Shown here in pieces: positions 1 through 64,000 of a stretch of 64,000 bases of DNA. The position numbers and the translations under genes are program-made. The stretch lies in IMG/VR virus record IMGVR_UViG_3300035208_003226, one strand, 5' to 3'. The notes under the pieces are model-generated. The model was not told the origin of the DNA. It did no database searches and saw only the letters and a list, made by a program, of their open reading frames with translations. The DNA comes from an uncultured virus (IMG/VR IMGVR_UViG_3300035208_003226). Its lineage: Duplodnaviria; Heunggongvirae; Uroviricota; Caudoviricetes. How positions within the stretch are numbered: position 1 is the first letter of the stretch; every line of letters begins with the position of its first letter.

Positions 1-77
1 GTCTTTTAAATCTTCTATACTCAACTCTTTAATTAACTCACCCATCTTTTTAAATTCTTCTATTTTGTTTGTTTCTT

Positions 78-203
78 TCATTTTTCTTCCTCCACTTTTT
101 CCATATAATTACCACAACCACAAAGAACCATCACTACTGCATCTTTTCCTTTACCCTCTATTTCGTGAGTATTCTTACAATTCGGACATTTCCATTTAGT
201 CAT
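78..203 (-). CDS. Small Zn-ribbon protein (41 aa)
   Basis: Read by hand: MTKWKCPNC...LCGCG; overlaps both neighbouring genes; below the ORF-track cutoff. Confidence 0.6.
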   Translation of the reverse strand: MTKWKCPNCKNTHEIEGKGKDAVVMVLCGCGNYMEKVEEEK

Positions 204-378
204 ACATTTCCTCAATTAATTTAGTTATATAATATCCCATTAAACTTGCATTAATTAATATAAGAAAACAATCAAATATAACAAATACCATAATTCTTGC
301 AGTTAATAAACAAAAAACTGATACAGATAAATTACACAATACCAAAAGATTCATTAAAATATTAAATAACATTTTCAT
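196..378 (-). CDS. Small two-TM membrane protein
   Basis: Hydrophobic ORF; ATG at 378 overlaps the upstream stop. Confidence 0.55.
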   Translation of the reverse strand: MKMLFNILMNLLVLCNLSVSVFCLLTARIMVFVIFDCFLILINASLMGYYITKLIEEMYD

Positions 379-448
379 TGCTTCTTCTCCCAATCTCTTT
401 CTCTTGCTTCTTCTAATATAAAATCTTCTTCTTTTGCTGTTAATTCTC

Positions 449-622
449 TCATTTTTTTATTACCATCATTCTTGCTAATATAACATTAGTGTTGCAATCA
501 TCGCAACATCTTCCTTTTCCTTTATTCAAAGGTGCGGGATTATTACCGTAATGATAATAATATCCACCACAAAGGCAACATTTTCCAACCTTAGGATATT
601 TTTCCTTTATTTTGTTTAACAT
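449..622 (-). CDS. Small Cys-rich viral protein (57 aa)
   Basis: Read by hand: CCLC...YGNNPAP...RCCDDCN; first gene after the promoter at 643-667. Confidence 0.65.
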   Translation of the reverse strand: MLNKIKEKYPKVGKCCLCGGYYYHYGNNPAPLNKGKGRCCDDCNTNVILARMMVIKK

Positions 623-642
623 AATATATGATATATATATGC

Positions 643-667
643 CTTTAAATACCTTTTGTTTTGTTTT
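643..667 (-). promoter_or_regulatory. Archaeal BRE-TATA promoter (early type)
   Basis: Minus strand AAAACAAAAGGTATTTAAAG, about 22 nt upstream of ATG 622. Confidence 0.65.
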
Positions 668-1166
668 ACCTCAAACCATATATATACTTTTATATAATAA
701 CATTTATAAAGGCAAAAATAAGCGACTCTTAACAAAACACCTCAAAAAATAAAAAGTAGCTAAAAAGTAATACTATTATACTATACAAAAAAGATAGCTC
801 CAAAATCGATATGTTTTTATATATGAAATTTACGAAAAACAACGTTCTACAAGAGGGATGAACCGAGAAAATACAAAAAATAAGAAAAACATCATAAAAA
901 GCATATTAAAAAACATCTCAAAACTATATATATAAAATAGCCAAAAAAGAGGGAGAGGGAGTTATTTAGTGTTTTAGGTTATTTTTACTAAAAAAAGGGC
1001 TCTTATATAGAATATTTTAGTTATTTTTATGTTTTATATATTATTTTTATATCAATAATAACCAATAATAACTAAATAACCTAAACCATATATATACTTT
1101 TATAGGTTATTTTTAGTTATTTTATATTATTTTTGGTTATTTTTGTTAAAATCATATATATACTTT
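668..1166. other. Putative replication origin
   Basis: Largest non-coding AT-rich gap, next to the helicase; 22-bp direct repeat at 673 and 1083; GTTATTT/AAATAAC direct and inverted repeats. Confidence 0.5.
792..851 (+). repeat. Dispersed 60-bp element, copy A
   Basis: Ungapped alignment with 31502-31561(+) and 58481-58540(-). Confidence 0.7.
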
Positions 1167-2540
1167 TTACTCTACTTTCTTCTTTTTCTTCTTTTCTTCT
1201 TCAACTTCTTTCACATACATTCTCTCTTTTGGTCTACCACCTTCACTACTCTCACTTCTTTCTTCTTTTACCTCAATTTTCTTTTCAAAAATCATTCTTG
1301 GAAGCACTTCTTGAAATATCTGCAATTCTCCAATAGCAAACTGGCTTCTATTATCCTTTACTATTCCTCTTAACTCGTATTTTGTTATTCCTTGATTTTC
1401 GCAAATTGTCTTCTCAATCATCATTTCTGTTTGTCTTACCTTTTTCTTTTTCATATCCTCTTTATTCAAATCTTCGTTATCAAATTTTGTTCCTTCAAAT
1501 ATGTCACTTACGAAATGCAAAACATAATCTAACTGCTCTTTAACAATGTTATAAGCATAATCAGCACATTCTTCATCAATAATGTCCTTGCCATTCCAAA
1601 CAGCATATAAGCACATTATTCTATGTCCCAATTCTTTACTTCTAATCAAAAAACTCGTCAATATATCCTGCAACCTTTTATCTTTAACTTTATCAAAAAT
1701 CTCTTTTTCAAAATAAGCATCTAATTCATCACCAAACTTTCTACTTGCTTCAACCCTCATCTTTATAATATAATTTGGATGTTCCTTAACCTTGCTGACA
1801 TTATATTTTTCAAAATCGATAGCATCTCTCATTTCTTTCAATTTATCCATTACAGGTTCTAAATCAGTCATATAATTCTTTTCTGCCAATTCATTAAACT
1901 TTTTGCTTATTCTCATAACATCCTCTTGTGTATAACTTTTATAACTAAACAAACTTCTTTGAAACAATCCAGTAGTGAGCACTGTTGGTTTTAACTTGTC
2001 GAAAAAGAAAGTTCCAGTTCCAAAATTACAAGTGCTGAAATACTTTATCTCTCCTTTAGCTAACCTTTTGAAAATCATTCCATCATCTAAATATCCATTA
2101 ACAATCTCCAACAATCCATTTGTCCATTGATTACCAACAATCAAATTTCTTGCTTCATCAATCCATATAAAATCATATTCCCCTAACGCTCCTTTAATAA
2201 TATGAATCTTTCCCATCATATCGATACTAACACTTCCTATAATTGCTGCTTCTGTAAAACTATTCAACTTACAAACATTATAGCCCATATGTCGTAAGCA
2301 ATCTGCAACAATTTTATCTGCTACTCCCTTGCCAGTTCCTGATTGTTGTATCTTAAAACTACTCAAATTAACCGTCTTATATTGACCACCATAAACATAA
2401 CGCACTTTATTAATGCAACTTAACATTTCCAAAAAACATATTGGCATTAAATGTTCGTTCTCAATCATTCTTACATTCCATGCCTTATGAAATTCGTCAT
2501 ACCACTTTTGAAAATTATTTTTTTCTTCACCCATAAGCAT
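1167..2540 (-). CDS. MCM-like AAA+ ATPase, putative replicative helicase
   Basis: Walker A QQSGTGKG, TEAAIIGS, GAL, Walker B IWIDEA; helical lid and wH-like C-terminus. Confidence 0.7.
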   Translation of the reverse strand: MLMGEEKNNFQKWYDEFHKAWNVRMIENEHLMPICFLEMLSCINKVRYVYGGQYKTVNLSSFKIQQSGTGKGVADKIVADCLRHMGYNVCKLNSFTEAAIIGSVSIDMMGKIHIIKGALGEYDFIWIDEARNLIVGNQWTNGLLEIVNGYLDDGMIFKRLAKGEIKYFSTCNFGTGTFFFDKLKPTVLTTGLFQRSLFSYKSYTQEDVMRISKKFNELAEKNYMTDLEPVMDKLKEMRDAIDFEKYNVSKVKEHPNYIIKMRVEASRKFGDELDAYFEKEIFDKVKDKRLQDILTSFLIRSKELGHRIMCLYAVWNGKDIIDEECADYAYNIVKEQLDYVLHFVSDIFEGTKFDNEDLNKEDMKKKKVRQTEMMIEKTICENQGITKYELRGIVKDNRSQFAIGELQIFQEVLPRMIFEKKIEVKEERSESSEGGRPKERMYVKEVEEEKKKKKKVE

Positions 2541-2552
2541 TATAAAACTAAC

Positions 2553-2888
2553 CTATTTAATTATTCTTTCTTTTATATTTTTTAAGATTTCTTTAAATTC
2601 TAAATTATGTTTTTTCTTCAATTCTGATAACGCTTTTCCATATGCATTTGCGTTTTTATTATTTAATCCTGGATGTAACTTATAATATTTTTTATTATAA
2701 ACCGCACTAACTTCTCTCATCTCATCTGTATTTCTTCTTCCTTTTGCAATTGCTTTTGAAAATTCTTTTGGCATCGTTTTTCTTAACATTCTAATCGGCA
2801 ACGTTATATCTTGTTCTCTTCCGTCAGCAATTGCTTGAATACATTTCTTAATTTCTTCCTCATCATATTGTCTAATAGGAAAAGACAT
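2553..2888 (-). CDS. Hypothetical basic protein
   Basis: 111-aa ORF in an operon with the helicase. Confidence 0.6.
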   Translation of the reverse strand: MSFPIRQYDEEEIKKCIQAIADGREQDITLPIRMLRKTMPKEFSKAIAKGRRNTDEMREVSAVYNKKYYKLHPGLNNKNANAYGKALSELKKKHNLEFKEILKNIKERIIK

Positions 2889-3160
2889 TATATTTTTCTC
2901 CTATTTATTGTTCCAAATATATTTTTTGAAACAACACACATTTCTTTGTGTCCTATAACTCTATCATCTGAACAACTTGTAGGGACATCCCAACAAGTTT
3001 TAACACAAACTGTCTTATAACAAACATCTTCATATTCAATACATTTTCCAGTTAACAATGCACTAAGTAAAATTACAAAACAAGAAATTGCAATAACACC
3101 AATAAGAGAAATTATAATATAAAATCCTGTATTCAATTCACCTTTTTTATTTGTTTTCAT
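2888..3160 (-). CDS. Membrane protein with class III-like signal peptide and Cys-rich ectodomain
   Basis: MKTNKKG/EL, TM segment, several Cys. Confidence 0.65.
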   Translation of the reverse strand: MKTNKKGELNTGFYIIISLIGVIAISCFVILLSALLTGKCIEYEDVCYKTVCVKTCWDVPTSCSDDRVIGHKEMCVVSKNIFGTINRRKI

Positions 3161-3201
3161 ATCAACCTATCCTTTTTTCACATTTAAACAATCGGTTCTA
3201 A

Positions 3202-3280
3202 GTTTATAAATCTTATGTCTCGATGAAAACCATATATATGATTTTATCAATCTTTTTCAATCAACAAAACATTTATAAAC
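3202..3280. promoter_or_regulatory. Divergent archaeal promoters
   Basis: Minus TTTATAAA at 3203-3210; plus AACAAAACATTTATAAAC at 3263-3280. Confidence 0.7.
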
Positions 3281-3363
3281 CAACGAAATAATCAATTAAT
3301 ATTAAAGTTGGTTGATAAAATGTTAAAATATAATTTTCAAATACAGTTGAAAGGAGGATATAA

Positions 3364-4434
3364 ATGGTAAAAACAAAAGAAGAATATTTTAAGGAGTGGT
3401 CAGATAAATTATCAATTTCTATAACAGATATTGAAAAGGATTTCAATAATTTCTTAACAGAAGAAAATGAAGTTCATAAGGATTTATCTGCAGATGAAAG
3501 AACTTCAAGAGCACTTAATAGAACTGCTTTACATTATAAACGTCTTTTAAAAACACCTGCAACTGGCTTTGAAGGAGTTATAATTGGCGTTGGAGATTGT
3601 GTTGATATGGTTGCTAAGCAAAGACTTGCAGCAATAACATTATTCAAGACATCACCACAAGAAGCAGTAACAAATGGAATCACAGATGAAAATGGTGTTC
3701 CTCTTGATACAAAAGAAAAATGGGGAGAAAAGATAAACCCAAACTTTGGTAAACCATTACCAGAACACAATTACATTAGAAACTTATATGGTATCGCTAT
3801 AAAGAAAAAAGTTAAAGATGATAAGCCAAAACTTTTCACAATGACTTTAACAGGAGCAAAAGCTGAGGATGAAACTATCCCTATATTTGCACCAGTAAGA
3901 TTTATGGCAAACGACAATATAAAACTTTCAACTGAAAACTGTTATGTGCTAAGACAATCAACTTTTACGAAGTTCGATATTGATAAAACACTTATTCTTC
4001 CTGAATTTGGAGAACTTATAAAATCGGTTCTTAAAGATAGTTTTGTTGAACTTAAAAATTTAACAGCTTATCATACAGCAAATAAAGACAACTTTAATAG
4101 ACTTGTAATAACAGAAGGAGATGTTTCAAGTTTGAATCTTGAACCAACTGCTTTTGGTAGTCGTATAATGACAATTGACGACGAAGCACTTGCTCTTGAA
4201 AATATTGAAGGAGCAGATGGAATTACTTGTTGGCTTTCAAATAGAATAAACATAGATTTTGCTGAAGGAAGCAAAGTGATAGTTGTTGGTAAAACAAATC
4301 AGGGGAAAAAGAAAGATGAACTTGGACTTCCTACAGAAGAACTTGGAAATGTATCTATCAATGTGTATGGAGTTTATGCATTGCCACAATATAAAATAGC
4401 AATTCCGAAAGTTGAAGAAATCACAGAAGAATAA
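3364..4434 (+). CDS. Putative OB-fold ssDNA-binding protein (RPA-like)
   Basis: RPA-like helical N-terminus, OB-like C-terminus (GSKVIVVGKT..INVYGVY), acidic tail, strong RBS TGAAAGGAGG, upstream of the Sak4-like ATPase. Confidence 0.55.
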   Translation: MVKTKEEYFKEWSDKLSISITDIEKDFNNFLTEENEVHKDLSADERTSRALNRTALHYKRLLKTPATGFEGVIIGVGDCVDMVAKQRLAAITLFKTSPQEAVTNGITDENGVPLDTKEKWGEKINPNFGKPLPEHNYIRNLYGIAIKKKVKDDKPKLFTMTLTGAKAEDETIPIFAPVRFMANDNIKLSTENCYVLRQSTFTKFDIDKTLILPEFGELIKSVLKDSFVELKNLTAYHTANKDNFNRLVITEGDVSSLNLEPTAFGSRIMTIDDEALALENIEGADGITCWLSNRINIDFAEGSKVIVVGKTNQGKKKDELGLPTEELGNVSINVYGVYALPQYKIAIPKVEEITEE

Positions 4435-4574
4435 TGGAAAAACAAACAACAATTCAGGACTTTGAAAAGATAGAAATAGAAGCCGAAGAACTTGTTGAAA
4501 TTCCAAAAACTAAACAAAGCTAAATAAACCTAAACTTATTAATTTCGTTATTTTTTGTTTTTCAAGAGACGAAC

Positions 4575-4883
4575 ATGGTTAAAAAGAAAATGGAAATAAA
4601 AATACCAGAAATAGAAGACGAAATACTAAATAAAATTATAGAAAATTTAAAAGAAAATAATTTAGAATTAGACGGCGTCATACTTGTATTTACAAGAAAA
4701 ACGGATAATGTAACTGGTTCTTATGTAATAGCAAAAGATGTAGGAGCCAAACTTCGATTATTAGAAGAAGCGAAAATACTTCGAAGACAGTTAGATATAT
4801 ATATTGAAACTGCGATTCAACAAGATATGAAAGATGAATACAAAGATGTAAAAACTAAATCAGAACAATCATACTTAGGATGA
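4575..4883 (+). CDS. Hypothetical protein
   Basis: 102-aa ORF. Confidence 0.6.
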   Translation: MVKKKMEIKIPEIEDEILNKIIENLKENNLELDGVILVFTRKTDNVTGSYVIAKDVGAKLRLLEEAKILRRQLDIYIETAIQQDMKDEYKDVKTKSEQSYLG

Positions 4884-5041
4884 AAAATATAAAAATAAAT
4901 CACGACTTTACATTAAAAGAAATATTAGAAAGTATAAAAGATGCAGGATATGATGAATATATGAAAATTAATAATACAAAAGTAGAGGGTTATAACGCTA
5001 TGAAAAATAAAATAGATGAATATTTAGATATGATAAAATGA
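4880..5041 (+). CDS. Small hypothetical protein (53 aa)
   Basis: Read by hand (MKNIKINHDF...); ATGA overlaps at both ends. Confidence 0.5.
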   Translation: MKNIKINHDFTLKEILESIKDAGYDEYMKINNTKVEGYNAMKNKIDEYLDMIK

Positions 5042-5811
5042 CTTGGGAAACACAAACAAATATAAAACCTGAAGAAGAAAAAGAAAAGAAAGAACTTAAA
5101 ATGGAATTTAAAAAACTGAAAGATGCAAAGCAATCACGAGGAATTAAAATTCTTAGTTATGGAAATTTCAGCACAGGCAAAACACATTTCGCTTTAACAA
5201 GCGATGCTCCTGTTTATGTTATTGATACAGAGAATGGAGTTTCTCCTCTTGCTGATAAATTTCCAGAAATTAATGTTATGAATATATCAAATATGGATAA
5301 TGATAATGTTGAAGAAAAAGATGAAGTAAAGAATTTTGAAAATTATATGAACACCATTGAATATCTTTCTTCGCTTCCAGATGAACAAGTTGGAACAATT
5401 ATCATCGATAGCATATCTGACATTTGGGACTGGGCACAAGCATATGCGAAGGTTAAAGTATTCAAAATAGGAATTGAAGACAGATTAAAACAACAATGGG
5501 ACTGGGGCACCATAAATAAATTATATCTCAAACCTTTACAAAAACTTATAAATAAAAACTGTAATGTTATTTTAACTGCACGAGAAGCAGAAACATATGA
5601 AGGAGCAGGAAAACCATCAGGAAGATTTGAACCAAAATGTCAAAAGAAAACTCCTTATTGGGTTGATGTTGTTCTTCATCATGAAATAAAATTTGTTAAT
5701 AACAAAATATTATTTCAAGCAAAGATAGAAAAGTGTAGACAAAAAGGTGAACTTATAGGAAAAATAATTGAAAGTCCCGACATAAATAAATTAAAGGAAA
5801 TGTTAAAATAA
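5038..5811 (+). CDS. Sak4/AAA_24-like RecA-fold ATPase (single-strand annealing)
   Basis: GNFSTGKT, IDTENG, IIIDSIS, ILTAR, WVDVV. Confidence 0.8.
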   Translation: MTWETQTNIKPEEEKEKKELKMEFKKLKDAKQSRGIKILSYGNFSTGKTHFALTSDAPVYVIDTENGVSPLADKFPEINVMNISNMDNDNVEEKDEVKNFENYMNTIEYLSSLPDEQVGTIIIDSISDIWDWAQAYAKVKVFKIGIEDRLKQQWDWGTINKLYLKPLQKLINKNCNVILTAREAETYEGAGKPSGRFEPKCQKKTPYWVDVVLHHEIKFVNNKILFQAKIEKCRQKGELIGKIIESPDINKLKEMLK

Positions 5812-5829
5812 AAACAAAATGTTTATAAA
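5811..5829 (+). promoter_or_regulatory. Archaeal BRE-TATA promoter
   Basis: AAAACAAAATGTTTATAAA. Confidence 0.7.
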
Positions 5830-5862
5830 CTTAACAAATAATAATATTGTAGGTAAAAAGAA

Positions 5863-6240
5863 ATGATAAATAAAAAAGGTCAAATAGGAATTATTATTGG
5901 TGTTATTTTCGTTATCTTTGCTATTTTTTCTCTTATATTAATATCTGCAATTGGTATTCATATAAAAACTATGGAGAATGGACATCATACAGGTTATGTT
6001 ACTGCTATTGAAACAAATGGAATAATTTGGAAGACAGATAGTGTTTATTTTAAAACAGACGCTCAAAGTTCGCAAGAAGATAGATATTGTGTTATTGATA
6101 AAGAATTAAAACAAAAATTATTAATGTTTCAGCAAACTAAAAAACTTGTAACAATAACTTATATGCAATATTTCTCAGCAGGATGGAACAATTGTAAAAT
6201 AGATGATAGTGCAGGAATAATAACAGGAGTAGAAGGATGA
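5863..6240 (+). CDS. Membrane-anchored protein with class III-like signal peptide
   Basis: MINKKG/QIG plus TM segment and a small extracellular domain. Confidence 0.7.
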   Translation: MINKKGQIGIIIGVIFVIFAIFSLILISAIGIHIKTMENGHHTGYVTAIETNGIIWKTDSVYFKTDAQSSQEDRYCVIDKELKQKLLMFQQTKKLVTITYMQYFSAGWNNCKIDDSAGIITGVEG

Positions 6241-6989
6241 AATTGGAAATATTAAAAGAACATAAAAAAGAATTTTTAGAATTTTTAAAATTAATTTCAA
6301 ATAATATTATAGAAACAAATATTAAATTTGATGAAAAAGGTTTATATATTAAATCATTTGACCAATCAAATGTTTGTTATATAAATTTATTTATACCATT
6401 AAATTTCTTTTCACAATTTGAATTAAAAAATAAAGAAGAAATAATATATATAAATTTATTAGATTTTATTAAAATAATTGATAAAGGATGTAATACAGAA
6501 TATTCATTAATACTTAGTAAAGAACAAGACGATAATGTTATGACTATTCAAAATGGAAAAAAGAAATTTAAATTATGTTTATTAGAACCCGAAGAAAATC
6601 AAAAAAGAGAACTTGCAGATTTTAATTATGATGTTTCATTTGATATGAAATATAAAGATTATAAAGAATTAATATCTGATTGTTTAATTGTTGGTTCAAA
6701 AATAACATTTGAAATTAAAAATGAAAAAGATAAATTAAAAATATTAAATTGTTATGCAGGAGAACAAAATAAGTTTATAACTGATTTTAATGAAAATGAT
6801 ATTATAATATCTAATTCTAAAAATTTAAATATTAAATGTAATTATAATCTTGAATATTTAAATAAATTTATATCTTCTATTGATTTTGAAATTATTCATC
6901 TAAATATAGATAATGATAAACCATTAACTATTTTTTTAAATTATAAAAATATAATTTTAAAAATAATTCTTGCAAATTTAGAAGAATAA
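6237..6989 (+). CDS. pcn: DNA sliding clamp (PCNA)
   Basis: 250 aa; GLYIKSFDQSNVCY, YNLEYL, DKPL, ILAN motifs match PCNA patterns. Confidence 0.88.
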   Translation: MKLEILKEHKKEFLEFLKLISNNIIETNIKFDEKGLYIKSFDQSNVCYINLFIPLNFFSQFELKNKEEIIYINLLDFIKIIDKGCNTEYSLILSKEQDDNVMTIQNGKKKFKLCLLEPEENQKRELADFNYDVSFDMKYKDYKELISDCLIVGSKITFEIKNEKDKLKILNCYAGEQNKFITDFNENDIIISNSKNLNIKCNYNLEYLNKFISSIDFEIIHLNIDNDKPLTIFLNYKNIILKIILANLEE

Positions 6990-7009
6990 ATTAAAAATGA
7001 GGTGTTATT

Positions 7010-7648
7010 ATGGAAGAATTTAAAATTTTAAATCTTTATGCAGGAATAGGGGGAAATAGAAAACTTTGGACTGGAGATATAAAAGTAACCGCAATAGAAA
7101 ATAATCCAAAGATTGCAAAAATATACAAAGATTTCTTTCCTCAAGATGAAGTAATAATTACAGATGCTCACCAATTTCTTTTAGAACATTATAAAGAATA
7201 TAATTTTATTTGGAGTTCTCCCCCTTGCCCTACACATAGTAAACTTAGAAAAGGATTATCTATGAATGCGGGAGCAAAAGCAGTATATCCTGATATGAAA
7301 TTATATGAAGAAATACTATTATTACAAGGATATTTTAAAGGTAAATGGGTAGTTGAGAATGTTATATCTTGGTATAAACCATTAATAATTCCGCAAATAA
7401 TTCAAAGACATTTCTTTTGGAGTAATTTTAAAATACCAATAAAAGAATTTCCAAAAGATAGTATAAGAGTTACTGGTGGGAAACATCTTCCAGAATGGAC
7501 ACAAATAAAACATTTACAACAACATCATAAAATAATATTACCAGAAAATGCTCAAAATAAAAGATTATTATTACGAAATTGTGTAAATCCAGAAGTTGGA
7601 CTTTATGTATTTAATTGTATATTTAAACAATATCAAAAAACATTATAA
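7010..7648 (+). CDS. DNA cytosine-C5 methyltransferase (short type)
   Basis: LYAGIGG, SPPCP, VENV, QRH, RNCV. Confidence 0.85.
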   Translation: MEEFKILNLYAGIGGNRKLWTGDIKVTAIENNPKIAKIYKDFFPQDEVIITDAHQFLLEHYKEYNFIWSSPPCPTHSKLRKGLSMNAGAKAVYPDMKLYEEILLLQGYFKGKWVVENVISWYKPLIIPQIIQRHFFWSNFKIPIKEFPKDSIRVTGGKHLPEWTQIKHLQQHHKIILPENAQNKRLLLRNCVNPEVGLYVFNCIFKQYQKTL

Positions 7649-8754
7649 TGGAAACTAATAAAATATATCAAGGTGATTCTTTAGAAGTATTAAAAACTTT
7701 TCCAGATGAAAGTATAAATTGTGTAATGACTTCTCCACCTTATTGGGCATTAAGAGATTATGAAGTTGAAGGACAATTAGGTTTAGAACCAACATTTCAA
7801 GAATATATAATTAAACTTTGTGATATTTTTGATGAAGTAAAAAGAGTTCTAAGAAAAGATGGAACTTGCTGGGTTAATATTGGTGATACTTATAATGGTA
7901 GTAATAAAGGTGTTGGTGGAGATATTAAAGGAAGTAAACAGATATGGTCTTTTAATGAAAAAGAAAAAAGAATTTGCCAAAATTGCGGAAAAGAATTTAA
8001 TGGTTGGAAGTTTCAAAATTTTTGTGGAAGTGCTTGTTCTGGTATAGATAATACTCCTAAAATTAAAAAAGGACAATTAGAAAATAAATCTCTCTGTAAT
8101 ATTCCTGCTCGTTTTAGTATTGAAATGCAGAATCGTGGATGGATTTTAAGAAATGTAATAATATGGCATAAACCAAATTGTATGCCAAGTTCTGTTAAAG
8201 ACAGATTTACAGTTGATTTTGAATATATTTTCTTTTTTGTTAAAAATAAAAATTATTGGTTTGAAATGCAATATGAAAAATCAATTTGGGCAGATAAAGA
8301 TAAAAGAAGTATATTAGGTAGAGTTAAACATAAATCAGGTAAATCAACATTAAAAAATTATCAAGGAGGAATGAATGCAGTAGATTATACAAAAATACAA
8401 AATACAAAATACAAAAATGAAGAACAAGAAAAGAATAATCGACAAGGACTTGTTGGTTCTGATATAAGTTTATATAAATATGGAAAAAATAAAAGATGTA
8501 TTTGGGATATATCTACAAAACCATTTAAAGAATCTCACTTTGCAACTTATCCTGAAGAATTATGTTATACTCCAATAAAATCGGGATGTCCTGAAAATGG
8601 AATAATTCTTGACCCGTTTTTTGGTGCAGGAACAACAGGATTAGTTGCATTAAAACAAAATAAAAAATTTATAGGAATTGAATTAAATTCTGAATATATT
8701 AAAATTGCAAATAAGAGGTTAAAATTATGGTTGAATCAAAAGAAATTAATATAA
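7648..8754 (+). CDS. DNA amino-methyltransferase, beta class (likely N4-C), with Zn-finger insert
   Basis: TSPPY, HFATYP, DPFFGAGTT; CQNC..FCGSAC insert. Confidence 0.9.
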   Translation: METNKIYQGDSLEVLKTFPDESINCVMTSPPYWALRDYEVEGQLGLEPTFQEYIIKLCDIFDEVKRVLRKDGTCWVNIGDTYNGSNKGVGGDIKGSKQIWSFNEKEKRICQNCGKEFNGWKFQNFCGSACSGIDNTPKIKKGQLENKSLCNIPARFSIEMQNRGWILRNVIIWHKPNCMPSSVKDRFTVDFEYIFFFVKNKNYWFEMQYEKSIWADKDKRSILGRVKHKSGKSTLKNYQGGMNAVDYTKIQNTKYKNEEQEKNNRQGLVGSDISLYKYGKNKRCIWDISTKPFKESHFATYPEELCYTPIKSGCPENGIILDPFFGAGTTGLVALKQNKKFIGIELNSEYIKIANKRLKLWLNQKKLI

Positions 8755-10184
8755 AAGATTTTGAAAATAAAATAATTAATGGAGATTGTATCGAAGAAAT
8801 GAAGAAACTTCCAGATAATTCAATAGATGCAATTATAACAGACCCCCCTTATGGACTTGAATTTATGGGAAAAAGTTGGGATAGTTTTTCCGATAATGGT
8901 GATAGTGAATTATTACATAATATTCAAAATGATGGAAAAGATAATGTTTATAAAAATAAAGGATTTAATGTTTTACCAAGATATGAACCTAATAAAAATA
9001 ATATTAATTTTCAACAATTTACAATTAATTGGGCAAGAGAAGCATTAAGGGTTTTGAAACCTGGCGGTTATCTCTTATCTTTTGGAGGAACAAGAACCTA
9101 TCATAGAATGGCTTGTGGAATTGAAGATGCTGGTTTTGAAATAAGAGATTGTATTATGTGGATATATGGAAGTGGGTTTCCAAAAAGTTTGAATATAGGA
9201 AAACAGATAGATAAAATACAAGGAAATGAAAGAGATGTTATTGGAGTAAGTTCAAACGAAAAAGATTTTAGAGATGTTGGGAAAAAAGTTAAGGAAGAGA
9301 TAGGAATTGATAAGTTATCTTTTGGAACAATTGAGAACGCTGAAAGAAAAGACTTAGAAATAACCAAAGGAAATTCAGAATGGGAAGGTTGGGGAACTGC
9401 ATTAAAACCTGCTTGTGAGCCAATTGTCGTTGCAAGAAAATCTTTATCTGAAAAAAATGTTACTTTAAATGTTCTTAAATGGGGAACTGGTGGAATTAAT
9501 ATTGATGAAAGTAGAATACCTTGTAATCCTATTTTAGATAAATCACAAAACAGAACTATGATACAAAAAATAGATGGGTTTGAAAAAGGTTGGGGAATGA
9601 AACCACAAGGAAAAGTCCAAGTTGTAGATTTAAAAAGAGGAAGATTTCCAGCAAATATAATTCTTGATGAAGAATCAGGGGATATGTTAGATGAACAAAG
9701 TGGAGAAAGTTTAAGTAAAAGGAATTTAATGAACGAGGGATGGAGTAATAAGCAAAATGTATTAAATAAAAATGGAACTGGAGATTTAGACTTTAAATCT
9801 GAAAGAGGATTTAATGACAAAGGTGGAGCATCAAGATTTTTTTATTGTGCAAAAGCAAGTAAGAGTGAAAGGAATAACGGATGTGAAGAATTGGAAGATA
9901 AAGATGGAAATATTAAAAGTGGATATGCTGGAATGAATAACGAAACACAAACAAAAAAGAATAATCATCCAACAGTTAAACCCATAAAATTAATGGAATA
10001 TCTTATTAAATTGGTTTCAAAAGAAAAATCACTTATTCTTGACCCATTTATGGGAAGTGGAACAACTGGTATAGCTTGTATAAAAACAAATAGAAATTTT
10101 ATTGGAATTGAAAAAGAATTAGAATATATAAAAATTATAGAAACAAGATTAAATAATATTAAAAAACAAAAAAAATTAATATAA
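8727..10184 (+). CDS. DNA amino-methyltransferase, beta class (likely N6-A)
   Basis: TDPPY, GRFPAN, HPTVKP, DPFMGSGTT. Confidence 0.9.
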   Translation: MVESKEINIKDFENKIINGDCIEEMKKLPDNSIDAIITDPPYGLEFMGKSWDSFSDNGDSELLHNIQNDGKDNVYKNKGFNVLPRYEPNKNNINFQQFTINWAREALRVLKPGGYLLSFGGTRTYHRMACGIEDAGFEIRDCIMWIYGSGFPKSLNIGKQIDKIQGNERDVIGVSSNEKDFRDVGKKVKEEIGIDKLSFGTIENAERKDLEITKGNSEWEGWGTALKPACEPIVVARKSLSEKNVTLNVLKWGTGGINIDESRIPCNPILDKSQNRTMIQKIDGFEKGWGMKPQGKVQVVDLKRGRFPANIILDEESGDMLDEQSGESLSKRNLMNEGWSNKQNVLNKNGTGDLDFKSERGFNDKGGASRFFYCAKASKSERNNGCEELEDKDGNIKSGYAGMNNETQTKKNNHPTVKPIKLMEYLIKLVSKEKSLILDPFMGSGTTGIACIKTNRNFIGIEKELEYIKIIETRLNNIKKQKKLI

Positions 10185-10340
10185 AATGGTATGTCCAAGT
10201 AGAAAAAATAAAATGATATGTAAAATAGTTCAAAATAAAAAAAATAAAAATGAGAAACAAAAAGAAAAAGATAAAGAAATTATATCGGAAGAAGAACATC
10301 AAAAGAGAATAAATAAATTAAAAGAATTGGGGTTGATAAA

Positions 10341-12167
10341 ATGATAAATCAAAAACTTTTAATCCTTGATATAGAAACGTCATCATTAGATATAGAAACC
10401 ACTAAGATAAAATTTATCGGAGAATACGATATAAACAAAAATGTTTATAAAATTATAAAATATTCCGAAATAAAGCAACAGAAAAAAGATATTCAAGATT
10501 ACATAAACACCTTCGATTTCATAATAACATTCAATGGAGAACAATTTGATTTGCCAATATTAAAAAATCATGGAATAATAATTCCTTATTGGAAACATAT
10601 AGATTTGTATAATGTTTTTAAAAAGCGTGCACCACTACTTCGTTCTGGAGGATATAAAAGTTATTCTCTTGACAACATAACAAAAGAAATTGGATTAAAA
10701 GTTAAGAAAGGCGAGATAAATTATAAAATATTTCAAAAAAATGAATGGACTGAAAAAGAATTAGAAGAAATTTTTAAATATCTTAAACAAGATTTAGAAC
10801 TTACATTAGGATTATGGGAATTTTTAAATGATAAATTTAAACCATTTGCTGAATTTATATCAAAGAAAGATGCAGATAAATTTAAGCACATAACATCTTC
10901 TGCTGGAGCATTTGCTTATAAAGTAATTACTAATCTTCTTGGAATAAAAGATGAGTATGATGATGTATATGGCAATGATGAATATGAAGGAGCATATGTT
11001 AAAGCGCCATTAAAAGAAACTTCTCGTGGCAATATTTTATATTTTGATTTTGCTTCACTTTATCCTATGATGTATATTCATGCAAACCTTTTTTCATCTA
11101 AATGTGATTGTTGTAAGCAAGAAGAAAAATGGCATGGTAATGAAACTTTTAAAATAAATGGATATTATTGTTCAAAACATCAAGGTAAAATAGAAGAACT
11201 TATTAAAACATTATTTCTTAGAAGAAAAGAATATAAAAAACAAAAAGATAATAGAGAATTTGCATTAAAGATTGTGTTGAATAGTTTATATGGAATTAGT
11301 GCTAAGCCGTCGTTCAAACATTTATATTCTAAACATACAGCATCAGATTGCACAGCACTTGCAAGACAATGTATATCCTTTGCTATGGATGAATTTAAAA
11401 ATAAAGGATATGAAGTTCTTTATGCTGATACAGATAGTTGTATTGTTGAATTAAAAAAAGAACAAAATAAAAATAATTGTATAGAAATTGCAACAATGAT
11501 ATCAGAGGACATATCTGGTAATTTTACATTTCCTTTTGTAGAATTTAATTTTAAATTAGAAGACGAGATAAAATATTTGCAATTCTTTAAAGGAAATGAT
11601 GGTGAATTAAATAAAAAGAATTACTTATATATTAATAAAGACAACGAAATAACATTAAAAGGACTTGATATTATAAAAAAGAATTGCTCTGAATTAAGTG
11701 TTTTGATTTATGAAAAATATTTGAAAGAGCAGATTATAAAGAATTTAGATTGTAAATTTGAGAAAGAATATATCGACGATTTGATAAAGAAGATTATAAA
11801 AGAAAATAAATTAATCATAGCAAAACAATTCAGCGTTAAAGACTTTAATAAATATAAATCTAAAACTTCTATCTATTATATGATAAGAGAAAAATACGGA
11901 GAAGGAGAACTTATGCTTATAAAAAACTATAAAATAGGTGTTGGTAAAGGAATAAAATATTGTTCATTAGATGAAGCAAAAGAATTAAAAATTGATGATT
12001 TAAATTTAGAGGACGTATATAAAGAGTTATCGCCATTTATAAGAGATTACGAAAAAGAAAAACCAATTAAAATCAAAAAAGAAAAAGTAGAAAAATTTAT
12101 TATAGTTGGAAGACAAACAGGTAAAAACCGTTCCAATTTTAGTAGCAAACAAAGGAGTTTATTTTAA
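10341..12167 (+). CDS. polB: Family B DNA polymerase
   Basis: Exo DIET, FNGEQFD, YLKQD; Pol DFASLYP, KIVLNSLYG, YADTDS; C-terminal QRSLF. Confidence 0.95.
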   Translation: MINQKLLILDIETSSLDIETTKIKFIGEYDINKNVYKIIKYSEIKQQKKDIQDYINTFDFIITFNGEQFDLPILKNHGIIIPYWKHIDLYNVFKKRAPLLRSGGYKSYSLDNITKEIGLKVKKGEINYKIFQKNEWTEKELEEIFKYLKQDLELTLGLWEFLNDKFKPFAEFISKKDADKFKHITSSAGAFAYKVITNLLGIKDEYDDVYGNDEYEGAYVKAPLKETSRGNILYFDFASLYPMMYIHANLFSSKCDCCKQEEKWHGNETFKINGYYCSKHQGKIEELIKTLFLRRKEYKKQKDNREFALKIVLNSLYGISAKPSFKHLYSKHTASDCTALARQCISFAMDEFKNKGYEVLYADTDSCIVELKKEQNKNNCIEIATMISEDISGNFTFPFVEFNFKLEDEIKYLQFFKGNDGELNKKNYLYINKDNEITLKGLDIIKKNCSELSVLIYEKYLKEQIIKNLDCKFEKEYIDDLIKKIIKENKLIIAKQFSVKDFNKYKSKTSIYYMIREKYGEGELMLIKNYKIGVGKGIKYCSLDEAKELKIDDLNLEDVYKELSPFIRDYEKEKPIKIKKEKVEKFIIVGRQTGKNRSNFSSKQRSLF

Positions 12168-12904
12168 TGGTAGAACAAAGATGGCTTAGTAAAAGCCAAA
12201 TAAAAACATTTCAACAATGTCCTATGAAATGGAAATATCTTTATATAGATGCTATTCCAGGAGTTTCATCTCCTGCACAGAATAGGGGTATTGATATTCA
12301 TTCTAAGGTTGAAAAGTTTTATAAAAACATTGATATAATTCAAACAAAAGAAAAGACTGAAATTAGATTAAAGAAACCCGACAAAGACCTTGATAAGTTT
12401 ATAGAATTTGAGAATAAGAGAATACAAGATTGCAAAGATGAAACAGGAGAAATTAATATGGCTTATTTTAAACCATTGTTCCAAGAACTAAAAGTCAGTA
12501 ATGATGAGTTGAAACTTCGTGGAATTATAGATGCAGTTTATTTAAACCCTAAAGATAATAAATTAATTATAATAGATTGGAAGACGGGGACACCATCAGG
12601 AGATATGGACGATTATAGATTAGAACTTGCGATTTATAAAATCCTTTTTGATTGTGATACACATATAAATAAAGTTCAAGGACTTGATGTAGGATATTGG
12701 GGAATATATTTTCTTGATAAAGGAAAACTGTTTTTTGAACCTGTTAGCGATAAGTGGGTTAAGAAAGCTTTAAATATTATAAACAAGGTTAGATTAGATA
12801 TGGAAAGAGGAGATTATAAAATGAAGCCGTCATTTTGGTGTAGATATTGTCAATTTTCAAAAAGTGGGAAATGTAATGGAGGGCTTGTAAATGGGAATGC
12901 ATAA
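12167..12904 (+). CDS. PD-(D/E)XK Cas4/RecB-like exonuclease
   Basis: QQCP, GIID, IDWKTG, WCRYC..C. Confidence 0.85.
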   Translation: MVEQRWLSKSQIKTFQQCPMKWKYLYIDAIPGVSSPAQNRGIDIHSKVEKFYKNIDIIQTKEKTEIRLKKPDKDLDKFIEFENKRIQDCKDETGEINMAYFKPLFQELKVSNDELKLRGIIDAVYLNPKDNKLIIIDWKTGTPSGDMDDYRLELAIYKILFDCDTHINKVQGLDVGYWGIYFLDKGKLFFEPVSDKWVKKALNIINKVRLDMERGDYKMKPSFWCRYCQFSKSGKCNGGLVNGNA

Positions 12905-13499
12905 AGGACAAACAAATTCTGGAAGTTTTAAGAAAAGACAACATCCTTGGAATTATGGATTAACGAAGGAAACGGATAAGAGAGTTAAAAAACAATCTGA
13001 TTTTTTAAAAGGGCATATAGTTACTAAAAAAACAAGAAAAATTTTATCAATCAAACATAAAGGAAAACATCATTCAAAAAGTTCTAAAAAGAAAATATCT
13101 ATTGCAGTTAAAAATAGAAATCCAGAAGTATGGAAAAAAACAGTAGAAACAAGAAGAAAAAACAATCCTATTTGGCATACAAAAAAAACAAGAAAGAAAA
13201 TAGGATTAAAAGTCTCTGGTAAAAATAATGGTTCTTGGCAAGGTGGAATTTCAAATAAACCATATACATATAATTTTAATACAAAATTAAAAAAACAAAT
13301 AAAAAAAAGAGATAAGTATAAATGTCAATTGTGTAAAAGTAAAAAAGATTTATGTATTCATCATATTGATTATAACAAAAAACATTCTTTTCCTAAAAAT
13401 TTAATAACATTATGCAGAAAGTGTAATAATAAAGTTAATCAAAATAGAAAATATTGGAAAAAATATTTTAAATGTGGAGGGAATAATGTCAATATTTGA
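12891..13499 (+). CDS. Free-standing NUMOD3-HNH homing endonuclease
   Basis: HSKSSKKKIS-type repeats; RDKYKCQLC, HHIDYNK, NLITLCRKC. Confidence 0.85.
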   Translation: MGMHKGQTNSGSFKKRQHPWNYGLTKETDKRVKKQSDFLKGHIVTKKTRKILSIKHKGKHHSKSSKKKISIAVKNRNPEVWKKTVETRRKNNPIWHTKKTRKKIGLKVSGKNNGSWQGGISNKPYTYNFNTKLKKQIKKRDKYKCQLCKSKKDLCIHHIDYNKKHSFPKNLITLCRKCNNKVNQNRKYWKKYFKCGGNNVNI

Positions 13500-14463
13500 A
13501 GGAGGACTTCCTCGTAAAATTTTTACAGATGAGAAAGAGTTTCTTAAATTTGTAAATCAGAATAACGGAATTAAGAATGCCATTTATAGAAGTCTTTACA
13601 ATTTTAAAGACACAATGTTAAAGAACGGAAAAGAAATTCCAAATTATGAAACAGCAATTATAGATAAAGTGATGTTTGATTTTGATGATAGGGAATGCGA
13701 TAATAAGGCGTGGGAAGAATGTAATAAACTTCATCAAGAATTATGTAAAGAAAAAATAAGACACAAAATTAATATGTCGGGTAGAGGTTATCATCTTTTT
13801 ATATTAACTGAAGAACGTGATTTAAAATATCCAAAATCATCAATTTATAATTGTCAAAAATTTTATATTGATAAGTTAAAGTTACTTTGTGATGATAAGA
13901 TAGTTGGTAATATTGCACAAATGTGTAGAGTTGCAAACACTTATAATGCAAAAGCAAAAAGATTTTGTGTTCCTTTAACGCAAGATGTTTTTGAAAAAGG
14001 AGATGAATATTCTAAGAATTTTGGATTAATGCAACGACTTCGAACATATACTTCTTTTATGGGTGGAGATAAATTACTAAACTTAAAACAGTTTGATAAT
14101 GAAACAAAACAAGATTGCGGAATTATTATTGAAAATTTAGAACAGAGTTCTTCAGATAACATTGTATTAAAAGATATTCCAATATTTATAAAAGAACTTC
14201 TTGAAAAGAAAACTTCGAATTATAAAGAACGGTATCTTATAATTTTATATTTTAAAGAAAGTGGTAATACAAAAAAAGAAATATATGAAATATTAAAACA
14301 ATATTTAACACCAAAGAAATTTCATCATTGCATATCTGAAGAACGACAATTACAATATCTTTTTGATAGAGATGATTTAGTTTTTCCATCATTAGATACC
14401 ATACAAAAAATGGGAATTAAGGTAAATAATGCCGATTACCGAAAGATTTATAAATTGTGGTAA
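13486..14463 (+). CDS. priS: Archaeo-eukaryotic primase (PriS-like) with C-terminal helical PriX/PriL-like domain
   Basis: FDFD, SGRGYH, RVANTYN; ATG 13486 follows GGAGG. Confidence 0.85.
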   Translation: MSIFEGGLPRKIFTDEKEFLKFVNQNNGIKNAIYRSLYNFKDTMLKNGKEIPNYETAIIDKVMFDFDDRECDNKAWEECNKLHQELCKEKIRHKINMSGRGYHLFILTEERDLKYPKSSIYNCQKFYIDKLKLLCDDKIVGNIAQMCRVANTYNAKAKRFCVPLTQDVFEKGDEYSKNFGLMQRLRTYTSFMGGDKLLNLKQFDNETKQDCGIIIENLEQSSSDNIVLKDIPIFIKELLEKKTSNYKERYLIILYFKESGNTKKEIYEILKQYLTPKKFHHCISEERQLQYLFDRDDLVFPSLDTIQKMGIKVNNADYRKIYKLW

Positions 14464-14482
14464 AACCGAAACATTTATAAAC
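14462..14482 (+). promoter_or_regulatory. Archaeal BRE-TATA promoter heading the glycan operon
   Basis: AAAACCGAAACATTTATAAAC; ATTATATAAT palindrome at 14499-14508. Confidence 0.72.
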
Positions 14483-14540
14483 TTGAGAAATAATGTATAT
14501 TATATAATTAGAGAGATGTTAATTAAAAGAGAGGAAAATT

Positions 14541-14786
14541 ATGTATAGAGGTTCGGCGATACAATATCAAATAAGAAAGACAACTGTAGGAAATAAAACT
14601 GGTGATAATTATGCTATTACAATTCCAAGAATTATAGCAGAACAATTTATGGATTGCACATTTAGAATTACTGTTTCTGGAAATAGTATAATGTTTATTA
14701 GTGGTTGTAAATTGACAATCAACGATATTAAAAACGATTTAGAAAATCAACATCCAACTTTGGATGGGATGGTTATATTCAAATGA
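14541..14786 (+). CDS. AbrB/MazE-like DNA-binding protein
   Basis: IRK..VGN....YAITIPRIIA swapped-hairpin pattern. Confidence 0.6.
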   Translation: MYRGSAIQYQIRKTTVGNKTGDNYAITIPRIIAEQFMDCTFRITVSGNSIMFISGCKLTINDIKNDLENQHPTLDGMVIFK

Positions 14787-15460
14787 CAAACTGGTTTTAT
14801 AATTTAATTTATGGAAAAAAAGATGCTGAGATATTAGAACTTAAAAAACAAATACCTAATTTAAATCCAAAAGAAGAATACTACAACGATAAATATCCGA
14901 AAATTAATTTGACTTATAAGAGAATAGAAACTGACGGAACATATAATGTTGATTTACGTGAATTTATAAATCCTTTTAATATTTCAATTCCAGTAATAAT
15001 TGAAAATAGCGATGATGCAATTGCATTACAAGGATTGTGTTGGGTTATAGATAACATAAAATACATTTCAGATATAGCCGAATATAAATCAGAAGAGTAT
15101 TGGGCATATGCTTATCAAACATTATTTCATAAAAAAGGAGATTGTGAAGATGGTGCAATTTTACTTTATAACATACTACTTAAATCTGGTGTTCCTTATT
15201 GGAAACTTCGATTAAGTGCTGGGTTTGTAATAAACCCAGCAAATAATAAGAAAGAAGGACATTGTTATTTGACTTATTATTGCGAAACTTCTGACAAATG
15301 GGTTGTTCTTGATTGGTGTTGGTTTCCTAATAAATTAGAAATAACAGATAGAAAAGATTACAAAGAAGAAATAACATATTCAGCTGTTTGGTTTTCTTGG
15401 AATCAAAAATATTGTTATTCTCAAGGATTAAATATGAATGCACAAAGGATGCTTAATTAA
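14783..15460 (+). CDS. Transglutaminase-like cysteine protease
   Basis: GDCEDGA, GHCY, VLDW triad. Confidence 0.85.
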   Translation: MTNWFYNLIYGKKDAEILELKKQIPNLNPKEEYYNDKYPKINLTYKRIETDGTYNVDLREFINPFNISIPVIIENSDDAIALQGLCWVIDNIKYISDIAEYKSEEYWAYAYQTLFHKKGDCEDGAILLYNILLKSGVPYWKLRLSAGFVINPANNKKEGHCYLTYYCETSDKWVVLDWCWFPNKLEITDRKDYKEEITYSAVWFSWNQKYCYSQGLNMNAQRMLN

Positions 15461-16632
15461 TGGCAAATATTTTATGGCTTAGCGATTCGCCAACGACTGT
15501 AACTGGATATGCAACAATAAGTTGGAATGTATGTAATAAATTAGTTGAAGCAGGACATAATGTTTATTTCTTAGGACACAATTATGTTGGACAACCTATG
15601 CTTCCTGGAACAACGTTTCCTGATGGAACAAAACTTAATTTCACAGTTCTTGGTGGAAGCACAAAACCTTATGCAATGGATTTAATAATGCCTTATATAA
15701 AAAAATATAAGATAGATGTATTTGCAGTATTACTTGATACATTTATGTTATATCCTTGGTTTTTAAATTTAGATTTTTCTCCTGCAAAAACAATATTTTA
15801 TTTTCCAAGTGATGGAGGAGGAGGAATGCCTTTGGGTTGTGAGAACATATTACGAAAAGTTAATTGTCCTGTGGCTATGGCTAAGTTTGGACAACGACAA
15901 GTAAAAGAACTTTATAATATCGATACAAAATATATTCCTCACGCAATTGATGTTAAGAATTATTTTCCATTGCCTAAAGAACAAAAAGAAGCATTAAAAG
16001 CAAAGTTTGGATTACAAGGAAAGTTTGTTGTTGGAGTAGTTCAAAGAAATCAAGGGAGAAAAATGCCAGATAGAATGATAAAATCATTTGCAATATTTGC
16101 TAAAGACCATCCAGATGCAATTTTATTTTGTCATACTGACCCTTATGATTGTGCTGCACCAGTAGATTTAATGCAACTTATAAATCGTTATAAATTAAAT
16201 AATCGTGTTATGTTTTCTGGAATGACATTTTTTAATGGTTGGGATTATAAACAGATGAATGAATTGTATAACATGTTTGATGTATATTTTTTAACTACAA
16301 GTGGAGAAGGATTTGGAATACCAATTATTGAAGCAATGGCTTGTGGTATTCCTCCTGTTGTTACAAATTATACAACAACACAAGAATTACTTGTTGAAGA
16401 TGGACAATGCGGATTACCAGTTAAACTTGCATGCGAATTGACTGGTTCATGGAATGTTGAACGAGGTCTTATGGATGATGAAGATGGAGCAAAATGTTTA
16501 TCTTTACTTTATAATAATTTACAATTGAGAGAAGAATTAGGAAAGGTTGGAGTTAAAAAAGCAAACGAATTTTATAATTGGGATACAGTTGGTGATGAAT
16601 GGAATAAACTTATAGGAGAGTTATTAAAATGA
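15460..16632 (+). CDS. Glycosyltransferase family 4
   Basis: TGYA, IPHAID, RNQGRK, EGFGIPIIEAMACG. Confidence 0.92.
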   Translation: MANILWLSDSPTTVTGYATISWNVCNKLVEAGHNVYFLGHNYVGQPMLPGTTFPDGTKLNFTVLGGSTKPYAMDLIMPYIKKYKIDVFAVLLDTFMLYPWFLNLDFSPAKTIFYFPSDGGGGMPLGCENILRKVNCPVAMAKFGQRQVKELYNIDTKYIPHAIDVKNYFPLPKEQKEALKAKFGLQGKFVVGVVQRNQGRKMPDRMIKSFAIFAKDHPDAILFCHTDPYDCAAPVDLMQLINRYKLNNRVMFSGMTFFNGWDYKQMNELYNMFDVYFLTTSGEGFGIPIIEAMACGIPPVVTNYTTTQELLVEDGQCGLPVKLACELTGSWNVERGLMDDEDGAKCLSLLYNNLQLREELGKVGVKKANEFYNWDTVGDEWNKLIGELLK

Positions 16633-17510
16633 ATTATATTATTTCGGGAAGTCGTGGATTAATTGGAGAAAGATTAAAAGCAAGATTAGATAGTCAAGGA
16701 CATAAATGTATGTTAGAAATAGACCAAAGATGTGGAAGTGATATAAGATATTTAAATTCATATCAAATTACACCAACTACTCAGAAAACAGATATCTTTT
16801 TTCATCTTGGGGCATTTTGTAAAATAAATGAAACAGTTAAAGAACCATCATTGGCTCACTTTAATAATGCTGAAGGAACATTTCAAGCATTAGAATTTTG
16901 TAGAAAAAACGGAATAAAAAAATTCGTTTATATGTCTTCATCAAGAACATTATCTCCTGAAGAAAATCCTTATACTGCATCAAAGAAATATGGCGAGTTT
17001 TTATGTGAAGCATATAAGCAATGCTATAACATAGATTATCTTATTATTCGTCCATCAACTGTATATGGAGAACATCATGATTTAACAACTCGTCTTATAA
17101 CAAAGTGGGTTATTAATGCTTTAAAAAAAGAACCACTTATATTATATGGAGATAGAAATAAAACTCTTGACTTTACTTATGTTGAAGATTTCGTAGATGG
17201 AATATTTTGCCTTTTGAATAATTGGGATAAAGCAAAAAATGATTGGTATGATATATGTGGAGACGATTGTAGAAACCTAATTGATGTAGCAAGTATTATA
17301 GGAAAAACAATTGCAGATGTCAGTCCTACCAAACATTGGGGTATAGATATAGATATGCAAGAACCTGAGATAGCTCAACCCCAACAAGTCAAAATTGATA
17401 TTTCAAAATTAAAAAGATTTGGATATAAACCAAAAGTAAAATTAGAAGAAGGAATACAAAAATTAGTTCATTTTTATTTAACGGAGGGAAGAAAATGGAT
17501 AACAAATTAG
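16629..17510 (+). CDS. NAD-dependent NDP-sugar epimerase/dehydratase
   Basis: SGSRGLIG, SSS, YTASK, DFTYVED. Confidence 0.9.
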   Translation: MNYIISGSRGLIGERLKARLDSQGHKCMLEIDQRCGSDIRYLNSYQITPTTQKTDIFFHLGAFCKINETVKEPSLAHFNNAEGTFQALEFCRKNGIKKFVYMSSSRTLSPEENPYTASKKYGEFLCEAYKQCYNIDYLIIRPSTVYGEHHDLTTRLITKWVINALKKEPLILYGDRNKTLDFTYVEDFVDGIFCLLNNWDKAKNDWYDICGDDCRNLIDVASIIGKTIADVSPTKHWGIDIDMQEPEIAQPQQVKIDISKLKRFGYKPKVKLEEGIQKLVHFYLTEGRKWITN

Positions 17511-18850
17511 TTGTAGTTATAACGGGACAGAATTGCGAGAAGTTTATAGGAATGAATTTAGATAGTGTTAAAGATGCAGATGCTATTATTTATTGTGATG
17601 GTGGAAGCACAGATAAAACAATTCCAATAGTTGCTAATTTTCATAATACAAATGGAATGCATGTTGATATAATTCAGAATAAATGGAATTCGGAAGATAA
17701 AGCAATGAATGGAAAACAAAGAAACTTTTATCTTGAGTATATTAAAAAAGAACATCCAAACGATTGGTGTCTTGTTCTTGATGCAGATGAATTAGTAGAA
17801 GATTTATCAAAAATTAAAGAATTTATAAATGACCCAGATAGACGACCTGGACTTTATAATGTTAAAATGCGACATTTCATTGGGGATTTAGGGCATGAAG
17901 ATGCAACTCGTCCTGTGCATGTTGTTCCTGCTCGACTTTTTAAAATCTCAGAAGCAAAAGGATATCCTTTACATAGTCATCCAGTTCTTGAAGGAGAATT
18001 AATGGGAGCATGTTTAGATACAACCATTTGGCATTTGGGGCATCTACCAGTGGAATATATGGATTATATATTAAAGCGATATAAACAACACGCTGAAGAT
18101 AGTTTAATTCATACCCAAGAATTTTTAACACAATGGAAATATTCACATTTGCTTGGACATTATCCATCAAAAGAAATTAATCCTCTTGAATTACCAAAGC
18201 AAATTGTAGAGAGATATGAAATTAATACTGATATGTTTTATCATAGTAGATATCAATTAGAATTAAAAAATGCTATTATGGTTAAACAATGGAATGATTA
18301 TTTTAAACCTTTTTCATTATTAGACTTGGGATGTGGAAGAGGATGCTATTTATATTTTTGGGATTGGTTTAGTAATACAAGTATAGGTGAAGGAATAACA
18401 GATATAAAAGGGATAGAATTAAGTCAATGGGCTGTAGATAATGCTTTTTGTGAAAATATAGTTCAAGGAGATATTTCAATAGAAGAAAATATTAAATGTG
18501 AATGGATACAAGAAAATAAATGGGATTTAATAACAGCTATAGATGTCCTCGAACATTTGACAGATGAACAATTAGATAAAACTTTAAAAAATATGGTTAA
18601 GTATGGAAAGAGATTTTTGTTTTCAATTCCATTTGAAGGAGACCCAAACTTGATAGCTGATAATACTCATAAACAATTTCATGATAGGGGATGGTGGGTT
18701 AAAAAGATTGAAAGTTATGGAATATTAATTAAAGATGCACCACAAGATTGGCTTTTTGCTCATCAACTTTTAATAGGAGAAAAGATGACATCACAAGGAT
18801 TTAGAAAAGCAATAGAAAATGCTGGATTAGTAGGAGAACAATTCAAATGA
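17495..18850 (+). CDS. GT2 glycosyltransferase fused to a class I SAM methyltransferase
   Basis: DGGSTDKT and LDADE; C-terminal LDLGCGRG and DVLEH. Confidence 0.88.
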   Translation: MDNKLVVVITGQNCEKFIGMNLDSVKDADAIIYCDGGSTDKTIPIVANFHNTNGMHVDIIQNKWNSEDKAMNGKQRNFYLEYIKKEHPNDWCLVLDADELVEDLSKIKEFINDPDRRPGLYNVKMRHFIGDLGHEDATRPVHVVPARLFKISEAKGYPLHSHPVLEGELMGACLDTTIWHLGHLPVEYMDYILKRYKQHAEDSLIHTQEFLTQWKYSHLLGHYPSKEINPLELPKQIVERYEINTDMFYHSRYQLELKNAIMVKQWNDYFKPFSLLDLGCGRGCYLYFWDWFSNTSIGEGITDIKGIELSQWAVDNAFCENIVQGDISIEENIKCEWIQENKWDLITAIDVLEHLTDEQLDKTLKNMVKYGKRFLFSIPFEGDPNLIADNTHKQFHDRGWWVKKIESYGILIKDAPQDWLFAHQLLIGEKMTSQGFRKAIENAGLVGEQFK

Positions 18851-19065
18851 AAGGAAAATATAAACACAATCTTGAAGGAATAACAAAAGTAGAATTAATG
18901 CAAGACAAAAAAGGAACATATATTGCTTATTGTAAATTAGAACATCATACTGGAATTTTAAATTCTAAAAGAGCAGAAATGTGTGAATTAAGAAAATGTG
19001 ATAATTATAGAAAATTATATATTAAATATGGAATTAGTTTAACTTCGGAGGAATTTGATTTATGA
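18847..19065 (+). CDS. Small Cys/His hypothetical protein
   Basis: 72 aa, ATGA-coupled. Confidence 0.55.
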   Translation: MKGKYKHNLEGITKVELMQDKKGTYIAYCKLEHHTGILNSKRAEMCELRKCDNYRKLYIKYGISLTSEEFDL

Positions 19066-19502
19066 TACCAAAAAATAAAAAATATTTAATAGTTGCTGTT
19101 TCGGGATATTATGACCCACTTCATGTTGGACATTTAGAACAGTTTAAAATGGCAAAAGAACTTGCAGGAAAGAAAGAAAAGTTAATTGTAATTCTTAATA
19201 ATGATGAACAGGCAAGTTTAAAAAAAGGAAAAGTATTTATGATACAAGAAGAAAGAAGAAAAGTAATAGAAGCAATAAAATGGGTTGATGAAGTTTATAT
19301 GAGTATAGATACAGACAAAAGTGTTTGTAAATCTTTACAAGTTATTAATCCTGATATATTTGCAAAAGGTGGTGACAGATATAAGGGTGAGTTATTAGAA
19401 GATGATATTTGTAAAAAAATGAAAATAAAAGTTGTGGATGGACTTGGAGGGAAGATACAAGCATCTTCTACACTTTTAGAAAATTGGGAGAAGAAAAAAT
19501 GA
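19062..19502 (+). CDS. Cytidylyltransferase-like nucleotidyltransferase (TagD/RfaE-C family)
   Basis: SGYYDPLHVGH, KGGD, SSTL. Confidence 0.88.
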   Translation: MIPKNKKYLIVAVSGYYDPLHVGHLEQFKMAKELAGKKEKLIVILNNDEQASLKKGKVFMIQEERRKVIEAIKWVDEVYMSIDTDKSVCKSLQVINPDIFAKGGDRYKGELLEDDICKKMKIKVVDGLGGKIQASSTLLENWEKKK

Positions 19503-19828
19503 CATACTTAAAATCAATATCAAAATCTTGGGGTGCAGAATATTGGCTTATTAATAATAATTTATATTGTTCTCGTCTTCTTATATGCGAAGAAGATAAA
19601 TGGAGTTCGAATGGTAAGTATCATTATCATAAATTTAAAGATGAAACATTACATGTTATTAAAGGAAAATTATTACTTCAAATTGAAGGTAAAAAAATAT
19701 TCTTAAAAAAAGGAGATTGTTATAGAATAGAACCTATTACAAAACATAGATTTATGGCATTAAGTAAAAGTTGTGAAGTCATAGAATTATCAAATAACAA
19801 TATTGAAGGAGATACATATTATGAATAA
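19499..19828 (+). CDS. Cupin (sugar isomerase-like)
   Basis: KSWGAE, HYHKFKDET, HRF. Confidence 0.8.
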   Translation: MTYLKSISKSWGAEYWLINNNLYCSRLLICEEDKWSSNGKYHYHKFKDETLHVIKGKLLLQIEGKKIFLKKGDCYRIEPITKHRFMALSKSCEVIELSNNNIEGDTYYE

Positions 19829-20471
19829 ATATAAACCAACAGATTTAATAGCATTTGAAAAAGAAGTGATAGCCGAATTTAAAAAAGGAGAAACTTATGG
19901 TCCAGTTCATTTAAGTGGTGGCAACGAAGAACAACTTATAGAAATATTCAAACAAATAAAACCTAAAGATTGGGTTTTTTCTACTCACAGGTCTCACTAT
20001 CATGCCTTGTTAAAATCAGAAGACAAGCAATGGTTAATGAAAAAAATTATAATAGACGGAGAAAGTTCTCATATAAATTCTAATAAATATAAAATTTTCA
20101 CATCGGCAATCGTCGGTGGAATAATAAATATATCACTTGGAACCGCATTAGCAATTAAATTAAAGAAACAAAATAATCATGTTTATGCATTCGTTGGAGA
20201 TATGGCTTCTGAGATGGGATATTACTATGAAGCAATTAAATATGCAGAAAACTTTGATTTACCAATAACATTTATAGTTGAAGACAATTCTTGGGGATGT
20301 TCAACACCAACAAAAGATGTATGGGGAAAAAGAACAATATTAAATTCTCCTAAACAAATAATTTATAACTACGAAAGAATATACCCACATTATGGAATAA
20401 ATCAGTGGGTAGAATTTAAAAAGAAAAAAATTAAAAGTATGGGGGATTATCAAGCATATAAAATAAAATGA
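19821..20471 (+). CDS. TPP-dependent enzyme, E1 alpha-like subunit
   Basis: HLSGGNE, STHRSHYH, GDMASEMG...EDN. Confidence 0.88.
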   Translation: MNKYKPTDLIAFEKEVIAEFKKGETYGPVHLSGGNEEQLIEIFKQIKPKDWVFSTHRSHYHALLKSEDKQWLMKKIIIDGESSHINSNKYKIFTSAIVGGIINISLGTALAIKLKKQNNHVYAFVGDMASEMGYYYEAIKYAENFDLPITFIVEDNSWGCSTPTKDVWGKRTILNSPKQIIYNYERIYPHYGINQWVEFKKKKIKSMGDYQAYKIK

Positions 20472-21016
20472 ATAACGAATTATATCAACAAAATCTTGTA
20501 AAATCAATGACAATGCTTGGAAAAGAAAAGAATACAATATTTCTTGGTGAAACTATATTATATGGCGGTTCTCCCATGCATGGAAGTATGAAAAATGTAG
20601 ATAAAAGTAAAATTATAGAAGTTCCAGTTTTTGAAAATACTCAACTTGGAATGTCAATTGGTTTAGCATTAGAAGGATTTATTCCTGTTAGTATATTTCC
20701 TCGTATAGATTTTTTAATATGCGCTATGGATAGTTTAATTAATCATGTAGATAAAGTTTCTGAAATGTCAAAAGGAGAATTTAATACAGGAATAATAATT
20801 AGAACACAACTTGGAAATACAAAGCCACTTTATCCAGGTTGTCAGCATTGTGGAGATTATACATTAGGATTAAAAAAGATGTTAAAGAATGTTGAAGTTA
20901 TAAGATTAAAAAAAGAAGATGATATTATATCAACTTATAAACATGCATTACAAAGAGCAAAGAAAGGATTATCAACATTGATTATTGAAAGTCCATCAGG
21001 AGTGTGGAAGATATGA
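20468..21016 (+). CDS. TPP-dependent enzyme, E1 beta/transketolase pyrimidine-binding subunit (no C-terminal domain)
   Basis: EVPVFE, GMSIGLALEG, PGCQH. Confidence 0.85.
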   Translation: MNNELYQQNLVKSMTMLGKEKNTIFLGETILYGGSPMHGSMKNVDKSKIIEVPVFENTQLGMSIGLALEGFIPVSIFPRIDFLICAMDSLINHVDKVSEMSKGEFNTGIIIRTQLGNTKPLYPGCQHCGDYTLGLKKMLKNVEVIRLKKEDDIISTYKHALQRAKKGLSTLIIESPSGVWKI

Positions 21017-21225
21017 AAGTTAAAGAGCTAATTAAAGAACTTGAAAAAGAAAATCCTGAAATTGATATAGTTATAAGTGGATATGAAGGTGGATATGATG
21101 ATATAAATAGTATTTGTAAAATAAAAATTAAAAATAATGTTAATAAAGGTATTGATTATTTAGGAGCACATGAAAGAGTATATTATGATAATGAAGAATT
21201 CGATAGAGAGGTAATTTTTATATGA
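21013..21225 (+). CDS. Small phage-type hypothetical protein
   Basis: MKVKELIKEL...GYEGG. Confidence 0.6.
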   Translation: MKVKELIKELEKENPEIDIVISGYEGGYDDINSICKIKIKNNVNKGIDYLGAHERVYYDNEEFDREVIFI

Positions 21226-21602
21226 ATGGAGTAATAGTTCGTAAAACAAAAATAGTTTCAGATGATGAACGAAGAACAATTACAGAAGTTATGAATGGAG
21301 AATTAAGAATTGCAAATTTAAAAATACTTCATGTCAAAAAAGGAGAACAACTTCTCGGAAATCACTGGCACCAATATTCCGAAGTGATGCATATAATTAA
21401 AGGAAAAGCAAAATATAGAATGAAAAATATAGATACAGGAGAACAACAAGATTATGATTTGGAAGAAGGAGATACAATTTTCAGAACAGGAAGAGTAACA
21501 CATAGTGGTTGGTTTGAAGAAGATAGTATTATTTTAGATGGAGCAGAATGCACTTATATTGGTTCAGACTTTAATGATATAAAGGAAGTAATTTTAGAAT
21601 GA
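21222..21602 (+). CDS. Cupin, NDP-sugar ketoisomerase/epimerase-like (paralog 1)
   Basis: SDDERR, LGNHWH. Confidence 0.75.
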   Translation: MNGVIVRKTKIVSDDERRTITEVMNGELRIANLKILHVKKGEQLLGNHWHQYSEVMHIIKGKAKYRMKNIDTGEQQDYDLEEGDTIFRTGRVTHSGWFEEDSIILDGAECTYIGSDFNDIKEVILE

Positions 21603-21679
21603 TTAAAAACCTAATATCAAATGGATTTGTAGCATCTCATCTTGCAGATTTACTTTTAGAAAAAGGAGGGATAAAATGA
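21599..21679 (+). pseudogene. Duplicated 5' fragment of the gmd-like gene
   Basis: MIKNLISNGFVASHLADLLLEKG matches the start of 22303..23319. Confidence 0.8.
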
Positions 21680-21930
21680 GTATTGAAACAAAAGTAGCAA
21701 GAGAATTAATTTGTAAAGCTATTAATTCTAATAATGAAAGTGAAACAGGAATATTTGAAGAAGAAAAATATAAAGTTATATATCATGATGCTCCGTTTAG
21801 AATAATTGGAGTTATAATTAAAAAAGAAAATAACGAACGTTTATATTTTAGATGGGAATTATATTCGGATAAATTAAGAAAAGTTTCCGAACATGATGCT
21901 GAAATGCAGGAGTTTATGAATAATTATTAA
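21676..21930 (+). CDS. Hypothetical protein
   Basis: 84 aa with AAGGAGG RBS. Confidence 0.6.
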   Translation: MSIETKVARELICKAINSNNESETGIFEEEKYKVIYHDAPFRIIGVIIKKENNERLYFRWELYSDKLRKVSEHDAEMQEFMNNY

Positions 21931-21931
21931 A

Positions 21932-22306
21932 ATGAACGGAGTTAAAATATATCCAATTAAATTAGCACATTCAGATAGTCGTAGAGATATATTAGAAATG
22001 TTTAATGGCGATTTTAATTGTAAACAAGTTAAAGTTTTAAAAGTAAGAAAATATAATATACTTGGAAATCATTATCATACTTATCGTGAGATAAGATATT
22101 TGCTTAAAGGTAAAATTCAATATTATTTAAAAGACATCAATACTGGAATAGAAGAACAATTTATAATGAATGAAGGAGATATTATGATAACCGAATCTTA
22201 TATTGCTCATACTGGAGAATTTTTAGATGATAGTATAATTATAGAAGGAACAGAAGAAGAATATATTGATGCTAAACATAATGATGTGGTATATAAATTA
22301 AAATGA
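21932..22306 (+). CDS. Cupin, NDP-sugar ketoisomerase/epimerase-like (paralog 2)
   Basis: SDSRR, LGNHYH; similar to 21222..21602. Confidence 0.75.
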   Translation: MNGVKIYPIKLAHSDSRRDILEMFNGDFNCKQVKVLKVRKYNILGNHYHTYREIRYLLKGKIQYYLKDINTGIEEQFIMNEGDIMITESYIAHTGEFLDDSIIIEGTEEEYIDAKHNDVVYKLK

Positions 22307-23319
22307 TTAAAAATTTAATAACAGGTCCAGGATTCGTTGCAAGCCATCTTGCAGATTTACTTCTTGAAAAAGGAGAAGAAGTTTACATAACATATAGGTG
22401 GACTGATAATTGCGATAGCTTTAATCATATAAAAGATAAAGTTCATTGGGTTCTTATGGATTTAAATGATTTAAGTAGTTGTATAAAAGCAATTGATGAA
22501 GTAAAACCAGATTATATATTTCATCTTGGTGCTCAGAGTTATCCTTCAGCATCTTTTATATATCCTGAAGAAACAATAAGAACAAATACTCTTGGAACTT
22601 ATAATCTTTTAGAAGCAGTTAGAATTGTTAGAGACAAAGCAGATATGTTTAATCTTCATAAAGAGAATGGTTATTTATATAATCCGATTATTCACGTTTG
22701 TTCATCAAGTGAAGTTTATGGACTTGTTAAAAAAGAAGATGTTCCAATAAAAGAAACACAAGCTTTTAACCCAGCCAATCCATATGCAGTAGGAAAAGTT
22801 GGAGAAGATATGATAGCATTAATGTATTGGACAAATTATAAAATTAAAACCATTAGAACAAGAATGTTTACTCATACTGGTCCAAGAAGAACAATGTTAA
22901 GTGCTGAAGTTAATTTTGCTAAACAAATTGCTGAATTTGAAAAACAAGAAAAGATAAAACCACAAAAACAATACGTATTAAAGCATGGAAATCTTGATAG
23001 TATTAGAACATGGGCAGATGTTAGAGATGCGATTCAAGCATATTATCTCCTTGTAAGAAAAGGAAAAATCGGTGAAGTTTATAATATTGGTGGTAAAGAT
23101 ACAAGAACAATTGGAGAAATGTTAGATTATCTTATATCTCTTTCACCTTTGAAAACTAAAATAAAAAAAGAATTGGACCCATCATTACTTCGTCCATACG
23201 ATGTTACGCTTCAAATTCCTGATTGTTTTAAGTTTATAAAAGAAACAGGTTGGAAAAGAACCATAACCTTTGAACAAACAATGCAGGATTTATTAAATTG
23301 GTGGAGACAGGAGGTTTAA
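22303..23319 (+). CDS. gmd: GDP-mannose 4,6-dehydratase/Rmd-like SDR
   Basis: TGPGFVASH, HLGAQS, SSSEVYG, YAVGK, GNLDSIR, LLRP; Gmd and Rmd not distinguishable by eye. Confidence 0.8.
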   Translation: MIKNLITGPGFVASHLADLLLEKGEEVYITYRWTDNCDSFNHIKDKVHWVLMDLNDLSSCIKAIDEVKPDYIFHLGAQSYPSASFIYPEETIRTNTLGTYNLLEAVRIVRDKADMFNLHKENGYLYNPIIHVCSSSEVYGLVKKEDVPIKETQAFNPANPYAVGKVGEDMIALMYWTNYKIKTIRTRMFTHTGPRRTMLSAEVNFAKQIAEFEKQEKIKPQKQYVLKHGNLDSIRTWADVRDAIQAYYLLVRKGKIGEVYNIGGKDTRTIGEMLDYLISLSPLKTKIKKELDPSLLRPYDVTLQIPDCFKFIKETGWKRTITFEQTMQDLLNWWRQEV

Positions 23320-23517
23320 ATGGAATATAAAAGTGAAAAGCATAAAGAAATAGTTGAAGAATTTGAAAGAAGTAATGTTATTGCAGAATGTAGATATGGT
23401 GAAGGTGGAACTTGTTATGTGGGATGTTGTAATTTTTATAACTGTTGGGTGAAACCAGTAGAAGAAAAAGAAAGTAAACCAAATAAATTAGAAGAAGAAG
23501 TGGATGGTATGTGCTAA
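23320..23517 (+). CDS. Small Cys-rich hypothetical protein
   Basis: 65 aa with GGAGG RBS. Confidence 0.5.
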   Translation: MEYKSEKHKEIVEEFERSNVIAECRYGEGGTCYVGCCNFYNCWVKPVEEKESKPNKLEEEVDGMC

Positions 23518-24773
23518 TGAAAATTAATTTTGTAATACCCAGCTGGCATTATTGGGCGGAACCACTAAGAGCACAACCACTTACACAATTATATCTTGCA
23601 ACAATACTTGAAGATAAAGGATGTGATATAGAATTTACAGATTTTAGAGATGGGAAAAAGGTGCCTCAACAATCAGATTTATATCTCTACACAATAGCCA
23701 GTCCTGATTTAACCGAATGTCAAGAGATAGCCAAAGATATAAAAAAGATATACCCAAATTCATTACATATTGCTGGTGGACCACACCCATCAATTCTTCC
23801 TGAACAAACAAAAGGATTTGATAGTATTATTGTTGGTAAAGGTGAAGGAGCATTAGAACAAGTATTAAGAGATTATCCTAACATAAAACCAAAATATGAA
23901 CATATAGAATTAAATAAATTGTTAGAAGAATATCCATTTCCAAGGAGAGATTTTTTAAGTAAAGATAAAATAATAAACGAACATTTATTTAAAACAGATG
24001 ATATAACTTCAACAACTGCACAATTTAGTTTTGGTTGCCCATTTGGATGTAACTTCTGTGCAAACTATTCAAGAGGTCCAATAAGAAGAAATAGTTTACA
24101 AAAAATATCAGATGAAATTGATTATTTAAAATCTGAATATGGAGTAAAAGGATTATCATTACAAGATGAAGTTTGTATTCCTTTTAATAAAAAAGAAGCA
24201 TTAGATTGGCTTAACTTAATTAAAAGTAAAGATATAAAATGGAGAGGACAAATAAGATTAAGAACTGATGAAGATATATTACAATTAGCGAAAGAAAGTG
24301 GTTTGGTAGAATTAAGTTTCGGTATAGAAAGTGTTAATAAAAAGGTTTTAGAAATTGCAGAAAAGCACATAGATATAAACGATGCAGAAAAAATGATTGA
24401 TATGTGTAAGAAATATGATATAAAAACAAGAATATATCTTCTTAATGGATTGCCTGGAGAAACAATGGGAATAGTTCAGGAAACAAAAGACTTTGTAAAT
24501 AAAACAAATCCAGATTTGGTTTTACTTTCTTCGCTTCAACCATATCCTGGAAGTCCAATTTATAATAATCCACAAAAGTATTGTATAAAATGGGTTAGTA
24601 AAGATTGGGATAAATTTAATCATTTGGTTTGCAGATTTAAAGATAGTAAAGATAATCCGGAAGATGCAGTTCCATATGAGTATGAAGAAGGAAAGGGTTT
24701 AACAAGAAAACAGATTATGAATAATATGTTAGAATTACAAGAATTTTTAAGAGAAAGAGGAGCAAATAAATGA
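23517..24773 (+). CDS. B12-binding radical SAM enzyme
   Basis: GGPHPS, GCPFGCNFC, GIES, PYPGS. Confidence 0.9.
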   Translation: MKINFVIPSWHYWAEPLRAQPLTQLYLATILEDKGCDIEFTDFRDGKKVPQQSDLYLYTIASPDLTECQEIAKDIKKIYPNSLHIAGGPHPSILPEQTKGFDSIIVGKGEGALEQVLRDYPNIKPKYEHIELNKLLEEYPFPRRDFLSKDKIINEHLFKTDDITSTTAQFSFGCPFGCNFCANYSRGPIRRNSLQKISDEIDYLKSEYGVKGLSLQDEVCIPFNKKEALDWLNLIKSKDIKWRGQIRLRTDEDILQLAKESGLVELSFGIESVNKKVLEIAEKHIDINDAEKMIDMCKKYDIKTRIYLLNGLPGETMGIVQETKDFVNKTNPDLVLLSSLQPYPGSPIYNNPQKYCIKWVSKDWDKFNHLVCRFKDSKDNPEDAVPYEYEEGKGLTRKQIMNNMLELQEFLRERGANK

Positions 24774-24970
24774 GATTTCTTGACTTTCTTATAATTTGTT
24801 GGTTGATATTTTTATTTATAGTTATGAGTATTATGTTAATTCCATTTATTTTAATACTTATATTGTTTTTTTATTATCCAATATATTTCATAATTCTTTT
24901 CATAATAACAATTTTGATATTTTCATATGTGAGAATTAAAAAAGGGGATAAAAAAGGAATTAAAAAATGA
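24770..24970 (+). CDS. Small hydrophobic membrane protein
   Basis: Two TM segments and a basic tail; ATGA-coupled. Confidence 0.5.
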   Translation: MRFLDFLIICWLIFLFIVMSIMLIPFILILILFFYYPIYFIILFIITILIFSYVRIKKGDKKGIKK

Positions 24971-25662
24971 TAATAGGAATACCAGTATACAAAGATATTG
25001 ACGGATTTAAAAGAATGATGGAAACCTTTTTAGCATCTACAACAGAAACAAAATATAATATTATTATTGTTGAAAGTGAAACTCCAGGAATACAAGAAAT
25101 TTGTGATACCTATTTTATATCCCAACTACCAAATGAAACATCGTTACAAATATATCATACAAAAAAAGAAGGTCCACTAAAAGCATATGAACTTCTTTTT
25201 AATATTGCAAAAGAAAGAAAAGAAGATTTGTTTTTAACACAAACAGATGTTATATTTCCAGAATTATATGGAAGAAATTGGCTTAAAGAAATGCAAGAAA
25301 TATCAAAAAGAGAAAATTGCGGAATGATAACTTGTTTAGGTGGCGGAGGAATATCTGGTCCAGATTTTATAGATGGTTTTAAATGGGTGGGAGCATGGAT
25401 TTTATATATTCCTTATAGAGTTATTGAAAAACTTGGAGGATATGATATGAATATTCCTCTTGGATGGGGAGTAGACATAGATTATACTTATGCCGTTGTA
25501 AGTTTAGGATATAACATATATCAAATTAATTATTGGGTTCAACATTATCCTAATTATGAAGAAGCACACGAACATGAAAAAGTGAATGATATTGAAAATT
25601 TAAAAAAAGAAGCATATAGATATATGAGAGAGAAATGGAAAGTAGGAGAATATAAAAAATGA
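24967..25662 (+). CDS. GT2-like glycosyltransferase
   Basis: IGIPVY, QTDV, LGGYD, GVDIDY. Confidence 0.75.
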   Translation: MIIGIPVYKDIDGFKRMMETFLASTTETKYNIIIVESETPGIQEICDTYFISQLPNETSLQIYHTKKEGPLKAYELLFNIAKERKEDLFLTQTDVIFPELYGRNWLKEMQEISKRENCGMITCLGGGGISGPDFIDGFKWVGAWILYIPYRVIEKLGGYDMNIPLGWGVDIDYTYAVVSLGYNIYQINYWVQHYPNYEEAHEHEKVNDIENLKKEAYRYMREKWKVGEYKK

Positions 25663-26366
25663 GTTGGACTGATAAAAAAGCAATAGAAACAATTAAGTTT
25701 TTAAGAGATAAATATAAAGTAAAAACATTTATTGAGACGGGTGCATTCAAAGGTATTAATGCTGAACTTCATAGTAATAATTTTGAGAATGTTTATACTT
25801 GTGAAAAAATAAAAGAGTATTATGATGCATCATTAGAAAGATTAAAAGAATATTCAAATGTAAAACTTTATAATTTAACAAGTAAAGAATTTTTAATTTG
25901 TTCTACTATTCCTCCATTTCCAAAAGAACCATTTATATTTTATCTTGATGCTCATTTCTATGAAAAAGGATGTAAAACAAATAGAGAAAGATTTGTGGTT
26001 CTCGATGAATTAAAGTCTCTTGAAGGAAGAACAAAATCAATTATAATTATTCATGATTTTAAAAATGGATTAGGTGGAATAACATATGACGGAATAGACC
26101 TTGATATGAAATTATTGCGAAAACCATTATTAAGAGTTAATCCTAAGTTTAATTTTTATACAAACAATATTGAAGGATGTAATCCCGTTACACAAAATTA
26201 TTCGGATATTGTAAATTGTGGATTAAATTTAGATGATGAAACATTAGATAATATTAATTATGCTTGGACTTGTCCTCGTTTGACTTATAGAGGGATTTTA
26301 TATGCTCTCCCATCAAAATTGACAAAAGAAGAAATGAAAAAGTTGGGGTTAAGAAAATGGAATTAA
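25659..26366 (+). CDS. Class I SAM methyltransferase-like protein
   Basis: FIETG, YLDAH, IIHDF. Confidence 0.65.
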   Translation: MSWTDKKAIETIKFLRDKYKVKTFIETGAFKGINAELHSNNFENVYTCEKIKEYYDASLERLKEYSNVKLYNLTSKEFLICSTIPPFPKEPFIFYLDAHFYEKGCKTNRERFVVLDELKSLEGRTKSIIIIHDFKNGLGGITYDGIDLDMKLLRKPLLRVNPKFNFYTNNIEGCNPVTQNYSDIVNCGLNLDDETLDNINYAWTCPRLTYRGILYALPSKLTKEEMKKLGLRKWN

Positions 26367-26488
26367 AATTTAATACAAATGGAACTATAAGATTAATATA
26401 TATGGGATATGAATTAGATTTGAGAGATTTGTATTATGAAGAATTGAAATTAAATGTTTATAATCAATTAGGATACAAATGGAATTAA
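26357..26488 (+). CDS. Small inserted ORF (43 aa)
   Basis: Read by hand (MELKFNTNG...GYKWN); fills the gap and is flanked by a duplicated junction. Confidence 0.5.
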   Translation: MELKFNTNGTIRLIYMGYELDLRDLYYEELKLNVYNQLGYKWN

Positions 26489-27063
26489 ACTTAAAAGGAA
26501 AAAAAGCACTTGTAACAGGAGGAAGTAAAGGTATTGGACTTGCAATTAAAAAAGCATTAGAAGAAGAAGGAGTAGAAGTTATAAGTTGGAGTAGAAGTGA
26601 AGGACAAGATTTAGAAAAAGAAATTCCTGAAGTTCCAGATGTAGATATAATTATCAATAATGTTGGAGGTGGAGGAAGTTCAAATCAGTGGGATTGGGAA
26701 TATAAAATAGTTAAAAACCTTGGAGTTATGTCAGATATTATTTGTGAATGGTTAATACAAGAAAAGAAATGGGGAAGAGTTATAACCATATCAAGTATTT
26801 ATGGAACTAATCCTGGAATCAATGCTGGATTTGCTGCAGTAAAAGCATCACAAATAATGTTTATGAAATCTTTGGCATATCAAAATAGTCATCCAGGAAT
26901 AACTTTTAATTGCGTTTCTCCTGCAGAAGTATCGGATGCTGGAACACCAAAAGATGTTAAATTAAAAGCAAAAGATATTGCAGATTTAGTTACTTTTCTT
27001 TGTAGTGATAAAGCCGAAATGATAAACGGACAAAACATAGTTGTAGGAGAATATGATGCCTAA
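26479..27063 (+). CDS. Short-chain dehydrogenase/reductase
   Basis: TGGSKGIG, NNVG, ISS; FAAVK in place of YxxxK. Confidence 0.85.
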   Translation: MELNLKGKKALVTGGSKGIGLAIKKALEEEGVEVISWSRSEGQDLEKEIPEVPDVDIIINNVGGGGSSNQWDWEYKIVKNLGVMSDIICEWLIQEKKWGRVITISSIYGTNPGINAGFAAVKASQIMFMKSLAYQNSHPGITFNCVSPAEVSDAGTPKDVKLKAKDIADLVTFLCSDKAEMINGQNIVVGEYDA

Positions 27064-27421
27064 AAATATAACAGATAAAAAAGAACAAAAACAATTAGAT
27101 GAATTATGGAAAAATAAAGTTAAAGAAAGAGATAATCATATGTGTCAAGTTTGTCAAAAGAAAGTAACAGGGCATAATTGTCAAGCACATCATATTATTC
27201 CAAGAGGAATTAAAACTTGTCGATGGGATGTAGATAATGGAATAACATTATGTTATCAACATCATAAAGTTGGTGTAAAATCTGCACATCTTAATGCTGT
27301 TTGGTTTACATTTTGGTTAAAAACAAATAAATATTCACAGTTTAGATATATTATAAGTAAATTAAAAGAAATTGAATCACAAAAAAATGAAAAAAGAAAT
27401 AGCAATAGTAATACCAAATAA
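27053..27421 (+). CDS. HNH endonuclease
   Basis: RDNHMCQVC, AHHI, NGITLCYQHH. Confidence 0.85.
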   Translation: MMPKNITDKKEQKQLDELWKNKVKERDNHMCQVCQKKVTGHNCQAHHIIPRGIKTCRWDVDNGITLCYQHHKVGVKSAHLNAVWFTFWLKTNKYSQFRYIISKLKEIESQKNEKRNSNSNTK

Positions 27422-28685
27422 TCCTTTTTTAATAAACGAAAAGGTATTTCCAAATATTAGTGCATTAAGAGTAGCAACTGTTCTTAAAAATGAAGGACAT
27501 TCTGTAGATGTTCTTGATTTTACAGGAAAGAAACCAGAAGATATAATACCTTATGCAAACAACTATGAATATTTTGGATTCAGTTCTACAACCCCTCAAT
27601 TTCCTCACGTAATAAAAATATATAATGAATTAAAAAAAATAAATCCACAAGCAAAAACTATTATCGGCGGTGCACATCCCAGTGCTTTATATCCTCTTCG
27701 TGAAAAAGGGATTGAAGATATAAATATAAAAGATATAGAAATGTTTGATACTATTTTTGCTGGCGAAGGAGAAGATACAACAAATTTATTTAAATCTGGA
27801 TGGCAAAAAAGTAATCTTATTAAAAAATTAGATGATATGCCAATACCAGATAGAGATTTAATTGATATAAAAAGTTATCATTATAATTTAAATGATGTAG
27901 ATACTACTTGTATTATGACGCAAAGAGGATGCCCTCATCAATGTGCTTTTTGTTGCGGTAGAGATATAGAAATGTATAATCATGTTCGTTTTCATTCTCC
28001 TGAAAGAGTTCTTGAAGAATTAGATATGCTAAATAAAAAATATGGATATAAAAGTTTTATGGTTTATGATGATGAATGTAATATTAATATTTCTCGTCTT
28101 GAAGAATTATGCAAAGCATTATCAAAAAAAGATTATAAATTTAGAGGATTTGTAAGAAGTGATAGTATAGTTAAATATCCTGAAAGTGTTAAATGGATGA
28201 AAGATGCAGGATTTGTAAAATTATGCACAGGAGTTGAAAGTGGTTCAGATAGAATATTAAACATTATTGGTAAAAAATGTTCAGTTGCAGAAAATACAGA
28301 AGCAAGGAAATTAATAAAAGATGCTGGAATACATTATGAATCGTTTATGATTATTGGACATCCAGATGAAACAATGAAAGATATAGAAATGACAAAACAA
28401 TGGCTTATAGATAATAAACCTGACGATTTTGATATTAATATTCTCACTCCATATCCTGGAAGTAGAATATATGATGAAGCAGTAAAAAGCGAAAGATTTA
28501 TAAACTATACTTTTGAATATAAAGGATTGTATCTTAATAAACCAAGATATTTAAAAGAGGATAGTTTTTATAAGGGGTTGAATAAGCAAAGTCGTAGTGA
28601 AGTAAGAACTAATGAACTATCTAATGAAGATTTAAAAATGTTAAGAGATAAAATTGATAAAGAGGTGAGAGAATGCATAAAGTAG
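27387..28685 (+). CDS. B12-binding radical SAM enzyme
   Basis: GGAHPS, RGCPHQCAFC, GVESG, PYPGS. Confidence 0.9.
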   Translation: MKKEIAIVIPNNPFLINEKVFPNISALRVATVLKNEGHSVDVLDFTGKKPEDIIPYANNYEYFGFSSTTPQFPHVIKIYNELKKINPQAKTIIGGAHPSALYPLREKGIEDINIKDIEMFDTIFAGEGEDTTNLFKSGWQKSNLIKKLDDMPIPDRDLIDIKSYHYNLNDVDTTCIMTQRGCPHQCAFCCGRDIEMYNHVRFHSPERVLEELDMLNKKYGYKSFMVYDDECNINISRLEELCKALSKKDYKFRGFVRSDSIVKYPESVKWMKDAGFVKLCTGVESGSDRILNIIGKKCSVAENTEARKLIKDAGIHYESFMIIGHPDETMKDIEMTKQWLIDNKPDDFDINILTPYPGSRIYDEAVKSERFINYTFEYKGLYLNKPRYLKEDSFYKGLNKQSRSEVRTNELSNEDLKMLRDKIDKEVRECIK

Positions 28686-29512
28686 ATATAATGATATGTT
28701 CAAAGGATAGACCAACTGAAATATTTGGTTTATTACAAAGTTTAAGAACACAAACATTCCAGAATTTTGATGTTTATATAATGGACGATAGAAGTGGACA
28801 ACCAATTCAAATATTTAATTTTGTTCAAGTAATTATAAATAGATTAAAACTTGAAAATCATTTTGTAACAATTTGGCGAAATGAAATTCCATACGGAGTA
28901 ACTCGTCTTCGTCAGATTATGGTTGATAAGATATTAGAGGTTGGAACAGGAGATTTAATACTTCGGCTTGATGATGATAATCTTTTAGAACCAGACTTCA
29001 TAGAAAAACTTGTAGAAACAATAGATGCAGGATACGATATTGCAGGATGTCTTGTTCCTCATTGTGCTATTCCTTTTATTAAAAGAGAAACAAAATATGT
29101 TAAGCCATTTATATCTGATGTTCGATTAAATGAAAAAGGCGAGATAATATACTTTGGTGACGATTGTGGTTGTGAATATATTGAAAAGGAAATAATACCA
29201 AGTCCGAACTTCAGAAGTATGGCTCTTATAAAAAAGAAAGTCCACCAAAAAGTTAAGTATGAAGATAATCTCGGCTTTTGTTCTTATAGAGAAGAACAGT
29301 TTTTTAGTTTCAGAGCATTACTTGAAGGTTTTAAAATAGGAATACATACAGGAGCAGTTGCTTATCATCTTGCAACTCCAAGTGGTGGTGAAAGAACCCA
29401 AGCATATTCAGATGGATTACAAACTAACCACGAACTTTTAAATCGTTGGTGCCAAAAGATATTCGCAGAAAAAGGAGACTTTTTACAAAAGTATCGGGAG
29501 CAATTCAAATGA
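28673..29512 (+). CDS. GT2 glycosyltransferase
   Basis: SKDRP, DDRS, RLDDD. Confidence 0.85.
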   Translation: MHKVDIMICSKDRPTEIFGLLQSLRTQTFQNFDVYIMDDRSGQPIQIFNFVQVIINRLKLENHFVTIWRNEIPYGVTRLRQIMVDKILEVGTGDLILRLDDDNLLEPDFIEKLVETIDAGYDIAGCLVPHCAIPFIKRETKYVKPFISDVRLNEKGEIIYFGDDCGCEYIEKEIIPSPNFRSMALIKKKVHQKVKYEDNLGFCSYREEQFFSFRALLEGFKIGIHTGAVAYHLATPSGGERTQAYSDGLQTNHELLNRWCQKIFAEKGDFLQKYREQFK

Positions 29513-30357
29513 AAATCGGATTTATTGGGCAAGGTTGGATTGGAAAAAATTATGCAGACGATTTTGAAGATAGAGGATATAAAGTAGTTCGTTATGATTT
29601 AGAAAAATATAAAATGAACAAATCAAAAATTAAAACTTGTGATATTGTTTTTATAGCAATACCTACTCCAAGCACAATAAAAAAAGGACAAGATTATGTT
29701 GATGTAGATATTAATGAAACATTGTTTAAAGTGGTTCGAGATGATACAAAAGATGGGCAAATAATTGTTATTAAATCTACAGTTATGCCCGGAACAACAG
29801 AAACATTACAAGACGCTTTTCCTCATAAATATATTATACATAGTCCTGAATTTTTAACAGAAAAAACAGCAAGATATGATGTTTCAAATCCTTCTATGAA
29901 TATAGTTGGTTATACTACCAAATCAAAATGTAAAGCAGGAGATGTTATGAAAATACTTCCTTGTGCACCTTATGAAAAAATGGTAGACAGTAACCATTCT
30001 GAAATGCTAAAATATATGATTAATTGTTGGTTTTATATGAAAGTTCTTACAATGAATACTTTTTATGATGTTGCAAAGGCAAAAGGATTAGATTATAACG
30101 AACTTATAGATATGATGGGAGCAGATAAAAGAGTTGGACGAACACATCTTGTTGCTGAACATCAAGGTGGAAGAGGTGCAGGTGGACATTGTTTTATAAA
30201 AGATTTTGCAGCATATAGAAGTTTGTATGGAAAAAACGTTAGAAATAAATTCTTTGGAGACCAATTGCTACATTCTGCAGAAGAATATAATAAGTATCTT
30301 TTAGATACATCAGGAAAAGACAAAGAATTATTAGAAGGGGTTTATATATCAAAATGA
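29509..30357 (+). CDS. NDP-sugar 6-dehydrogenase (UDP-glucose/GDP-mannose dehydrogenase family), lacking the C-terminal domain
   Basis: GQGWIG, IPTP, KSTVMPG, SPEFL, GGHCFIKD. Confidence 0.88.
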   Translation: MKIGFIGQGWIGKNYADDFEDRGYKVVRYDLEKYKMNKSKIKTCDIVFIAIPTPSTIKKGQDYVDVDINETLFKVVRDDTKDGQIIVIKSTVMPGTTETLQDAFPHKYIIHSPEFLTEKTARYDVSNPSMNIVGYTTKSKCKAGDVMKILPCAPYEKMVDSNHSEMLKYMINCWFYMKVLTMNTFYDVAKAKGLDYNELIDMMGADKRVGRTHLVAEHQGGRGAGGHCFIKDFAAYRSLYGKNVRNKFFGDQLLHSAEEYNKYLLDTSGKDKELLEGVYISK

Positions 30358-31481
30358 GCGAAGATAAACTAAAAATTAATATCATAGGAGACATTCTTAA
30401 TACAACTGGTTATGCTTCTCATACTCGTGGTTTGTTTAACGCACTTTATAAAATAGCAGATGTAAAACTTTCAACTCAATTATGCCAAGGTTGGGAAAGA
30501 ATGGTTAATGATGCTGAATTAAATGCTATTACAAAACAAATGGATAAACCAGATGTTAATCTTATTATAACAACGCCTCATAATTGGAAATTATTTTTAG
30601 GAACAGGATTTAATGTTGCGTATTGTGTTTGGGAAGGAGATAAAGTTCCGAGAAGTTTTATAGATGAAATGCTAAATCCTAAGATTGATTTAATACTTGT
30701 CCCAAGTGAGCATACAAAACAAGCAATAGAAAATACTATAAATGAATATGAAAAAGAACCAATGATAAGTTTTCAAGGTTTAGATATAGAAAATAAAATA
30801 CAAATTGTACCTCATGGTGTAGACTTCTCTATACTTAAACCAAAAGAAAAGAAACACGAGAAATTTACTTTCGTTATAAATAAAGGTTGGCGTGGAACAA
30901 ACTGGGATAGAGGAGGAGTTCAATACTTACTTAAAGCATTTACAGATGAGTTTTCAAAAAACGATAATGTAGAACTCATACTTAAATTAAATCAAGCTTA
31001 TATAAATCCGCAAATATTGCAACAAGCAGTAGGAATGTTGAATTTACAAAGCGATAGAGCAAATATAAAGTTCTTTTTAGATAATGTTCCGCAAGATAAG
31101 TTACAAGAGTTTTATAATATGGGTGATATATATGTTTGTCCTACAAGGTCTGAAGCATTCGATTTAGGTTCTGCAGAAGCTATGGCTTGTGGATTACCAG
31201 TTATTGTTACGAATTACGGTGGACAAATAGAACATATGAATGAAGAAACTTCATTATTCTGCGATTATAAGTTAGAAGAAGTTAAAGAAGACTTAATGTA
31301 TCAAGGTATAGAATGGGCTACAATTGATATATATGATTTAAGAAAAAAGATGCGTTGGGCTTATGAACATCAGAAAGAAGTTAAAGAAATGGGACTAAAA
31401 GCAGAGAGTTTTATATCTTCTTTTACTTGGGATAAAAGTGCTGAATTGATAGTAAAATTGATAAGTGATATTTCTGGGTAG
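30354..31481 (+). CDS. Glycosyltransferase family 4
   Basis: TGYA, VPHGVD, EAFDLGSAEAMACG. Confidence 0.9.
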   Translation: MSEDKLKINIIGDILNTTGYASHTRGLFNALYKIADVKLSTQLCQGWERMVNDAELNAITKQMDKPDVNLIITTPHNWKLFLGTGFNVAYCVWEGDKVPRSFIDEMLNPKIDLILVPSEHTKQAIENTINEYEKEPMISFQGLDIENKIQIVPHGVDFSILKPKEKKHEKFTFVINKGWRGTNWDRGGVQYLLKAFTDEFSKNDNVELILKLNQAYINPQILQQAVGMLNLQSDRANIKFFLDNVPQDKLQEFYNMGDIYVCPTRSEAFDLGSAEAMACGLPVIVTNYGGQIEHMNEETSLFCDYKLEEVKEDLMYQGIEWATIDIYDLRKKMRWAYEHQKEVKEMGLKAESFISSFTWDKSAELIVKLISDISG

Positions 31482-31501
31482 TATATTATAGCATAAATAA
31501 A

Positions 31502-31561
31502 AGATATCTCATTTTTTGATATGTTTTTACGTATGAATTTTATCAAATAATTGATTGTAGT
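31502..31561 (+). repeat. Dispersed 60-bp element, copy B
   Basis: 39/60 identical to copy A by hand; lies at the convergence of the two transcription blocks. Confidence 0.6.
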
Positions 31562-31674
31562 AAGGGTTAAAGGTAAGATAAGACCAATAAAACCCTACAT
31601 CTTATCCTACCCTCAAAAAAAGATGGTATCAATTTCAAATATACATATCTTCAATAGTATATATATATTTTGGT

Positions 31675-31893
31675 TTATTCTGAAACAAAGAAATCAAACC
31701 CATCTAATAGAAACTTAGCTACTGCTGTTGCTAATCCACCAAGTGGAATTGCCCAAAGTGCAGGAAGAGTGCTAAGAAGCGCTGTTCCTATACCTATAAT
31801 TCCAGATAAAATCAATCTAAGGTTTCCTTTATTCTGCTTTACCCATTCTTTAAATGCATAACCATTAAAATTAAATCTACTCACTTTTATCAC
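31675..31893 (-). CDS. Putative holin-like membrane protein
   Basis: 72 aa, two TM segments, AAGGAGG RBS, at the end of the late region. Confidence 0.5.
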   Translation of the reverse strand: MIKVSRFNFNGYAFKEWVKQNKGNLRLILSGIIGIGTALLSTLPALWAIPLGGLATAVAKFLLDGFDFFVSE

Positions 31894-31955
31894 CTCCTTT
31901 TTATTATATCTTCTCTTATTAGTGGAAAGAGAACGCTTAGAGAACCATTGACTAT

Positions 31956-31981
31956 AAAAATAAAAAAATAAAAAATAAAAA
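31956..31981 (-). terminator. T-rich archaeal-type terminator
   Basis: Repeated oligo-T on the minus strand after 31997. Confidence 0.55.
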
Positions 31982-31996
31982 TTTTGTTTCGTCTAT

Positions 31997-32581
31997 TTAG
32001 TAAACTCTATCGATATTTAAACCTAAAGATTCTTCTGTTGGTTCTACAACTTCTGCATCTTCAAATTCATCATCATAATCTACGTTTTCCACTTTAAGAA
32101 GAACATCGCTTACTTTGGCTATCTTATCTCCGTCTTCAAGAACTTTCAATTTGAAAGTTACTCTATAAACATCCTTAATCAAACCTTTTGTTACATCAGC
32201 ATCTAATACTTCAACTGTTACGTCATCCTTATCAAGTCCTGATATTTCTACATCTAATGCATCTACTAATGCATCTAAGAAATCATCTTCGCTTAAATAA
32301 GCAGTTGCTAATGCTAATGCCTTTTCTTCTTCAGCATCACTTTCAGTTGCAACAACGCCAGTTACTTCTCCAGCAGTTGGTGTCAACGATGTTATTAATG
32401 AATCAATCTTTCCATTGGTTACACTAATAGCGTCTGTTAGTGGTTTTAGGTCTACGTTACTGGTCTTTGCATTATCTTTAATTGCTGTATTTATAGTGAA
32501 ACCTGTTGCCAGGAAACCAACTATAAGTAAAGCAGATATTAATAGTGCAGCTGGCCAGACTGAATTACTTTTTTCTACCAT
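31997..32581 (-). CDS. Acidic membrane-anchored surface protein
   Basis: N-terminal TM, acidic ectodomain; own promoter, RBS and terminator. Confidence 0.75.
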   Translation of the reverse strand: MVEKSNSVWPAALLISALLIVGFLATGFTINTAIKDNAKTSNVDLKPLTDAISVTNGKIDSLITSLTPTAGEVTGVVATESDAEEEKALALATAYLSEDDFLDALVDALDVEISGLDKDDVTVEVLDADVTKGLIKDVYRVTFKLKVLEDGDKIAKVSDVLLKVENVDYDDEFEDAEVVEPTEESLGLNIDRVY

Positions 32582-32679
32582 TTAACTTTAACCTCCTTAC
32601 AATTGTATATTTCACTTTCGTGAATGTAAAAATCTTGAATTTCACCTAATAAATTCATATAATATGACTAATTTCAAGG

Positions 32680-32757
32680 TTTATAAATGTTTTGTTTTTA
32701 GAGATTTTACATCATATATATAAAAATTTATAAATAACAAAGAAATTATTATATAAT
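32680..32757. promoter_or_regulatory. Divergent archaeal promoters
   Basis: Minus AAAACAAAACATTTATAAA at 32680-32698; plus TTTATAAA at 32727-32734; ATTATATAAT at 32748-32757. Confidence 0.7.
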
Positions 32758-32790
32758 GAGAAATTATAAAGTTGTAAGGAGGTATTAAGT

Positions 32791-33330
32791 ATGAAAACAA
32801 GAAATAAAGTATTGTTAATAATAGGAATAGTCTTAGCTTTATTATTGATTTGTGGGGCAATTTATTTTGGTTGTCAAAATATAAAAGGGATACAAGGAGA
32901 ACAAGGTATTAAAGGAGATAAAGGCGATAAGGGAGATAAAGGAATTAATGGTAATGAAGGAGATGAAGGAGATAAAGGTAAAACGGGTGCTTCTGGTTCA
33001 ACTGGTGCAACAGGTGCTCCTGGAGAATCAATAACTGTTAATCCTAACAAAACAATAATTGCTGGAATTATATCATTAAATAAATTAGGAGGAACACCCT
33101 TATCAGATGTTGATGTATTTGTAAGTTGCAATAGCAATTTAAAATATGCAATTACAGAAGAGGATGGTTCTTATGGAGTTTCTTTTTCTCAAGATATATG
33201 TAACGTTGAAGATAACGTAATTGTATTAGCAAGTAAAGGAAATCTTACTGGTAAAGGAAATGAAACAGTAATTAATGATAGTAGAAATCCTCCATTAGAC
33301 TTTGCAATAGTTAATGTATATTTAATATAA
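32791..33330 (+). CDS. Membrane-anchored collagen-like protein
   Basis: TM segment, about 15 G-X-Y triplets, beta-rich C-terminal domain; AAGGAGG RBS; T-rich terminator after. Confidence 0.82.
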   Translation: MKTRNKVLLIIGIVLALLLICGAIYFGCQNIKGIQGEQGIKGDKGDKGDKGINGNEGDEGDKGKTGASGSTGATGAPGESITVNPNKTIIAGIISLNKLGGTPLSDVDVFVSCNSNLKYAITEEDGSYGVSFSQDICNVEDNVIVLASKGNLTGKGNETVINDSRNPPLDFAIVNVYLI

Positions 33331-33363
33331 AATTAATTTTTATTTTTTTATTTTTTAATTTTA

Positions 33364-33885
33364 TTAATATAATTTACTATATCCGTGAACAATATACGGA
33401 TTAAAAAAACTTGGATTAGTAGCATTTGTTACTAATCTAAAAAATATTACTAAATCTGAACCGAGATTTGTATTAAATCCTGTTGTATATACTCTATTAA
33501 TTGAGGTAGGTGCAGCATTTCTTATATGGTCAGTAACTATAGAACAATTATTTGGTTCGTGTGATAAACATATTTTTGTATTAGTATGTCCTGAATCAAT
33601 AGTTATATCTAAATTTCCTGAACCTGCTATTCCTGAAATACCTATACCAACAGAACCTGCACCTGGAGCTACATTATTATAAGCATATACATCTACCATT
33701 GCATAATTACCAATAAATGTTCCTCCTGGAATTACTACACTTCCAATCTCTCTAATATCAGTCGAACTTCCAGTATTAATTATTGAACCTGCAGCAAAAA
33801 AACTACTTAATTTTGAAACTTTATTTATTTCACTCGCATATAAAACATCTCCATCTATCTTAGGATATTCTCCTTCATTTGCCAT
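33364..33885 (-). CDS. Tail fibre/receptor-binding-like protein
   Basis: YPKIDGDVLYASEIN anchor-like N-terminus; last tail gene. Confidence 0.55.
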   Translation of the reverse strand: MANEGEYPKIDGDVLYASEINKVSKLSSFFAAGSIINTGSSTDIREIGSVVIPGGTFIGNYAMVDVYAYNNVAPGAGSVGIGISGIAGSGNLDITIDSGHTNTKICLSHEPNNCSIVTDHIRNAAPTSINRVYTTGFNTNLGSDLVIFFRLVTNATNPSFFNPYIVHGYSKLY

Positions 33886-33910
33886 TTTTATATCCTCCTT
33901 TCATTTTAAT

Positions 33911-34273
33911 TTAAAATATCTCCCATGTTTCTTGTATCCTTAATTCAGTTGTTCCATCAAATGTTAATGCGTTTGCCATTATGTTTCTACTCCATACACT
34001 ACCAGCAACACCCGTTCCACTTGATACCATTCCCCATTCTCTTAATTGGTTTCCTGATATTTCTACTGCATTCCAATCTCCAGTCCATGTAATTTTTAAC
34101 GGAACAGAACCGTTTGTTGATGTAACTGCTTGTCTATCCCAAGGATTATATAAATCTGTTTGTGTAACATATGCAGTTCCTGAACCCGAACCAAGTAAGA
34201 AATATGTTGGAACATCTACTGAACCACCTATTAACATGTAAGCCATTCTATTTTTTGTCCAATTTGATATCAT
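33911..34273 (-). CDS. Tail-tip/baseplate structural protein
   Basis: Position; LGSGSG..LREWG pattern, similar to 36572..37036. Confidence 0.6.
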   Translation of the reverse strand: MISNWTKNRMAYMLIGGSVDVPTYFLLGSGSGTAYVTQTDLYNPWDRQAVTSTNGSVPLKITWTGDWNAVEISGNQLREWGMVSSGTGVAGSVWSRNIMANALTFDGTTELRIQETWEIF

Positions 34274-36571
34274 TTAAAAATAACCTCCCGAATATTGTAA
34301 TATGAAATCTGATTTATATCCACCTAAACAATGAGTTGTATAACTTCCTAACAATCCAAGTGTAGGATGTCCAAGAATGAAACTACTTCCTATTGTTCGT
34401 GTCCACACTTCTATTCCACTTTGTCTAATACTAAAACTTCCTGTTGTAAATTTATATCTTGTAAGTAAATCTGTATCTGAAACACTTACACTTTGTAAAT
34501 TTTTAAGTTGCAATAATATATCTTTTAAAGTATCTGTAACATCTGGTATTTTTTTATTTACAACTACATCTAATACATTTCCTTTTAATTCTGTATTTTT
34601 ATTGAATGTGTAATTAACATCTAATATTTTATATTCTGTATTATTAATTCCATATATTGGAATGTCAACAATACACGTTTCTCCTGGAGTAAGAATATTG
34701 ACATCTTTCAATGCTAATCTTCCTTCTTTAATTGGGTCAGAATATAAATCTAATTCACTAAGTAACACCGATTCTGCTATTAATGGGTCTTTTATATTTG
34801 TATCTTGAATTATTTTTGTTCTTCTGCCATATTTATTTATGCTCGCATTATTTTCTCCAACTTTTATTATTGGCAAATCTCTCATATAACTTATAACAAC
34901 ACTATTTCCAGATGATGGTATATTATTTCCTGCAGTAGTTCCTGATGTAAATATAATTTGTTTTTCGTCATAATTTACTAAATACTTAACTTCGCTTCCT
35001 GGATTATAAGTCATTTGATAAATTCCTCCAGGTTGTATTATTGCACCACTAACACTAACAGAAGTATTATGAGGTTTATATAAAAGTGTAAATATACTTC
35101 CTCCAACAGGACTTCCTGCTTTTATAGTTTGTGAATAAGCATCTAAATATCTATCGCCATAAACCCATATATCGTTATAGATTGAATTTCTTTCTTCTTT
35201 GAAAGTAGTAGATAATATATTTGTTGAATTAAAAGTATAACCTGACGATACCATTTCTTCTTCTTTAAAATGTAAATCTTTATTTTCATCAACAAAAAAC
35301 ATATAATCACATTGTTCGGCTAATTGATTTATTGCATCAAATAAGGAAATTTGTTTAAATATAATTCTTGGAATAACTTTTCCATCATCAACATTATCTG
35401 TTGTTATATCATCACAATATTTACTTATGATATCTTTTATTATATCTCCTGCAAGTTCATTCTTATAACTTTCTGGTTCAACTGTTCTATCCATAAGTCG
35501 TGCAGAATAATCACGTCCAGATAATGTTAATGTTTCTTTTAACTCTTTTCCTTTTAAATCGATATTTTCTAATATCCCAGTAAATATTTTATATTTTGGA
35601 TATATAAATTTATCATAATAAATTACAACTTCATCACCAATAGTAAAGTCTTCCGATTTTGTTCCTTTATAATTATTTATTGTTGCAGTAAAGGTATTAG
35701 AATTGTTTGTTTCTCCTATTGTTTTTTTAACACTACAAGTATCAACAAGAGTATTTACTCCATTTATGTTTATTATAAATTTAAAATCCGAAATTGCTTT
35801 GTTTAATTCAAAGGTTTCTGTTGTTGTTATATCTTCAGTTATTTTTGATGCTGTAAAAGATTTTAATAAAAAGGTTTCATTTAATGTTATATTATCATCA
35901 TATGTTCCACTATACACAACGTTTTCAACATTATATACGCGTAAACTTGATGGATTTGTATTTGGAGAAGTAAAACTTCCTATTAATGTTGAACCTATAC
36001 CACTATAAATATAAATATGGTCTGTAGACGAACTAATATTAAGTAGATTATTAGTAAGTGGGTCTACATCAATTCCTTTTGTTGAAACATATGTTGTTAC
36101 AAAATCATCAGTAGAGGTAGATGATATTCCATTATAAAAATATATTGTATTATTAGGTGTATCTATAGCAATTAAATTTCCACTATTATCTATTGAAATA
36201 TGTGTTAATGCATTAGAGGGATAACTTAATGAAAAACTTCCTGTTAAAACAGTTGATATTCCAGAATGAACATATATATAATCTACTTGATTATCTGAAG
36301 TTATCATATTACCAGATAAGTCAAAAGTTATTCCTACAGGCCATGTATTTGGACTTGCAAAACTTCCTGTTATTGTAGAAGATATACCATTATAAATATA
36401 AATATGTGCAGTTGTTTGATTAGTAGTTACTAAATCACCATATGGTGATATACTTATTGAAGATGTATCATTACTTATATCAAAACTTCCTGTTAAAATA
36501 TTTGATATTCCTTTATGTGTATATATTCTACCACTACTATCATAACTAACTAAATCGCCATTATTTACCAT
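34274..36571 (-). CDS. Tail hub/baseplate protein with N-terminal beta-propeller-like repeats
   Basis: Five IY..GI.S...GSF-like repeats, then KIFTG, LSGRDY, FFVDENKDLHF hub motifs. Confidence 0.75.
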   Translation of the reverse strand: MVNNGDLVSYDSSGRIYTHKGISNILTGSFDISNDTSSISISPYGDLVTTNQTTAHIYIYNGISSTITGSFASPNTWPVGITFDLSGNMITSDNQVDYIYVHSGISTVLTGSFSLSYPSNALTHISIDNSGNLIAIDTPNNTIYFYNGISSTSTDDFVTTYVSTKGIDVDPLTNNLLNISSSTDHIYIYSGIGSTLIGSFTSPNTNPSSLRVYNVENVVYSGTYDDNITLNETFLLKSFTASKITEDITTTETFELNKAISDFKFIININGVNTLVDTCSVKKTIGETNNSNTFTATINNYKGTKSEDFTIGDEVVIYYDKFIYPKYKIFTGILENIDLKGKELKETLTLSGRDYSARLMDRTVEPESYKNELAGDIIKDIISKYCDDITTDNVDDGKVIPRIIFKQISLFDAINQLAEQCDYMFFVDENKDLHFKEEEMVSSGYTFNSTNILSTTFKEERNSIYNDIWVYGDRYLDAYSQTIKAGSPVGGSIFTLLYKPHNTSVSVSGAIIQPGGIYQMTYNPGSEVKYLVNYDEKQIIFTSGTTAGNNIPSSGNSVVISYMRDLPIIKVGENNASINKYGRRTKIIQDTNIKDPLIAESVLLSELDLYSDPIKEGRLALKDVNILTPGETCIVDIPIYGINNTEYKILDVNYTFNKNTELKGNVLDVVVNKKIPDVTDTLKDILLQLKNLQSVSVSDTDLLTRYKFTTGSFSIRQSGIEVWTRTIGSSFILGHPTLGLLGSYTTHCLGGYKSDFILQYSGGYF

Positions 36572-37036
36572 TTAACTAAAAGCAATCCTCCAATCTGCTA
36601 AAATTATATCTCCACTACCAACATTTATTGTGGCAAAACAAGTTCTTGCATACATACTACCCGTATCCAAACCACTGGCATTGAATAATCCTGCTTCGTT
36701 TAATCCTTTTGTTGTGTCAATTCCAAAACTACCAATCCATTGTGCAGTATCATTTGCTGTTGTAGTTGTCATTCTTTGTCCAGTAATACTTCCTAAACCA
36801 TATTTTAGATATTGACTTCCTAATACAGTATCTCCAGGCAATATTGTATCGCTACCAATTCCTAATGCCATCCAATCTACTCTTGAGCCAACATTCATAT
36901 CAGCAATTAAATGTCCTGCAATTTGAGATTTTCCGATTGTAAGAATTGTATTATGTATGTTTCTTGAATCTATAATCTCGCCATTTCTAAATTGTCTCAA
37001 TTCAAGATTTCCTTTAACATTTATTTTTTCATTCAT
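36572..37036 (-). CDS. Tail-tip/baseplate structural protein
   Basis: HNTILTIGK, MALGIG, NEAGLFN; follows the tape measure gene. Confidence 0.65.
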   Translation of the reverse strand: MNEKINVKGNLELRQFRNGEIIDSRNIHNTILTIGKSQIAGHLIADMNVGSRVDWMALGIGSDTILPGDTVLGSQYLKYGLGSITGQRMTTTTANDTAQWIGSFGIDTTKGLNEAGLFNASGLDTGSMYARTCFATINVGSGDIILADWRIAFS

Positions 37037-37067
37037 TTTACCTCCTGTTTTAATTTAATTATCATAA

Positions 37068-38672
37068 CTAATATATCGATATCTTTTCTTTTAATTTGCT
37101 TACAAGAGCATCTGCAACATCATCTGCATCAACGCCATAAATATTTCCTTCAATTATGATTGTTGTTCCTCTACCAAGTTCAGATGGGTTTTGTGTTGCA
37201 ATAAGATAATCGCTTGGACTTGTTGATATAATGTTTCCAGTTGGAGATATTACTGCATCCATTACAGATAAATTACTTACTGGTTTTACTGATGATTTTG
37301 AAGATGTTTTGGATGTTATTCCTTCAACTGCTCCTCCTATTTTTTCAAATCCTGTAGTAAAAAATTCTCTAACTTTATTTATTAATTGTGTAATCCAATC
37401 AACAACGCTTTTTACAACCTCTATTATTTTTGTAAAGACATTAATTAAGATTGTTAAGATAGGAATTATTATTTCTAATGCAGGTTTTAAACTTGCCATT
37501 ATACTATTTATTCCTAATTTTATGAATATTGCAATCAATTCAGACGCCATTTTTATTATTGGCGATAATGCTGTAATAATTGGCGATAATGCATTAAATA
37601 ATGGAACCAAAGCTTCTGCTAATATTTGTATGGTTGGTATTAATGGTTCAATTGCTACAAATAATGCATCAAATATAACAAATGCTAAATCCATAAGAGG
37701 TCCCATTAATGGTTGTAATGCTGTAAATAATTTCATAAATACTTCAAAAAGTTTTGTAATCATCTCACTTAATTTAGGAAGATATGGAATTAGTCCTTCT
37801 ACTATTGTTGTTGTGAACTCTATAAATAAAGGAATTAATGGTTGAATAGAAGGAAGAATATCGTTAGCAAAAATATCAAGTAATTCTTTTAATGGAGGAA
37901 GTAATGCCATACCTATTTCTCTTCCCATTAATGTTATTGTATCTTTCATATTCGATATCATACCATTAAATGTTAATGCTTGTTTTGCCATTAAATCTCC
38001 AAACCTTCCTCCTTCAGATGTCATATTCTTAAATGCATCTAAAACCATTTGTGTAGATATTTCTCCTTTAGAAATCATATCGGTTATATCTTGTTCAGAT
38101 ACTCCTAATTGGTTTGATAATTCTTTTAATAATGGAACTCCTGCTACTGCAAAATCTCTTAATTCTCTTCCTGTTAATTTACCTTGTGTTTGAACTTGCC
38201 CTAAATTTAATATAAGTCTTTCTAACCCTTCTTCTCCTAATCCTAATCCTGATGCTATGTCACCAACAGATTTTAATGTGGGAATAACATCCTCTGCTTC
38301 AAATCCTACAGCCATTAATTGTTTAGCAGATTTTTCAACACCTTGTATTGTAAAAGGTGTTCTCTTAGCAAAATTTGCTAATTCATTTAAAAATGAAGTT
38401 GCTTTTTCTGCACTTCCTAACATTGTTGTAAATGCAACTTTTGTTTGTTCAAAATCTCCTGCTAATTTAACAGAAGCAACTCCTACAGAAACCATTGCTG
38501 TTCCAACTGCTATCATTGCAGATGCTCCAATTTTTCCAATAGAAGTCATAATACCACCTAAAGAATTAAAACTTCTTGTAGCTTCAGAAATAGTTTTACT
38601 AAATTCGTCTATTGCTTTAATTGTTATTGCAATTGTTGCACCACTTGCAATTGAACTTAATAAAGAAGCCAT
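37068..38672 (-). CDS. Tail tape measure protein
   Basis: FTTMLGSAEKA, TPF, GKLTGRELR tape-measure domain; amphipathic repeats. Confidence 0.93.
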   Translation of the reverse strand: MASLLSSIASGATIAITIKAIDEFSKTISEATRSFNSLGGIMTSIGKIGASAMIAVGTAMVSVGVASVKLAGDFEQTKVAFTTMLGSAEKATSFLNELANFAKRTPFTIQGVEKSAKQLMAVGFEAEDVIPTLKSVGDIASGLGLGEEGLERLILNLGQVQTQGKLTGRELRDFAVAGVPLLKELSNQLGVSEQDITDMISKGEISTQMVLDAFKNMTSEGGRFGDLMAKQALTFNGMISNMKDTITLMGREIGMALLPPLKELLDIFANDILPSIQPLIPLFIEFTTTIVEGLIPYLPKLSEMITKLFEVFMKLFTALQPLMGPLMDLAFVIFDALFVAIEPLIPTIQILAEALVPLFNALSPIITALSPIIKMASELIAIFIKLGINSIMASLKPALEIIIPILTILINVFTKIIEVVKSVVDWITQLINKVREFFTTGFEKIGGAVEGITSKTSSKSSVKPVSNLSVMDAVISPTGNIISTSPSDYLIATQNPSELGRGTTIIIEGNIYGVDADDVADALVSKLKEKISIY

Positions 38673-38838
38673 TTATTTCTTCCTCATTTTATTTTTATTT
38701 GCTTTTTCCATCTCTTTATTATAATCTTTTATCATATTTGCAGAACAATTATAATCAAAAATTGTTAAACTTCTTACATAATCTAAAGTCCAACCAAAAA
38801 ACTTACATATATTTAACTCACTTTTTACTCTTTTTTTT
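38673..38838 (-). CDS. Tail assembly chaperone -1 frameshift extension (gpGT-like)
   Basis: A8 slippery tract at 38831-38838; -1 frame reads RVKSELNICKFFGWTLDYVRSL... and stops immediately before the tape measure ATG. Confidence 0.8.
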
Positions 38839-39088
38839 CGGTCGGATTGGTAAAATTTACCACATCAGTTTTCAATTCGTTTATTTCTGCAATACTTTTT
38901 TCTATTAACTGACCATCTTTAATACTTAAATCGGATATTTCTTCTTCTGTTAAGTTAGTTGAAAACTTAAACATTTTTAAAATACCTTCTTTTTTACTTC
39001 CATTTGTATCTATTTCTGATGCATCAATGTATTTCATTTCTTTTACTATCACTTCTTTTCCAGAACTTAATTTTATTGTTTTCTCCAT
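38825..39088 (-). CDS. Tail assembly chaperone (gpG-like)
   Basis: Between tail tube and tape measure genes; ends at the slippery site. Confidence 0.8.
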   Translation of the reverse strand: MEKTIKLSSGKEVIVKEMKYIDASEIDTNGSKKEGILKMFKFSTNLTEEEISDLSIKDGQLIEKSIAEINELKTDVVNFTNPTEKKE

Positions 39089-39211
39089 TTATTTAAAAAT
39101 TTCCAAAATTAAAAGTTTTATTAACCAAATACCAAATAATCCCAAACAACTTAAAAGAATATATGAAACTATTTTCTGAAATATTGTCAATTTCACTTTT
39201 TTATTTATCAT
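39089..39211 (-). CDS. Small TM protein (40 aa)
   Basis: Read by hand (MINKKVKLTIFQKIV...); TGAAAGGAGG RBS. Confidence 0.55.
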   Translation of the reverse strand: MINKKVKLTIFQKIVSYILLSCLGLFGIWLIKLLILEIFK

Positions 39212-39241
39212 TATAACCTCCTTTCATATTTACTACTATAA

Positions 39242-39400
39242 CTATCTATATTCATATGTTTTTGTTTTTCTCATTCTAAATAACCAATATAATAATCCTA
39301 TTGGAAAGCATACTAATAACCAAAATATACACCAAAACCAACTACCACTTCGTGTTACTTGTGTTTTAGTTATTATTAAACTTTTGTTTTTCTTTACCAT
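39242..39400 (-). CDS. Small TM protein (52 aa), moron-like
   Basis: Read by hand (...WFWCIFWLLVCFPIGLLYWLF...); own promoter at 39421-39443. Confidence 0.65.
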   Translation of the reverse strand: MVKKNKSLIITKTQVTRSGSWFWCIFWLLVCFPIGLLYWLFRMRKTKTYEYR

Positions 39401-39420
39401 ATTATTAATTATATCAATAG

Positions 39421-39443
39421 ATTTATAAACCTTTTGGTTTTGG
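39421..39443 (-). promoter_or_regulatory. Archaeal BRE-TATA promoter inside the tail operon
   Basis: CCAAAACCAAAAGGTTTATAAAT. Confidence 0.68.
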
Positions 39444-39461
39444 TTATTACTCTAAAGTTAC

Positions 39462-40430
39462 TTACCACGCATTATAACTTCCTATTGCGTCGTAAACATT
39501 AACATATACATTTGTTGGCATAATAGTGCACGTCTGTTCAGTTAATCCTTCAACTGGACTTGGAACTGACATATCAGTAATTCTACAACCACTCATAATA
39601 ATATAAGCACTTCCTGCTGTTGCTTTAATTTCAACCATACTATTGAACGCATTTCCTTGTATGTAGTATGTGTTATAAAGTGTGCTTGCATTATCACTAT
39701 CCATAAGGAAAGTTGCAGCTACTTCATAATCTCTATTTAAAGGTATAACAGTTTCAATTGTTCTACTTCCATTAAGAGGAAATCTACTTTCTAAATTATT
39801 ATTGATTGTCAAACTAAATTCTGTTGCATTTGTAAGTTTTGTTCCTGATGGTAATTGAACATTAATATCACTCCACATATAAGGTTTTGTAGTTCTTGCT
39901 GTTACGGTTGTTACTGTTCCTGATGAATATACAACGTTTTGTGCTTTATATCCTACTTCACAGCTTGCTATTTCTCCTTCTGCCATTGTTAGTTTTAAGC
40001 TATCAATCATGCAACCTTTGAAAGTTCTTATAAAATTGCTTCCTGTTGCTGCTGTTTTCTTTGCATCTTCAAGAGTAAAACTACTCAAACTTTGTGCTGG
40101 AACTGCATAATTAGCATCATCACTATCGCTTTCTCTTATTAAAACGCTTCCTGTTAATACCTGAGCACTTCCTATTGCAAATGCTAAAAACTTCCAATCT
40201 TGTGGATAATAAGTAAATGTTCCTTCATATTCTAATTTTCCATTTGTAAATAAACCAATGTTTCTACTAAAATTTCCTTGAAATCTAATTGGTTCAACTC
40301 CTGCTCCTTCTGTTGCAGAATGGTCTTGAACTAATCCAATCCATTGTCTTGTTCCACTTGCTACTGCATATGTTCCACTTTCAAATTGAAAATTTAACTG
40401 ATTACTATCACCAATATATTTATATCCCAT
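39462..40430 (-). CDS. Major tail tube protein
   Basis: ESGTY, GCMIDSLKL, SLTINNNLE; strong RBS; position. Confidence 0.82.
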   Translation of the reverse strand: MGYKYIGDSNQLNFQFESGTYAVASGTRQWIGLVQDHSATEGAGVEPIRFQGNFSRNIGLFTNGKLEYEGTFTYYPQDWKFLAFAIGSAQVLTGSVLIRESDSDDANYAVPAQSLSSFTLEDAKKTAATGSNFIRTFKGCMIDSLKLTMAEGEIASCEVGYKAQNVVYSSGTVTTVTARTTKPYMWSDINVQLPSGTKLTNATEFSLTINNNLESRFPLNGSRTIETVIPLNRDYEVAATFLMDSDNASTLYNTYYIQGNAFNSMVEIKATAGSAYIIMSGCRITDMSVPSPVEGLTEQTCTIMPTNVYVNVYDAIGSYNAW

Positions 40431-40445
40431 TAATTATTCCTCCTT

Positions 40446-40910
40446 TCATTCATTGATAAACATAAAATTTACTTCTATTACTTTGCTTTTAATTCCTGCT
40501 TCTCCAGGTTCATTAATATTAATTGCTGAATTTAATTTAAATCCATTAAGATTTGATGCAACCAATCCTGTTAATGAATCCAATTGATTATTTTTAAGAT
40601 AGTTATATACCTCATCAAATAATTTATCTCTCTCTACAACATTACGAGCCCATATTCTAATTTCCATTGTTATATCCATAACCGTTCCTTCACTACTCAT
40701 TCCTAATCTTTGTGGTTGTGAAATACCTCTATCAACAATTGTTATAATTGGATATTTAACTGCACGTTGAGGATATTCAGTCATAATAAACTTTTCGTTT
40801 CCTGTTCTTATTGTTGCGATTGGGTCGTTAATATTATTCAACAATTTATCACGTAACAATATAGATGTATCTGCTAAAAAAGTTGTTCCAGAAACGCTTG
40901 TTACTGTCAT
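40446..40910 (-). CDS. Tail terminator-like protein
   Basis: YPIITI, EIRIWAR; position. Confidence 0.65.
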   Translation of the reverse strand: MTVTSVSGTTFLADTSILLRDKLLNNINDPIATIRTGNEKFIMTEYPQRAVKYPIITIVDRGISQPQRLGMSSEGTVMDITMEIRIWARNVVERDKLFDEVYNYLKNNQLDSLTGLVASNLNGFKLNSAININEPGEAGIKSKVIEVNFMFINE

Positions 40911-41045
40911 TGTATCATAGCGAGGTCAGAAAACGCTGGTTGAAGAAAATCATAGTTATTAAGTAATTCATTCGCTCTTATATAGAAATTATTTTTCATT
41001 TTCTTGACCTCGCTTGGTTCTCTTTGGTTAAACTCGCTTGTTTAA
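40907..41045 (-). promoter_or_regulatory. Structured 5' leader with a 30-aa uORF
   Basis: Inverted repeat 40919-40935 / 40997-41014; uORF 40999..40907. Confidence 0.55.
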
Positions 41046-41064
41046 TTAATACATATTTATCGTT

Positions 41065-41103
41065 TTTTATTTAAATATGTATATATATAAATTATATAAT
41101 TAT
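41065..41103 (-). promoter_or_regulatory. Putative late promoter (ATTATATAAT plus TATTTAAATA)
   Basis: 39 bp identical to 47044-47082. Confidence 0.75.
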
Positions 41104-41480
41104 ATTTTAGAAATTTCTGCTTTTATAATCTCTTTTACTTTATTTTTATTCCTATCAGCAGTGTTACGAAAATGACTTCTCGGTGCCATCTTTGTTGTTC
41201 CATATTCTAAATCAGGAGCATATTCAACATTTGTTTCTACTGTTGCTGTATATGGTGCAGGAAAAATTGCTTTAACCGACCCCTTAAATCGTCCAGTATC
41301 AACACTTCGTGGTTCTGCTCTTTCACCATTAATACTAAATACTACTTCTCTTTGAACAAAATAACCAGCATTCTTTACTCCTTGTTCTGTTTGTTTAAGT
41401 TTTTCAGCATTAAAACTTTTCATTTTTCTTTGAAGTTCCTCTAATCCTTTAACTTCAATTATAATTCCTTTTGTTGCCAT
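41100..41480 (-). CDS. HK97 gp10-like tail completion protein
   Basis: VKGLEEL, VDTGRF, NVEYAPDLEYGTTKMAPR. Confidence 0.85.
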   Translation of the reverse strand: MATKGIIIEVKGLEELQRKMKSFNAEKLKQTEQGVKNAGYFVQREVVFSINGERAEPRSVDTGRFKGSVKAIFPAPYTATVETNVEYAPDLEYGTTKMAPRSHFRNTADRNKNKVKEIIKAEISKI

Positions 41481-41489
41481 AATAAAACC

Positions 41490-41816
41490 TTAGTTATAAT
41501 TTTCATAAACTTGAACTTGAAGATTGTGGTCTGATGGAAAAGTCATTTTACTTCCTGAATTTTGAAATTCAAACTCAGCCCAATATGTTCCAACACTTCC
41601 TGTATCTATACTTCCAGTCCATTGATATTCGACATTTCCTGTTGTGCTTCCAGTTATAACGCATATTCCACTCACATAAGATGAATAGTTTGTTAGGTGT
41701 GCCATATTAAACCATACACTACCATTAGACAAATCTATTGCTTCATCACTTGAATTATTTAAGGTTACTGAAAGTGCAGGTAATGTGTCATTTTTTTTAA
41801 TTTTAAATATATCCAT
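41490..41816 (-). CDS. BppU-like Ig-fold virion protein
   Basis: IKKNDTLP, GNVEYQW, GTYWAEFE, TFPS. Confidence 0.7.
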   Translation of the reverse strand: MDIFKIKKNDTLPALSVTLNNSSDEAIDLSNGSVWFNMAHLTNYSSYVSGICVITGSTTGNVEYQWTGSIDTGSVGTYWAEFEFQNSGSKMTFPSDHNLQVQVYENYN

Positions 41817-41818
41817 AT

Positions 41819-42391
41819 TTACCCCCTTAAAATTATATTACTTGAATTTAAATTTTTTAAAGCAAAAGAATTATTAGAATTGCTAAAATCATAACACACT
41901 TTATATCCTGCTGATAACCCATAAACTCTAAAATCAACATTAAATGTTCTAATACTCCATGTGCTTCCTGATGTAATAGATGCATATGCTATTCCTCCTT
42001 GATAACCATTACCGATTATCATTTGTAAAGGAGAAAACATTGAGTCTGCTAATGGTGATCTCATAATAATTGCATATCTTGTATCTTTTTTTAATAATAG
42101 TGTCGAACCTAAATCAACATTAATCCACGATATAGAAGAAGATAACTCTGAATCTGCTTTAGAACCACAAACTAAATCCACTCCACTTGGTAAAAAGTTA
42201 TCTGTTTCTCTTATAGAAAAATAACAACTTCCAGGTGAATAAGCACGCCCCTTTAAATCTATTCCTTGTAAATAAAAATCTTCGTTTGTTCCTGTGCTTC
42301 CTATTACAAACGTTTGAGCAGTCCAATTATTTTGATAAATAGTTGTAGAACTATTATCATTTACTGCTATAAAACTTTCATATACTGTCAT
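41819..42391 (-). CDS. Beta-sandwich virion accessory protein
   Basis: WTAQTF, YAIIM, DFRVY; position. Confidence 0.55.
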   Translation of the reverse strand: MTVYESFIAVNDNSSTTIYQNNWTAQTFVIGSTGTNEDFYLQGIDLKGRAYSPGSCYFSIRETDNFLPSGVDLVCGSKADSELSSSISWINVDLGSTLLLKKDTRYAIIMRSPLADSMFSPLQMIIGNGYQGGIAYASITSGSTWSIRTFNVDFRVYGLSAGYKVCYDFSNSNNSFALKNLNSSNIILRG

Positions 42392-42392
42392 C

Positions 42393-42812
42393 TTATTCCC
42401 CCATTAACGAACCAGTTAAAAGAACTCTTAAATAAACTTTTTTCAGAACATCAACTTGATTAACTGTATATTTTATAACACCATCTGAAAGTATACTATA
42501 TTCTCCTGTAATTGGACTTCCTAAACCAACACGTAAAACGCCAGAAGTATTAACATCTCCTTGAATATAAAGTTTAGTATCATTTGTTAAAAGATTTCCT
42601 TGTTGTAACAATATAGCATCGTCACTTCCTCTACCTTGACTTATAGGTAATACAACCCCAGATGTCCAATAATCTGTTCCTGATTGTGTTAATTTAACAT
42701 CATCATCATATTCATTAATATTAAATTCATTAAAATAACGCATTCTAATTTGCTGTCCGTATTTTAATGCTTCAAGAACTCCATTAACGAAATCATCTGA
42801 ATTTGTTGTCAT
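42393..42812 (-). CDS. Head-closure (stopper)-like protein
   Basis: Position and size; YDDD, DTKLY. Confidence 0.5.
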   Translation of the reverse strand: MTTNSDDFVNGVLEALKYGQQIRMRYFNEFNINEYDDDVKLTQSGTDYWTSGVVLPISQGRGSDDAILLQQGNLLTNDTKLYIQGDVNTSGVLRVGLGSPITGEYSILSDGVIKYTVNQVDVLKKVYLRVLLTGSLMGE

Positions 42813-43069
42813 TATCCTATTACAAATTTAATTATAATTGCACCAGTTAAAGTTGCTAATACACCAAGAACACAAGCTAAAAACTTTTTAATCCAACAAA
42901 TATCTGTGCTTAATGATACCATTTTATTTGATAACATAAGATTTGTTTTTGCCATATCTTTTGTATTCCTTTCAACTTCTGTTATCTTATGATTAAATGT
43001 ATTTATTAAAATATTAAAATTATTATTAAAGTCTTGAAATTCTTTAACTTTAATATATTTATCTTTCAT
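42812..43069 (-). CDS. Coiled-coil protein with C-terminal TM
   Basis: 85 aa; DICWIKK followed by a TM segment. Confidence 0.55.
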   Translation of the reverse strand: MKDKYIKVKEFQDFNNNFNILINTFNHKITEVERNTKDMAKTNLMLSNKMVSLSTDICWIKKFLACVLGVLATLTGAIIIKFVIG

Positions 43070-43436
43070 CCCAACATTGGTAGTAACTTATAACTTCACC
43101 ACCAGTATTTAATTGTTCAATGCCCCATTCTTTCCATTCTTTAGAAGTTCCTTGAGACATTCCTTTTGTAATTGACAACTCTCCAATTTTAACACTGCTT
43201 GTTCCTATGCCTTGTGCTTCCATAAGTTTGAGGACGTTGGCAATACTTAAACTTGTAATTCCAGGTTGATATACTTCTGGTATAGAAGATACACTAATTG
43301 TAACTCCTGTTAACGTTTGAGCAAAATAAACTTGGTTATCAACGATTGTCGTTAATAATCCTGATATTCCAACAGGAATATTACTAATCATCCCAGAAAC
43401 TATACTTCCTATTTGAACGTCAGTGAGTGTTGTCAT
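43059..43436 (-). CDS. Head-tail adaptor-like protein
   Basis: SVKIGELSI motif; position. Confidence 0.55.
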   Translation of the reverse strand: MTTLTDVQIGSIVSGMISNIPVGISGLLTTIVDNQVYFAQTLTGVTISVSSIPEVYQPGITSLSIANVLKLMEAQGIGTSSVKIGELSITKGMSQGTSKEWKEWGIEQLNTGGEVISYYQCWDER

Positions 43437-43461
43437 TTAAGATATTATAAATTAAATGGCA

Positions 43462-43656
43462 TTAAACTATGCTTCCTATTCTTCCTGTGCTATCACATCT
43501 TACAGGAATTACTGCTAATCCTGATAATGCACATAATAAAACTAATTGAACTGCTCCTTGTGCTTGAACATAAGTTCCACTTATATATATTGGACTATTT
43601 GAAGTATATCCACTTTGCGTTCCTGATGCATATATCGGTAATTCTGTTGCTCCCAT
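43462..43656 (-). CDS. Small SG-rich virion protein
   Basis: 64 aa in the structural operon. Confidence 0.6.
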   Translation of the reverse strand: MGATELPIYASGTQSGYTSNSPIYISGTYVQAQGAVQLVLLCALSGLAVIPVRCDSTGRIGSIV

Positions 43657-43665
43657 TTTTAAAAT

Positions 43666-43920
43666 TTAAACAGTTATTAATGCTGTCCATCCACTTCCAC
43701 CTACACCAAGAGTTATATCACCAATATAGAATATTCCATCAGAAACACTATAAGCAATATCGCTTCCAGTAACTGATGTTAGATAATTATTAGGACTAAA
43801 ATTTACAACTCTAAAAGTAGGACTAACAATTGCATAAGTTCCTGATACCATTATTGAATGTGGTAATCCAGGCACTAATCCTTGTCCCATTATACTTCCT
43901 GTCGTTACGCTATCTGCCAT
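43666..43920 (-). CDS. Small virion protein
   Basis: 84 aa, TGAAAGGAGG RBS. Confidence 0.65.
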   Translation of the reverse strand: MADSVTTGSIMGQGLVPGLPHSIMVSGTYAIVSPTFRVVNFSPNNYLTSVTGSDIAYSVSDGIFYIGDITLGVGGSGWTALITV

Positions 43921-43963
43921 TTATTTTTATATCCTCCTTTCATATTATTTTTTAAAATAATTT

Positions 43964-44485
43964 TTAAATTCCTACTGCTATCCAATCGGCTACTGTTCCT
44001 GATGGACCATATGCCCAACATCCAGATGCTCTTCTTAATCCACTTATGGAAAATCCTGTTCCACTTGTGTTACTTGCTACTGGTAATGACCAATCTCTTG
44101 CGCTTATAGTCATGAAATAATTTGCCGTTGAAAAACTTCCTGCTGAAGGAAATGCAATTAATCCTGAAGAACTATTACCAATTAAAACACTTCCAGCAAC
44201 TACTCTATATCCGAATAATTGTGTATCATTTTCAATTGCTACTGGAAAGTGCCTTCCTAATGTATCTGTTATACTTCCACCTGCTCTAAAGTTAGTTCCA
44301 CTAATTGTAGTTCCATATATATTTGTTCCGCTAATAGATGTTACACCAACAAGATTTGTTATTCTAATATTTGTAAAACTACCTGTTGTTCCATAAATAT
44401 TACTTCCACTAATTGTTTCTGTAAAACTTGCTTGATTTACTTCTTCAAAACCCATTCCATCAACTGTGCTTACATTGCTTGCCAT
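43964..44485 (-). CDS. Head fibre/decoration-like protein
   Basis: ISG(T/S)N(I/F) repeats; C-terminal DWIAVG. Confidence 0.65.
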   Translation of the reverse strand: MASNVSTVDGMGFEEVNQASFTETISGSNIYGTTGSFTNIRITNLVGVTSISGTNIYGTTISGTNFRAGGSITDTLGRHFPVAIENDTQLFGYRVVAGSVLIGNSSSGLIAFPSAGSFSTANYFMTISARDWSLPVASNTSGTGFSISGLRRASGCWAYGPSGTVADWIAVGI

Positions 44486-44539
44486 TTCTTTTTTTCCTAT
44501 TTAATTGCGTCAATTTAAAGTTTGACTTCTTGTAAATAT

Positions 44540-44560
44540 TAAAAAAATAAAAATAAAAAT
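44540..44560 (-). terminator. T-rich terminator after the capsid gene
   Basis: Oligo-T runs on the minus strand. Confidence 0.5.
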
Positions 44561-44583
44561 TTTATTCTTCCTCTACAACCTAT

Positions 44584-45447
44584 TTACGAAGTTGTAATCT
44601 TTGCTATTGCATCTGCCCTAAGGTGTCTAATCTTTAGTCTTTGTGTAATTGCTGCTGCATCCATATCGTATAGAGGTAATGTTAAATTCTCTACACTAAC
44701 TGGTCTTTTTTCAGCGATTACATAAGCTTGTGTTCTATCAGTAACGTATGCATACTTACTATAAGTTGTGCTTGGTGCTGCATTTGTTGAAAATTTAAGA
44801 ACATTTAATCCGTAGATTGTTCCTAAAAATCCTCTTGCAAGCATGTCTGTATTACCAACTTTATTAGCTTCTACAAAAGTATCAATATTTCTTAAATCAT
44901 TCAAGACTTCCATACCAACAAACAAAGTTGTTGCTGAATAGTCTGCATCATCAAGATACTGAATTGCTCTTGTAATGTTTGCAATTGTTATTGCTGCTCC
45001 ACCTGCTACTGTATTAGTTGCATTATCCAATGCATCTGAAAGTATTAACTTCGTTTCATTTTCTGCAAATCTCTTACCGAAAGTTTGTAGATTATGTTGA
45101 AGTAAGTTCCATTTGCAATCTTCCAACATTTCTCTTGTAATTCTAACTGAAACTCCGTATTTTACTGGTTTCAAATTAAAACTTGTGTAAGAAGTTTGGT
45201 CTATTGGAATTTCTGCACCTTCAGCTACGATTCTAATTATTCCTTGATTTACATTTACTAAATCAACATCAATACTTGAACCTGGAATATCTCCTGAGCC
45301 AAAATAAATAGCGCATTCACTTCTTGGAATTAAAACTTTATCAACTTCTTCAATCAAGGTGTTATAAATCTGCCTTGGAAGTAAAAGTTGACCTTCAGTT
45401 CCCATTCCAGTCTGTAATAATTCTTTAACTGCTTTATATTCTGTCAT
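44584..45447 (-). CDS. Major capsid protein (HK97 fold)
   Basis: VAEGAEIP, KYG..ITREM, GTIYGLNV, DAIAKIT. Confidence 0.9.
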   Translation of the reverse strand: MTEYKAVKELLQTGMGTEGQLLLPRQIYNTLIEEVDKVLIPRSECAIYFGSGDIPGSSIDVDLVNVNQGIIRIVAEGAEIPIDQTSYTSFNLKPVKYGVSVRITREMLEDCKWNLLQHNLQTFGKRFAENETKLILSDALDNATNTVAGGAAITIANITRAIQYLDDADYSATTLFVGMEVLNDLRNIDTFVEANKVGNTDMLARGFLGTIYGLNVLKFSTNAAPSTTYSKYAYVTDRTQAYVIAEKRPVSVENLTLPLYDMDAAAITQRLKIRHLRADAIAKITTS

Positions 45448-45448
45448 T

Positions 45449-45931
45449 TTAAATATTTACTGAAACAACACAGAATTGTCCAAGTCCTCCATCTGCTGAT
45501 GTTAAAGCTGTTGCTTTTGTTGGATATACGAATTTAGTTGGGTCCATTGCTGTTGACGAACCTGCTGCATAAACTATTCCTGCACTTCCAGGCCATAATC
45601 CTTGTCCTGCTAATACAAGCGAACCAATAAATCCACTACCTGCTGGCATTAAAAATGTTCCTCTTGATGCTACTGTTCCATATGTTCCTGATGCAATATC
45701 TGTAATTGCTAATCCAATAACTAATGAACCAATAACTGTTGAAACTGTATATCCTTCAATATCACTTGAAGTATAAGAACTGCTATCTGAACCAACTGCA
45801 CCTAATGCACTTGAACCATTTACCCAGTATCCTCCTGATATATTTTCTCTTGCCTTAATAGTAAATGTTCTTGGTGTTCCACCATCGAATATTCCTACTG
45901 CTCCATTTGGGTTTCTTTGACTTACTGCCAT
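45449..45931 (-). CDS. Capsid cement/decoration protein
   Basis: IGLAITDIASG; between protease and capsid; strong RBS. Confidence 0.7.
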   Translation of the reverse strand: MAVSQRNPNGAVGIFDGGTPRTFTIKARENISGGYWVNGSSALGAVGSDSSSYTSSDIEGYTVSTVIGSLVIGLAITDIASGTYGTVASRGTFLMPAGSGFIGSLVLAGQGLWPGSAGIVYAAGSSTAMDPTKFVYPTKATALTSADGGLGQFCVVSVNI

Positions 45932-46030
45932 TTCTTTTTATCCTCCTTTCAATTATTAATATTCTCACAAAATTTAATTTTATGAAATATAATTTTATTC
46001 TTATTCATCTTTCCTCTTTTGTTCTCTAAT

Positions 46031-47017
46031 TTATCTTACTAATCTTTTTAAGTTAGGATTTTTGCTAAAATCACCATATAGAGATGCTTTATTACCAGCA
46101 CTTTCAACTACAATATCACTTGCAACTGATTTTTCAACTACTTCTGCTGTTATCACTCCTTTGGTTTCATCTAATTTCTTGACACTTTCTTCAGCTTTAA
46201 TTTTTTCTTGTGCTTTTTTCATTTCTGAAAAAGAAGAAACAATTAATTCTTTTAAGCTTTCAACATCTTTCTGTAATTTTTCAACTACTTCAGACTTTTG
46301 TTCAATACTCTCAGATTTAGCAACTTCTGTTACGTCTTCTGCCATCTTTTCCTCCTTATTATTTAATTGAGTTTGAACATTTTTATCCTCTACATTCTTT
46401 ACTTCATCTTTCACTTCATCTTTTTTATCTTCTACTTCGTCTTTCACTTCATCCTTACTATCTAATTCAGCCATTTCTTTTAAATGAAAATTACTATCAA
46501 ATGCTTGTGCTAAATTTGCATGACTATCTCCTGGAACAGCAACCAAACTTAATTCTAATCCTCGAATACCAACTGCTTTTTTACTTCCATCTGTTTCCTC
46601 AATTAAATCATCTACTTTTGCTCCAATACTTACACTTTGTATTCTGCCATCTTTAATCATCTCACGAATTTGTTTATCCATAATCTTTCCTTCAAAATCT
46701 ACTCTTCGTGCAACCGGATTCCAATTTACTTTTTCTGTTGTTCTTCCAACAATATTCTTAACTTCATTTTTATGGTCAAGTAATATCGGAACATTTCTCC
46801 ATGTCGACGCACCTTTCTCTAATTCTTCTGCAATATATTTAACATTATTCAAAGTTGTTGTTTCGTTAATTGCAACACCTCTTATAAAAAATTCGTCATT
46901 AACCTCATCAAAAACTTTTTCTTCAATAGGAACAAAAAATTCAAGAAGTCTCCAATCTTTTGCTTTTTGTTTTATTGTTTTTATTTCACTCATCACCACA
47001 CTTTTTTCTTCTGACAT
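46031..47017 (-). CDS. Prohead protease with C-terminal scaffold
   Basis: PILLDH, SVSIG, ELSLVAVPG; acidic coiled-coil tail. Confidence 0.9.
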   Translation of the reverse strand: MSEEKSVVMSEIKTIKQKAKDWRLLEFFVPIEEKVFDEVNDEFFIRGVAINETTTLNNVKYIAEELEKGASTWRNVPILLDHKNEVKNIVGRTTEKVNWNPVARRVDFEGKIMDKQIREMIKDGRIQSVSIGAKVDDLIEETDGSKKAVGIRGLELSLVAVPGDSHANLAQAFDSNFHLKEMAELDSKDEVKDEVEDKKDEVKDEVKNVEDKNVQTQLNNKEEKMAEDVTEVAKSESIEQKSEVVEKLQKDVESLKELIVSSFSEMKKAQEKIKAEESVKKLDETKGVITAEVVEKSVASDIVVESAGNKASLYGDFSKNPNLKRLVR

Positions 47018-47043
47018 ATCATATATATTATATCATTGAATTA

Positions 47044-47082
47044 TTTTATTTAAATATGTATATATATAAATTATATAATTAT
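47044..47082 (-). promoter_or_regulatory. Putative late promoter
   Basis: Identical to 41065-41103; about 30 nt upstream of the protease ATG. Confidence 0.75.
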
Positions 47083-47085
47083 GAT

Positions 47086-49293
47086 TCATCCACTAATTCC
47101 ATTTATATATTTCCAACTATTAATCCATTCCCAAACATATTTTCCGTAAGTAGAATTAACCGAAGTATCTTCTTCGCCAGTTCCAATTCCATTAATTTCT
47201 TTTATGCCATCGTAACACCATATACTAATTGCAACATCTGTCATATTACAACCATTAATTGTTAAATCGTAAGGTAAAGTATTTGTAGTTGTTCCAATAC
47301 CGTCGACAAACTTTCCATTACTATATCCCCATACTTCTTCACCAAACGTTTTATTTATAGGAACATCTACACATCTATCATCACTAATCCCATCTATAAA
47401 CTTCCCACCTGAATATACCCAAACACTTCTTACAACTTCTGTTATATTACATACTACTGCTGTGCTGTTAATTGTATAACTCTGAATATTAGAAACATTA
47501 TAATTCGTTAGAGTTCCATTTCCCCATGAATACCATTTGTAAGCATAAACTCCTCCAGAAGAAAAACTGTAGCTTGCATTAAATGTTGTAGCACTTCCTG
47601 AAACGTTTGAGGCAGTTGTATTAACACCATTAATTTCTAATAAAACAGTCCCATTTGTATTCAAAACTGTTACATTGAATATTCCTGTTCCTGTATCAAC
47701 TAATGTTCCATTGTTATCCCAGTAAGAAGAAAACTGTGGATATTCTGTATCTGTAACTCCTGCATTATATTGGTCTGCTCCAACATCCCATGTTCCTGTT
47801 CTTGTTTCTCTATCTATATCATAATTAAATTTAAGATAAGGGTCTGCACTTAAATCTGTTCCATTTCCTCTTGCACAAGTGTCAGTAGAACTTAAATGAA
47901 AGTTTGAAGCATTCTCATTAAAAAAGGTTACATTACACCAAATTGGATTTAATCCCGGAGGCGTATCATGACTTGCAAGATTATTTGTTGAATCTGTAGT
48001 GTTGTAACTTGAATGATAACATTCTCCTGAAGCATTCTTACAAACATTATTCTTCAAAACTAAAACTACCGCAGTAACCCCATTTGTTCCTCTAAATCCA
48101 TAATTTCCTCCATAAGCTGTATTACTATAAACAAATGCTTTAGAAGCATTAAGCGTTCTAATTCCTGTGCTTCCTGATGCCTTAGAAAGATTGTATATTA
48201 AATTATTATAAATATAATAATTACCGTTTGGTCTTACCCCATTTATTCCATACTGATAATAAGCATAATTTGCGTGTCCAACTACAATATTATTGCTAAT
48301 ATTTATAAGATTATTATCTGCTAATGTTACATCAGAATTAATACCTGTTATTCCTGGTCTTGTTATGTTTGAAGTTCCAACTTGTAATCCATCTATAATA
48401 ACATAATCTTCTGCTATTGTTACAACTGGACCTGAAACATTATTGTCATTATATACTCTATAAGCAGTTTGGCTAAATGTTCCATTATGTCTTGCTTCTC
48501 CTTCAGTATATATTTTAACATAATCTGTTTCAGTAGTAGTCCATCCACTAACTGATATTCTTCCATTATCTACATTTGTCCAAATTCCACTAATATTTGC
48601 AATACAAGGACCTGTTCCAGTTAAGTTTGCTTGTTGAGCAGCTTCCCAAGTAGATAATTGTGAATAGTTACAACCAGATTCACAGATAGTAAACATTCCT
48701 GAACTTCCATGTAATTTCATATCTTTTGGTCTATTTTCCCAGTCTACTAAAACTATTTTTTCAGAAATATTTGTTAAATATTTTATTATTGGAGCATGAT
48801 AAGATTTGTCATTATAAGGAATATTTTTTAAATTATTTAATTCTTTTTTGTCTAAAAATGATTCAAGAGGAAGTCTATATTTTCTTTCAGTTAATATTTC
48901 ATAACCGATAACTTTCTTTTCATTGGTTATAGGTGCAGAATAATTGTATTCGGGTTCAAGCCAAGAAGCATTCCATTCTGAAATTGGAATTTTAATAAGA
49001 GCAAAACTCATTGGGTCTAATTCTAAATTTCCCCATTTATATCCTTCTGGCTCTGCTACAATAATATAACCTTGTTTTGAACTTCCTGCTCGTTCTTCTT
49101 TTGTTGTTTCTAATGTTTTAGCAATTTCATTTCCTTTCAATAAATTAGTATCTGAAGTTTTTACAAGAAGTTCCATATATTTTGGACTATCATTATTAAA
49201 AAGATATATTCCCGAAGTTGTTACTGAAAGCACTGCTAATGAAACTAAACCTAATATTATCTTTTCTTTTTTACTTAACTTCTTTTTTATCAT
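47086..49293 (-). CDS. Membrane-anchored, N-sequon-rich surface protein (beta-helix, Ig-like domain, C-terminal repeats)
   Basis: N-terminal TM; about 30 N-x-S/T; NNLIY repeats; WDVGADQY; four (V/I)W.(Y/W)...K...GI repeats. Confidence 0.75.
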   Translation of the reverse strand: MIKKKLSKKEKIILGLVSLAVLSVTTSGIYLFNNDSPKYMELLVKTSDTNLLKGNEIAKTLETTKEERAGSSKQGYIIVAEPEGYKWGNLELDPMSFALIKIPISEWNASWLEPEYNYSAPITNEKKVIGYEILTERKYRLPLESFLDKKELNNLKNIPYNDKSYHAPIIKYLTNISEKIVLVDWENRPKDMKLHGSSGMFTICESGCNYSQLSTWEAAQQANLTGTGPCIANISGIWTNVDNGRISVSGWTTTETDYVKIYTEGEARHNGTFSQTAYRVYNDNNVSGPVVTIAEDYVIIDGLQVGTSNITRPGITGINSDVTLADNNLINISNNIVVGHANYAYYQYGINGVRPNGNYYIYNNLIYNLSKASGSTGIRTLNASKAFVYSNTAYGGNYGFRGTNGVTAVVLVLKNNVCKNASGECYHSSYNTTDSTNNLASHDTPPGLNPIWCNVTFFNENASNFHLSSTDTCARGNGTDLSADPYLKFNYDIDRETRTGTWDVGADQYNAGVTDTEYPQFSSYWDNNGTLVDTGTGIFNVTVLNTNGTVLLEINGVNTTASNVSGSATTFNASYSFSSGGVYAYKWYSWGNGTLTNYNVSNIQSYTINSTAVVCNITEVVRSVWVYSGGKFIDGISDDRCVDVPINKTFGEEVWGYSNGKFVDGIGTTTNTLPYDLTINGCNMTDVAISIWCYDGIKEINGIGTGEEDTSVNSTYGKYVWEWINSWKYINGISG

Positions 49294-51242
49294 TAAATAT
49301 ATCCTATTCTTAATGGATAATTACCACTAACTTGTGCTCCAGAAATTATAAAAACAATATCTCCACTTGCTAAAAATGGTGTCATATAAGACAATCTTCC
49401 TATTCTTGGTAAATTTGATAAAATTGTATATCCTTCGCTATCTCTTACTTCAAAATTATAAGAGCTTCCTGCACTTCCAATAATACTTATCCAATTTATT
49501 TCATTATTTAATGTGACTACATGAGAACCAATATAAATATTTGCTGCTCCACCAGATACAATTAAACTTCCTGTATATGTTAATGGAGTTTTATTTACAT
49601 GAAACGGAGATACTCCTTGCATTATACTTCCAACTCCAATTGGATTATAAGTTTGGATACTTCCACCTTTAATCCACTGTTCGCTTCCAGTAGTTAAACT
49701 TACTTCAACATTTGGTATCGACCAAATACTTCCTGCTATTTGAACTGTATTAGTAACATCTATAAAAGATGTTCCAGAATACAAATGTATCGAGCCACCT
49801 TTTATCCATTGTTCAGAACCAGCATTTGCTGTAACTGATGGCATACTCCAAATTGACCCTGCTGTTTGAACAACATTTGCAACATCAATATATGAAGTTC
49901 CCGAATAAAGATGAATACTTCCACCCTTAATATAAGTCTCACTACCAGTGCTTACACTTATGTCTGGCATTGACCATATTGAACCTGCCATTTGCCATGG
50001 TGTTGTAATTTGAACTACTTGTGCTCTAACACTTCCTATCATATCAGAAAAATAAGTTCCACTAACTCCAACAATTGGCATATTAACAATTGACCCTGCT
50101 ACTCTATTTGGAATATCTATATAACTTGTTCCTGAATATAAATGTATAGAACCTCCTTTAATCCAGCTTTCACTTCCTGCAGACACACTAACACTTGGCA
50201 TACTCCATATAGAACCAGCAACTTGAGAAACGCCATCTAAACTTCCACCTTTAATATAAAACTCGCTTCCTACAGAAACATTAATAGAAGGCATATAAAC
50301 AATGCTTCCTGCAACCATATTATAAACCTCAACACTTCCTGCTTTAATATAACTCTCACTTCCAACACTTACAGAAATACTTGGCATAGACCAAATACTA
50401 CCTACACAACCAGTCCAACTACCAATAGTTTCTGGACTTCTTATTCCTACTGTTCCACTAACAAGAACATTGCCACTAACAACCCAAGGATTTGTAATTT
50501 GAACATTCTGACTTCTAACTGAACCAATCATATTTTGGAAATATGTTCCTGATACTCCAACAACATCTGGTAAATTTACTATACTTCCTGCAACTCTATT
50601 ACTAACTTCAATAATTCCACTAACGCCATATACATCGCCTTGATAAGCTTTACTTCCTTCATATAAATTTGTAACTACAACTGATGAACCTAAATCGCCA
50701 AAGTTCATAATATAATTTTCTGAACCAGTAGATACATTAATCGCAGGCATTGCTGTTATTGTAACACTACCCAATATATTACTAAATGCTGTTCCTGAAA
50801 CTCCTACATTTCCGTCAATAGTCTGTATCGAATAACTACCAATAGTCGAAGGACTATCAATTGTAATGTTTGGCATATTAACAATACTACCTGCTATACG
50901 AGTTGTTATATCAACTATTCCTGATACACCAAATCTTTCTCCTTGCCAAACTTTACTACCAAGATATTGATTTGTAGCATAAATACTTCCTACTCCATAA
51001 ACACTTATTGACCCACCCTTTATATAACTCTCCGAACCTGCACTAACACTAACTGCTGGCATAGAAACAATTGAGCCAGCTACTATATCATAAACAGAAA
51101 CCGAACCACCTTTAATATAAGTTTCACTTCCTGCTGCAATTGATACACTACCAATAGTAACTCCAGCAATATTAATACTACCGTCAGAATTAACAATCAT
51201 TCCATATTGCGTTCCGCTTGCACTTATAATCTGCTCTGCCAT
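49293..51242 (-). CDS. GS-rich repetitive virion fibre-like protein
   Basis: About 8 copies of AGSIWSMP.VSV..GSE.(Y/W)IKGGSI. Confidence 0.75.
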   Translation of the reverse strand: MAEQIISASGTQYGMIVNSDGSINIAGVTIGSVSIAAGSETYIKGGSVSVYDIVAGSIVSMPAVSVSAGSESYIKGGSISVYGVGSIYATNQYLGSKVWQGERFGVSGIVDITTRIAGSIVNMPNITIDSPSTIGSYSIQTIDGNVGVSGTAFSNILGSVTITAMPAINVSTGSENYIMNFGDLGSSVVVTNLYEGSKAYQGDVYGVSGIIEVSNRVAGSIVNLPDVVGVSGTYFQNMIGSVRSQNVQITNPWVVSGNVLVSGTVGIRSPETIGSWTGCVGSIWSMPSISVSVGSESYIKAGSVEVYNMVAGSIVYMPSINVSVGSEFYIKGGSLDGVSQVAGSIWSMPSVSVSAGSESWIKGGSIHLYSGTSYIDIPNRVAGSIVNMPIVGVSGTYFSDMIGSVRAQVVQITTPWQMAGSIWSMPDISVSTGSETYIKGGSIHLYSGTSYIDVANVVQTAGSIWSMPSVTANAGSEQWIKGGSIHLYSGTSFIDVTNTVQIAGSIWSIPNVEVSLTTGSEQWIKGGSIQTYNPIGVGSIMQGVSPFHVNKTPLTYTGSLIVSGGAANIYIGSHVVTLNNEINWISIIGSAGSSYNFEVRDSEGYTILSNLPRIGRLSYMTPFLASGDIVFIISGAQVSGNYPLRIGYI

Positions 51243-51491
51243 TTATTCGTTCTCCTTTAATTTATTATTTAACATCATTATCTCTCCAAGTAATAACCAA
51301 AGCAAATAATTTGTAACACTTGCATCGCCATAATAAAAATTTGGTTTAACTAAATTCTTATCATTAACTTGTTCTCCAATCAATTGCATATCATCCATAA
51401 ATTTTTGAATATTCAAATCGGTTCTATCTATAACTTCTTCTTGCATATTTTCTACTTCATCTACAGTTTCTATTTCTTTTATTTCTTCCAT
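51243..51491 (-). CDS. Hypothetical protein
   Basis: 82-aa ORF. Confidence 0.6.
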   Translation of the reverse strand: MEEIKEIETVDEVENMQEEVIDRTDLNIQKFMDDMQLIGEQVNDKNLVKPNFYYGDASVTNYLLWLLLGEIMMLNNKLKENE

Positions 51492-51492
51492 T

Positions 51493-51531
51493 TTACTTTC
51501 CTTTTCCCTTTTTTCCGCCTTTACATCCCAT
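51493..51531 (-). CDS. Basic micropeptide MGCKGGKKGKGK
   Basis: GGAGG RBS; fills the gap between two genes. Confidence 0.45.
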   Translation of the reverse strand: MGCKGGKKGKGK

Positions 51532-51867
51532 TTAACTTAAACCTCCCTCATTAATATTTATAAACTCTCCATGTTGCTTTTGTCTTCTTGTGCTTGCACG
51601 AAATCCTCTTCTTGTTAATTTTTCCTTATCTTTATGACATTCTATATCTGCTCTTGTTCCTTGTAATTCGTTTTCTGAACCTTGTCTTAATACTTCTTGC
51701 GGACCTTTAACTACCAAATTTCCATTTCCATCTTCATAACTTCCCACAACTACTACATCTTCTTGGTCTAATGCTAAGTTTCCTGAATTGCATTCGTGAA
51801 CATAATCTGTTATTCCAAATCCAATAATATACCTTTCATGACAACGAGGACAATATTTAATTACCAT
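51532..51867 (-). CDS. Zn-binding hypothetical protein
   Basis: CPRC...HEC. Confidence 0.65.
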   Translation of the reverse strand: MVIKYCPRCHERYIIGFGITDYVHECNSGNLALDQEDVVVVGSYEDGNGNLVVKGPQEVLRQGSENELQGTRADIECHKDKEKLTRRGFRASTRRQKQHGEFININEGGLS

Positions 51868-52009
51868 TTAATTCCTCCACTTCTTTATTCTTTTCTTTAT
51901 TTTGTTTTTCCATTATTTTTAAATAACAATATCCACAAATCCACTTTTCACCATAAAGTAATAATGCTCTTTTATCACATCCTTTAACTTCACATTTAAT
52001 TTCCTGCAT
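51857..52009 (-). CDS. Small Zn-finger protein
   Basis: CEVKGC...ICGYC; ATG 52009 avoids overlap with the portal. Confidence 0.55.
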   Translation of the reverse strand: MQEIKCEVKGCDKRALLLYGEKWICGYCYLKIMEKQNKEKNKEVEELNGN

Positions 52010-52037
52010 TTGGTAATATATAAACCTCTTTTTGCAT

Positions 52038-54242
52038 TTATTTAACCTCCACAACAGGGACATATGTGCATCTACACATTGGATGTAAAGGCATTTGTTC
52101 TTCGCTACCAATATCAAATATACGTCCATGTAAAGATTCACAATCAGGACAAGTTCTTTCTCCATAACTTGCAACCCATTCTACTTTATTAATTCCGTTT
52201 TCTTTATAATAATCAAGAGCACCCATATTTGCCAATCTTGTAATCTCACTTCTTACAATTGTCACACTTCTGTTTTCTTTTGACTTTTGTAATATTGGCA
52301 AACCACTAACACCTTTTTTAATATCTCCTTCTTCAGTCATTCTATATAAATCTTTTAATTGTAATTTCTTATCAACCTCATCTGCAATATCTTTTATACT
52401 TGCCCCATTTTTAAATCCTTTTTCTAATATCGCTTTTAATTCTGTTATTTGTGTGTCAGATAAATATCCTGCTAATCTTTCTGTTTCATTACTTGCTCTA
52501 ATTAATCCAAAATCATAATTTTCTATATTTGCTAAAATAAACTTTATATAATCTTTATATTTGAATCCCAACCATTCTTCAATATCGTTAACATCATTAA
52601 AACTTTCTTGGCAATGTGGACATTCTTTTTCATATTCATAATTATGTTTCATATGTTTAAACATTGCCATTCGTGTTAATGCCTTTTTTGCTTCATCTTC
52701 ACTATCATAAGTTCCCAACACCTTTCCTGTTTGATGACTTATCACTTGCCATTTACTACCTGCTTTTCTAACAAATTCTTTTAGCTCATCAACATTATCA
52801 ATATCCGTGCTTTCTTTTTTTAAAACCTTTTTACTTGGCACTATATTTTTCTTAACTATTTTTTTTACTTTCTTTTTTTCTAACTTTACAGGTTCGTTTT
52901 TAACAACTGGTTTTTGCGGTATATGAGCATTTTGTCCAGGAACAACTGGTTGTGATAACGCTTCTTCTCTTTTTCTTAATTCTTCTTGCTCCGCCTTTAA
53001 TTCTTCCCATTTATCTTTATCTAACTTCATTATATTAATTAATTCATCTTCCAATATTTCTTTAATTGCAAATCCTGCTGCAGGAGATTTAATCAAATCG
53101 CTAATCAACTTTAATCTTCCTTCAACTTCCATAACACTTGGTGTTCCCCATTCAAATTCTACATGTATATCAAATCCGTTCGCATTAAGTATTCTCTTAA
53201 AAATCTTTTCTTCAATAACTTTTTCTATTTCAGCTTGCATAGATTGTATTCTTCTTTGGAATCCTTCTAACTGAACTTTTGCAAGTCCTTCAGGAATATT
53301 AGCCATTCCCATAAGAACAGCAGGTATTTGAAAGTCGTAAATTAATTTCTCAATATCATAACGCAATATACTATCAAACTTATCACCAATTTTTCCAAAA
53401 TCAACAACACTTAAATCAACTAAATCATCTGTTGCCCAATCAGTCTTATTATCCATTGTTTCCATCTTCTGACCAAATGCAACAACATCTTCAGGTTTAG
53501 GAATAATTTTAACATTGCCATCTACCTTACCCAACTTAGCATGTAAAGGACTATTAGCTTTTCTATTTTGAATCTGATGACAATCTTTTTCATTCTGTAA
53601 TAAATGGTCTATATCTCGCATAGAACTAACACCTATTCCTATTCCATAAGCACCATCACCAACAATATTAAATGGAATATGTGCAATTTCTACTGATGTA
53701 AAAGGAACAATCTTCGTTTTATCCAACTTATTAAATGCACCTGTATATTGATTATAACCCTCAACGTTTCCTAACTTATCTCTAACCACATACATATAAT
53801 TTGCATTAAGCACCTTTAATCCATCAATACCCTTATCAACAGTTCCTCCAATCTCAAGAAATCCATTGCCTTTAACTAACGCTTCTTTACACCATTGTCT
53901 AAGCAATGTATCAAATCCGACATCTTGTATAAAATCTTCTATAATCTTTTTTGCTTGTTCATTCTCACAAACGATATAAAATCCTGGTCCAACAATATAA
54001 TCTATATACTTGTCAACAACAGCAGTAAAAAAACCAAATCTCTTATAAAGTTCTTCCATCTGTTTAAAATCGAATGGATGTTCTTCCCCTAACTCCTGTG
54101 GAAACTTAATTGTCTTTAATTCCGACTGTCCTTTAAACTGTTCTGTTAAATGTAAGAAGTTTTCTGAAAGACTCGGTTTATATTCTAAATCTACAATTCC
54201 TGTATTTTCTTTTATTATCTTATTTCTATTCCAAAATGCCAT
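52038..54242 (-). CDS. Portal protein fused to a MuF/SPP1 gp7-like head morphogenesis domain
   Basis: Portal: EALVKGNGFLE, YGIG, FQIP. MuF: IVRSEITR, RTCPDC, PLHPMCRC. Confidence 0.88.
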   Translation of the reverse strand: MAFWNRNKIIKENTGIVDLEYKPSLSENFLHLTEQFKGQSELKTIKFPQELGEEHPFDFKQMEELYKRFGFFTAVVDKYIDYIVGPGFYIVCENEQAKKIIEDFIQDVGFDTLLRQWCKEALVKGNGFLEIGGTVDKGIDGLKVLNANYMYVVRDKLGNVEGYNQYTGAFNKLDKTKIVPFTSVEIAHIPFNIVGDGAYGIGIGVSSMRDIDHLLQNEKDCHQIQNRKANSPLHAKLGKVDGNVKIIPKPEDVVAFGQKMETMDNKTDWATDDLVDLSVVDFGKIGDKFDSILRYDIEKLIYDFQIPAVLMGMANIPEGLAKVQLEGFQRRIQSMQAEIEKVIEEKIFKRILNANGFDIHVEFEWGTPSVMEVEGRLKLISDLIKSPAAGFAIKEILEDELINIMKLDKDKWEELKAEQEELRKREEALSQPVVPGQNAHIPQKPVVKNEPVKLEKKKVKKIVKKNIVPSKKVLKKESTDIDNVDELKEFVRKAGSKWQVISHQTGKVLGTYDSEDEAKKALTRMAMFKHMKHNYEYEKECPHCQESFNDVNDIEEWLGFKYKDYIKFILANIENYDFGLIRASNETERLAGYLSDTQITELKAILEKGFKNGASIKDIADEVDKKLQLKDLYRMTEEGDIKKGVSGLPILQKSKENRSVTIVRSEITRLANMGALDYYKENGINKVEWVASYGERTCPDCESLHGRIFDIGSEEQMPLHPMCRCTYVPVVEVK

Positions 54243-54285
54243 TAAAAGCAATCACCTGCCAAGTTATAATATATACAATACTAAA

Positions 54286-54323
54286 TTTTATTTAAATATG
54301 TATATTTTTATATTATATAATTA
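54286..54323 (-). promoter_or_regulatory. Putative late promoter
   Basis: Same motif and spacing, upstream of the portal. Confidence 0.7.
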
Positions 54324-54605
54324 ATACTTAGAACTATTCCTAATAAAAAAGCAATACCAATGAACTATTCCAATTATAAATATAACACTTAAACTAACTG
54401 CCCAAGCATTATTTTCTTCTTTTTCTCTATATTCATCTGTGACTGTTAAATTATTATAATACAAAACCATTTGAGCATTACCATTCTGACAATTTCCAAT
54501 ACAAATTCCTTGTGGAACTCCATTATGTAAATGATAAACCTCATGAAGAGCAAAAAGCAAAAAAATATACCCAAATACCACAAGCACTTTTCCTATAATT
54601 GTCAT
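54321..54605 (-). CDS. Small membrane protein with HExxH motif
   Basis: TM, HEVYH, EE..AW, TM. Confidence 0.6.
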   Translation of the reverse strand: MTIIGKVLVVFGYIFLLFALHEVYHLHNGVPQGICIGNCQNGNAQMVLYYNNLTVTDEYREKEENNAWAVSLSVIFIIGIVHWYCFFIRNSSKY

Positions 54606-54799
54606 TATTCAAATACCTCTTTCAATACATCTTCTTTCGCTTTCTTAACTCTTGGAATATTAACTAATAAATTGCTTATATCTTCGTTTGTTTGTTCTTG
54701 TTTCTCCATCCACTTCTTTCTACAATCTGGACACAATCCAGTAGTACAATCTATAGTATCTTCATTTCCACATTCTTCACATTCACTTACTATTTCCAT
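54605..54799 (-). CDS. Small Zn-finger protein
   Basis: CEEC...CPDC; own promoter at 54821-54840. Confidence 0.6.
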   Translation of the reverse strand: MEIVSECEECGNEDTIDCTTGLCPDCRKKWMEKQEQTNEDISNLLVNIPRVKKAKEDVLKEVFE

Positions 54800-54820
54800 A
54801 ATATATACAATATATATTAG

Positions 54821-54840
54821 TATTTAAATCTTTTGGTTTC
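54821..54840 (-). promoter_or_regulatory. Archaeal BRE-TATA promoter
   Basis: GAAACCAAAAGATTTAAATA. Confidence 0.65.
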
Positions 54841-54894
54841 TAAAAATCGATAATTATATAATCAAAACCTTTATAAAGCCATTTTTAACCCAAA

Positions 54895-56184
54895 TTAAGC
54901 TAACATCGGTCTATAATTACCCTCATCTTTACATGCCCAACATGCCAATGCTAATGCATCTGGATAATCATCGTGCCCTCTCTCACTATGATGTAACTTC
55001 ATTCCACCACTACTCGTCAACTCATATCTTAAATCCAACAACTGATAAACCAACTTTCTATGATTCGGAAACTTAATCTTTCCCTGCTCCATCAACTTCT
55101 TCAAATTACTATAAATATCCATCTTACTCTGCAAAGTAAATACCAATGCATCAACCCTATAATCATCATGTCCATCACCACCCAAACTCTCAGCCAACCA
55201 ATCGCTTGGTCCACTTCCCATACCCGTTTTATCCAATAATATCTTATTATATCCATACTTCTCATCTAACTCTACACATTTTCCTACAACCTCTCTCGGC
55301 TTATTCTTTTCGTAATTGCTAATATCAACCACTCTAAATTCGCCACCACAACTCAACAAACTTATAAAAACGCTTTCATCCTCGCCTTCACCAGCAATAT
55401 CAACCCCCAATCCATAATCGTGTTTTGGTATCTTCGCTTCAGGAAGATTATACTCTTCAATACAATTCTGTATAACCTCATACTTGAAATAACAATCTGC
55501 ATCTTCTATAAACTTCGCTTCATATTCTGTTGCAAATTCCATCTCAGTCAAATTCTTTCTCTGCTCTTCAATAAACTCTTTTGTTATCTGTCCACAAGCA
55601 ACTGGAAATGTCCAATCATAATCAAATAACTTATATTGTGTTTCCGAACCATGAGCACTTTCCCAAAAATGATTCTTTCCTTTGCCTGTTCCAATTTTTA
55701 TAATCTGCCCATCTGTTGATGCTATCATCGGCATTATAACCTCGTTAACAATACTGTCCTTAATTCCTTCTGCTTCTTCTAACACCACAGTCTTTCCTGT
55801 GAATCCTCTTATTGTATCTCCATTTGGTCCAACTGGTAATGATAATATTCTGCTACCATTTTCAAAAACCATTTCAGTTTGTGTAGATATTTTTATAAAT
55901 CTCGCAAATATTTTCGAATTGCTAACTAAATTTCTAATCTTACTATACAATTCAGAACTCTGTTTTTGTGTAGGAGCAAAAATCAAAAATGTATAATTAC
56001 TTTCTGTAAGGCATTTATAAACCGCATAAGCACTTACACTTGTAGACTTACCACTCTGTCTGCACCAAACTCCAACAACTCTTTTGTTCTTACAACATTC
56101 TTTGAGAAAATCTTGTTGATATTTATAAGGATAAAAATTAAAAAAACACTCAACAAAATCTATTATCTCATTTTCATCTTCCAT
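54895..56184 (-). CDS. terL: Terminase large subunit
   Basis: YQ, RQSGKS, IRG, VLEEA, TGKGKN, GVDIA, HDDYPDALAL. Confidence 0.95.
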   Translation of the reverse strand: MEDENEIIDFVECFFNFYPYKYQQDFLKECCKNKRVVGVWCRQSGKSTSVSAYAVYKCLTESNYTFLIFAPTQKQSSELYSKIRNLVSNSKIFARFIKISTQTEMVFENGSRILSLPVGPNGDTIRGFTGKTVVLEEAEGIKDSIVNEVIMPMIASTDGQIIKIGTGKGKNHFWESAHGSETQYKLFDYDWTFPVACGQITKEFIEEQRKNLTEMEFATEYEAKFIEDADCYFKYEVIQNCIEEYNLPEAKIPKHDYGLGVDIAGEGEDESVFISLLSCGGEFRVVDISNYEKNKPREVVGKCVELDEKYGYNKILLDKTGMGSGPSDWLAESLGGDGHDDYRVDALVFTLQSKMDIYSNLKKLMEQGKIKFPNHRKLVYQLLDLRYELTSSGGMKLHHSERGHDDYPDALALACWACKDEGNYRPMLA

Positions 56185-56272
56185 AATTCACTCTTACTTC
56201 TTTTTTTGTTTTTTCAGTTTTGACTTAATCTTTTTCTTTTTTTCTACCATTTAATTTCCCTCCCATTTATTA

Positions 56273-56521
56273 TTACCATTCGCCGTATTCTCCATAATCG
56301 TCTTCCTCTTTATTGTGTGCCTCTTTATGGCACGTTGAACATAACGGAATAACATCTTCATATAGCACCTCGAATCCTAAATTCTCGTAACTCAAATGAT
56401 GCAACTCTGTTGCTTTCTCACCGCAATTAAAACATTCCCAATTTGCTTCATCCATCATCTCCTTTCTTCTTTCTCGCCAGTCTTCCGAACAAATATATAA
56501 AATATATTCATCTTTTTCCAA
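56273..56521 (-). CDS. Small HNH endonuclease (terminase-associated type)
   Basis: W...R, CFNC, HHLSY, LCSTCH. Confidence 0.82.
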   Translation of the reverse strand: MEKDEYILYICSEDWRERRKEMMDEANWECFNCGEKATELHHLSYENLGFEVLYEDVIPLCSTCHKEAHNKEEDDYGEYGEW

Positions 56522-57098
56522 ATTTGTTCCTCCAATAATCTCTATTAAAATTTGTTTTATTATGACAACTTTTACATAATGTTATTAAATTTTCTGGACT
56601 GCAATTTTTCTTATTATAATCTATATGGTGAACACACCATCCATATTTAGAACATATTTGACAAATATATTTGTCTCTTTCTCTAATACTTCTTTTAAGT
56701 GTTTTTGTCCAATCTACTGAATATATTTCTTTACTAATTCCGCCTTTCCAATTATAATGTTCAATACCTTTTTTAATTCTTTTTTCAATAGTTTCTTTAG
56801 ATTGTTTTTTTCCTATATGAGATAATTTCATTTTATTTATACTTTCTAAACTTCTTTTTTTACCTTTATTTTTTAAACTTATTTTTTGTTTAGTTTTATC
56901 AGTATGTTTATATCCTTTTCTTTTTTTATGTTTATCGCTATTACTTTTTTTTCCTTCTTCTGAAAAATGATAAGTTCCTTTCTTACCTTTATTCCATGGT
57001 ATATTTCCTTTTTTAAAAGGTTTTATTTTTCCTTCTTTAATTCTTAATTTAACAGTATCTCTAATTTTTTCGTTTCGTATTTTACTATACTTTCTCAT
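56508..57098 (-). CDS. Free-standing NUMOD3-HNH homing endonuclease
   Basis: HTDKTKQKIS repeats; RDKYICQIC, HHIDYNK, NLITLCKSC; paralog of 12891..13499. Confidence 0.85.
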   Translation of the reverse strand: MRKYSKIRNEKIRDTVKLRIKEGKIKPFKKGNIPWNKGKKGTYHFSEEGKKSNSDKHKKRKGYKHTDKTKQKISLKNKGKKRSLESINKMKLSHIGKKQSKETIEKRIKKGIEHYNWKGGISKEIYSVDWTKTLKRSIRERDKYICQICSKYGWCVHHIDYNKKNCSPENLITLCKSCHNKTNFNRDYWRNKFGKR

Positions 57099-57103
57099 AT
57101 TAT

Positions 57104-57508
57104 TTATTTAATTTGCACTGGTTCAATATCGTAAACTTTATCTCTCACCTTTTTATTTTGCCATCTGTTTATAATATCCTGCAATTCCATATCAATATTA
57201 ACATTAAGACTTTTTTGTGTTACTGGATAATACTTCTCCTTAAACAAAAGCAACTTATTAAGCATCGTATTCATATCTCGTATTGTTTCCTGTTTTAATC
57301 TTCCGGGTTTGCCTTCTTCTATCTTCTTATCGTCCATCAATATCTTTTTGTATATCGTCAGCATCTCATCAATGAACTCAGCAATTTTTTCGTCTGTCCA
57401 AATTCTTGGTTTTGTTTTATTTATTGCCCAACCTCTACTACGATATTCTGCATCAACTTCTTTTGGACGAGTTCCAAATCCATAATTTTTTATATTAGGA
57501 TTAGACAT
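57104..57508 (-). CDS. Putative terminase small subunit
   Basis: Position upstream of terL; helical, with a C-terminal LNVNID strand. Confidence 0.5.
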   Translation of the reverse strand: MSNPNIKNYGFGTRPKEVDAEYRSRGWAINKTKPRIWTDEKIAEFIDEMLTIYKKILMDDKKIEEGKPGRLKQETIRDMNTMLNKLLLFKEKYYPVTQKSLNVNIDMELQDIINRWQNKKVRDKVYDIEPVQIK

Positions 57509-57561
57509 TATAAAATATATATATGATATATAAAAATAATTTAAATTATATTATATAATCT

Positions 57562-58020
57562 TTATTTCTTAACCTCGTTTCGTTTATTATAATCTGCTGT
57601 CGATAAAAACACAGATATTCCATGTCCTCTCTCTTTACATTTGTAACTTAATGTGTGTCCTGAAATAACTTGTGTTCTGCTTCCCTCAATTACCTTATCC
57701 ATATAATTCTCTTGGTCTTCAATCAACACAAATCTGTTCGCATCTCCATATTTTCCTAAATCGCCAATATCAACTTTCAAATCTTTTTGGACAAATCCAT
57801 AAATTCTTTGACTTTCTTTCTCAGCTTTTTCAACCTTATCCTGAAAATCTAATCTTGCACATGGTTCGTCAAAAGGCAATCCTTTCTTTAAAAACTCTTG
57901 TCCTTTCTCAGCCAACTTTTCATTAAACAAATCGTAAATTGTTCTTGTTCCTAAAAGAACAAAATCTTTTTTCTCTGCATCTGTCTGTGTTCTTTCAATC
58001 TCTACTAATTCTCCTGCCAT
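57562..58020 (-). CDS. Hypothetical protein
   Basis: 152 aa, TGAAAGGAGG RBS. Confidence 0.7.
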   Translation of the reverse strand: MAGELVEIERTQTDAEKKDFVLLGTRTIYDLFNEKLAEKGQEFLKKGLPFDEPCARLDFQDKVEKAEKESQRIYGFVQKDLKVDIGDLGKYGDANRFVLIEDQENYMDKVIEGSRTQVISGHTLSYKCKERGHGISVFLSTADYNKRNEVKK

Positions 58021-58094
58021 ATATCTCCTCCTTTCAACATCTTTTTATTAATCGCAATACTAATCATAAAATCATATAAATTATATAATCAATA

Positions 58095-58406
58095 TTATTC
58101 AACACAAGCTTCGCCAATCTCACCATCTTTAACTTCTGAAACATTCTTAATCTCAACCCCTTCTGCAATCTGAGCTCCCAACTCCTTAATAACCACTTCA
58201 TTCAAACTCAACTCATTCAAAATGTCTTTTAACACCTGTTGATACTCATCTTTGGTTTTTATAAAATTCTGTTCTAATCCTTCTGAAAGCATCAATTCAT
58301 TATATCTTTCTTGAAAACCTAACAACTTATTTCTTTTAACCAATCTTTCTATCTGTTTTGTTGAAATATCAATCTCTTCCTTAGTTAAAGGTCTCTTATT
58401 ACTCAT
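58095..58406 (-). CDS. Coiled-coil hypothetical protein
   Basis: 103-aa ORF. Confidence 0.6.
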   Translation of the reverse strand: MSNKRPLTKEEIDISTKQIERLVKRNKLLGFQERYNELMLSEGLEQNFIKTKDEYQQVLKDILNELSLNEVVIKELGAQIAEGVEIKNVSEVKDGEIGEACVE

Positions 58407-58755
58407 CCTCTTTTTCCTCCTTTTCGCTTGTATCTTGAACTATTCCCAAACTACTCATAAATTCTGGGGTCATCTCACCTTCTAAAACGTCGTTTTTCTC
58501 AAATTTCATACGTGTAAACCTATCGTTTCTAACACTATCTTTTTTTTCTGATATAATATTACATTTAATTTTTTCTTCCTTAATTTTTGATGTTTTTCCC
58601 TTATCAATTTTTCCAAATCTAAAAGTCTTTAATGGACAATCAACCTCACAATCAACCCAGCTTGTTTTATCTCCAGCACAACATTGCTCTTTACAATATT
58701 CTTTAATCGCTTTTAAAGGCGATTTCTTTTCTTTTACTCTTTTTTCTTTTGCCAT
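58399..58755 (-). CDS. Cys-cluster phage-type protein
   Basis: AIKEYC..CC...C..DCPL..FR. Confidence 0.65.
   Translation of the reverse strand: MAKEKRVKEKKSPLKAIKEYCKEQCCAGDKTSWVDCEVDCPLKTFRFGKIDKGKTSKIKEEKIKCNIISEKKDSVRNDRFTRMKFEKNDVLEGEMTPEFMSSLGIVQDTSEKEEKEDE
58481..58540 (-). repeat. Dispersed 60-bp element, copy C (inside a CDS)
   Basis: 44/60 identical to copy A by hand. Confidence 0.7.
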
Positions 58756-58756
58756 T

Positions 58757-58945
58757 TTATATCTCGCTCCCAACAATATCACCACTTTTATTTCTAAAGC
58801 TCATATAATCGTCCCATTGAAATCTGACAAACTTTGAAAAATTAAAATTACTGTCCTTCTTTCTCTCATCCTCTATTTGTCCTATCTGCTCATTCCTCAT
58901 TGTCACCAACACCTGATGCATCTTTTCTTTATTCTCTTTTGTCAT
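58757..58945 (-). CDS. Ribbon-helix-helix-like regulator
   Basis: QVLVTM strand, helix, NFSKFVR. Confidence 0.55.
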   Translation of the reverse strand: MTKENKEKMHQVLVTMRNEQIGQIEDERKKDSNFNFSKFVRFQWDDYMSFRNKSGDIVGSEI

Positions 58946-58982
58946 ATTAAATATATACCATATATAATCATTATATAACTTC

Positions 58983-59016
58983 ATTTAAATATATTTATAT
59001 ATAAATTATATAATTA
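58983..59016 (-). promoter_or_regulatory. Putative late promoter
   Basis: Same ATTATATAAT and ATTTAAAT spacing as the other copies. Confidence 0.65.
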
Positions 59017-59058
59017 GCTTTAAAAACAAAAACAAACAAAAAACAAACTAAAATTACT

Positions 59059-59307
59059 TTATGGGTCAATTTTAAATTCTAAAGCATGTCTAACAGTCAT
59101 AATATCTCCATCAAGATTAATTATTTTACGCAACCATCTTTTAGGTAATACTGCTAAAAGAACTCTAACCAACATACATCTTCTTTTTTGTTCCCCATCA
59201 ACTCTATCTTCAATATCCTGTATTTTTTCATTCAAATACAATATTGCACTATTCATCGACTCAATCTCTCTAACAGTTTGACTTGTTCTTGTTTTCTTTT
59301 TAATCAT
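59059..59307 (-). CDS. Hypothetical protein
   Basis: 82-aa ORF. Confidence 0.55.
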   Translation of the reverse strand: MIKKKTRTSQTVREIESMNSAILYLNEKIQDIEDRVDGEQKRRCMLVRVLLAVLPKRWLRKIINLDGDIMTVRHALEFKIDP

Positions 59308-59924
59308 TGTTCCCTCCTTTCATTATCTTGAATAAAATTATCTGCAACGATATTATTCTCAATATGATATAAAGCCCTATGTTGTCTTACATCAACACCA
59401 ACGACATTATCTTGCATTGCATCGTTTTCTGCTATTCCAACTAATTCAAAATCATCCTCACCATTATATGTATATTTTTTAATACACTTCTCTATAATAT
59501 TTTTTATTAAAAACGCCATCTGTCTTTTATTATCTAAAAATACAACATTAATACCATACCTCATCAACAAACTTCCAACCATTCCTAAAATGCAATGCTC
59601 ATTAATACTACTTGTTCTATCTTCAATATGTCCTTCAACAATTATAAAACTATCTATAACACCATCACCATTATACATACGACATGCTTGTTCCTCTAAT
59701 CTCTCATCCATAATACTCGAACAAAAATCATCTATTGTTTTTCTTTCGAATATAAGTTTATCTCCTGTAATAAACCGATATTTATAATCAATATCTTTAA
59801 TATCAAATACAAAATCTCCAACTTCCAATCTCTTAACCTCATACTCTACCCCCAATTCTTCAAACTCCTCATGTAAAGCTCCAAACTCTCTATCATCTGC
59901 AAATATCTTAATCTTATTTATCAT
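59304..59924 (-). CDS. ERCC4/XPF-family nuclease (putative resolvase)
   Basis: DDRE, LEVGDF, ERKTIDDF, RLEEQ, IVEG. Confidence 0.85.
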   Translation of the reverse strand: MINKIKIFADDREFGALHEEFEELGVEYEVKRLEVGDFVFDIKDIDYKYRFITGDKLIFERKTIDDFCSSIMDERLEEQACRMYNGDGVIDSFIIVEGHIEDRTSSINEHCILGMVGSLLMRYGINVVFLDNKRQMAFLIKNIIEKCIKKYTYNGEDDFELVGIAENDAMQDNVVGVDVRQHRALYHIENNIVADNFIQDNERREQ

Positions 59925-60063
59925 ATTTCTTTCTCCCTAAAAGCAGATATTATCATCATAATATTTACTCCAATTATAAAACCAAGATTAAAATATTTAG
60001 GAAATATCGTTATTAACAAAGCTATTATAATATTAAGTATACCCACAGATAAAAAATATCTAT

Positions 60064-60636
60064 TCATTTTCCCTCTCCTGCTTCTTTCAAAGCAGAATTT
60101 ATATTTTCAAGTTCTGTTTCATTAAATTCAAAACCTTTCCAAGTATAACAATCACATATAGAACAAATAGCACATTTCCCACCATTATTATCTAAACTAT
60201 GAGGTAAGTGAGCTTTTTTTGAATGACCACATTGACAAAACTCATCTATTGGATTATGCTTAATTTCATCTTTCGTCATCTGCAAAAATTCAACTGCTGT
60301 TTTTAGCTTATCGTTTCTTTTTACCTTCCAATAGCCATTAGGATAGCCAAATTGTTTTCCAGTAGTTACTTTTCTTATAAATCTGAAATTAAACTTTTGT
60401 CCTCTTTCTTTATGATAAACTAAATCTTTAGTAACTTCAACTTCACAAATATCAACATCTGTTAAATTTCTACCTTCTCCATTTCCATAGACGGGATATA
60501 AGTCTAAAATAAAATGGTCTCCAACTTTCAAATCTTTATCCTGTAATTTATTATTTGGATTATCAAAGTATTCTCTTGTATATTCGTTCTCTTTCTTGAT
60601 TTCTTGAATTTTTGTTAGGTAGGGGTTGTTGTTCAT
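60064..60636 (-). CDS. Hypothetical protein with C-terminal Zn finger
   Basis: CQCGH...H...C..C.C. Confidence 0.65.
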   Translation of the reverse strand: MNNNPYLTKIQEIKKENEYTREYFDNPNNKLQDKDLKVGDHFILDLYPVYGNGEGRNLTDVDICEVEVTKDLVYHKERGQKFNFRFIRKVTTGKQFGYPNGYWKVKRNDKLKTAVEFLQMTKDEIKHNPIDEFCQCGHSKKAHLPHSLDNNGGKCAICSICDCYTWKGFEFNETELENINSALKEAGEGK

Positions 60637-60791
60637 TGTTTTACCTCAATATTATCAGAAAAAATAACAAATGCTGTTTTTCCTATATGTTCTGCTGGAA
60701 CTATAATATGTCCTGCATATCCTCCAAACTTCTTACATTCTTTTTTAATTAATTCGTCTTTCTTTTCATCAAATTCTATTATAATTTTCAT
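60633..60791 (-). CDS. DUF2080-like small AbrB-fold protein
   Basis: KKFGGYAGHIIVPAEHIGK. Confidence 0.6.
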   Translation of the reverse strand: MKIIIEFDEKKDELIKKECKKFGGYAGHIIVPAEHIGKTAFVIFSDNIEVKQ

Positions 60792-60946
60792 GCTAAATCC
60801 TCCTCGTCTTTCTTTAATATACTTAAACATTTTTTACAATTAACATTAGATATATTATCTGTAGTATCATCAAATTCTCCATTAAGTCTGCTATCACAAA
60901 GTCTAATTCTATTTCCAAAATCAAATTTAACAAAATGTATTTTCAT
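60788..60946 (-). CDS. Small Zn-binding protein
   Basis: MKIH...LC...VNCKKC; starts at the linker ATG. Confidence 0.6.
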   Translation of the reverse strand: MKIHFVKFDFGNRIRLCDSRLNGEFDDTTDNISNVNCKKCLSILKKDEEDLA

Positions 60947-60996
60947 TCTGCTAAATCCTCCTCTTGAATTTTTGTTAGGTATGGGTTGTTGTTCAT
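60943..60996 (-). pseudogene. Duplicated 5' fragment of 60064..60636 (MNNNPYLTKIQEEDLAE)
   Basis: 35/36 nt identity between 60962-60997 and 60602-60637. Confidence 0.8.
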
Positions 60997-61172
60997 TTCT
61001 TCTTACCCCTACTCTTTGGTAATTCATAATGCATTTTCATTAAATCTTTTTTTAATATATTTCCAACAGACATAAAAAACTCTTGATATGAAACTTTCTT
61101 TATGTTAAGTTTAATCCACTCAACACAGATTATCTTAACTTTCTTTCTATCGGTTATATCTTTCATTTTCAT
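60993..61172 (-). CDS. Small hypothetical protein (59 aa)
   Basis: Read by hand (MKMKDITDRK...); ATGA-coupled at both ends. Confidence 0.55.
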   Translation of the reverse strand: MKMKDITDRKKVKIICVEWIKLNIKKVSYQEFFMSVGNILKKDLMKMHYELPKSRGKKK

Positions 61173-61405
61173 TCTGCTAAATCCTCCTCTGAAAGATTGA
61201 AGAAATCCATAAAGGCAAGATAAGCGTTTCTATGATGTTTAATTGCATACTTAAACCATTTTATTGCCTCAGTTTTTAACACATTATTCCATACAACTTT
61301 AGGGTAACTTCCTGTTTCTTTTAGTAAGAATCTTTTTTCACTTTCTAACATCATTAAATTCGGTTCTATTTCAATGTCTTTTAAAGTTTTTAGTTCGGTT
61401 GTCAT
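61169..61405 (-). CDS. Hypothetical protein
   Basis: LKTLKD..EAIKW..FFNLSEEDL. Confidence 0.65.
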   Translation of the reverse strand: MTTELKTLKDIEIEPNLMMLESEKRFLLKETGSYPKVVWNNVLKTEAIKWFKYAIKHHRNAYLAFMDFFNLSEEDLAE

Positions 61406-61414
61406 ATAATCGTC

Positions 61415-62227
61415 TCAAGGATACCCAATCCCTTTAGGGTTGGGAGGAATTGAGGGAGCTTCCTTTAAATTTAGTTGTGATAATCTTTCGTTAGCAATTT
61501 TACAATATTCTTCTGAAATTTCAAAACCAATATAATTTCTTCCCAACTTCTTACAAACTAATGCAGTTGTTCCAGCACCACTAAAGGGGTCGCATATATT
61601 TGCATTCTTCCAAGAAAACATTTTAATACATCTCTTTACTAATTCTTCAGGAAACATTGCATTATGTCCAAATACTTTTTGTTTAGTTTCAGGAGCAAAT
61701 TTCCAAAGTGCTAAAGACCATTCTATAAATTCTTCTTTTGTTAAATCAGTTTCCCCTCTCTTTTGAAGTTTTCTATCTCCTTTAGCAAAAATAAGTATAT
61801 GTTCAAATGGTGTAGGAAAAGATGGACAAGATGGAGATAAAAATGACCCCCAACTTGTTCTGTTACCTACTTGAGATTTGTCCCATATAATGTGTGTTAT
61901 GGGAATGTATCCAATTTCTTTCATAAATTGAATTATATCACTTGATGTTGGAACTGCTCCATTTCTACCATCTCCAATATTTATACAACATCTTCCGCCC
62001 ATACATTGTTTTTTAAATAATTCTGAAAATACTTCTTTTAACCATTTAATATAATCTTGATGGTCTTTGTTGTCGTTATATAAATCATAAGGACTTTTAT
62101 GATATTTATTATTCCCTAAATCTACATTATAAGGTGGAGAAGTAATTACTAAATCAATTAAATTATCTTCTATCTTTTTAATCCCTTCAAGGCAATCTTC
62201 GTTGTATATTTTGTTTGTTTCTAACAT
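61415..62227 (-). CDS. DNA amino-methyltransferase, beta class
   Basis: TSPPY, HNAMFPEEL, DPFSGAGTT. Confidence 0.9.
   Translation of the reverse strand: MLETNKIYNEDCLEGIKKIEDNLIDLVITSPPYNVDLGNNKYHKSPYDLYNDNKDHQDYIKWLKEVFSELFKKQCMGGRCCINIGDGRNGAVPTSSDIIQFMKEIGYIPITHIIWDKSQVGNRTSWGSFLSPSCPSFPTPFEHILIFAKGDRKLQKRGETDLTKEEFIEWSLALWKFAPETKQKVFGHNAMFPEELVKRCIKMFSWKNANICDPFSGAGTTALVCKKLGRNYIGFEISEEYCKIANERLSQLNLKEAPSIPPNPKGIGYP
61420..61452 (+). repeat. IS200/IS605-end-like imperfect hairpin 1
   Basis: CCCAA(T)CCCTTTAGGGTTGGG. Confidence 0.6.
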
Positions 62228-62239
62228 TTTGTTTCCTTA

Positions 62240-62273
62240 GATACTCCACCCTTTAGGGTGTGAGAGTATGTCA
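62240..62273 (+). repeat. IS200/IS605-end-like imperfect hairpin 2
   Basis: ATACTCCACCCTTTAGGGTGTGAGAGTATGTCA. Confidence 0.6.
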
Positions 62274-62819
62274 TTCTTTTCCTCCAAAGTATTTATTAAT
62301 AAAAGAATTAATATCTTCCCAACAAATAATTCCTGTAGTAAATTTAAGATATAAATCATCTTTCAGCTTCTTAACTTTCTCATTCAAATTCTCATTAACT
62401 CTATCGTTATGTTCACAAAATATCTTTTGTCCAGTATAATATCTATTTCTCCATTCATCAATTTCTTTCTGCATTTCTCTTTTTTGGGTTTCCTGTCCTG
62501 CTTTAAAATTATTTCGAGCAGTTTTAAATAAAAGAGCATCTGCGTAATTTATTTCTTTATCTTTATAGAAATTAGTTATATCTTGGTTAGTTATTTCCTG
62601 CATTTTTTGTGCAGTTAAGGAAATAGCTTCTAAAACGTCTTCTCCTGTATATTTCTTTGGATTATCTTTAAATCTCTGTTTTCTATTAATTATCTTATAC
62701 ATTATTTCTTGCTTTATCTCATCTGAAAAAGTGTCCGCAAAAGAAGTTGAAATAACAACAGAACTCTCCTTAGCATAAGCAGAATCAGTTATCTTCTTCT
62801 TTGGACTATTATTTTTCAT
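62271..62819 (-). CDS. Hypothetical protein
   Basis: 182-aa ORF. Confidence 0.6.
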   Translation of the reverse strand: MKNNSPKKKITDSAYAKESSVVISTSFADTFSDEIKQEIMYKIINRKQRFKDNPKKYTGEDVLEAISLTAQKMQEITNQDITNFYKDKEINYADALLFKTARNNFKAGQETQKREMQKEIDEWRNRYYTGQKIFCEHNDRVNENLNEKVKKLKDDLYLKFTTGIICWEDINSFINKYFGGKE

Positions 62820-63508
62820 TTTCCCAACACCTTCAAACTTGGCATCGTTCTTTTAATTACTTTGAAATATTCCTCACCCTTATCAATCATCTTCACAATC
62901 TGGCAAGTTTCACTTGCAATACTCAACACCGTATAAATCACACTTTTCTCACCGCAAACCGTATCTGCAGTCTTCTCCTCCAAATGCTTCTTACAACTCT
63001 CCACATCTTCTTTCTTTGCAAAATCATAACCATAAATCGCATAACTATCTGCACCCATTCTTGTATCTACCAACTTTATTGGTATCTGCTTCACAGCATC
63101 ATAAACTATCTTTCTTGCTTCCATATTATCAAAACACAAAACCACCACAGTATTCAAATCCACATTATTTTCAATAATCTTGCCAATATTCCTTTTTGTA
63201 ATCTTTTTCTCACAAATGCTAATCTGAGTTTCAGTAAAATCTTCAACAATATCCCTTAATGAATAAACTTTATACTTTCCAATATCACTTATTCTATAAA
63301 ACTGATTAGGAATATTCTGCTTCTCCACCGTATCAAAATCAAACACAGTAATATTATTGAATCCCAACTTCGCCAAATTTAACGTTATAAAACTTCCCGT
63401 GCTTCCTGCACCAAATACTAAAATATTACTTCTTTGCTTTTCAGGATTGAAAATCTTTTCTTGTCTTTCATAACTCACGACATTATCTTTAGTCATATTT
63501 CCTCCCAC
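62816..63508 (-). CDS. ThiF/E1-like adenylyltransferase
   Basis: YERQ, GAGSTG, DFDTVEKQNIPNQ, CFDN..AR, DTRMG. Confidence 0.88.
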   Translation of the reverse strand: MGGNMTKDNVVSYERQEKIFNPEKQRSNILVFGAGSTGSFITLNLAKLGFNNITVFDFDTVEKQNIPNQFYRISDIGKYKVYSLRDIVEDFTETQISICEKKITKRNIGKIIENNVDLNTVVVLCFDNMEARKIVYDAVKQIPIKLVDTRMGADSYAIYGYDFAKKEDVESCKKHLEEKTADTVCGEKSVIYTVLSIASETCQIVKMIDKGEEYFKVIKRTMPSLKVLGK

Positions 63509-63828
63509 ATTTCATCAAATTCTTCCTTTGTAATAGTATTTTCATTCATATCATAATAACTCTCACTAAATCCATCATTATCTAAATATCGGTTATGAAC
63601 ACATTTATTAAAATTACTGTATTCACTCCAACATTTGTTTCCCTCATTATCATAAGTAAAAATCTCATTTCCTTTAAAATCATATTCACTCCATCGTTCA
63701 AAACCATTTTCCATATATTTTAAATGTAAAATATTTCCATTCATATCATACCAATATTCTACAATATATCCATAAGCTTCAACCCTCTTATAATCAACAT
63801 ATGGTTGTTTTAATCTATATTCTGTCAT
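63493..63828 (-). CDS. YDxxGN-repeat protein
   Basis: YDMNGN, YDFKGN, YDNEGN, YDMNEN. Confidence 0.65.
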   Translation of the reverse strand: MTEYRLKQPYVDYKRVEAYGYIVEYWYDMNGNILHLKYMENGFERWSEYDFKGNEIFTYDNEGNKCWSEYSNFNKCVHNRYLDNDGFSESYYDMNENTITKEEFDEMWEEI

Positions 63829-64000
63829 TCTTGCAACTCCTCAATATTTATATAATCCCCCGAACTTTGTAACTCTTCATCATCTCGCCAATCTTCTTCA
63901 TCAACTCCGTCTTGTTTGCAATCCCAACTATAAATATAATCTCGAACAATAGTGAAAAACATTTCTGTATTATCTTTATTCAAAAACTTAAACAACAAGC

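Follow-up and report, generated by a model that had tools for sequence, protein, structure and literature searches.

The structural module of this uncultured, archaeal-type tailed virus (Caudoviricetes) raises the question of whether the many adjacent Gly-Ser and Ser-Gly pairs (GS/SG) of its virion proteins exceed what their composition allows, and whether they could be the sites at which the virus attaches sugars made by its own enzymes, as the original prediction had proposed. The features of the window, i.e. the whole stretch of 64,000 nucleotides that was analysed, are listed in Table 1.

Table 1 Glycan-related and structural genes of the window, with observed GS/SG counts and those expected from shuffling
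Feature	Position	Strand	Basis or GS/SG sites
Glycan gene cluster	15460..31481	+	Pfam and NCBIfam
GT4 glycosyltransferase	15460-16632	+	firm Pfam/NCBIfam match
Epimerase/dehydratases	16629, 22303	+	
GT2 fused to methyltransferase	17495-18850	+	firm Pfam/NCBIfam match
Small nucleotidyltransferase	19062-19502	+	
Split PDH-E1-like thiamine enzyme	19803/20468	+	
Two B12 radical-SAM enzymes	23511, 27372	+	
Marginal fifth glycosyltransferase	24967-25662		GT2, E=0.064
Reductase	26479	+	
GT2 glycosyltransferase	28673-29512	+	firm Pfam/NCBIfam match
NDP-sugar dehydrogenase	29446	+	
GT4 glycosyltransferase	30354-31481	+	firm Pfam/NCBIfam match
Cupins	within 15460..31481	+	
Last protein of tail module, 173 aa	33364..33885	-	9 vs 4.0 expected
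Tail-tip protein, 120 aa	33911..34273	-	PHROG 5417; 9 vs 2.4 expected
Baseplate hub, 765 aa	34274..36571	-	phrog_177; 24 vs 11.7 expected
154-aa protein after tape measure, distal-tail position	36572..37036	-	PHROG 5417; 9 vs 2.9 expected
Tape measure protein	37068..38672	-	3 vs 6.7 expected; depleted
Tail tube protein, 322 aa, double-domain type	39462..40430	-	PF18906, phrog_290; 11 vs 4.7 expected, p=0.004
108-aa protein	41490..41816	-	7 vs 2.1 expected
139-aa head-tail region protein	42393..42812	-	6 sites
Three small Gly/Ser-rich proteins (64, 84, 173 aa) adjoining capsid gene	43462..44485	-	5, 5, 13 sites
Major capsid protein, HK97 type	44584..45447	-	3 vs 1.7 expected; not enriched
Cement-like protein, 160 aa	45449..45931	-	marginal PF09956 match, E=0.0065
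649-aa repeat protein	49293..51242	-	58 vs 28.2 expected

Compared with per-protein shuffles, positions 33364-51242 hold 203 GS and SG pairs where 110.2 are expected (O/E 1.84), and the rest of the window holds 92 against 89.0; for the non-structural proteins of the same genome, the O/E is 1.0. Leaving out the 649-aa repeat protein brings the ratio for the region to 1.77 (145/82.0), and leaving out the hub as well brings it to 1.72 (121/70.3). Internal repeats are present in the N-terminus of the hub (about five repeats in array, each closed by a Thr/Ile-Gly-Ser-Phe word), in the protein at 43964-44485 and in the 649-aa protein (built from some 10 units, each roughly 30-40 aa long and with two or three Gly-Ser words), so that the sites in them are not independent. 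A p value of 0.011 or less is found for nine of the 22 proteins of the region and for 3 of the 146 control structural proteins (4 in a re-run with 3000 shuffles), and the seven control structural modules have O/E values of 0.99-1.42, with a mild excess (1.47-fold) of [ST]-G-[ST]. Among the 400 dipeptides of the structural proteins without the repeat protein, GS (1.84) and SG (1.72) have the highest O/E, the starting Met-Ala aside; GG is depleted (0.53), and SS, GN, NG, GD and DG lie at 0.7-1.1. The spaced pairs G-x-S (0.96) and S-x-G (0.99) show no excess, local shuffles in windows of 6-40 residues matched the observed count in none of 500 trials, and no DNA motif was found that would underlie it. 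The earlier hand counts agree within one with those made by program, gaps of one being mostly due to overlapping GSG, and the excess that they had suggested survives correction for composition, local composition and repeats. A real excess of adjacent pairs, about twice expectation, is thereby confirmed for the tail and decoration proteins.

This excess is unevenly spread. As had been predicted, sites are few in the tape measure, the protease/scaffold (1 vs 1.95 expected), the portal (3 vs 4.05) and the capsid protein; the depleted virion proteins are the alpha-helical ones, i.e. tape measure and scaffold. At an O/E of 1.36, the 735-aa protein of the same module shows no enrichment; it is beta-rich and membrane-anchored and carries 31 N-X-S/T sequons against 14.3 expected. 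The 64-aa (43462-43656; 5 vs 2.05) and 173-aa (43964-44485; 13 vs 7.0, p=0.011) proteins are, together with the 84-aa one, candidate head decoration or connector proteins. The cement-like protein is not significant alone (10 vs 6.8, p=0.11), and its relatives pooled give an O/E of 1.84. The idea of a mark on all exposed proteins fails for the capsid protein, in which the sole conserved pair is Gly56-Ser57 (44 of 47 sequences), and the enriched proteins cannot all be called unrelated in fold, since those at 33911-34273 and 36572-37036 share PHROG 5417.

Serines adjoining a glycine have a conservation of 0.60 (n = 86), like Gly itself, against 0.22 for other serines (n = 125; Mann-Whitney p=1e-12), and the direction is the same in all nine enriched families. 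The relation is reversed for Asn (0.15 next to Gly, 0.33 elsewhere), Gly-adjacent Asn being the least conserved class; Asp, Ala and Lys show no gain beside Gly, and Thr only a slight one. The most frequent substitute for a Gly-adjacent serine is Thr (4.2%), and both AGY and TCN codons are used among relatives at 22 of 26 conserved serine sites. Of the columns that are invariant, GS/SG pairs make up 9 of 22 in the tube family and 8 of 18 in the 139-aa family (structure model pLDDT 42.5). The excess stems from positionally conserved sites. In the proteins of the outer tail and baseplate and in the small ones associated with the head, selection is on the adjacent Ser-Gly or Gly-Ser as a unit, and at Gly-adjacent sites it acts on the serine in particular. 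Ile, Val, Thr, Ala and Leu prevail in the flanks of the pairs, which are hydrophobic, with a mean hydropathy of +0.63 (overall, -0.09).

The tail tube was modelled with a pLDDT of 81.5, and its closest PDB structures are the tubes of P74-26 and T5 (Foldseek: 8ed0, E=7.9e-15, TM 0.70; T5 and DT57C tubes, 1e-11 to 2e-8). It consists of two tube domains in one chain, matching the solved double-domain tubes of the T5 pb6 / P74-26 type. In the model, 10 of the 11 GS/SG serines lie in coil or at most two residues from a strand end, for instance in two-residue turns (94-95 and 273-274) or at strand ends (88 and 170), and the invariant Ser280-Gly281-Cys282 lies inside a long strand. At 10 alignment columns a site is present in at least half of the relatives, and these columns hold 75% of all tube sites; the remainder, about 2.9 per sequence against about 5 by chance, is below expectation, so that no density is being kept up by turnover of sites. 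Enrichment is still seen in tube relatives at identities as low as 30% (O/E 1.9-2.4). The homologues from HHTV-2, HCTV-2 and Bacillus phage BpsS-36, in whose genomes no PF00534/PF00535 match was found, have 5, 7 and 4 sites, where 5.9, 5.2 and 4.6 are expected. In them the glycine is often kept, and other residues mostly stand in place of the serine. Judging by the sequences compared, the Ser-Gly pattern of the tube is specific to this virus lineage. The expectation that relatives without glycosyltransferases would not be enriched holds for these tubes, but not for two halovirus tail proteins that are as GS-rich as those of the window: HHTV-2 gp53 (14 vs 4.9 expected), a weak homologue of 36572-37036 (E=2.6e-4), and HCTV-2 gp46 (16 vs 7.9).

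As for the enzymes, four of the five predicted glycosyltransferases are firm and accompanied by NDP-sugar enzymes, and the fifth is marginal. None of the four has a membrane or hydrophobic segment, and they are predicted to be soluble. Pfam gave no flippase, lipid-carrier transferase or oligosaccharyltransferase among the 33 plus-strand and flanking proteins and no kinase or phosphotransferase in the 56 of 89 window proteins scanned; no polymerase and no xylosyltransferase-like enzyme were found among the proteins scanned, and within the cluster, GT2 and GT4 were the sole glycosyltransferase families matched by Pfam and NCBIfam, with no match to a heptosyltransferase-type family. The small nucleotidyltransferase resembles glycerol-3-phosphate cytidylyltransferase (E=1e-12) as well as heptose-1-phosphate adenylyltransferase (E=1e-15), in neither case reaching the curated cut-off. 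All seven related contigs that reach 41.5 kb have GT4 and GT2 matches, among them the two records with a completeness of 90% or more, and the best 120 homologue clusters of the GT4 at 30354 are all on contigs of at most 65.8 kb. By these matches, the glycan machinery is real, kept in relatives and apparently virus-only. Since sugar genes make up about a quarter of the genome, their function is clearly important to the virus, and the PDH-E1-like and B12 radical-SAM enzymes suggest a branched or methylated sugar.

As the serines are nearly unchanging in relatives, they may be where the sugar-adding enzymes of the virus act. We rank this reading, in which the Gly-adjacent serines are O-linked glycosylation sites, above the others, with a probability of about 40%. 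The pairs, fixed in position and for the most part located in tight turns or where strands end, would be modified on virion proteins in the host cytoplasm by the family's own soluble glycosyltransferases, the adjoining glycine leaving enough space for the enzyme to get at a serine on a short, protruding turn of the fold. What is observed for the virus-built glycan coat that had been predicted is the excess with its adjacency specificity, a conservation specific to Ser, and a set of enzymes that is conserved and apparently confined to viruses, and it is from these that we infer both the meeting of enzyme and serine and the attachment of the sugar. As all sufficiently long relatives have the enzymes, the association between them and the serines rests on a single lineage. 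In favour of acceptor serines, the halovirus tubes from genomes without such genes also do without the serines, and the excerpted text of a study on TibC/AAH offers a precedent on Gly/Ser-rich turns (PMC4358343). Counting against them are the hydrophobic flanks, the mid-strand position of Ser280, the capsid protein, which has the largest exposed surface and just one conserved site, the GS-rich gp53 and gp46 from genomes without a PF00534/PF00535 match and the [ST]-G-[ST] excess of the control modules. In addition, Che8 has GT2 genes, and phages of its kind are described as glycosylated at subunit C-termini in the excerpted text of PMC12619734, yet its structural proteins show no GS/SG excess (O/E 1.15).

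The pairs could instead be a structural idiom without any modification, in which Gly contributes the backbone angle that a tight turn or bulge needs where it joins hydrophobic strands, and Ser caps this turn or bulge by a side-chain hydrogen bond, the pair being fixed in beta-rich outer proteins and the glycan cluster having another target. We consider this possible, at odds well short of even. Besides the flanks, the control modules and the GS-rich PHROG 5417 homologue in haloviruses, it is favoured by the placement of the tube sites (turns, strand ends and once mid-strand), by their concentration in fixed columns with the others below chance, and by the confinement of the depletion to alpha-helical proteins. 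Ser, Thr, Asn and Asp are all normally tolerated at turn positions, however, whereas here the conservation gain beside Gly is for Ser only and Asn fares worst; NG, GN, DG and GD are not enriched, homologous tubes outside the virus family manage without the serine, and no excess is found in the beta-rich tail proteins of lambda, SPP1, TP901-1 and BpsS-36, nor in the 735-aa protein of the same module. The Ser-specific conservation would also suit a different chemistry directed at serine, such as a phospho-linked group like glycerol phosphate, or contact points for an assembly factor, with no sugar chains at all. This is quite improbable: the nucleotidyltransferase hints at such a group by its below-cut-off resemblance, but nothing connects it to protein, and no kinase or phosphotransferase was recognised in the proteins scanned.

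The glycan cluster could instead serve to remodel the host cell surface for adhesion, receptor masking or superinfection exclusion, and would then occur together with the pairs by coincidence. In the excerpted text of PMC11310336, glycosyltransferases in viruses of ultrasmall archaea and bacteria are interpreted as aids to host surface modification; relatives were binned with Woesearchaeota/Pacearchaeota in two of five genome-collection matches, and the sequon-rich, membrane-anchored 735-aa protein would suit such a role. The glycosyltransferases are soluble, though, and the scanned proteins of the window gave no match to a lipid-carrier transferase, flippase or polymerase. We regard host-surface remodelling as unlikely, and since it leaves the Ser-specific conservation unexplained, it is tenable only jointly with the structural idiom.

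If the serines are sugar acceptors, the pairs would provide a sequence rule for predicting glycan-coated particles straight from viral genomes. They would then be the first sequon to be defined for virion glycosylation among viruses of prokaryotes, this virus would be the first archaeal-type one of its kind, and its soluble enzymes could be drawn on for glycosylating folded proteins at a tag of two residues. If they are purely structural, they would call for caution, in that a Ser-Gly excess on virion proteins should not be taken as a sequon without chemistry. In its fullest form, the acceptor reading can be put forward tentatively: in a widespread uncultured family of archaeal-type tailed viruses, possibly of ultrasmall DPANN archaea, a turn serine next to glycine would be the code directing the virus's own soluble glycosyltransferases, and tube, baseplate and head-decoration proteins would be coated in the cytoplasm with an unusual sugar from a 16-kb virus-borne pathway.

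The analogy to eukaryotic proteoglycans, which had accompanied the prediction, breaks down on context. Their xylosyltransferase acceptor is Ser followed by Gly, with acidic residues in the flanks, whereas the flanks here are hydrophobic, both orders are enriched and no xylosyltransferase-like enzyme was found. Chloroviruses and mimivirus, which are giant viruses of eukaryotes, carry a whole sugar-nucleotide and transferase set, as this virus does, and glycosylate their own particles (capsid, fibre) independently of host membrane machinery; there, it is the major capsid protein that carries the glycans, with atypical N-linked sites in chloroviruses, and here the capsid protein is not the site-rich one. 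Virion glycosylation has reportedly been described for mycobacteriophages of the Che8 type by Freeman et al. 2023, and the excerpted text of a citing paper (PMC12619734) places the glycans at the C-termini of capsid and tube subunits. The two systems are alike in being tailed viruses with their own glycosyltransferases and, as proposed here, capsid-associated and tube proteins assembled in the cytoplasm as targets. They differ in that the candidate sites of this virus are scattered over the folds, with about 10 in each tube subunit between residues 18 and 318, and in that its capsid protein is nearly site-free. According to the excerpted text of PMC4358343, TibC/AAH act in the cytoplasm and heptosylate many serines of TibA and AIDA-I that lie in Gly/Ser-rich turns, the serine presumably being presented "by loop protrusion". 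Soluble glycosyltransferases are common to both, and the sequence and secondary-structure context of the candidate acceptor serines in the tube and the repeat protein fits short Gly/Ser turns of beta-rich proteins; the enzymes of this virus are, however, GT4 and GT2, and what they modify would be a set of virion proteins with many different folds, not a single adhesin. The 649-aa repeat protein is similar in appearance to the beta-rich repeat targets of the TibA/AIDA-I type, as described there.

The window is a tailed-virus genome or near-genome with a GC content of 29% (Table), and its closest cultured relatives are haloarchaeal tailed viruses (37% identity to HGTV-1 for the terminase, about 25% to HHTV-2 and HCTV-2 for the tail tube).

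Table. Features of the window discussed in the text (GT, glycosyltransferase)
Feature	Position	Strand	Details
Replication genes	part of the 3.3-31.5 kb block	+	AAA ATPase, PCNA, family B polymerase, PD-(D/E)XK nuclease, 3 DNA methyltransferases (7010-10184); Pfam/NCBIfam matches
HNH endonuclease genes	12891-13499; 27053-27421		within or beside the glycan cluster
LapG-like protease	14783-15460	+	directly upstream of the first GT4
Glycan cluster	up to 31.5 kb	+	16 kb, after the replication genes
GT4	15460-16632
GT2-methyltransferase	17495-18850		in the glycan cluster
Sugar-enzyme stretch	19803-28685	+	in the glycan cluster
GT2	28673-29512
GT4	30354-31481
Collagen-like protein	32791-33330	+	between glycan cluster and tail genes
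Particle genes	56 to 33 kb	-	usual order
Particle genes, first part		-	terminase, portal fused to Mu-F domain, 649-aa repeat protein (49293-51242), 735-aa membrane-anchored protein (47086-49293)
Particle genes, next		-	protease/scaffold, cement-like protein (45449-45931), HK97-type capsid protein (44584-45447), small proteins, neck
139-aa protein	42393-42812	-
Particle genes, last part		-	tail tube (39462-40430, 322 aa), tape measure, hub (34274-36571, 765 aa), 2 small tail-tip proteins

The enrichment of adjacent Gly-Ser and Ser-Gly pairs in the virion proteins, which the original prediction had counted by hand, is confirmed. GS and SG together occur 203 times in the particle-protein region (33364-51242) against 110.2 expected from per-protein shuffles, and 92 times against 89.0 in the rest of the window, with 9 of the 22 proteins of the region reaching p<=0.011. 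Leaving out the 649-aa repeat protein gives 145 pairs (82.0 expected), and leaving out the repeat-bearing hub as well gives 121 (70.3 expected). Amongst all 400 dipeptides, GS and SG are the top positive outliers (observed over expected, O/E, of 1.84 and 1.72, start-codon Met-Ala aside), while GG is low (0.53), SS does not deviate and the values for GN, NG, GD and DG are 0.7-1.1, so that the cause is not an overall tendency of small or loop-loving residues to cluster. The excess persists after correction for Gly/Ser content, also when shuffling is restricted to local windows of 6, 10, 20 or 40 residues (O/E 1.49-1.72, with the observed count reached by none of 500 shuffles), which rules out Gly/Ser richness or local composition as an explanation. 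Gly and Ser with 1-5 residues between them occur at the expected frequency. SGT and TGS head the tripeptide counts of the enriched proteins (18 and 15 occurrences, with 3.9 expected for each), and [ST]-G-[ST] is 2.86-fold over-represented in the structural proteins of the window. In seven control structural modules (146 proteins from HHTV-2, HCTV-2, lambda, SPP1, Che8, Bacillus phage BpsS-36 and TP901-1), the O/E of GS+SG was 0.99-1.42 and three proteins reached p<=0.011 (four on a repeat with 3000 shuffles). [ST]-G-[ST] is mildly over-represented in the control modules as well (1.47-fold), a general excess that leaves the window about twofold above a non-zero baseline.

Several further causes were rejected. 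At least nine codon pairs encode GS/SG and the conserved serines alternate between AGY and TCN codons, so no DNA word lies behind the pairs. Low GC is ruled out by the lack of an excess in TP901-1, SPP1 and the window's own enzymes, avoidance of deamidation-prone Asn-Gly by an NG O/E of 1.08, which is no depletion, and recent paralogy of the enriched proteins by a best BLAST E-value of 0.009 and a common PHROG only for the products of the genes starting at 33911 and 36572. At the DNA level, several palindromes are nearly missing from the window (1-64000): GATC occurs once (160 expected), GTAC twice (83 expected) and CTAG never (74 expected), CATG, GGCC and CGCG are likewise under-represented, and the codon pair GGATCN is never used for Gly-Ser. 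Together with the three DNA methyltransferases, this looks like restriction avoidance.

Relatives were fetched as 153 IMG/VR loci and 5 genome-collection loci; pooled ortholog counts cover the first 84 and include duplicates (overlapping loci on one contig), which were removed for the later alignments. In these pooled counts, duplicates included, the pairs are enriched in the orthologs of the tube (O/E 2.10), the 139-aa protein (2.45), the hub (2.16), the cement-like protein (1.84) and the 33911, 41490 and 43964 gene families (2.83, 3.11 and 1.94, respectively), and unenriched in those of the capsid protein (1.13), protease (0.92), tape measure (0.89), portal (0.78) and tail completion protein (0.60). 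For the tube, O/E stays at 1.9-2.4 in each identity band down to 30%; the profile scan for more distant tube relatives used patterns containing the Ser-Gly word, and could only detect relatives that have it.

The excess arises from fixed sites. When 48 distinct tubes are aligned, 75% of the pairs fall in 10 columns, each occupied by a pair in half or more of the sequences; the other pairs, scattered at about 2.9 per sequence, are fewer than chance would give. In an alignment of 20 tubes reaching down to 30% identity, the pairs account for 9 of 22 invariant columns (Ser18-Gly19, Gly26, Gly87, Ser170, Gly196, Gly221 and Ser280-Gly281), and in the 139-aa family for 8 of 18. Over nine enriched families, conservation is 0.60 for Ser beside Gly (n=86), 0.61 for Gly and 0.22 for other Ser (n=125), and Ser beside Gly is the better conserved of the two Ser classes in all nine (p=1e-12). 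Adjacency to Gly brings no gain for Asp, Ala, Lys, Val, Ile or Leu, lowers the conservation of Asn (0.15 vs 0.33) and slightly raises that of Thr (0.42 vs 0.33). Among relatives, 22 of the 26 conserved serines are encoded by AGY as well as by TCN codons, which indicates long-standing selection for Ser itself.

In the tube model (pLDDT 81.5), whose fold matches double-domain tubes (those of P74-26 and T5), six of the 11 pair serines are in coil, four are close to a strand end (at most two residues away) and Ser280 alone is mid-strand. The flanks of the sites are hydrophobic (mean hydropathy +0.63, compared with -0.09 overall and +0.36 for flanks of NG/DG-type pairs), so that a typical site is a turn of very few residues joining two hydrophobic strands. 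For the 139-aa protein, the model was too poor to use (pLDDT 42.5), a PDB profile search gave chance-level matches only, and the Atlas held no named family above a lead. The first 210 residues of the hub consist of about five repeats of some 45 residues, each closed by a Gly-Ser-Phe word, which look like propeller blades.

Of the five glycosyltransferases originally proposed, four are firm and the fifth is marginal. None of the four has a membrane segment, and no flippase, polymerase, lipid-carrier transferase or oligosaccharyltransferase was matched among the window proteins scanned. GT4 and GT2 are both present in 7 of 7 related contigs of at least 41.5 kb, including records rated 93% and 100% complete, so that within the family there is no contrast through which to associate the transferases with the pairs. 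Among 14 shorter contigs (24-49% complete), PF00534 was found in four and PF00535 in five; that matches are often missing here is as expected of fragments. Judged by coordinates, five long relatives have a GT2 (about 270-320 aa) and a GT4 (about 360-390 aa) near each other, and in at least one relative the two lie a few kb past the tail genes. For the GT4 at 30354, none of the best 120 homologue clusters lies on a contig longer than 65.8 kb, which agrees with a virus-only family. The sugar-enzyme stretch encodes a split thiamine enzyme resembling PDH-E1 alpha/beta, three or four cupins and two B12-binding radical-SAM enzymes, which with the GT2 fused to a methyltransferase point to a sugar of an unusual kind, branched or C-methylated. 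The LapG-like cysteine protease, of transglutaminase fold, is kept in two relatives at 52% identity.

The outgroups give a divided answer. No match to PF00534 or PF00535 was found in the genomes of HHTV-2, HCTV-2 and BpsS-36 (Che8 has one), and their tube homologues show no excess (5, 7 and 4 pairs, where 5.9, 5.2 and 4.6 would be expected). By an alignment that is uncertain at this low identity, these tubes often retain the Gly and have Ala, Asn, Lys, Gln or Thr at the Ser positions of the window family. The last tail-module proteins of the two haloviruses are GS-rich all the same, as much as any window protein: HHTV-2 gp53 (L101 25933-26925) has 14 pairs against 4.9 expected (p=0.0003), and the corresponding HCTV-2 protein, gp46 (L106 21804-22799), has 16 against 7.9. 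HHTV-2 gp53 is weakly similar to the product of 36572-37036 (E=2.6e-4). At least for the PHROG 5417 family, GS-richness does not depend on a viral glycosyltransferase from the PF00534/PF00535 families.

The originally proposed glycosylation of these sites is thus partly supported. Modification of the pair serines, by glycosylation or a related reaction, is the single most economical reading of the Ser-specific selection, the confinement to some of the virion proteins, the lineage-specific tube pattern and the conserved soluble transferases taken together; we put its probability at roughly 0.4. That such serine chemistry exists is shown by the TibC/AAH system (PMC4358343). Almost as likely, the pairs are a purely structural idiom carrying no modification, which agrees with the hydrophobic context of the sites, the invariant mid-strand Ser280, the absence of the mark from the capsid protein, the GS-richness of the halovirus proteins and the baseline excess that ordinary phages also show. 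As for the transferases, host-surface remodelling is also proposed in the literature as a role of such viral enzymes (PMC11310336).

Among the relatives, a terminase match in L156 (2117-3514) is spread over two adjoining reading frames. The five genome-collection loci with capsid relatives (L154-L158) are short contigs, viral-looking throughout, of which two were assigned to Woesearchaeota and Pacearchaeota bins and three to bacterial ones, a weak hint at DPANN hosts. In the particle module, the 735-aa protein has a membrane segment at its N-terminus and 31 N-X-S/T sequons where 14.3 are expected, an excess unique to it within the window, and has no GS/SG enrichment; its features suggest export and N-glycosylation. 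The small collagen-like protein combines an N-terminal membrane helix with about 16 Gly-X-Y triplets.
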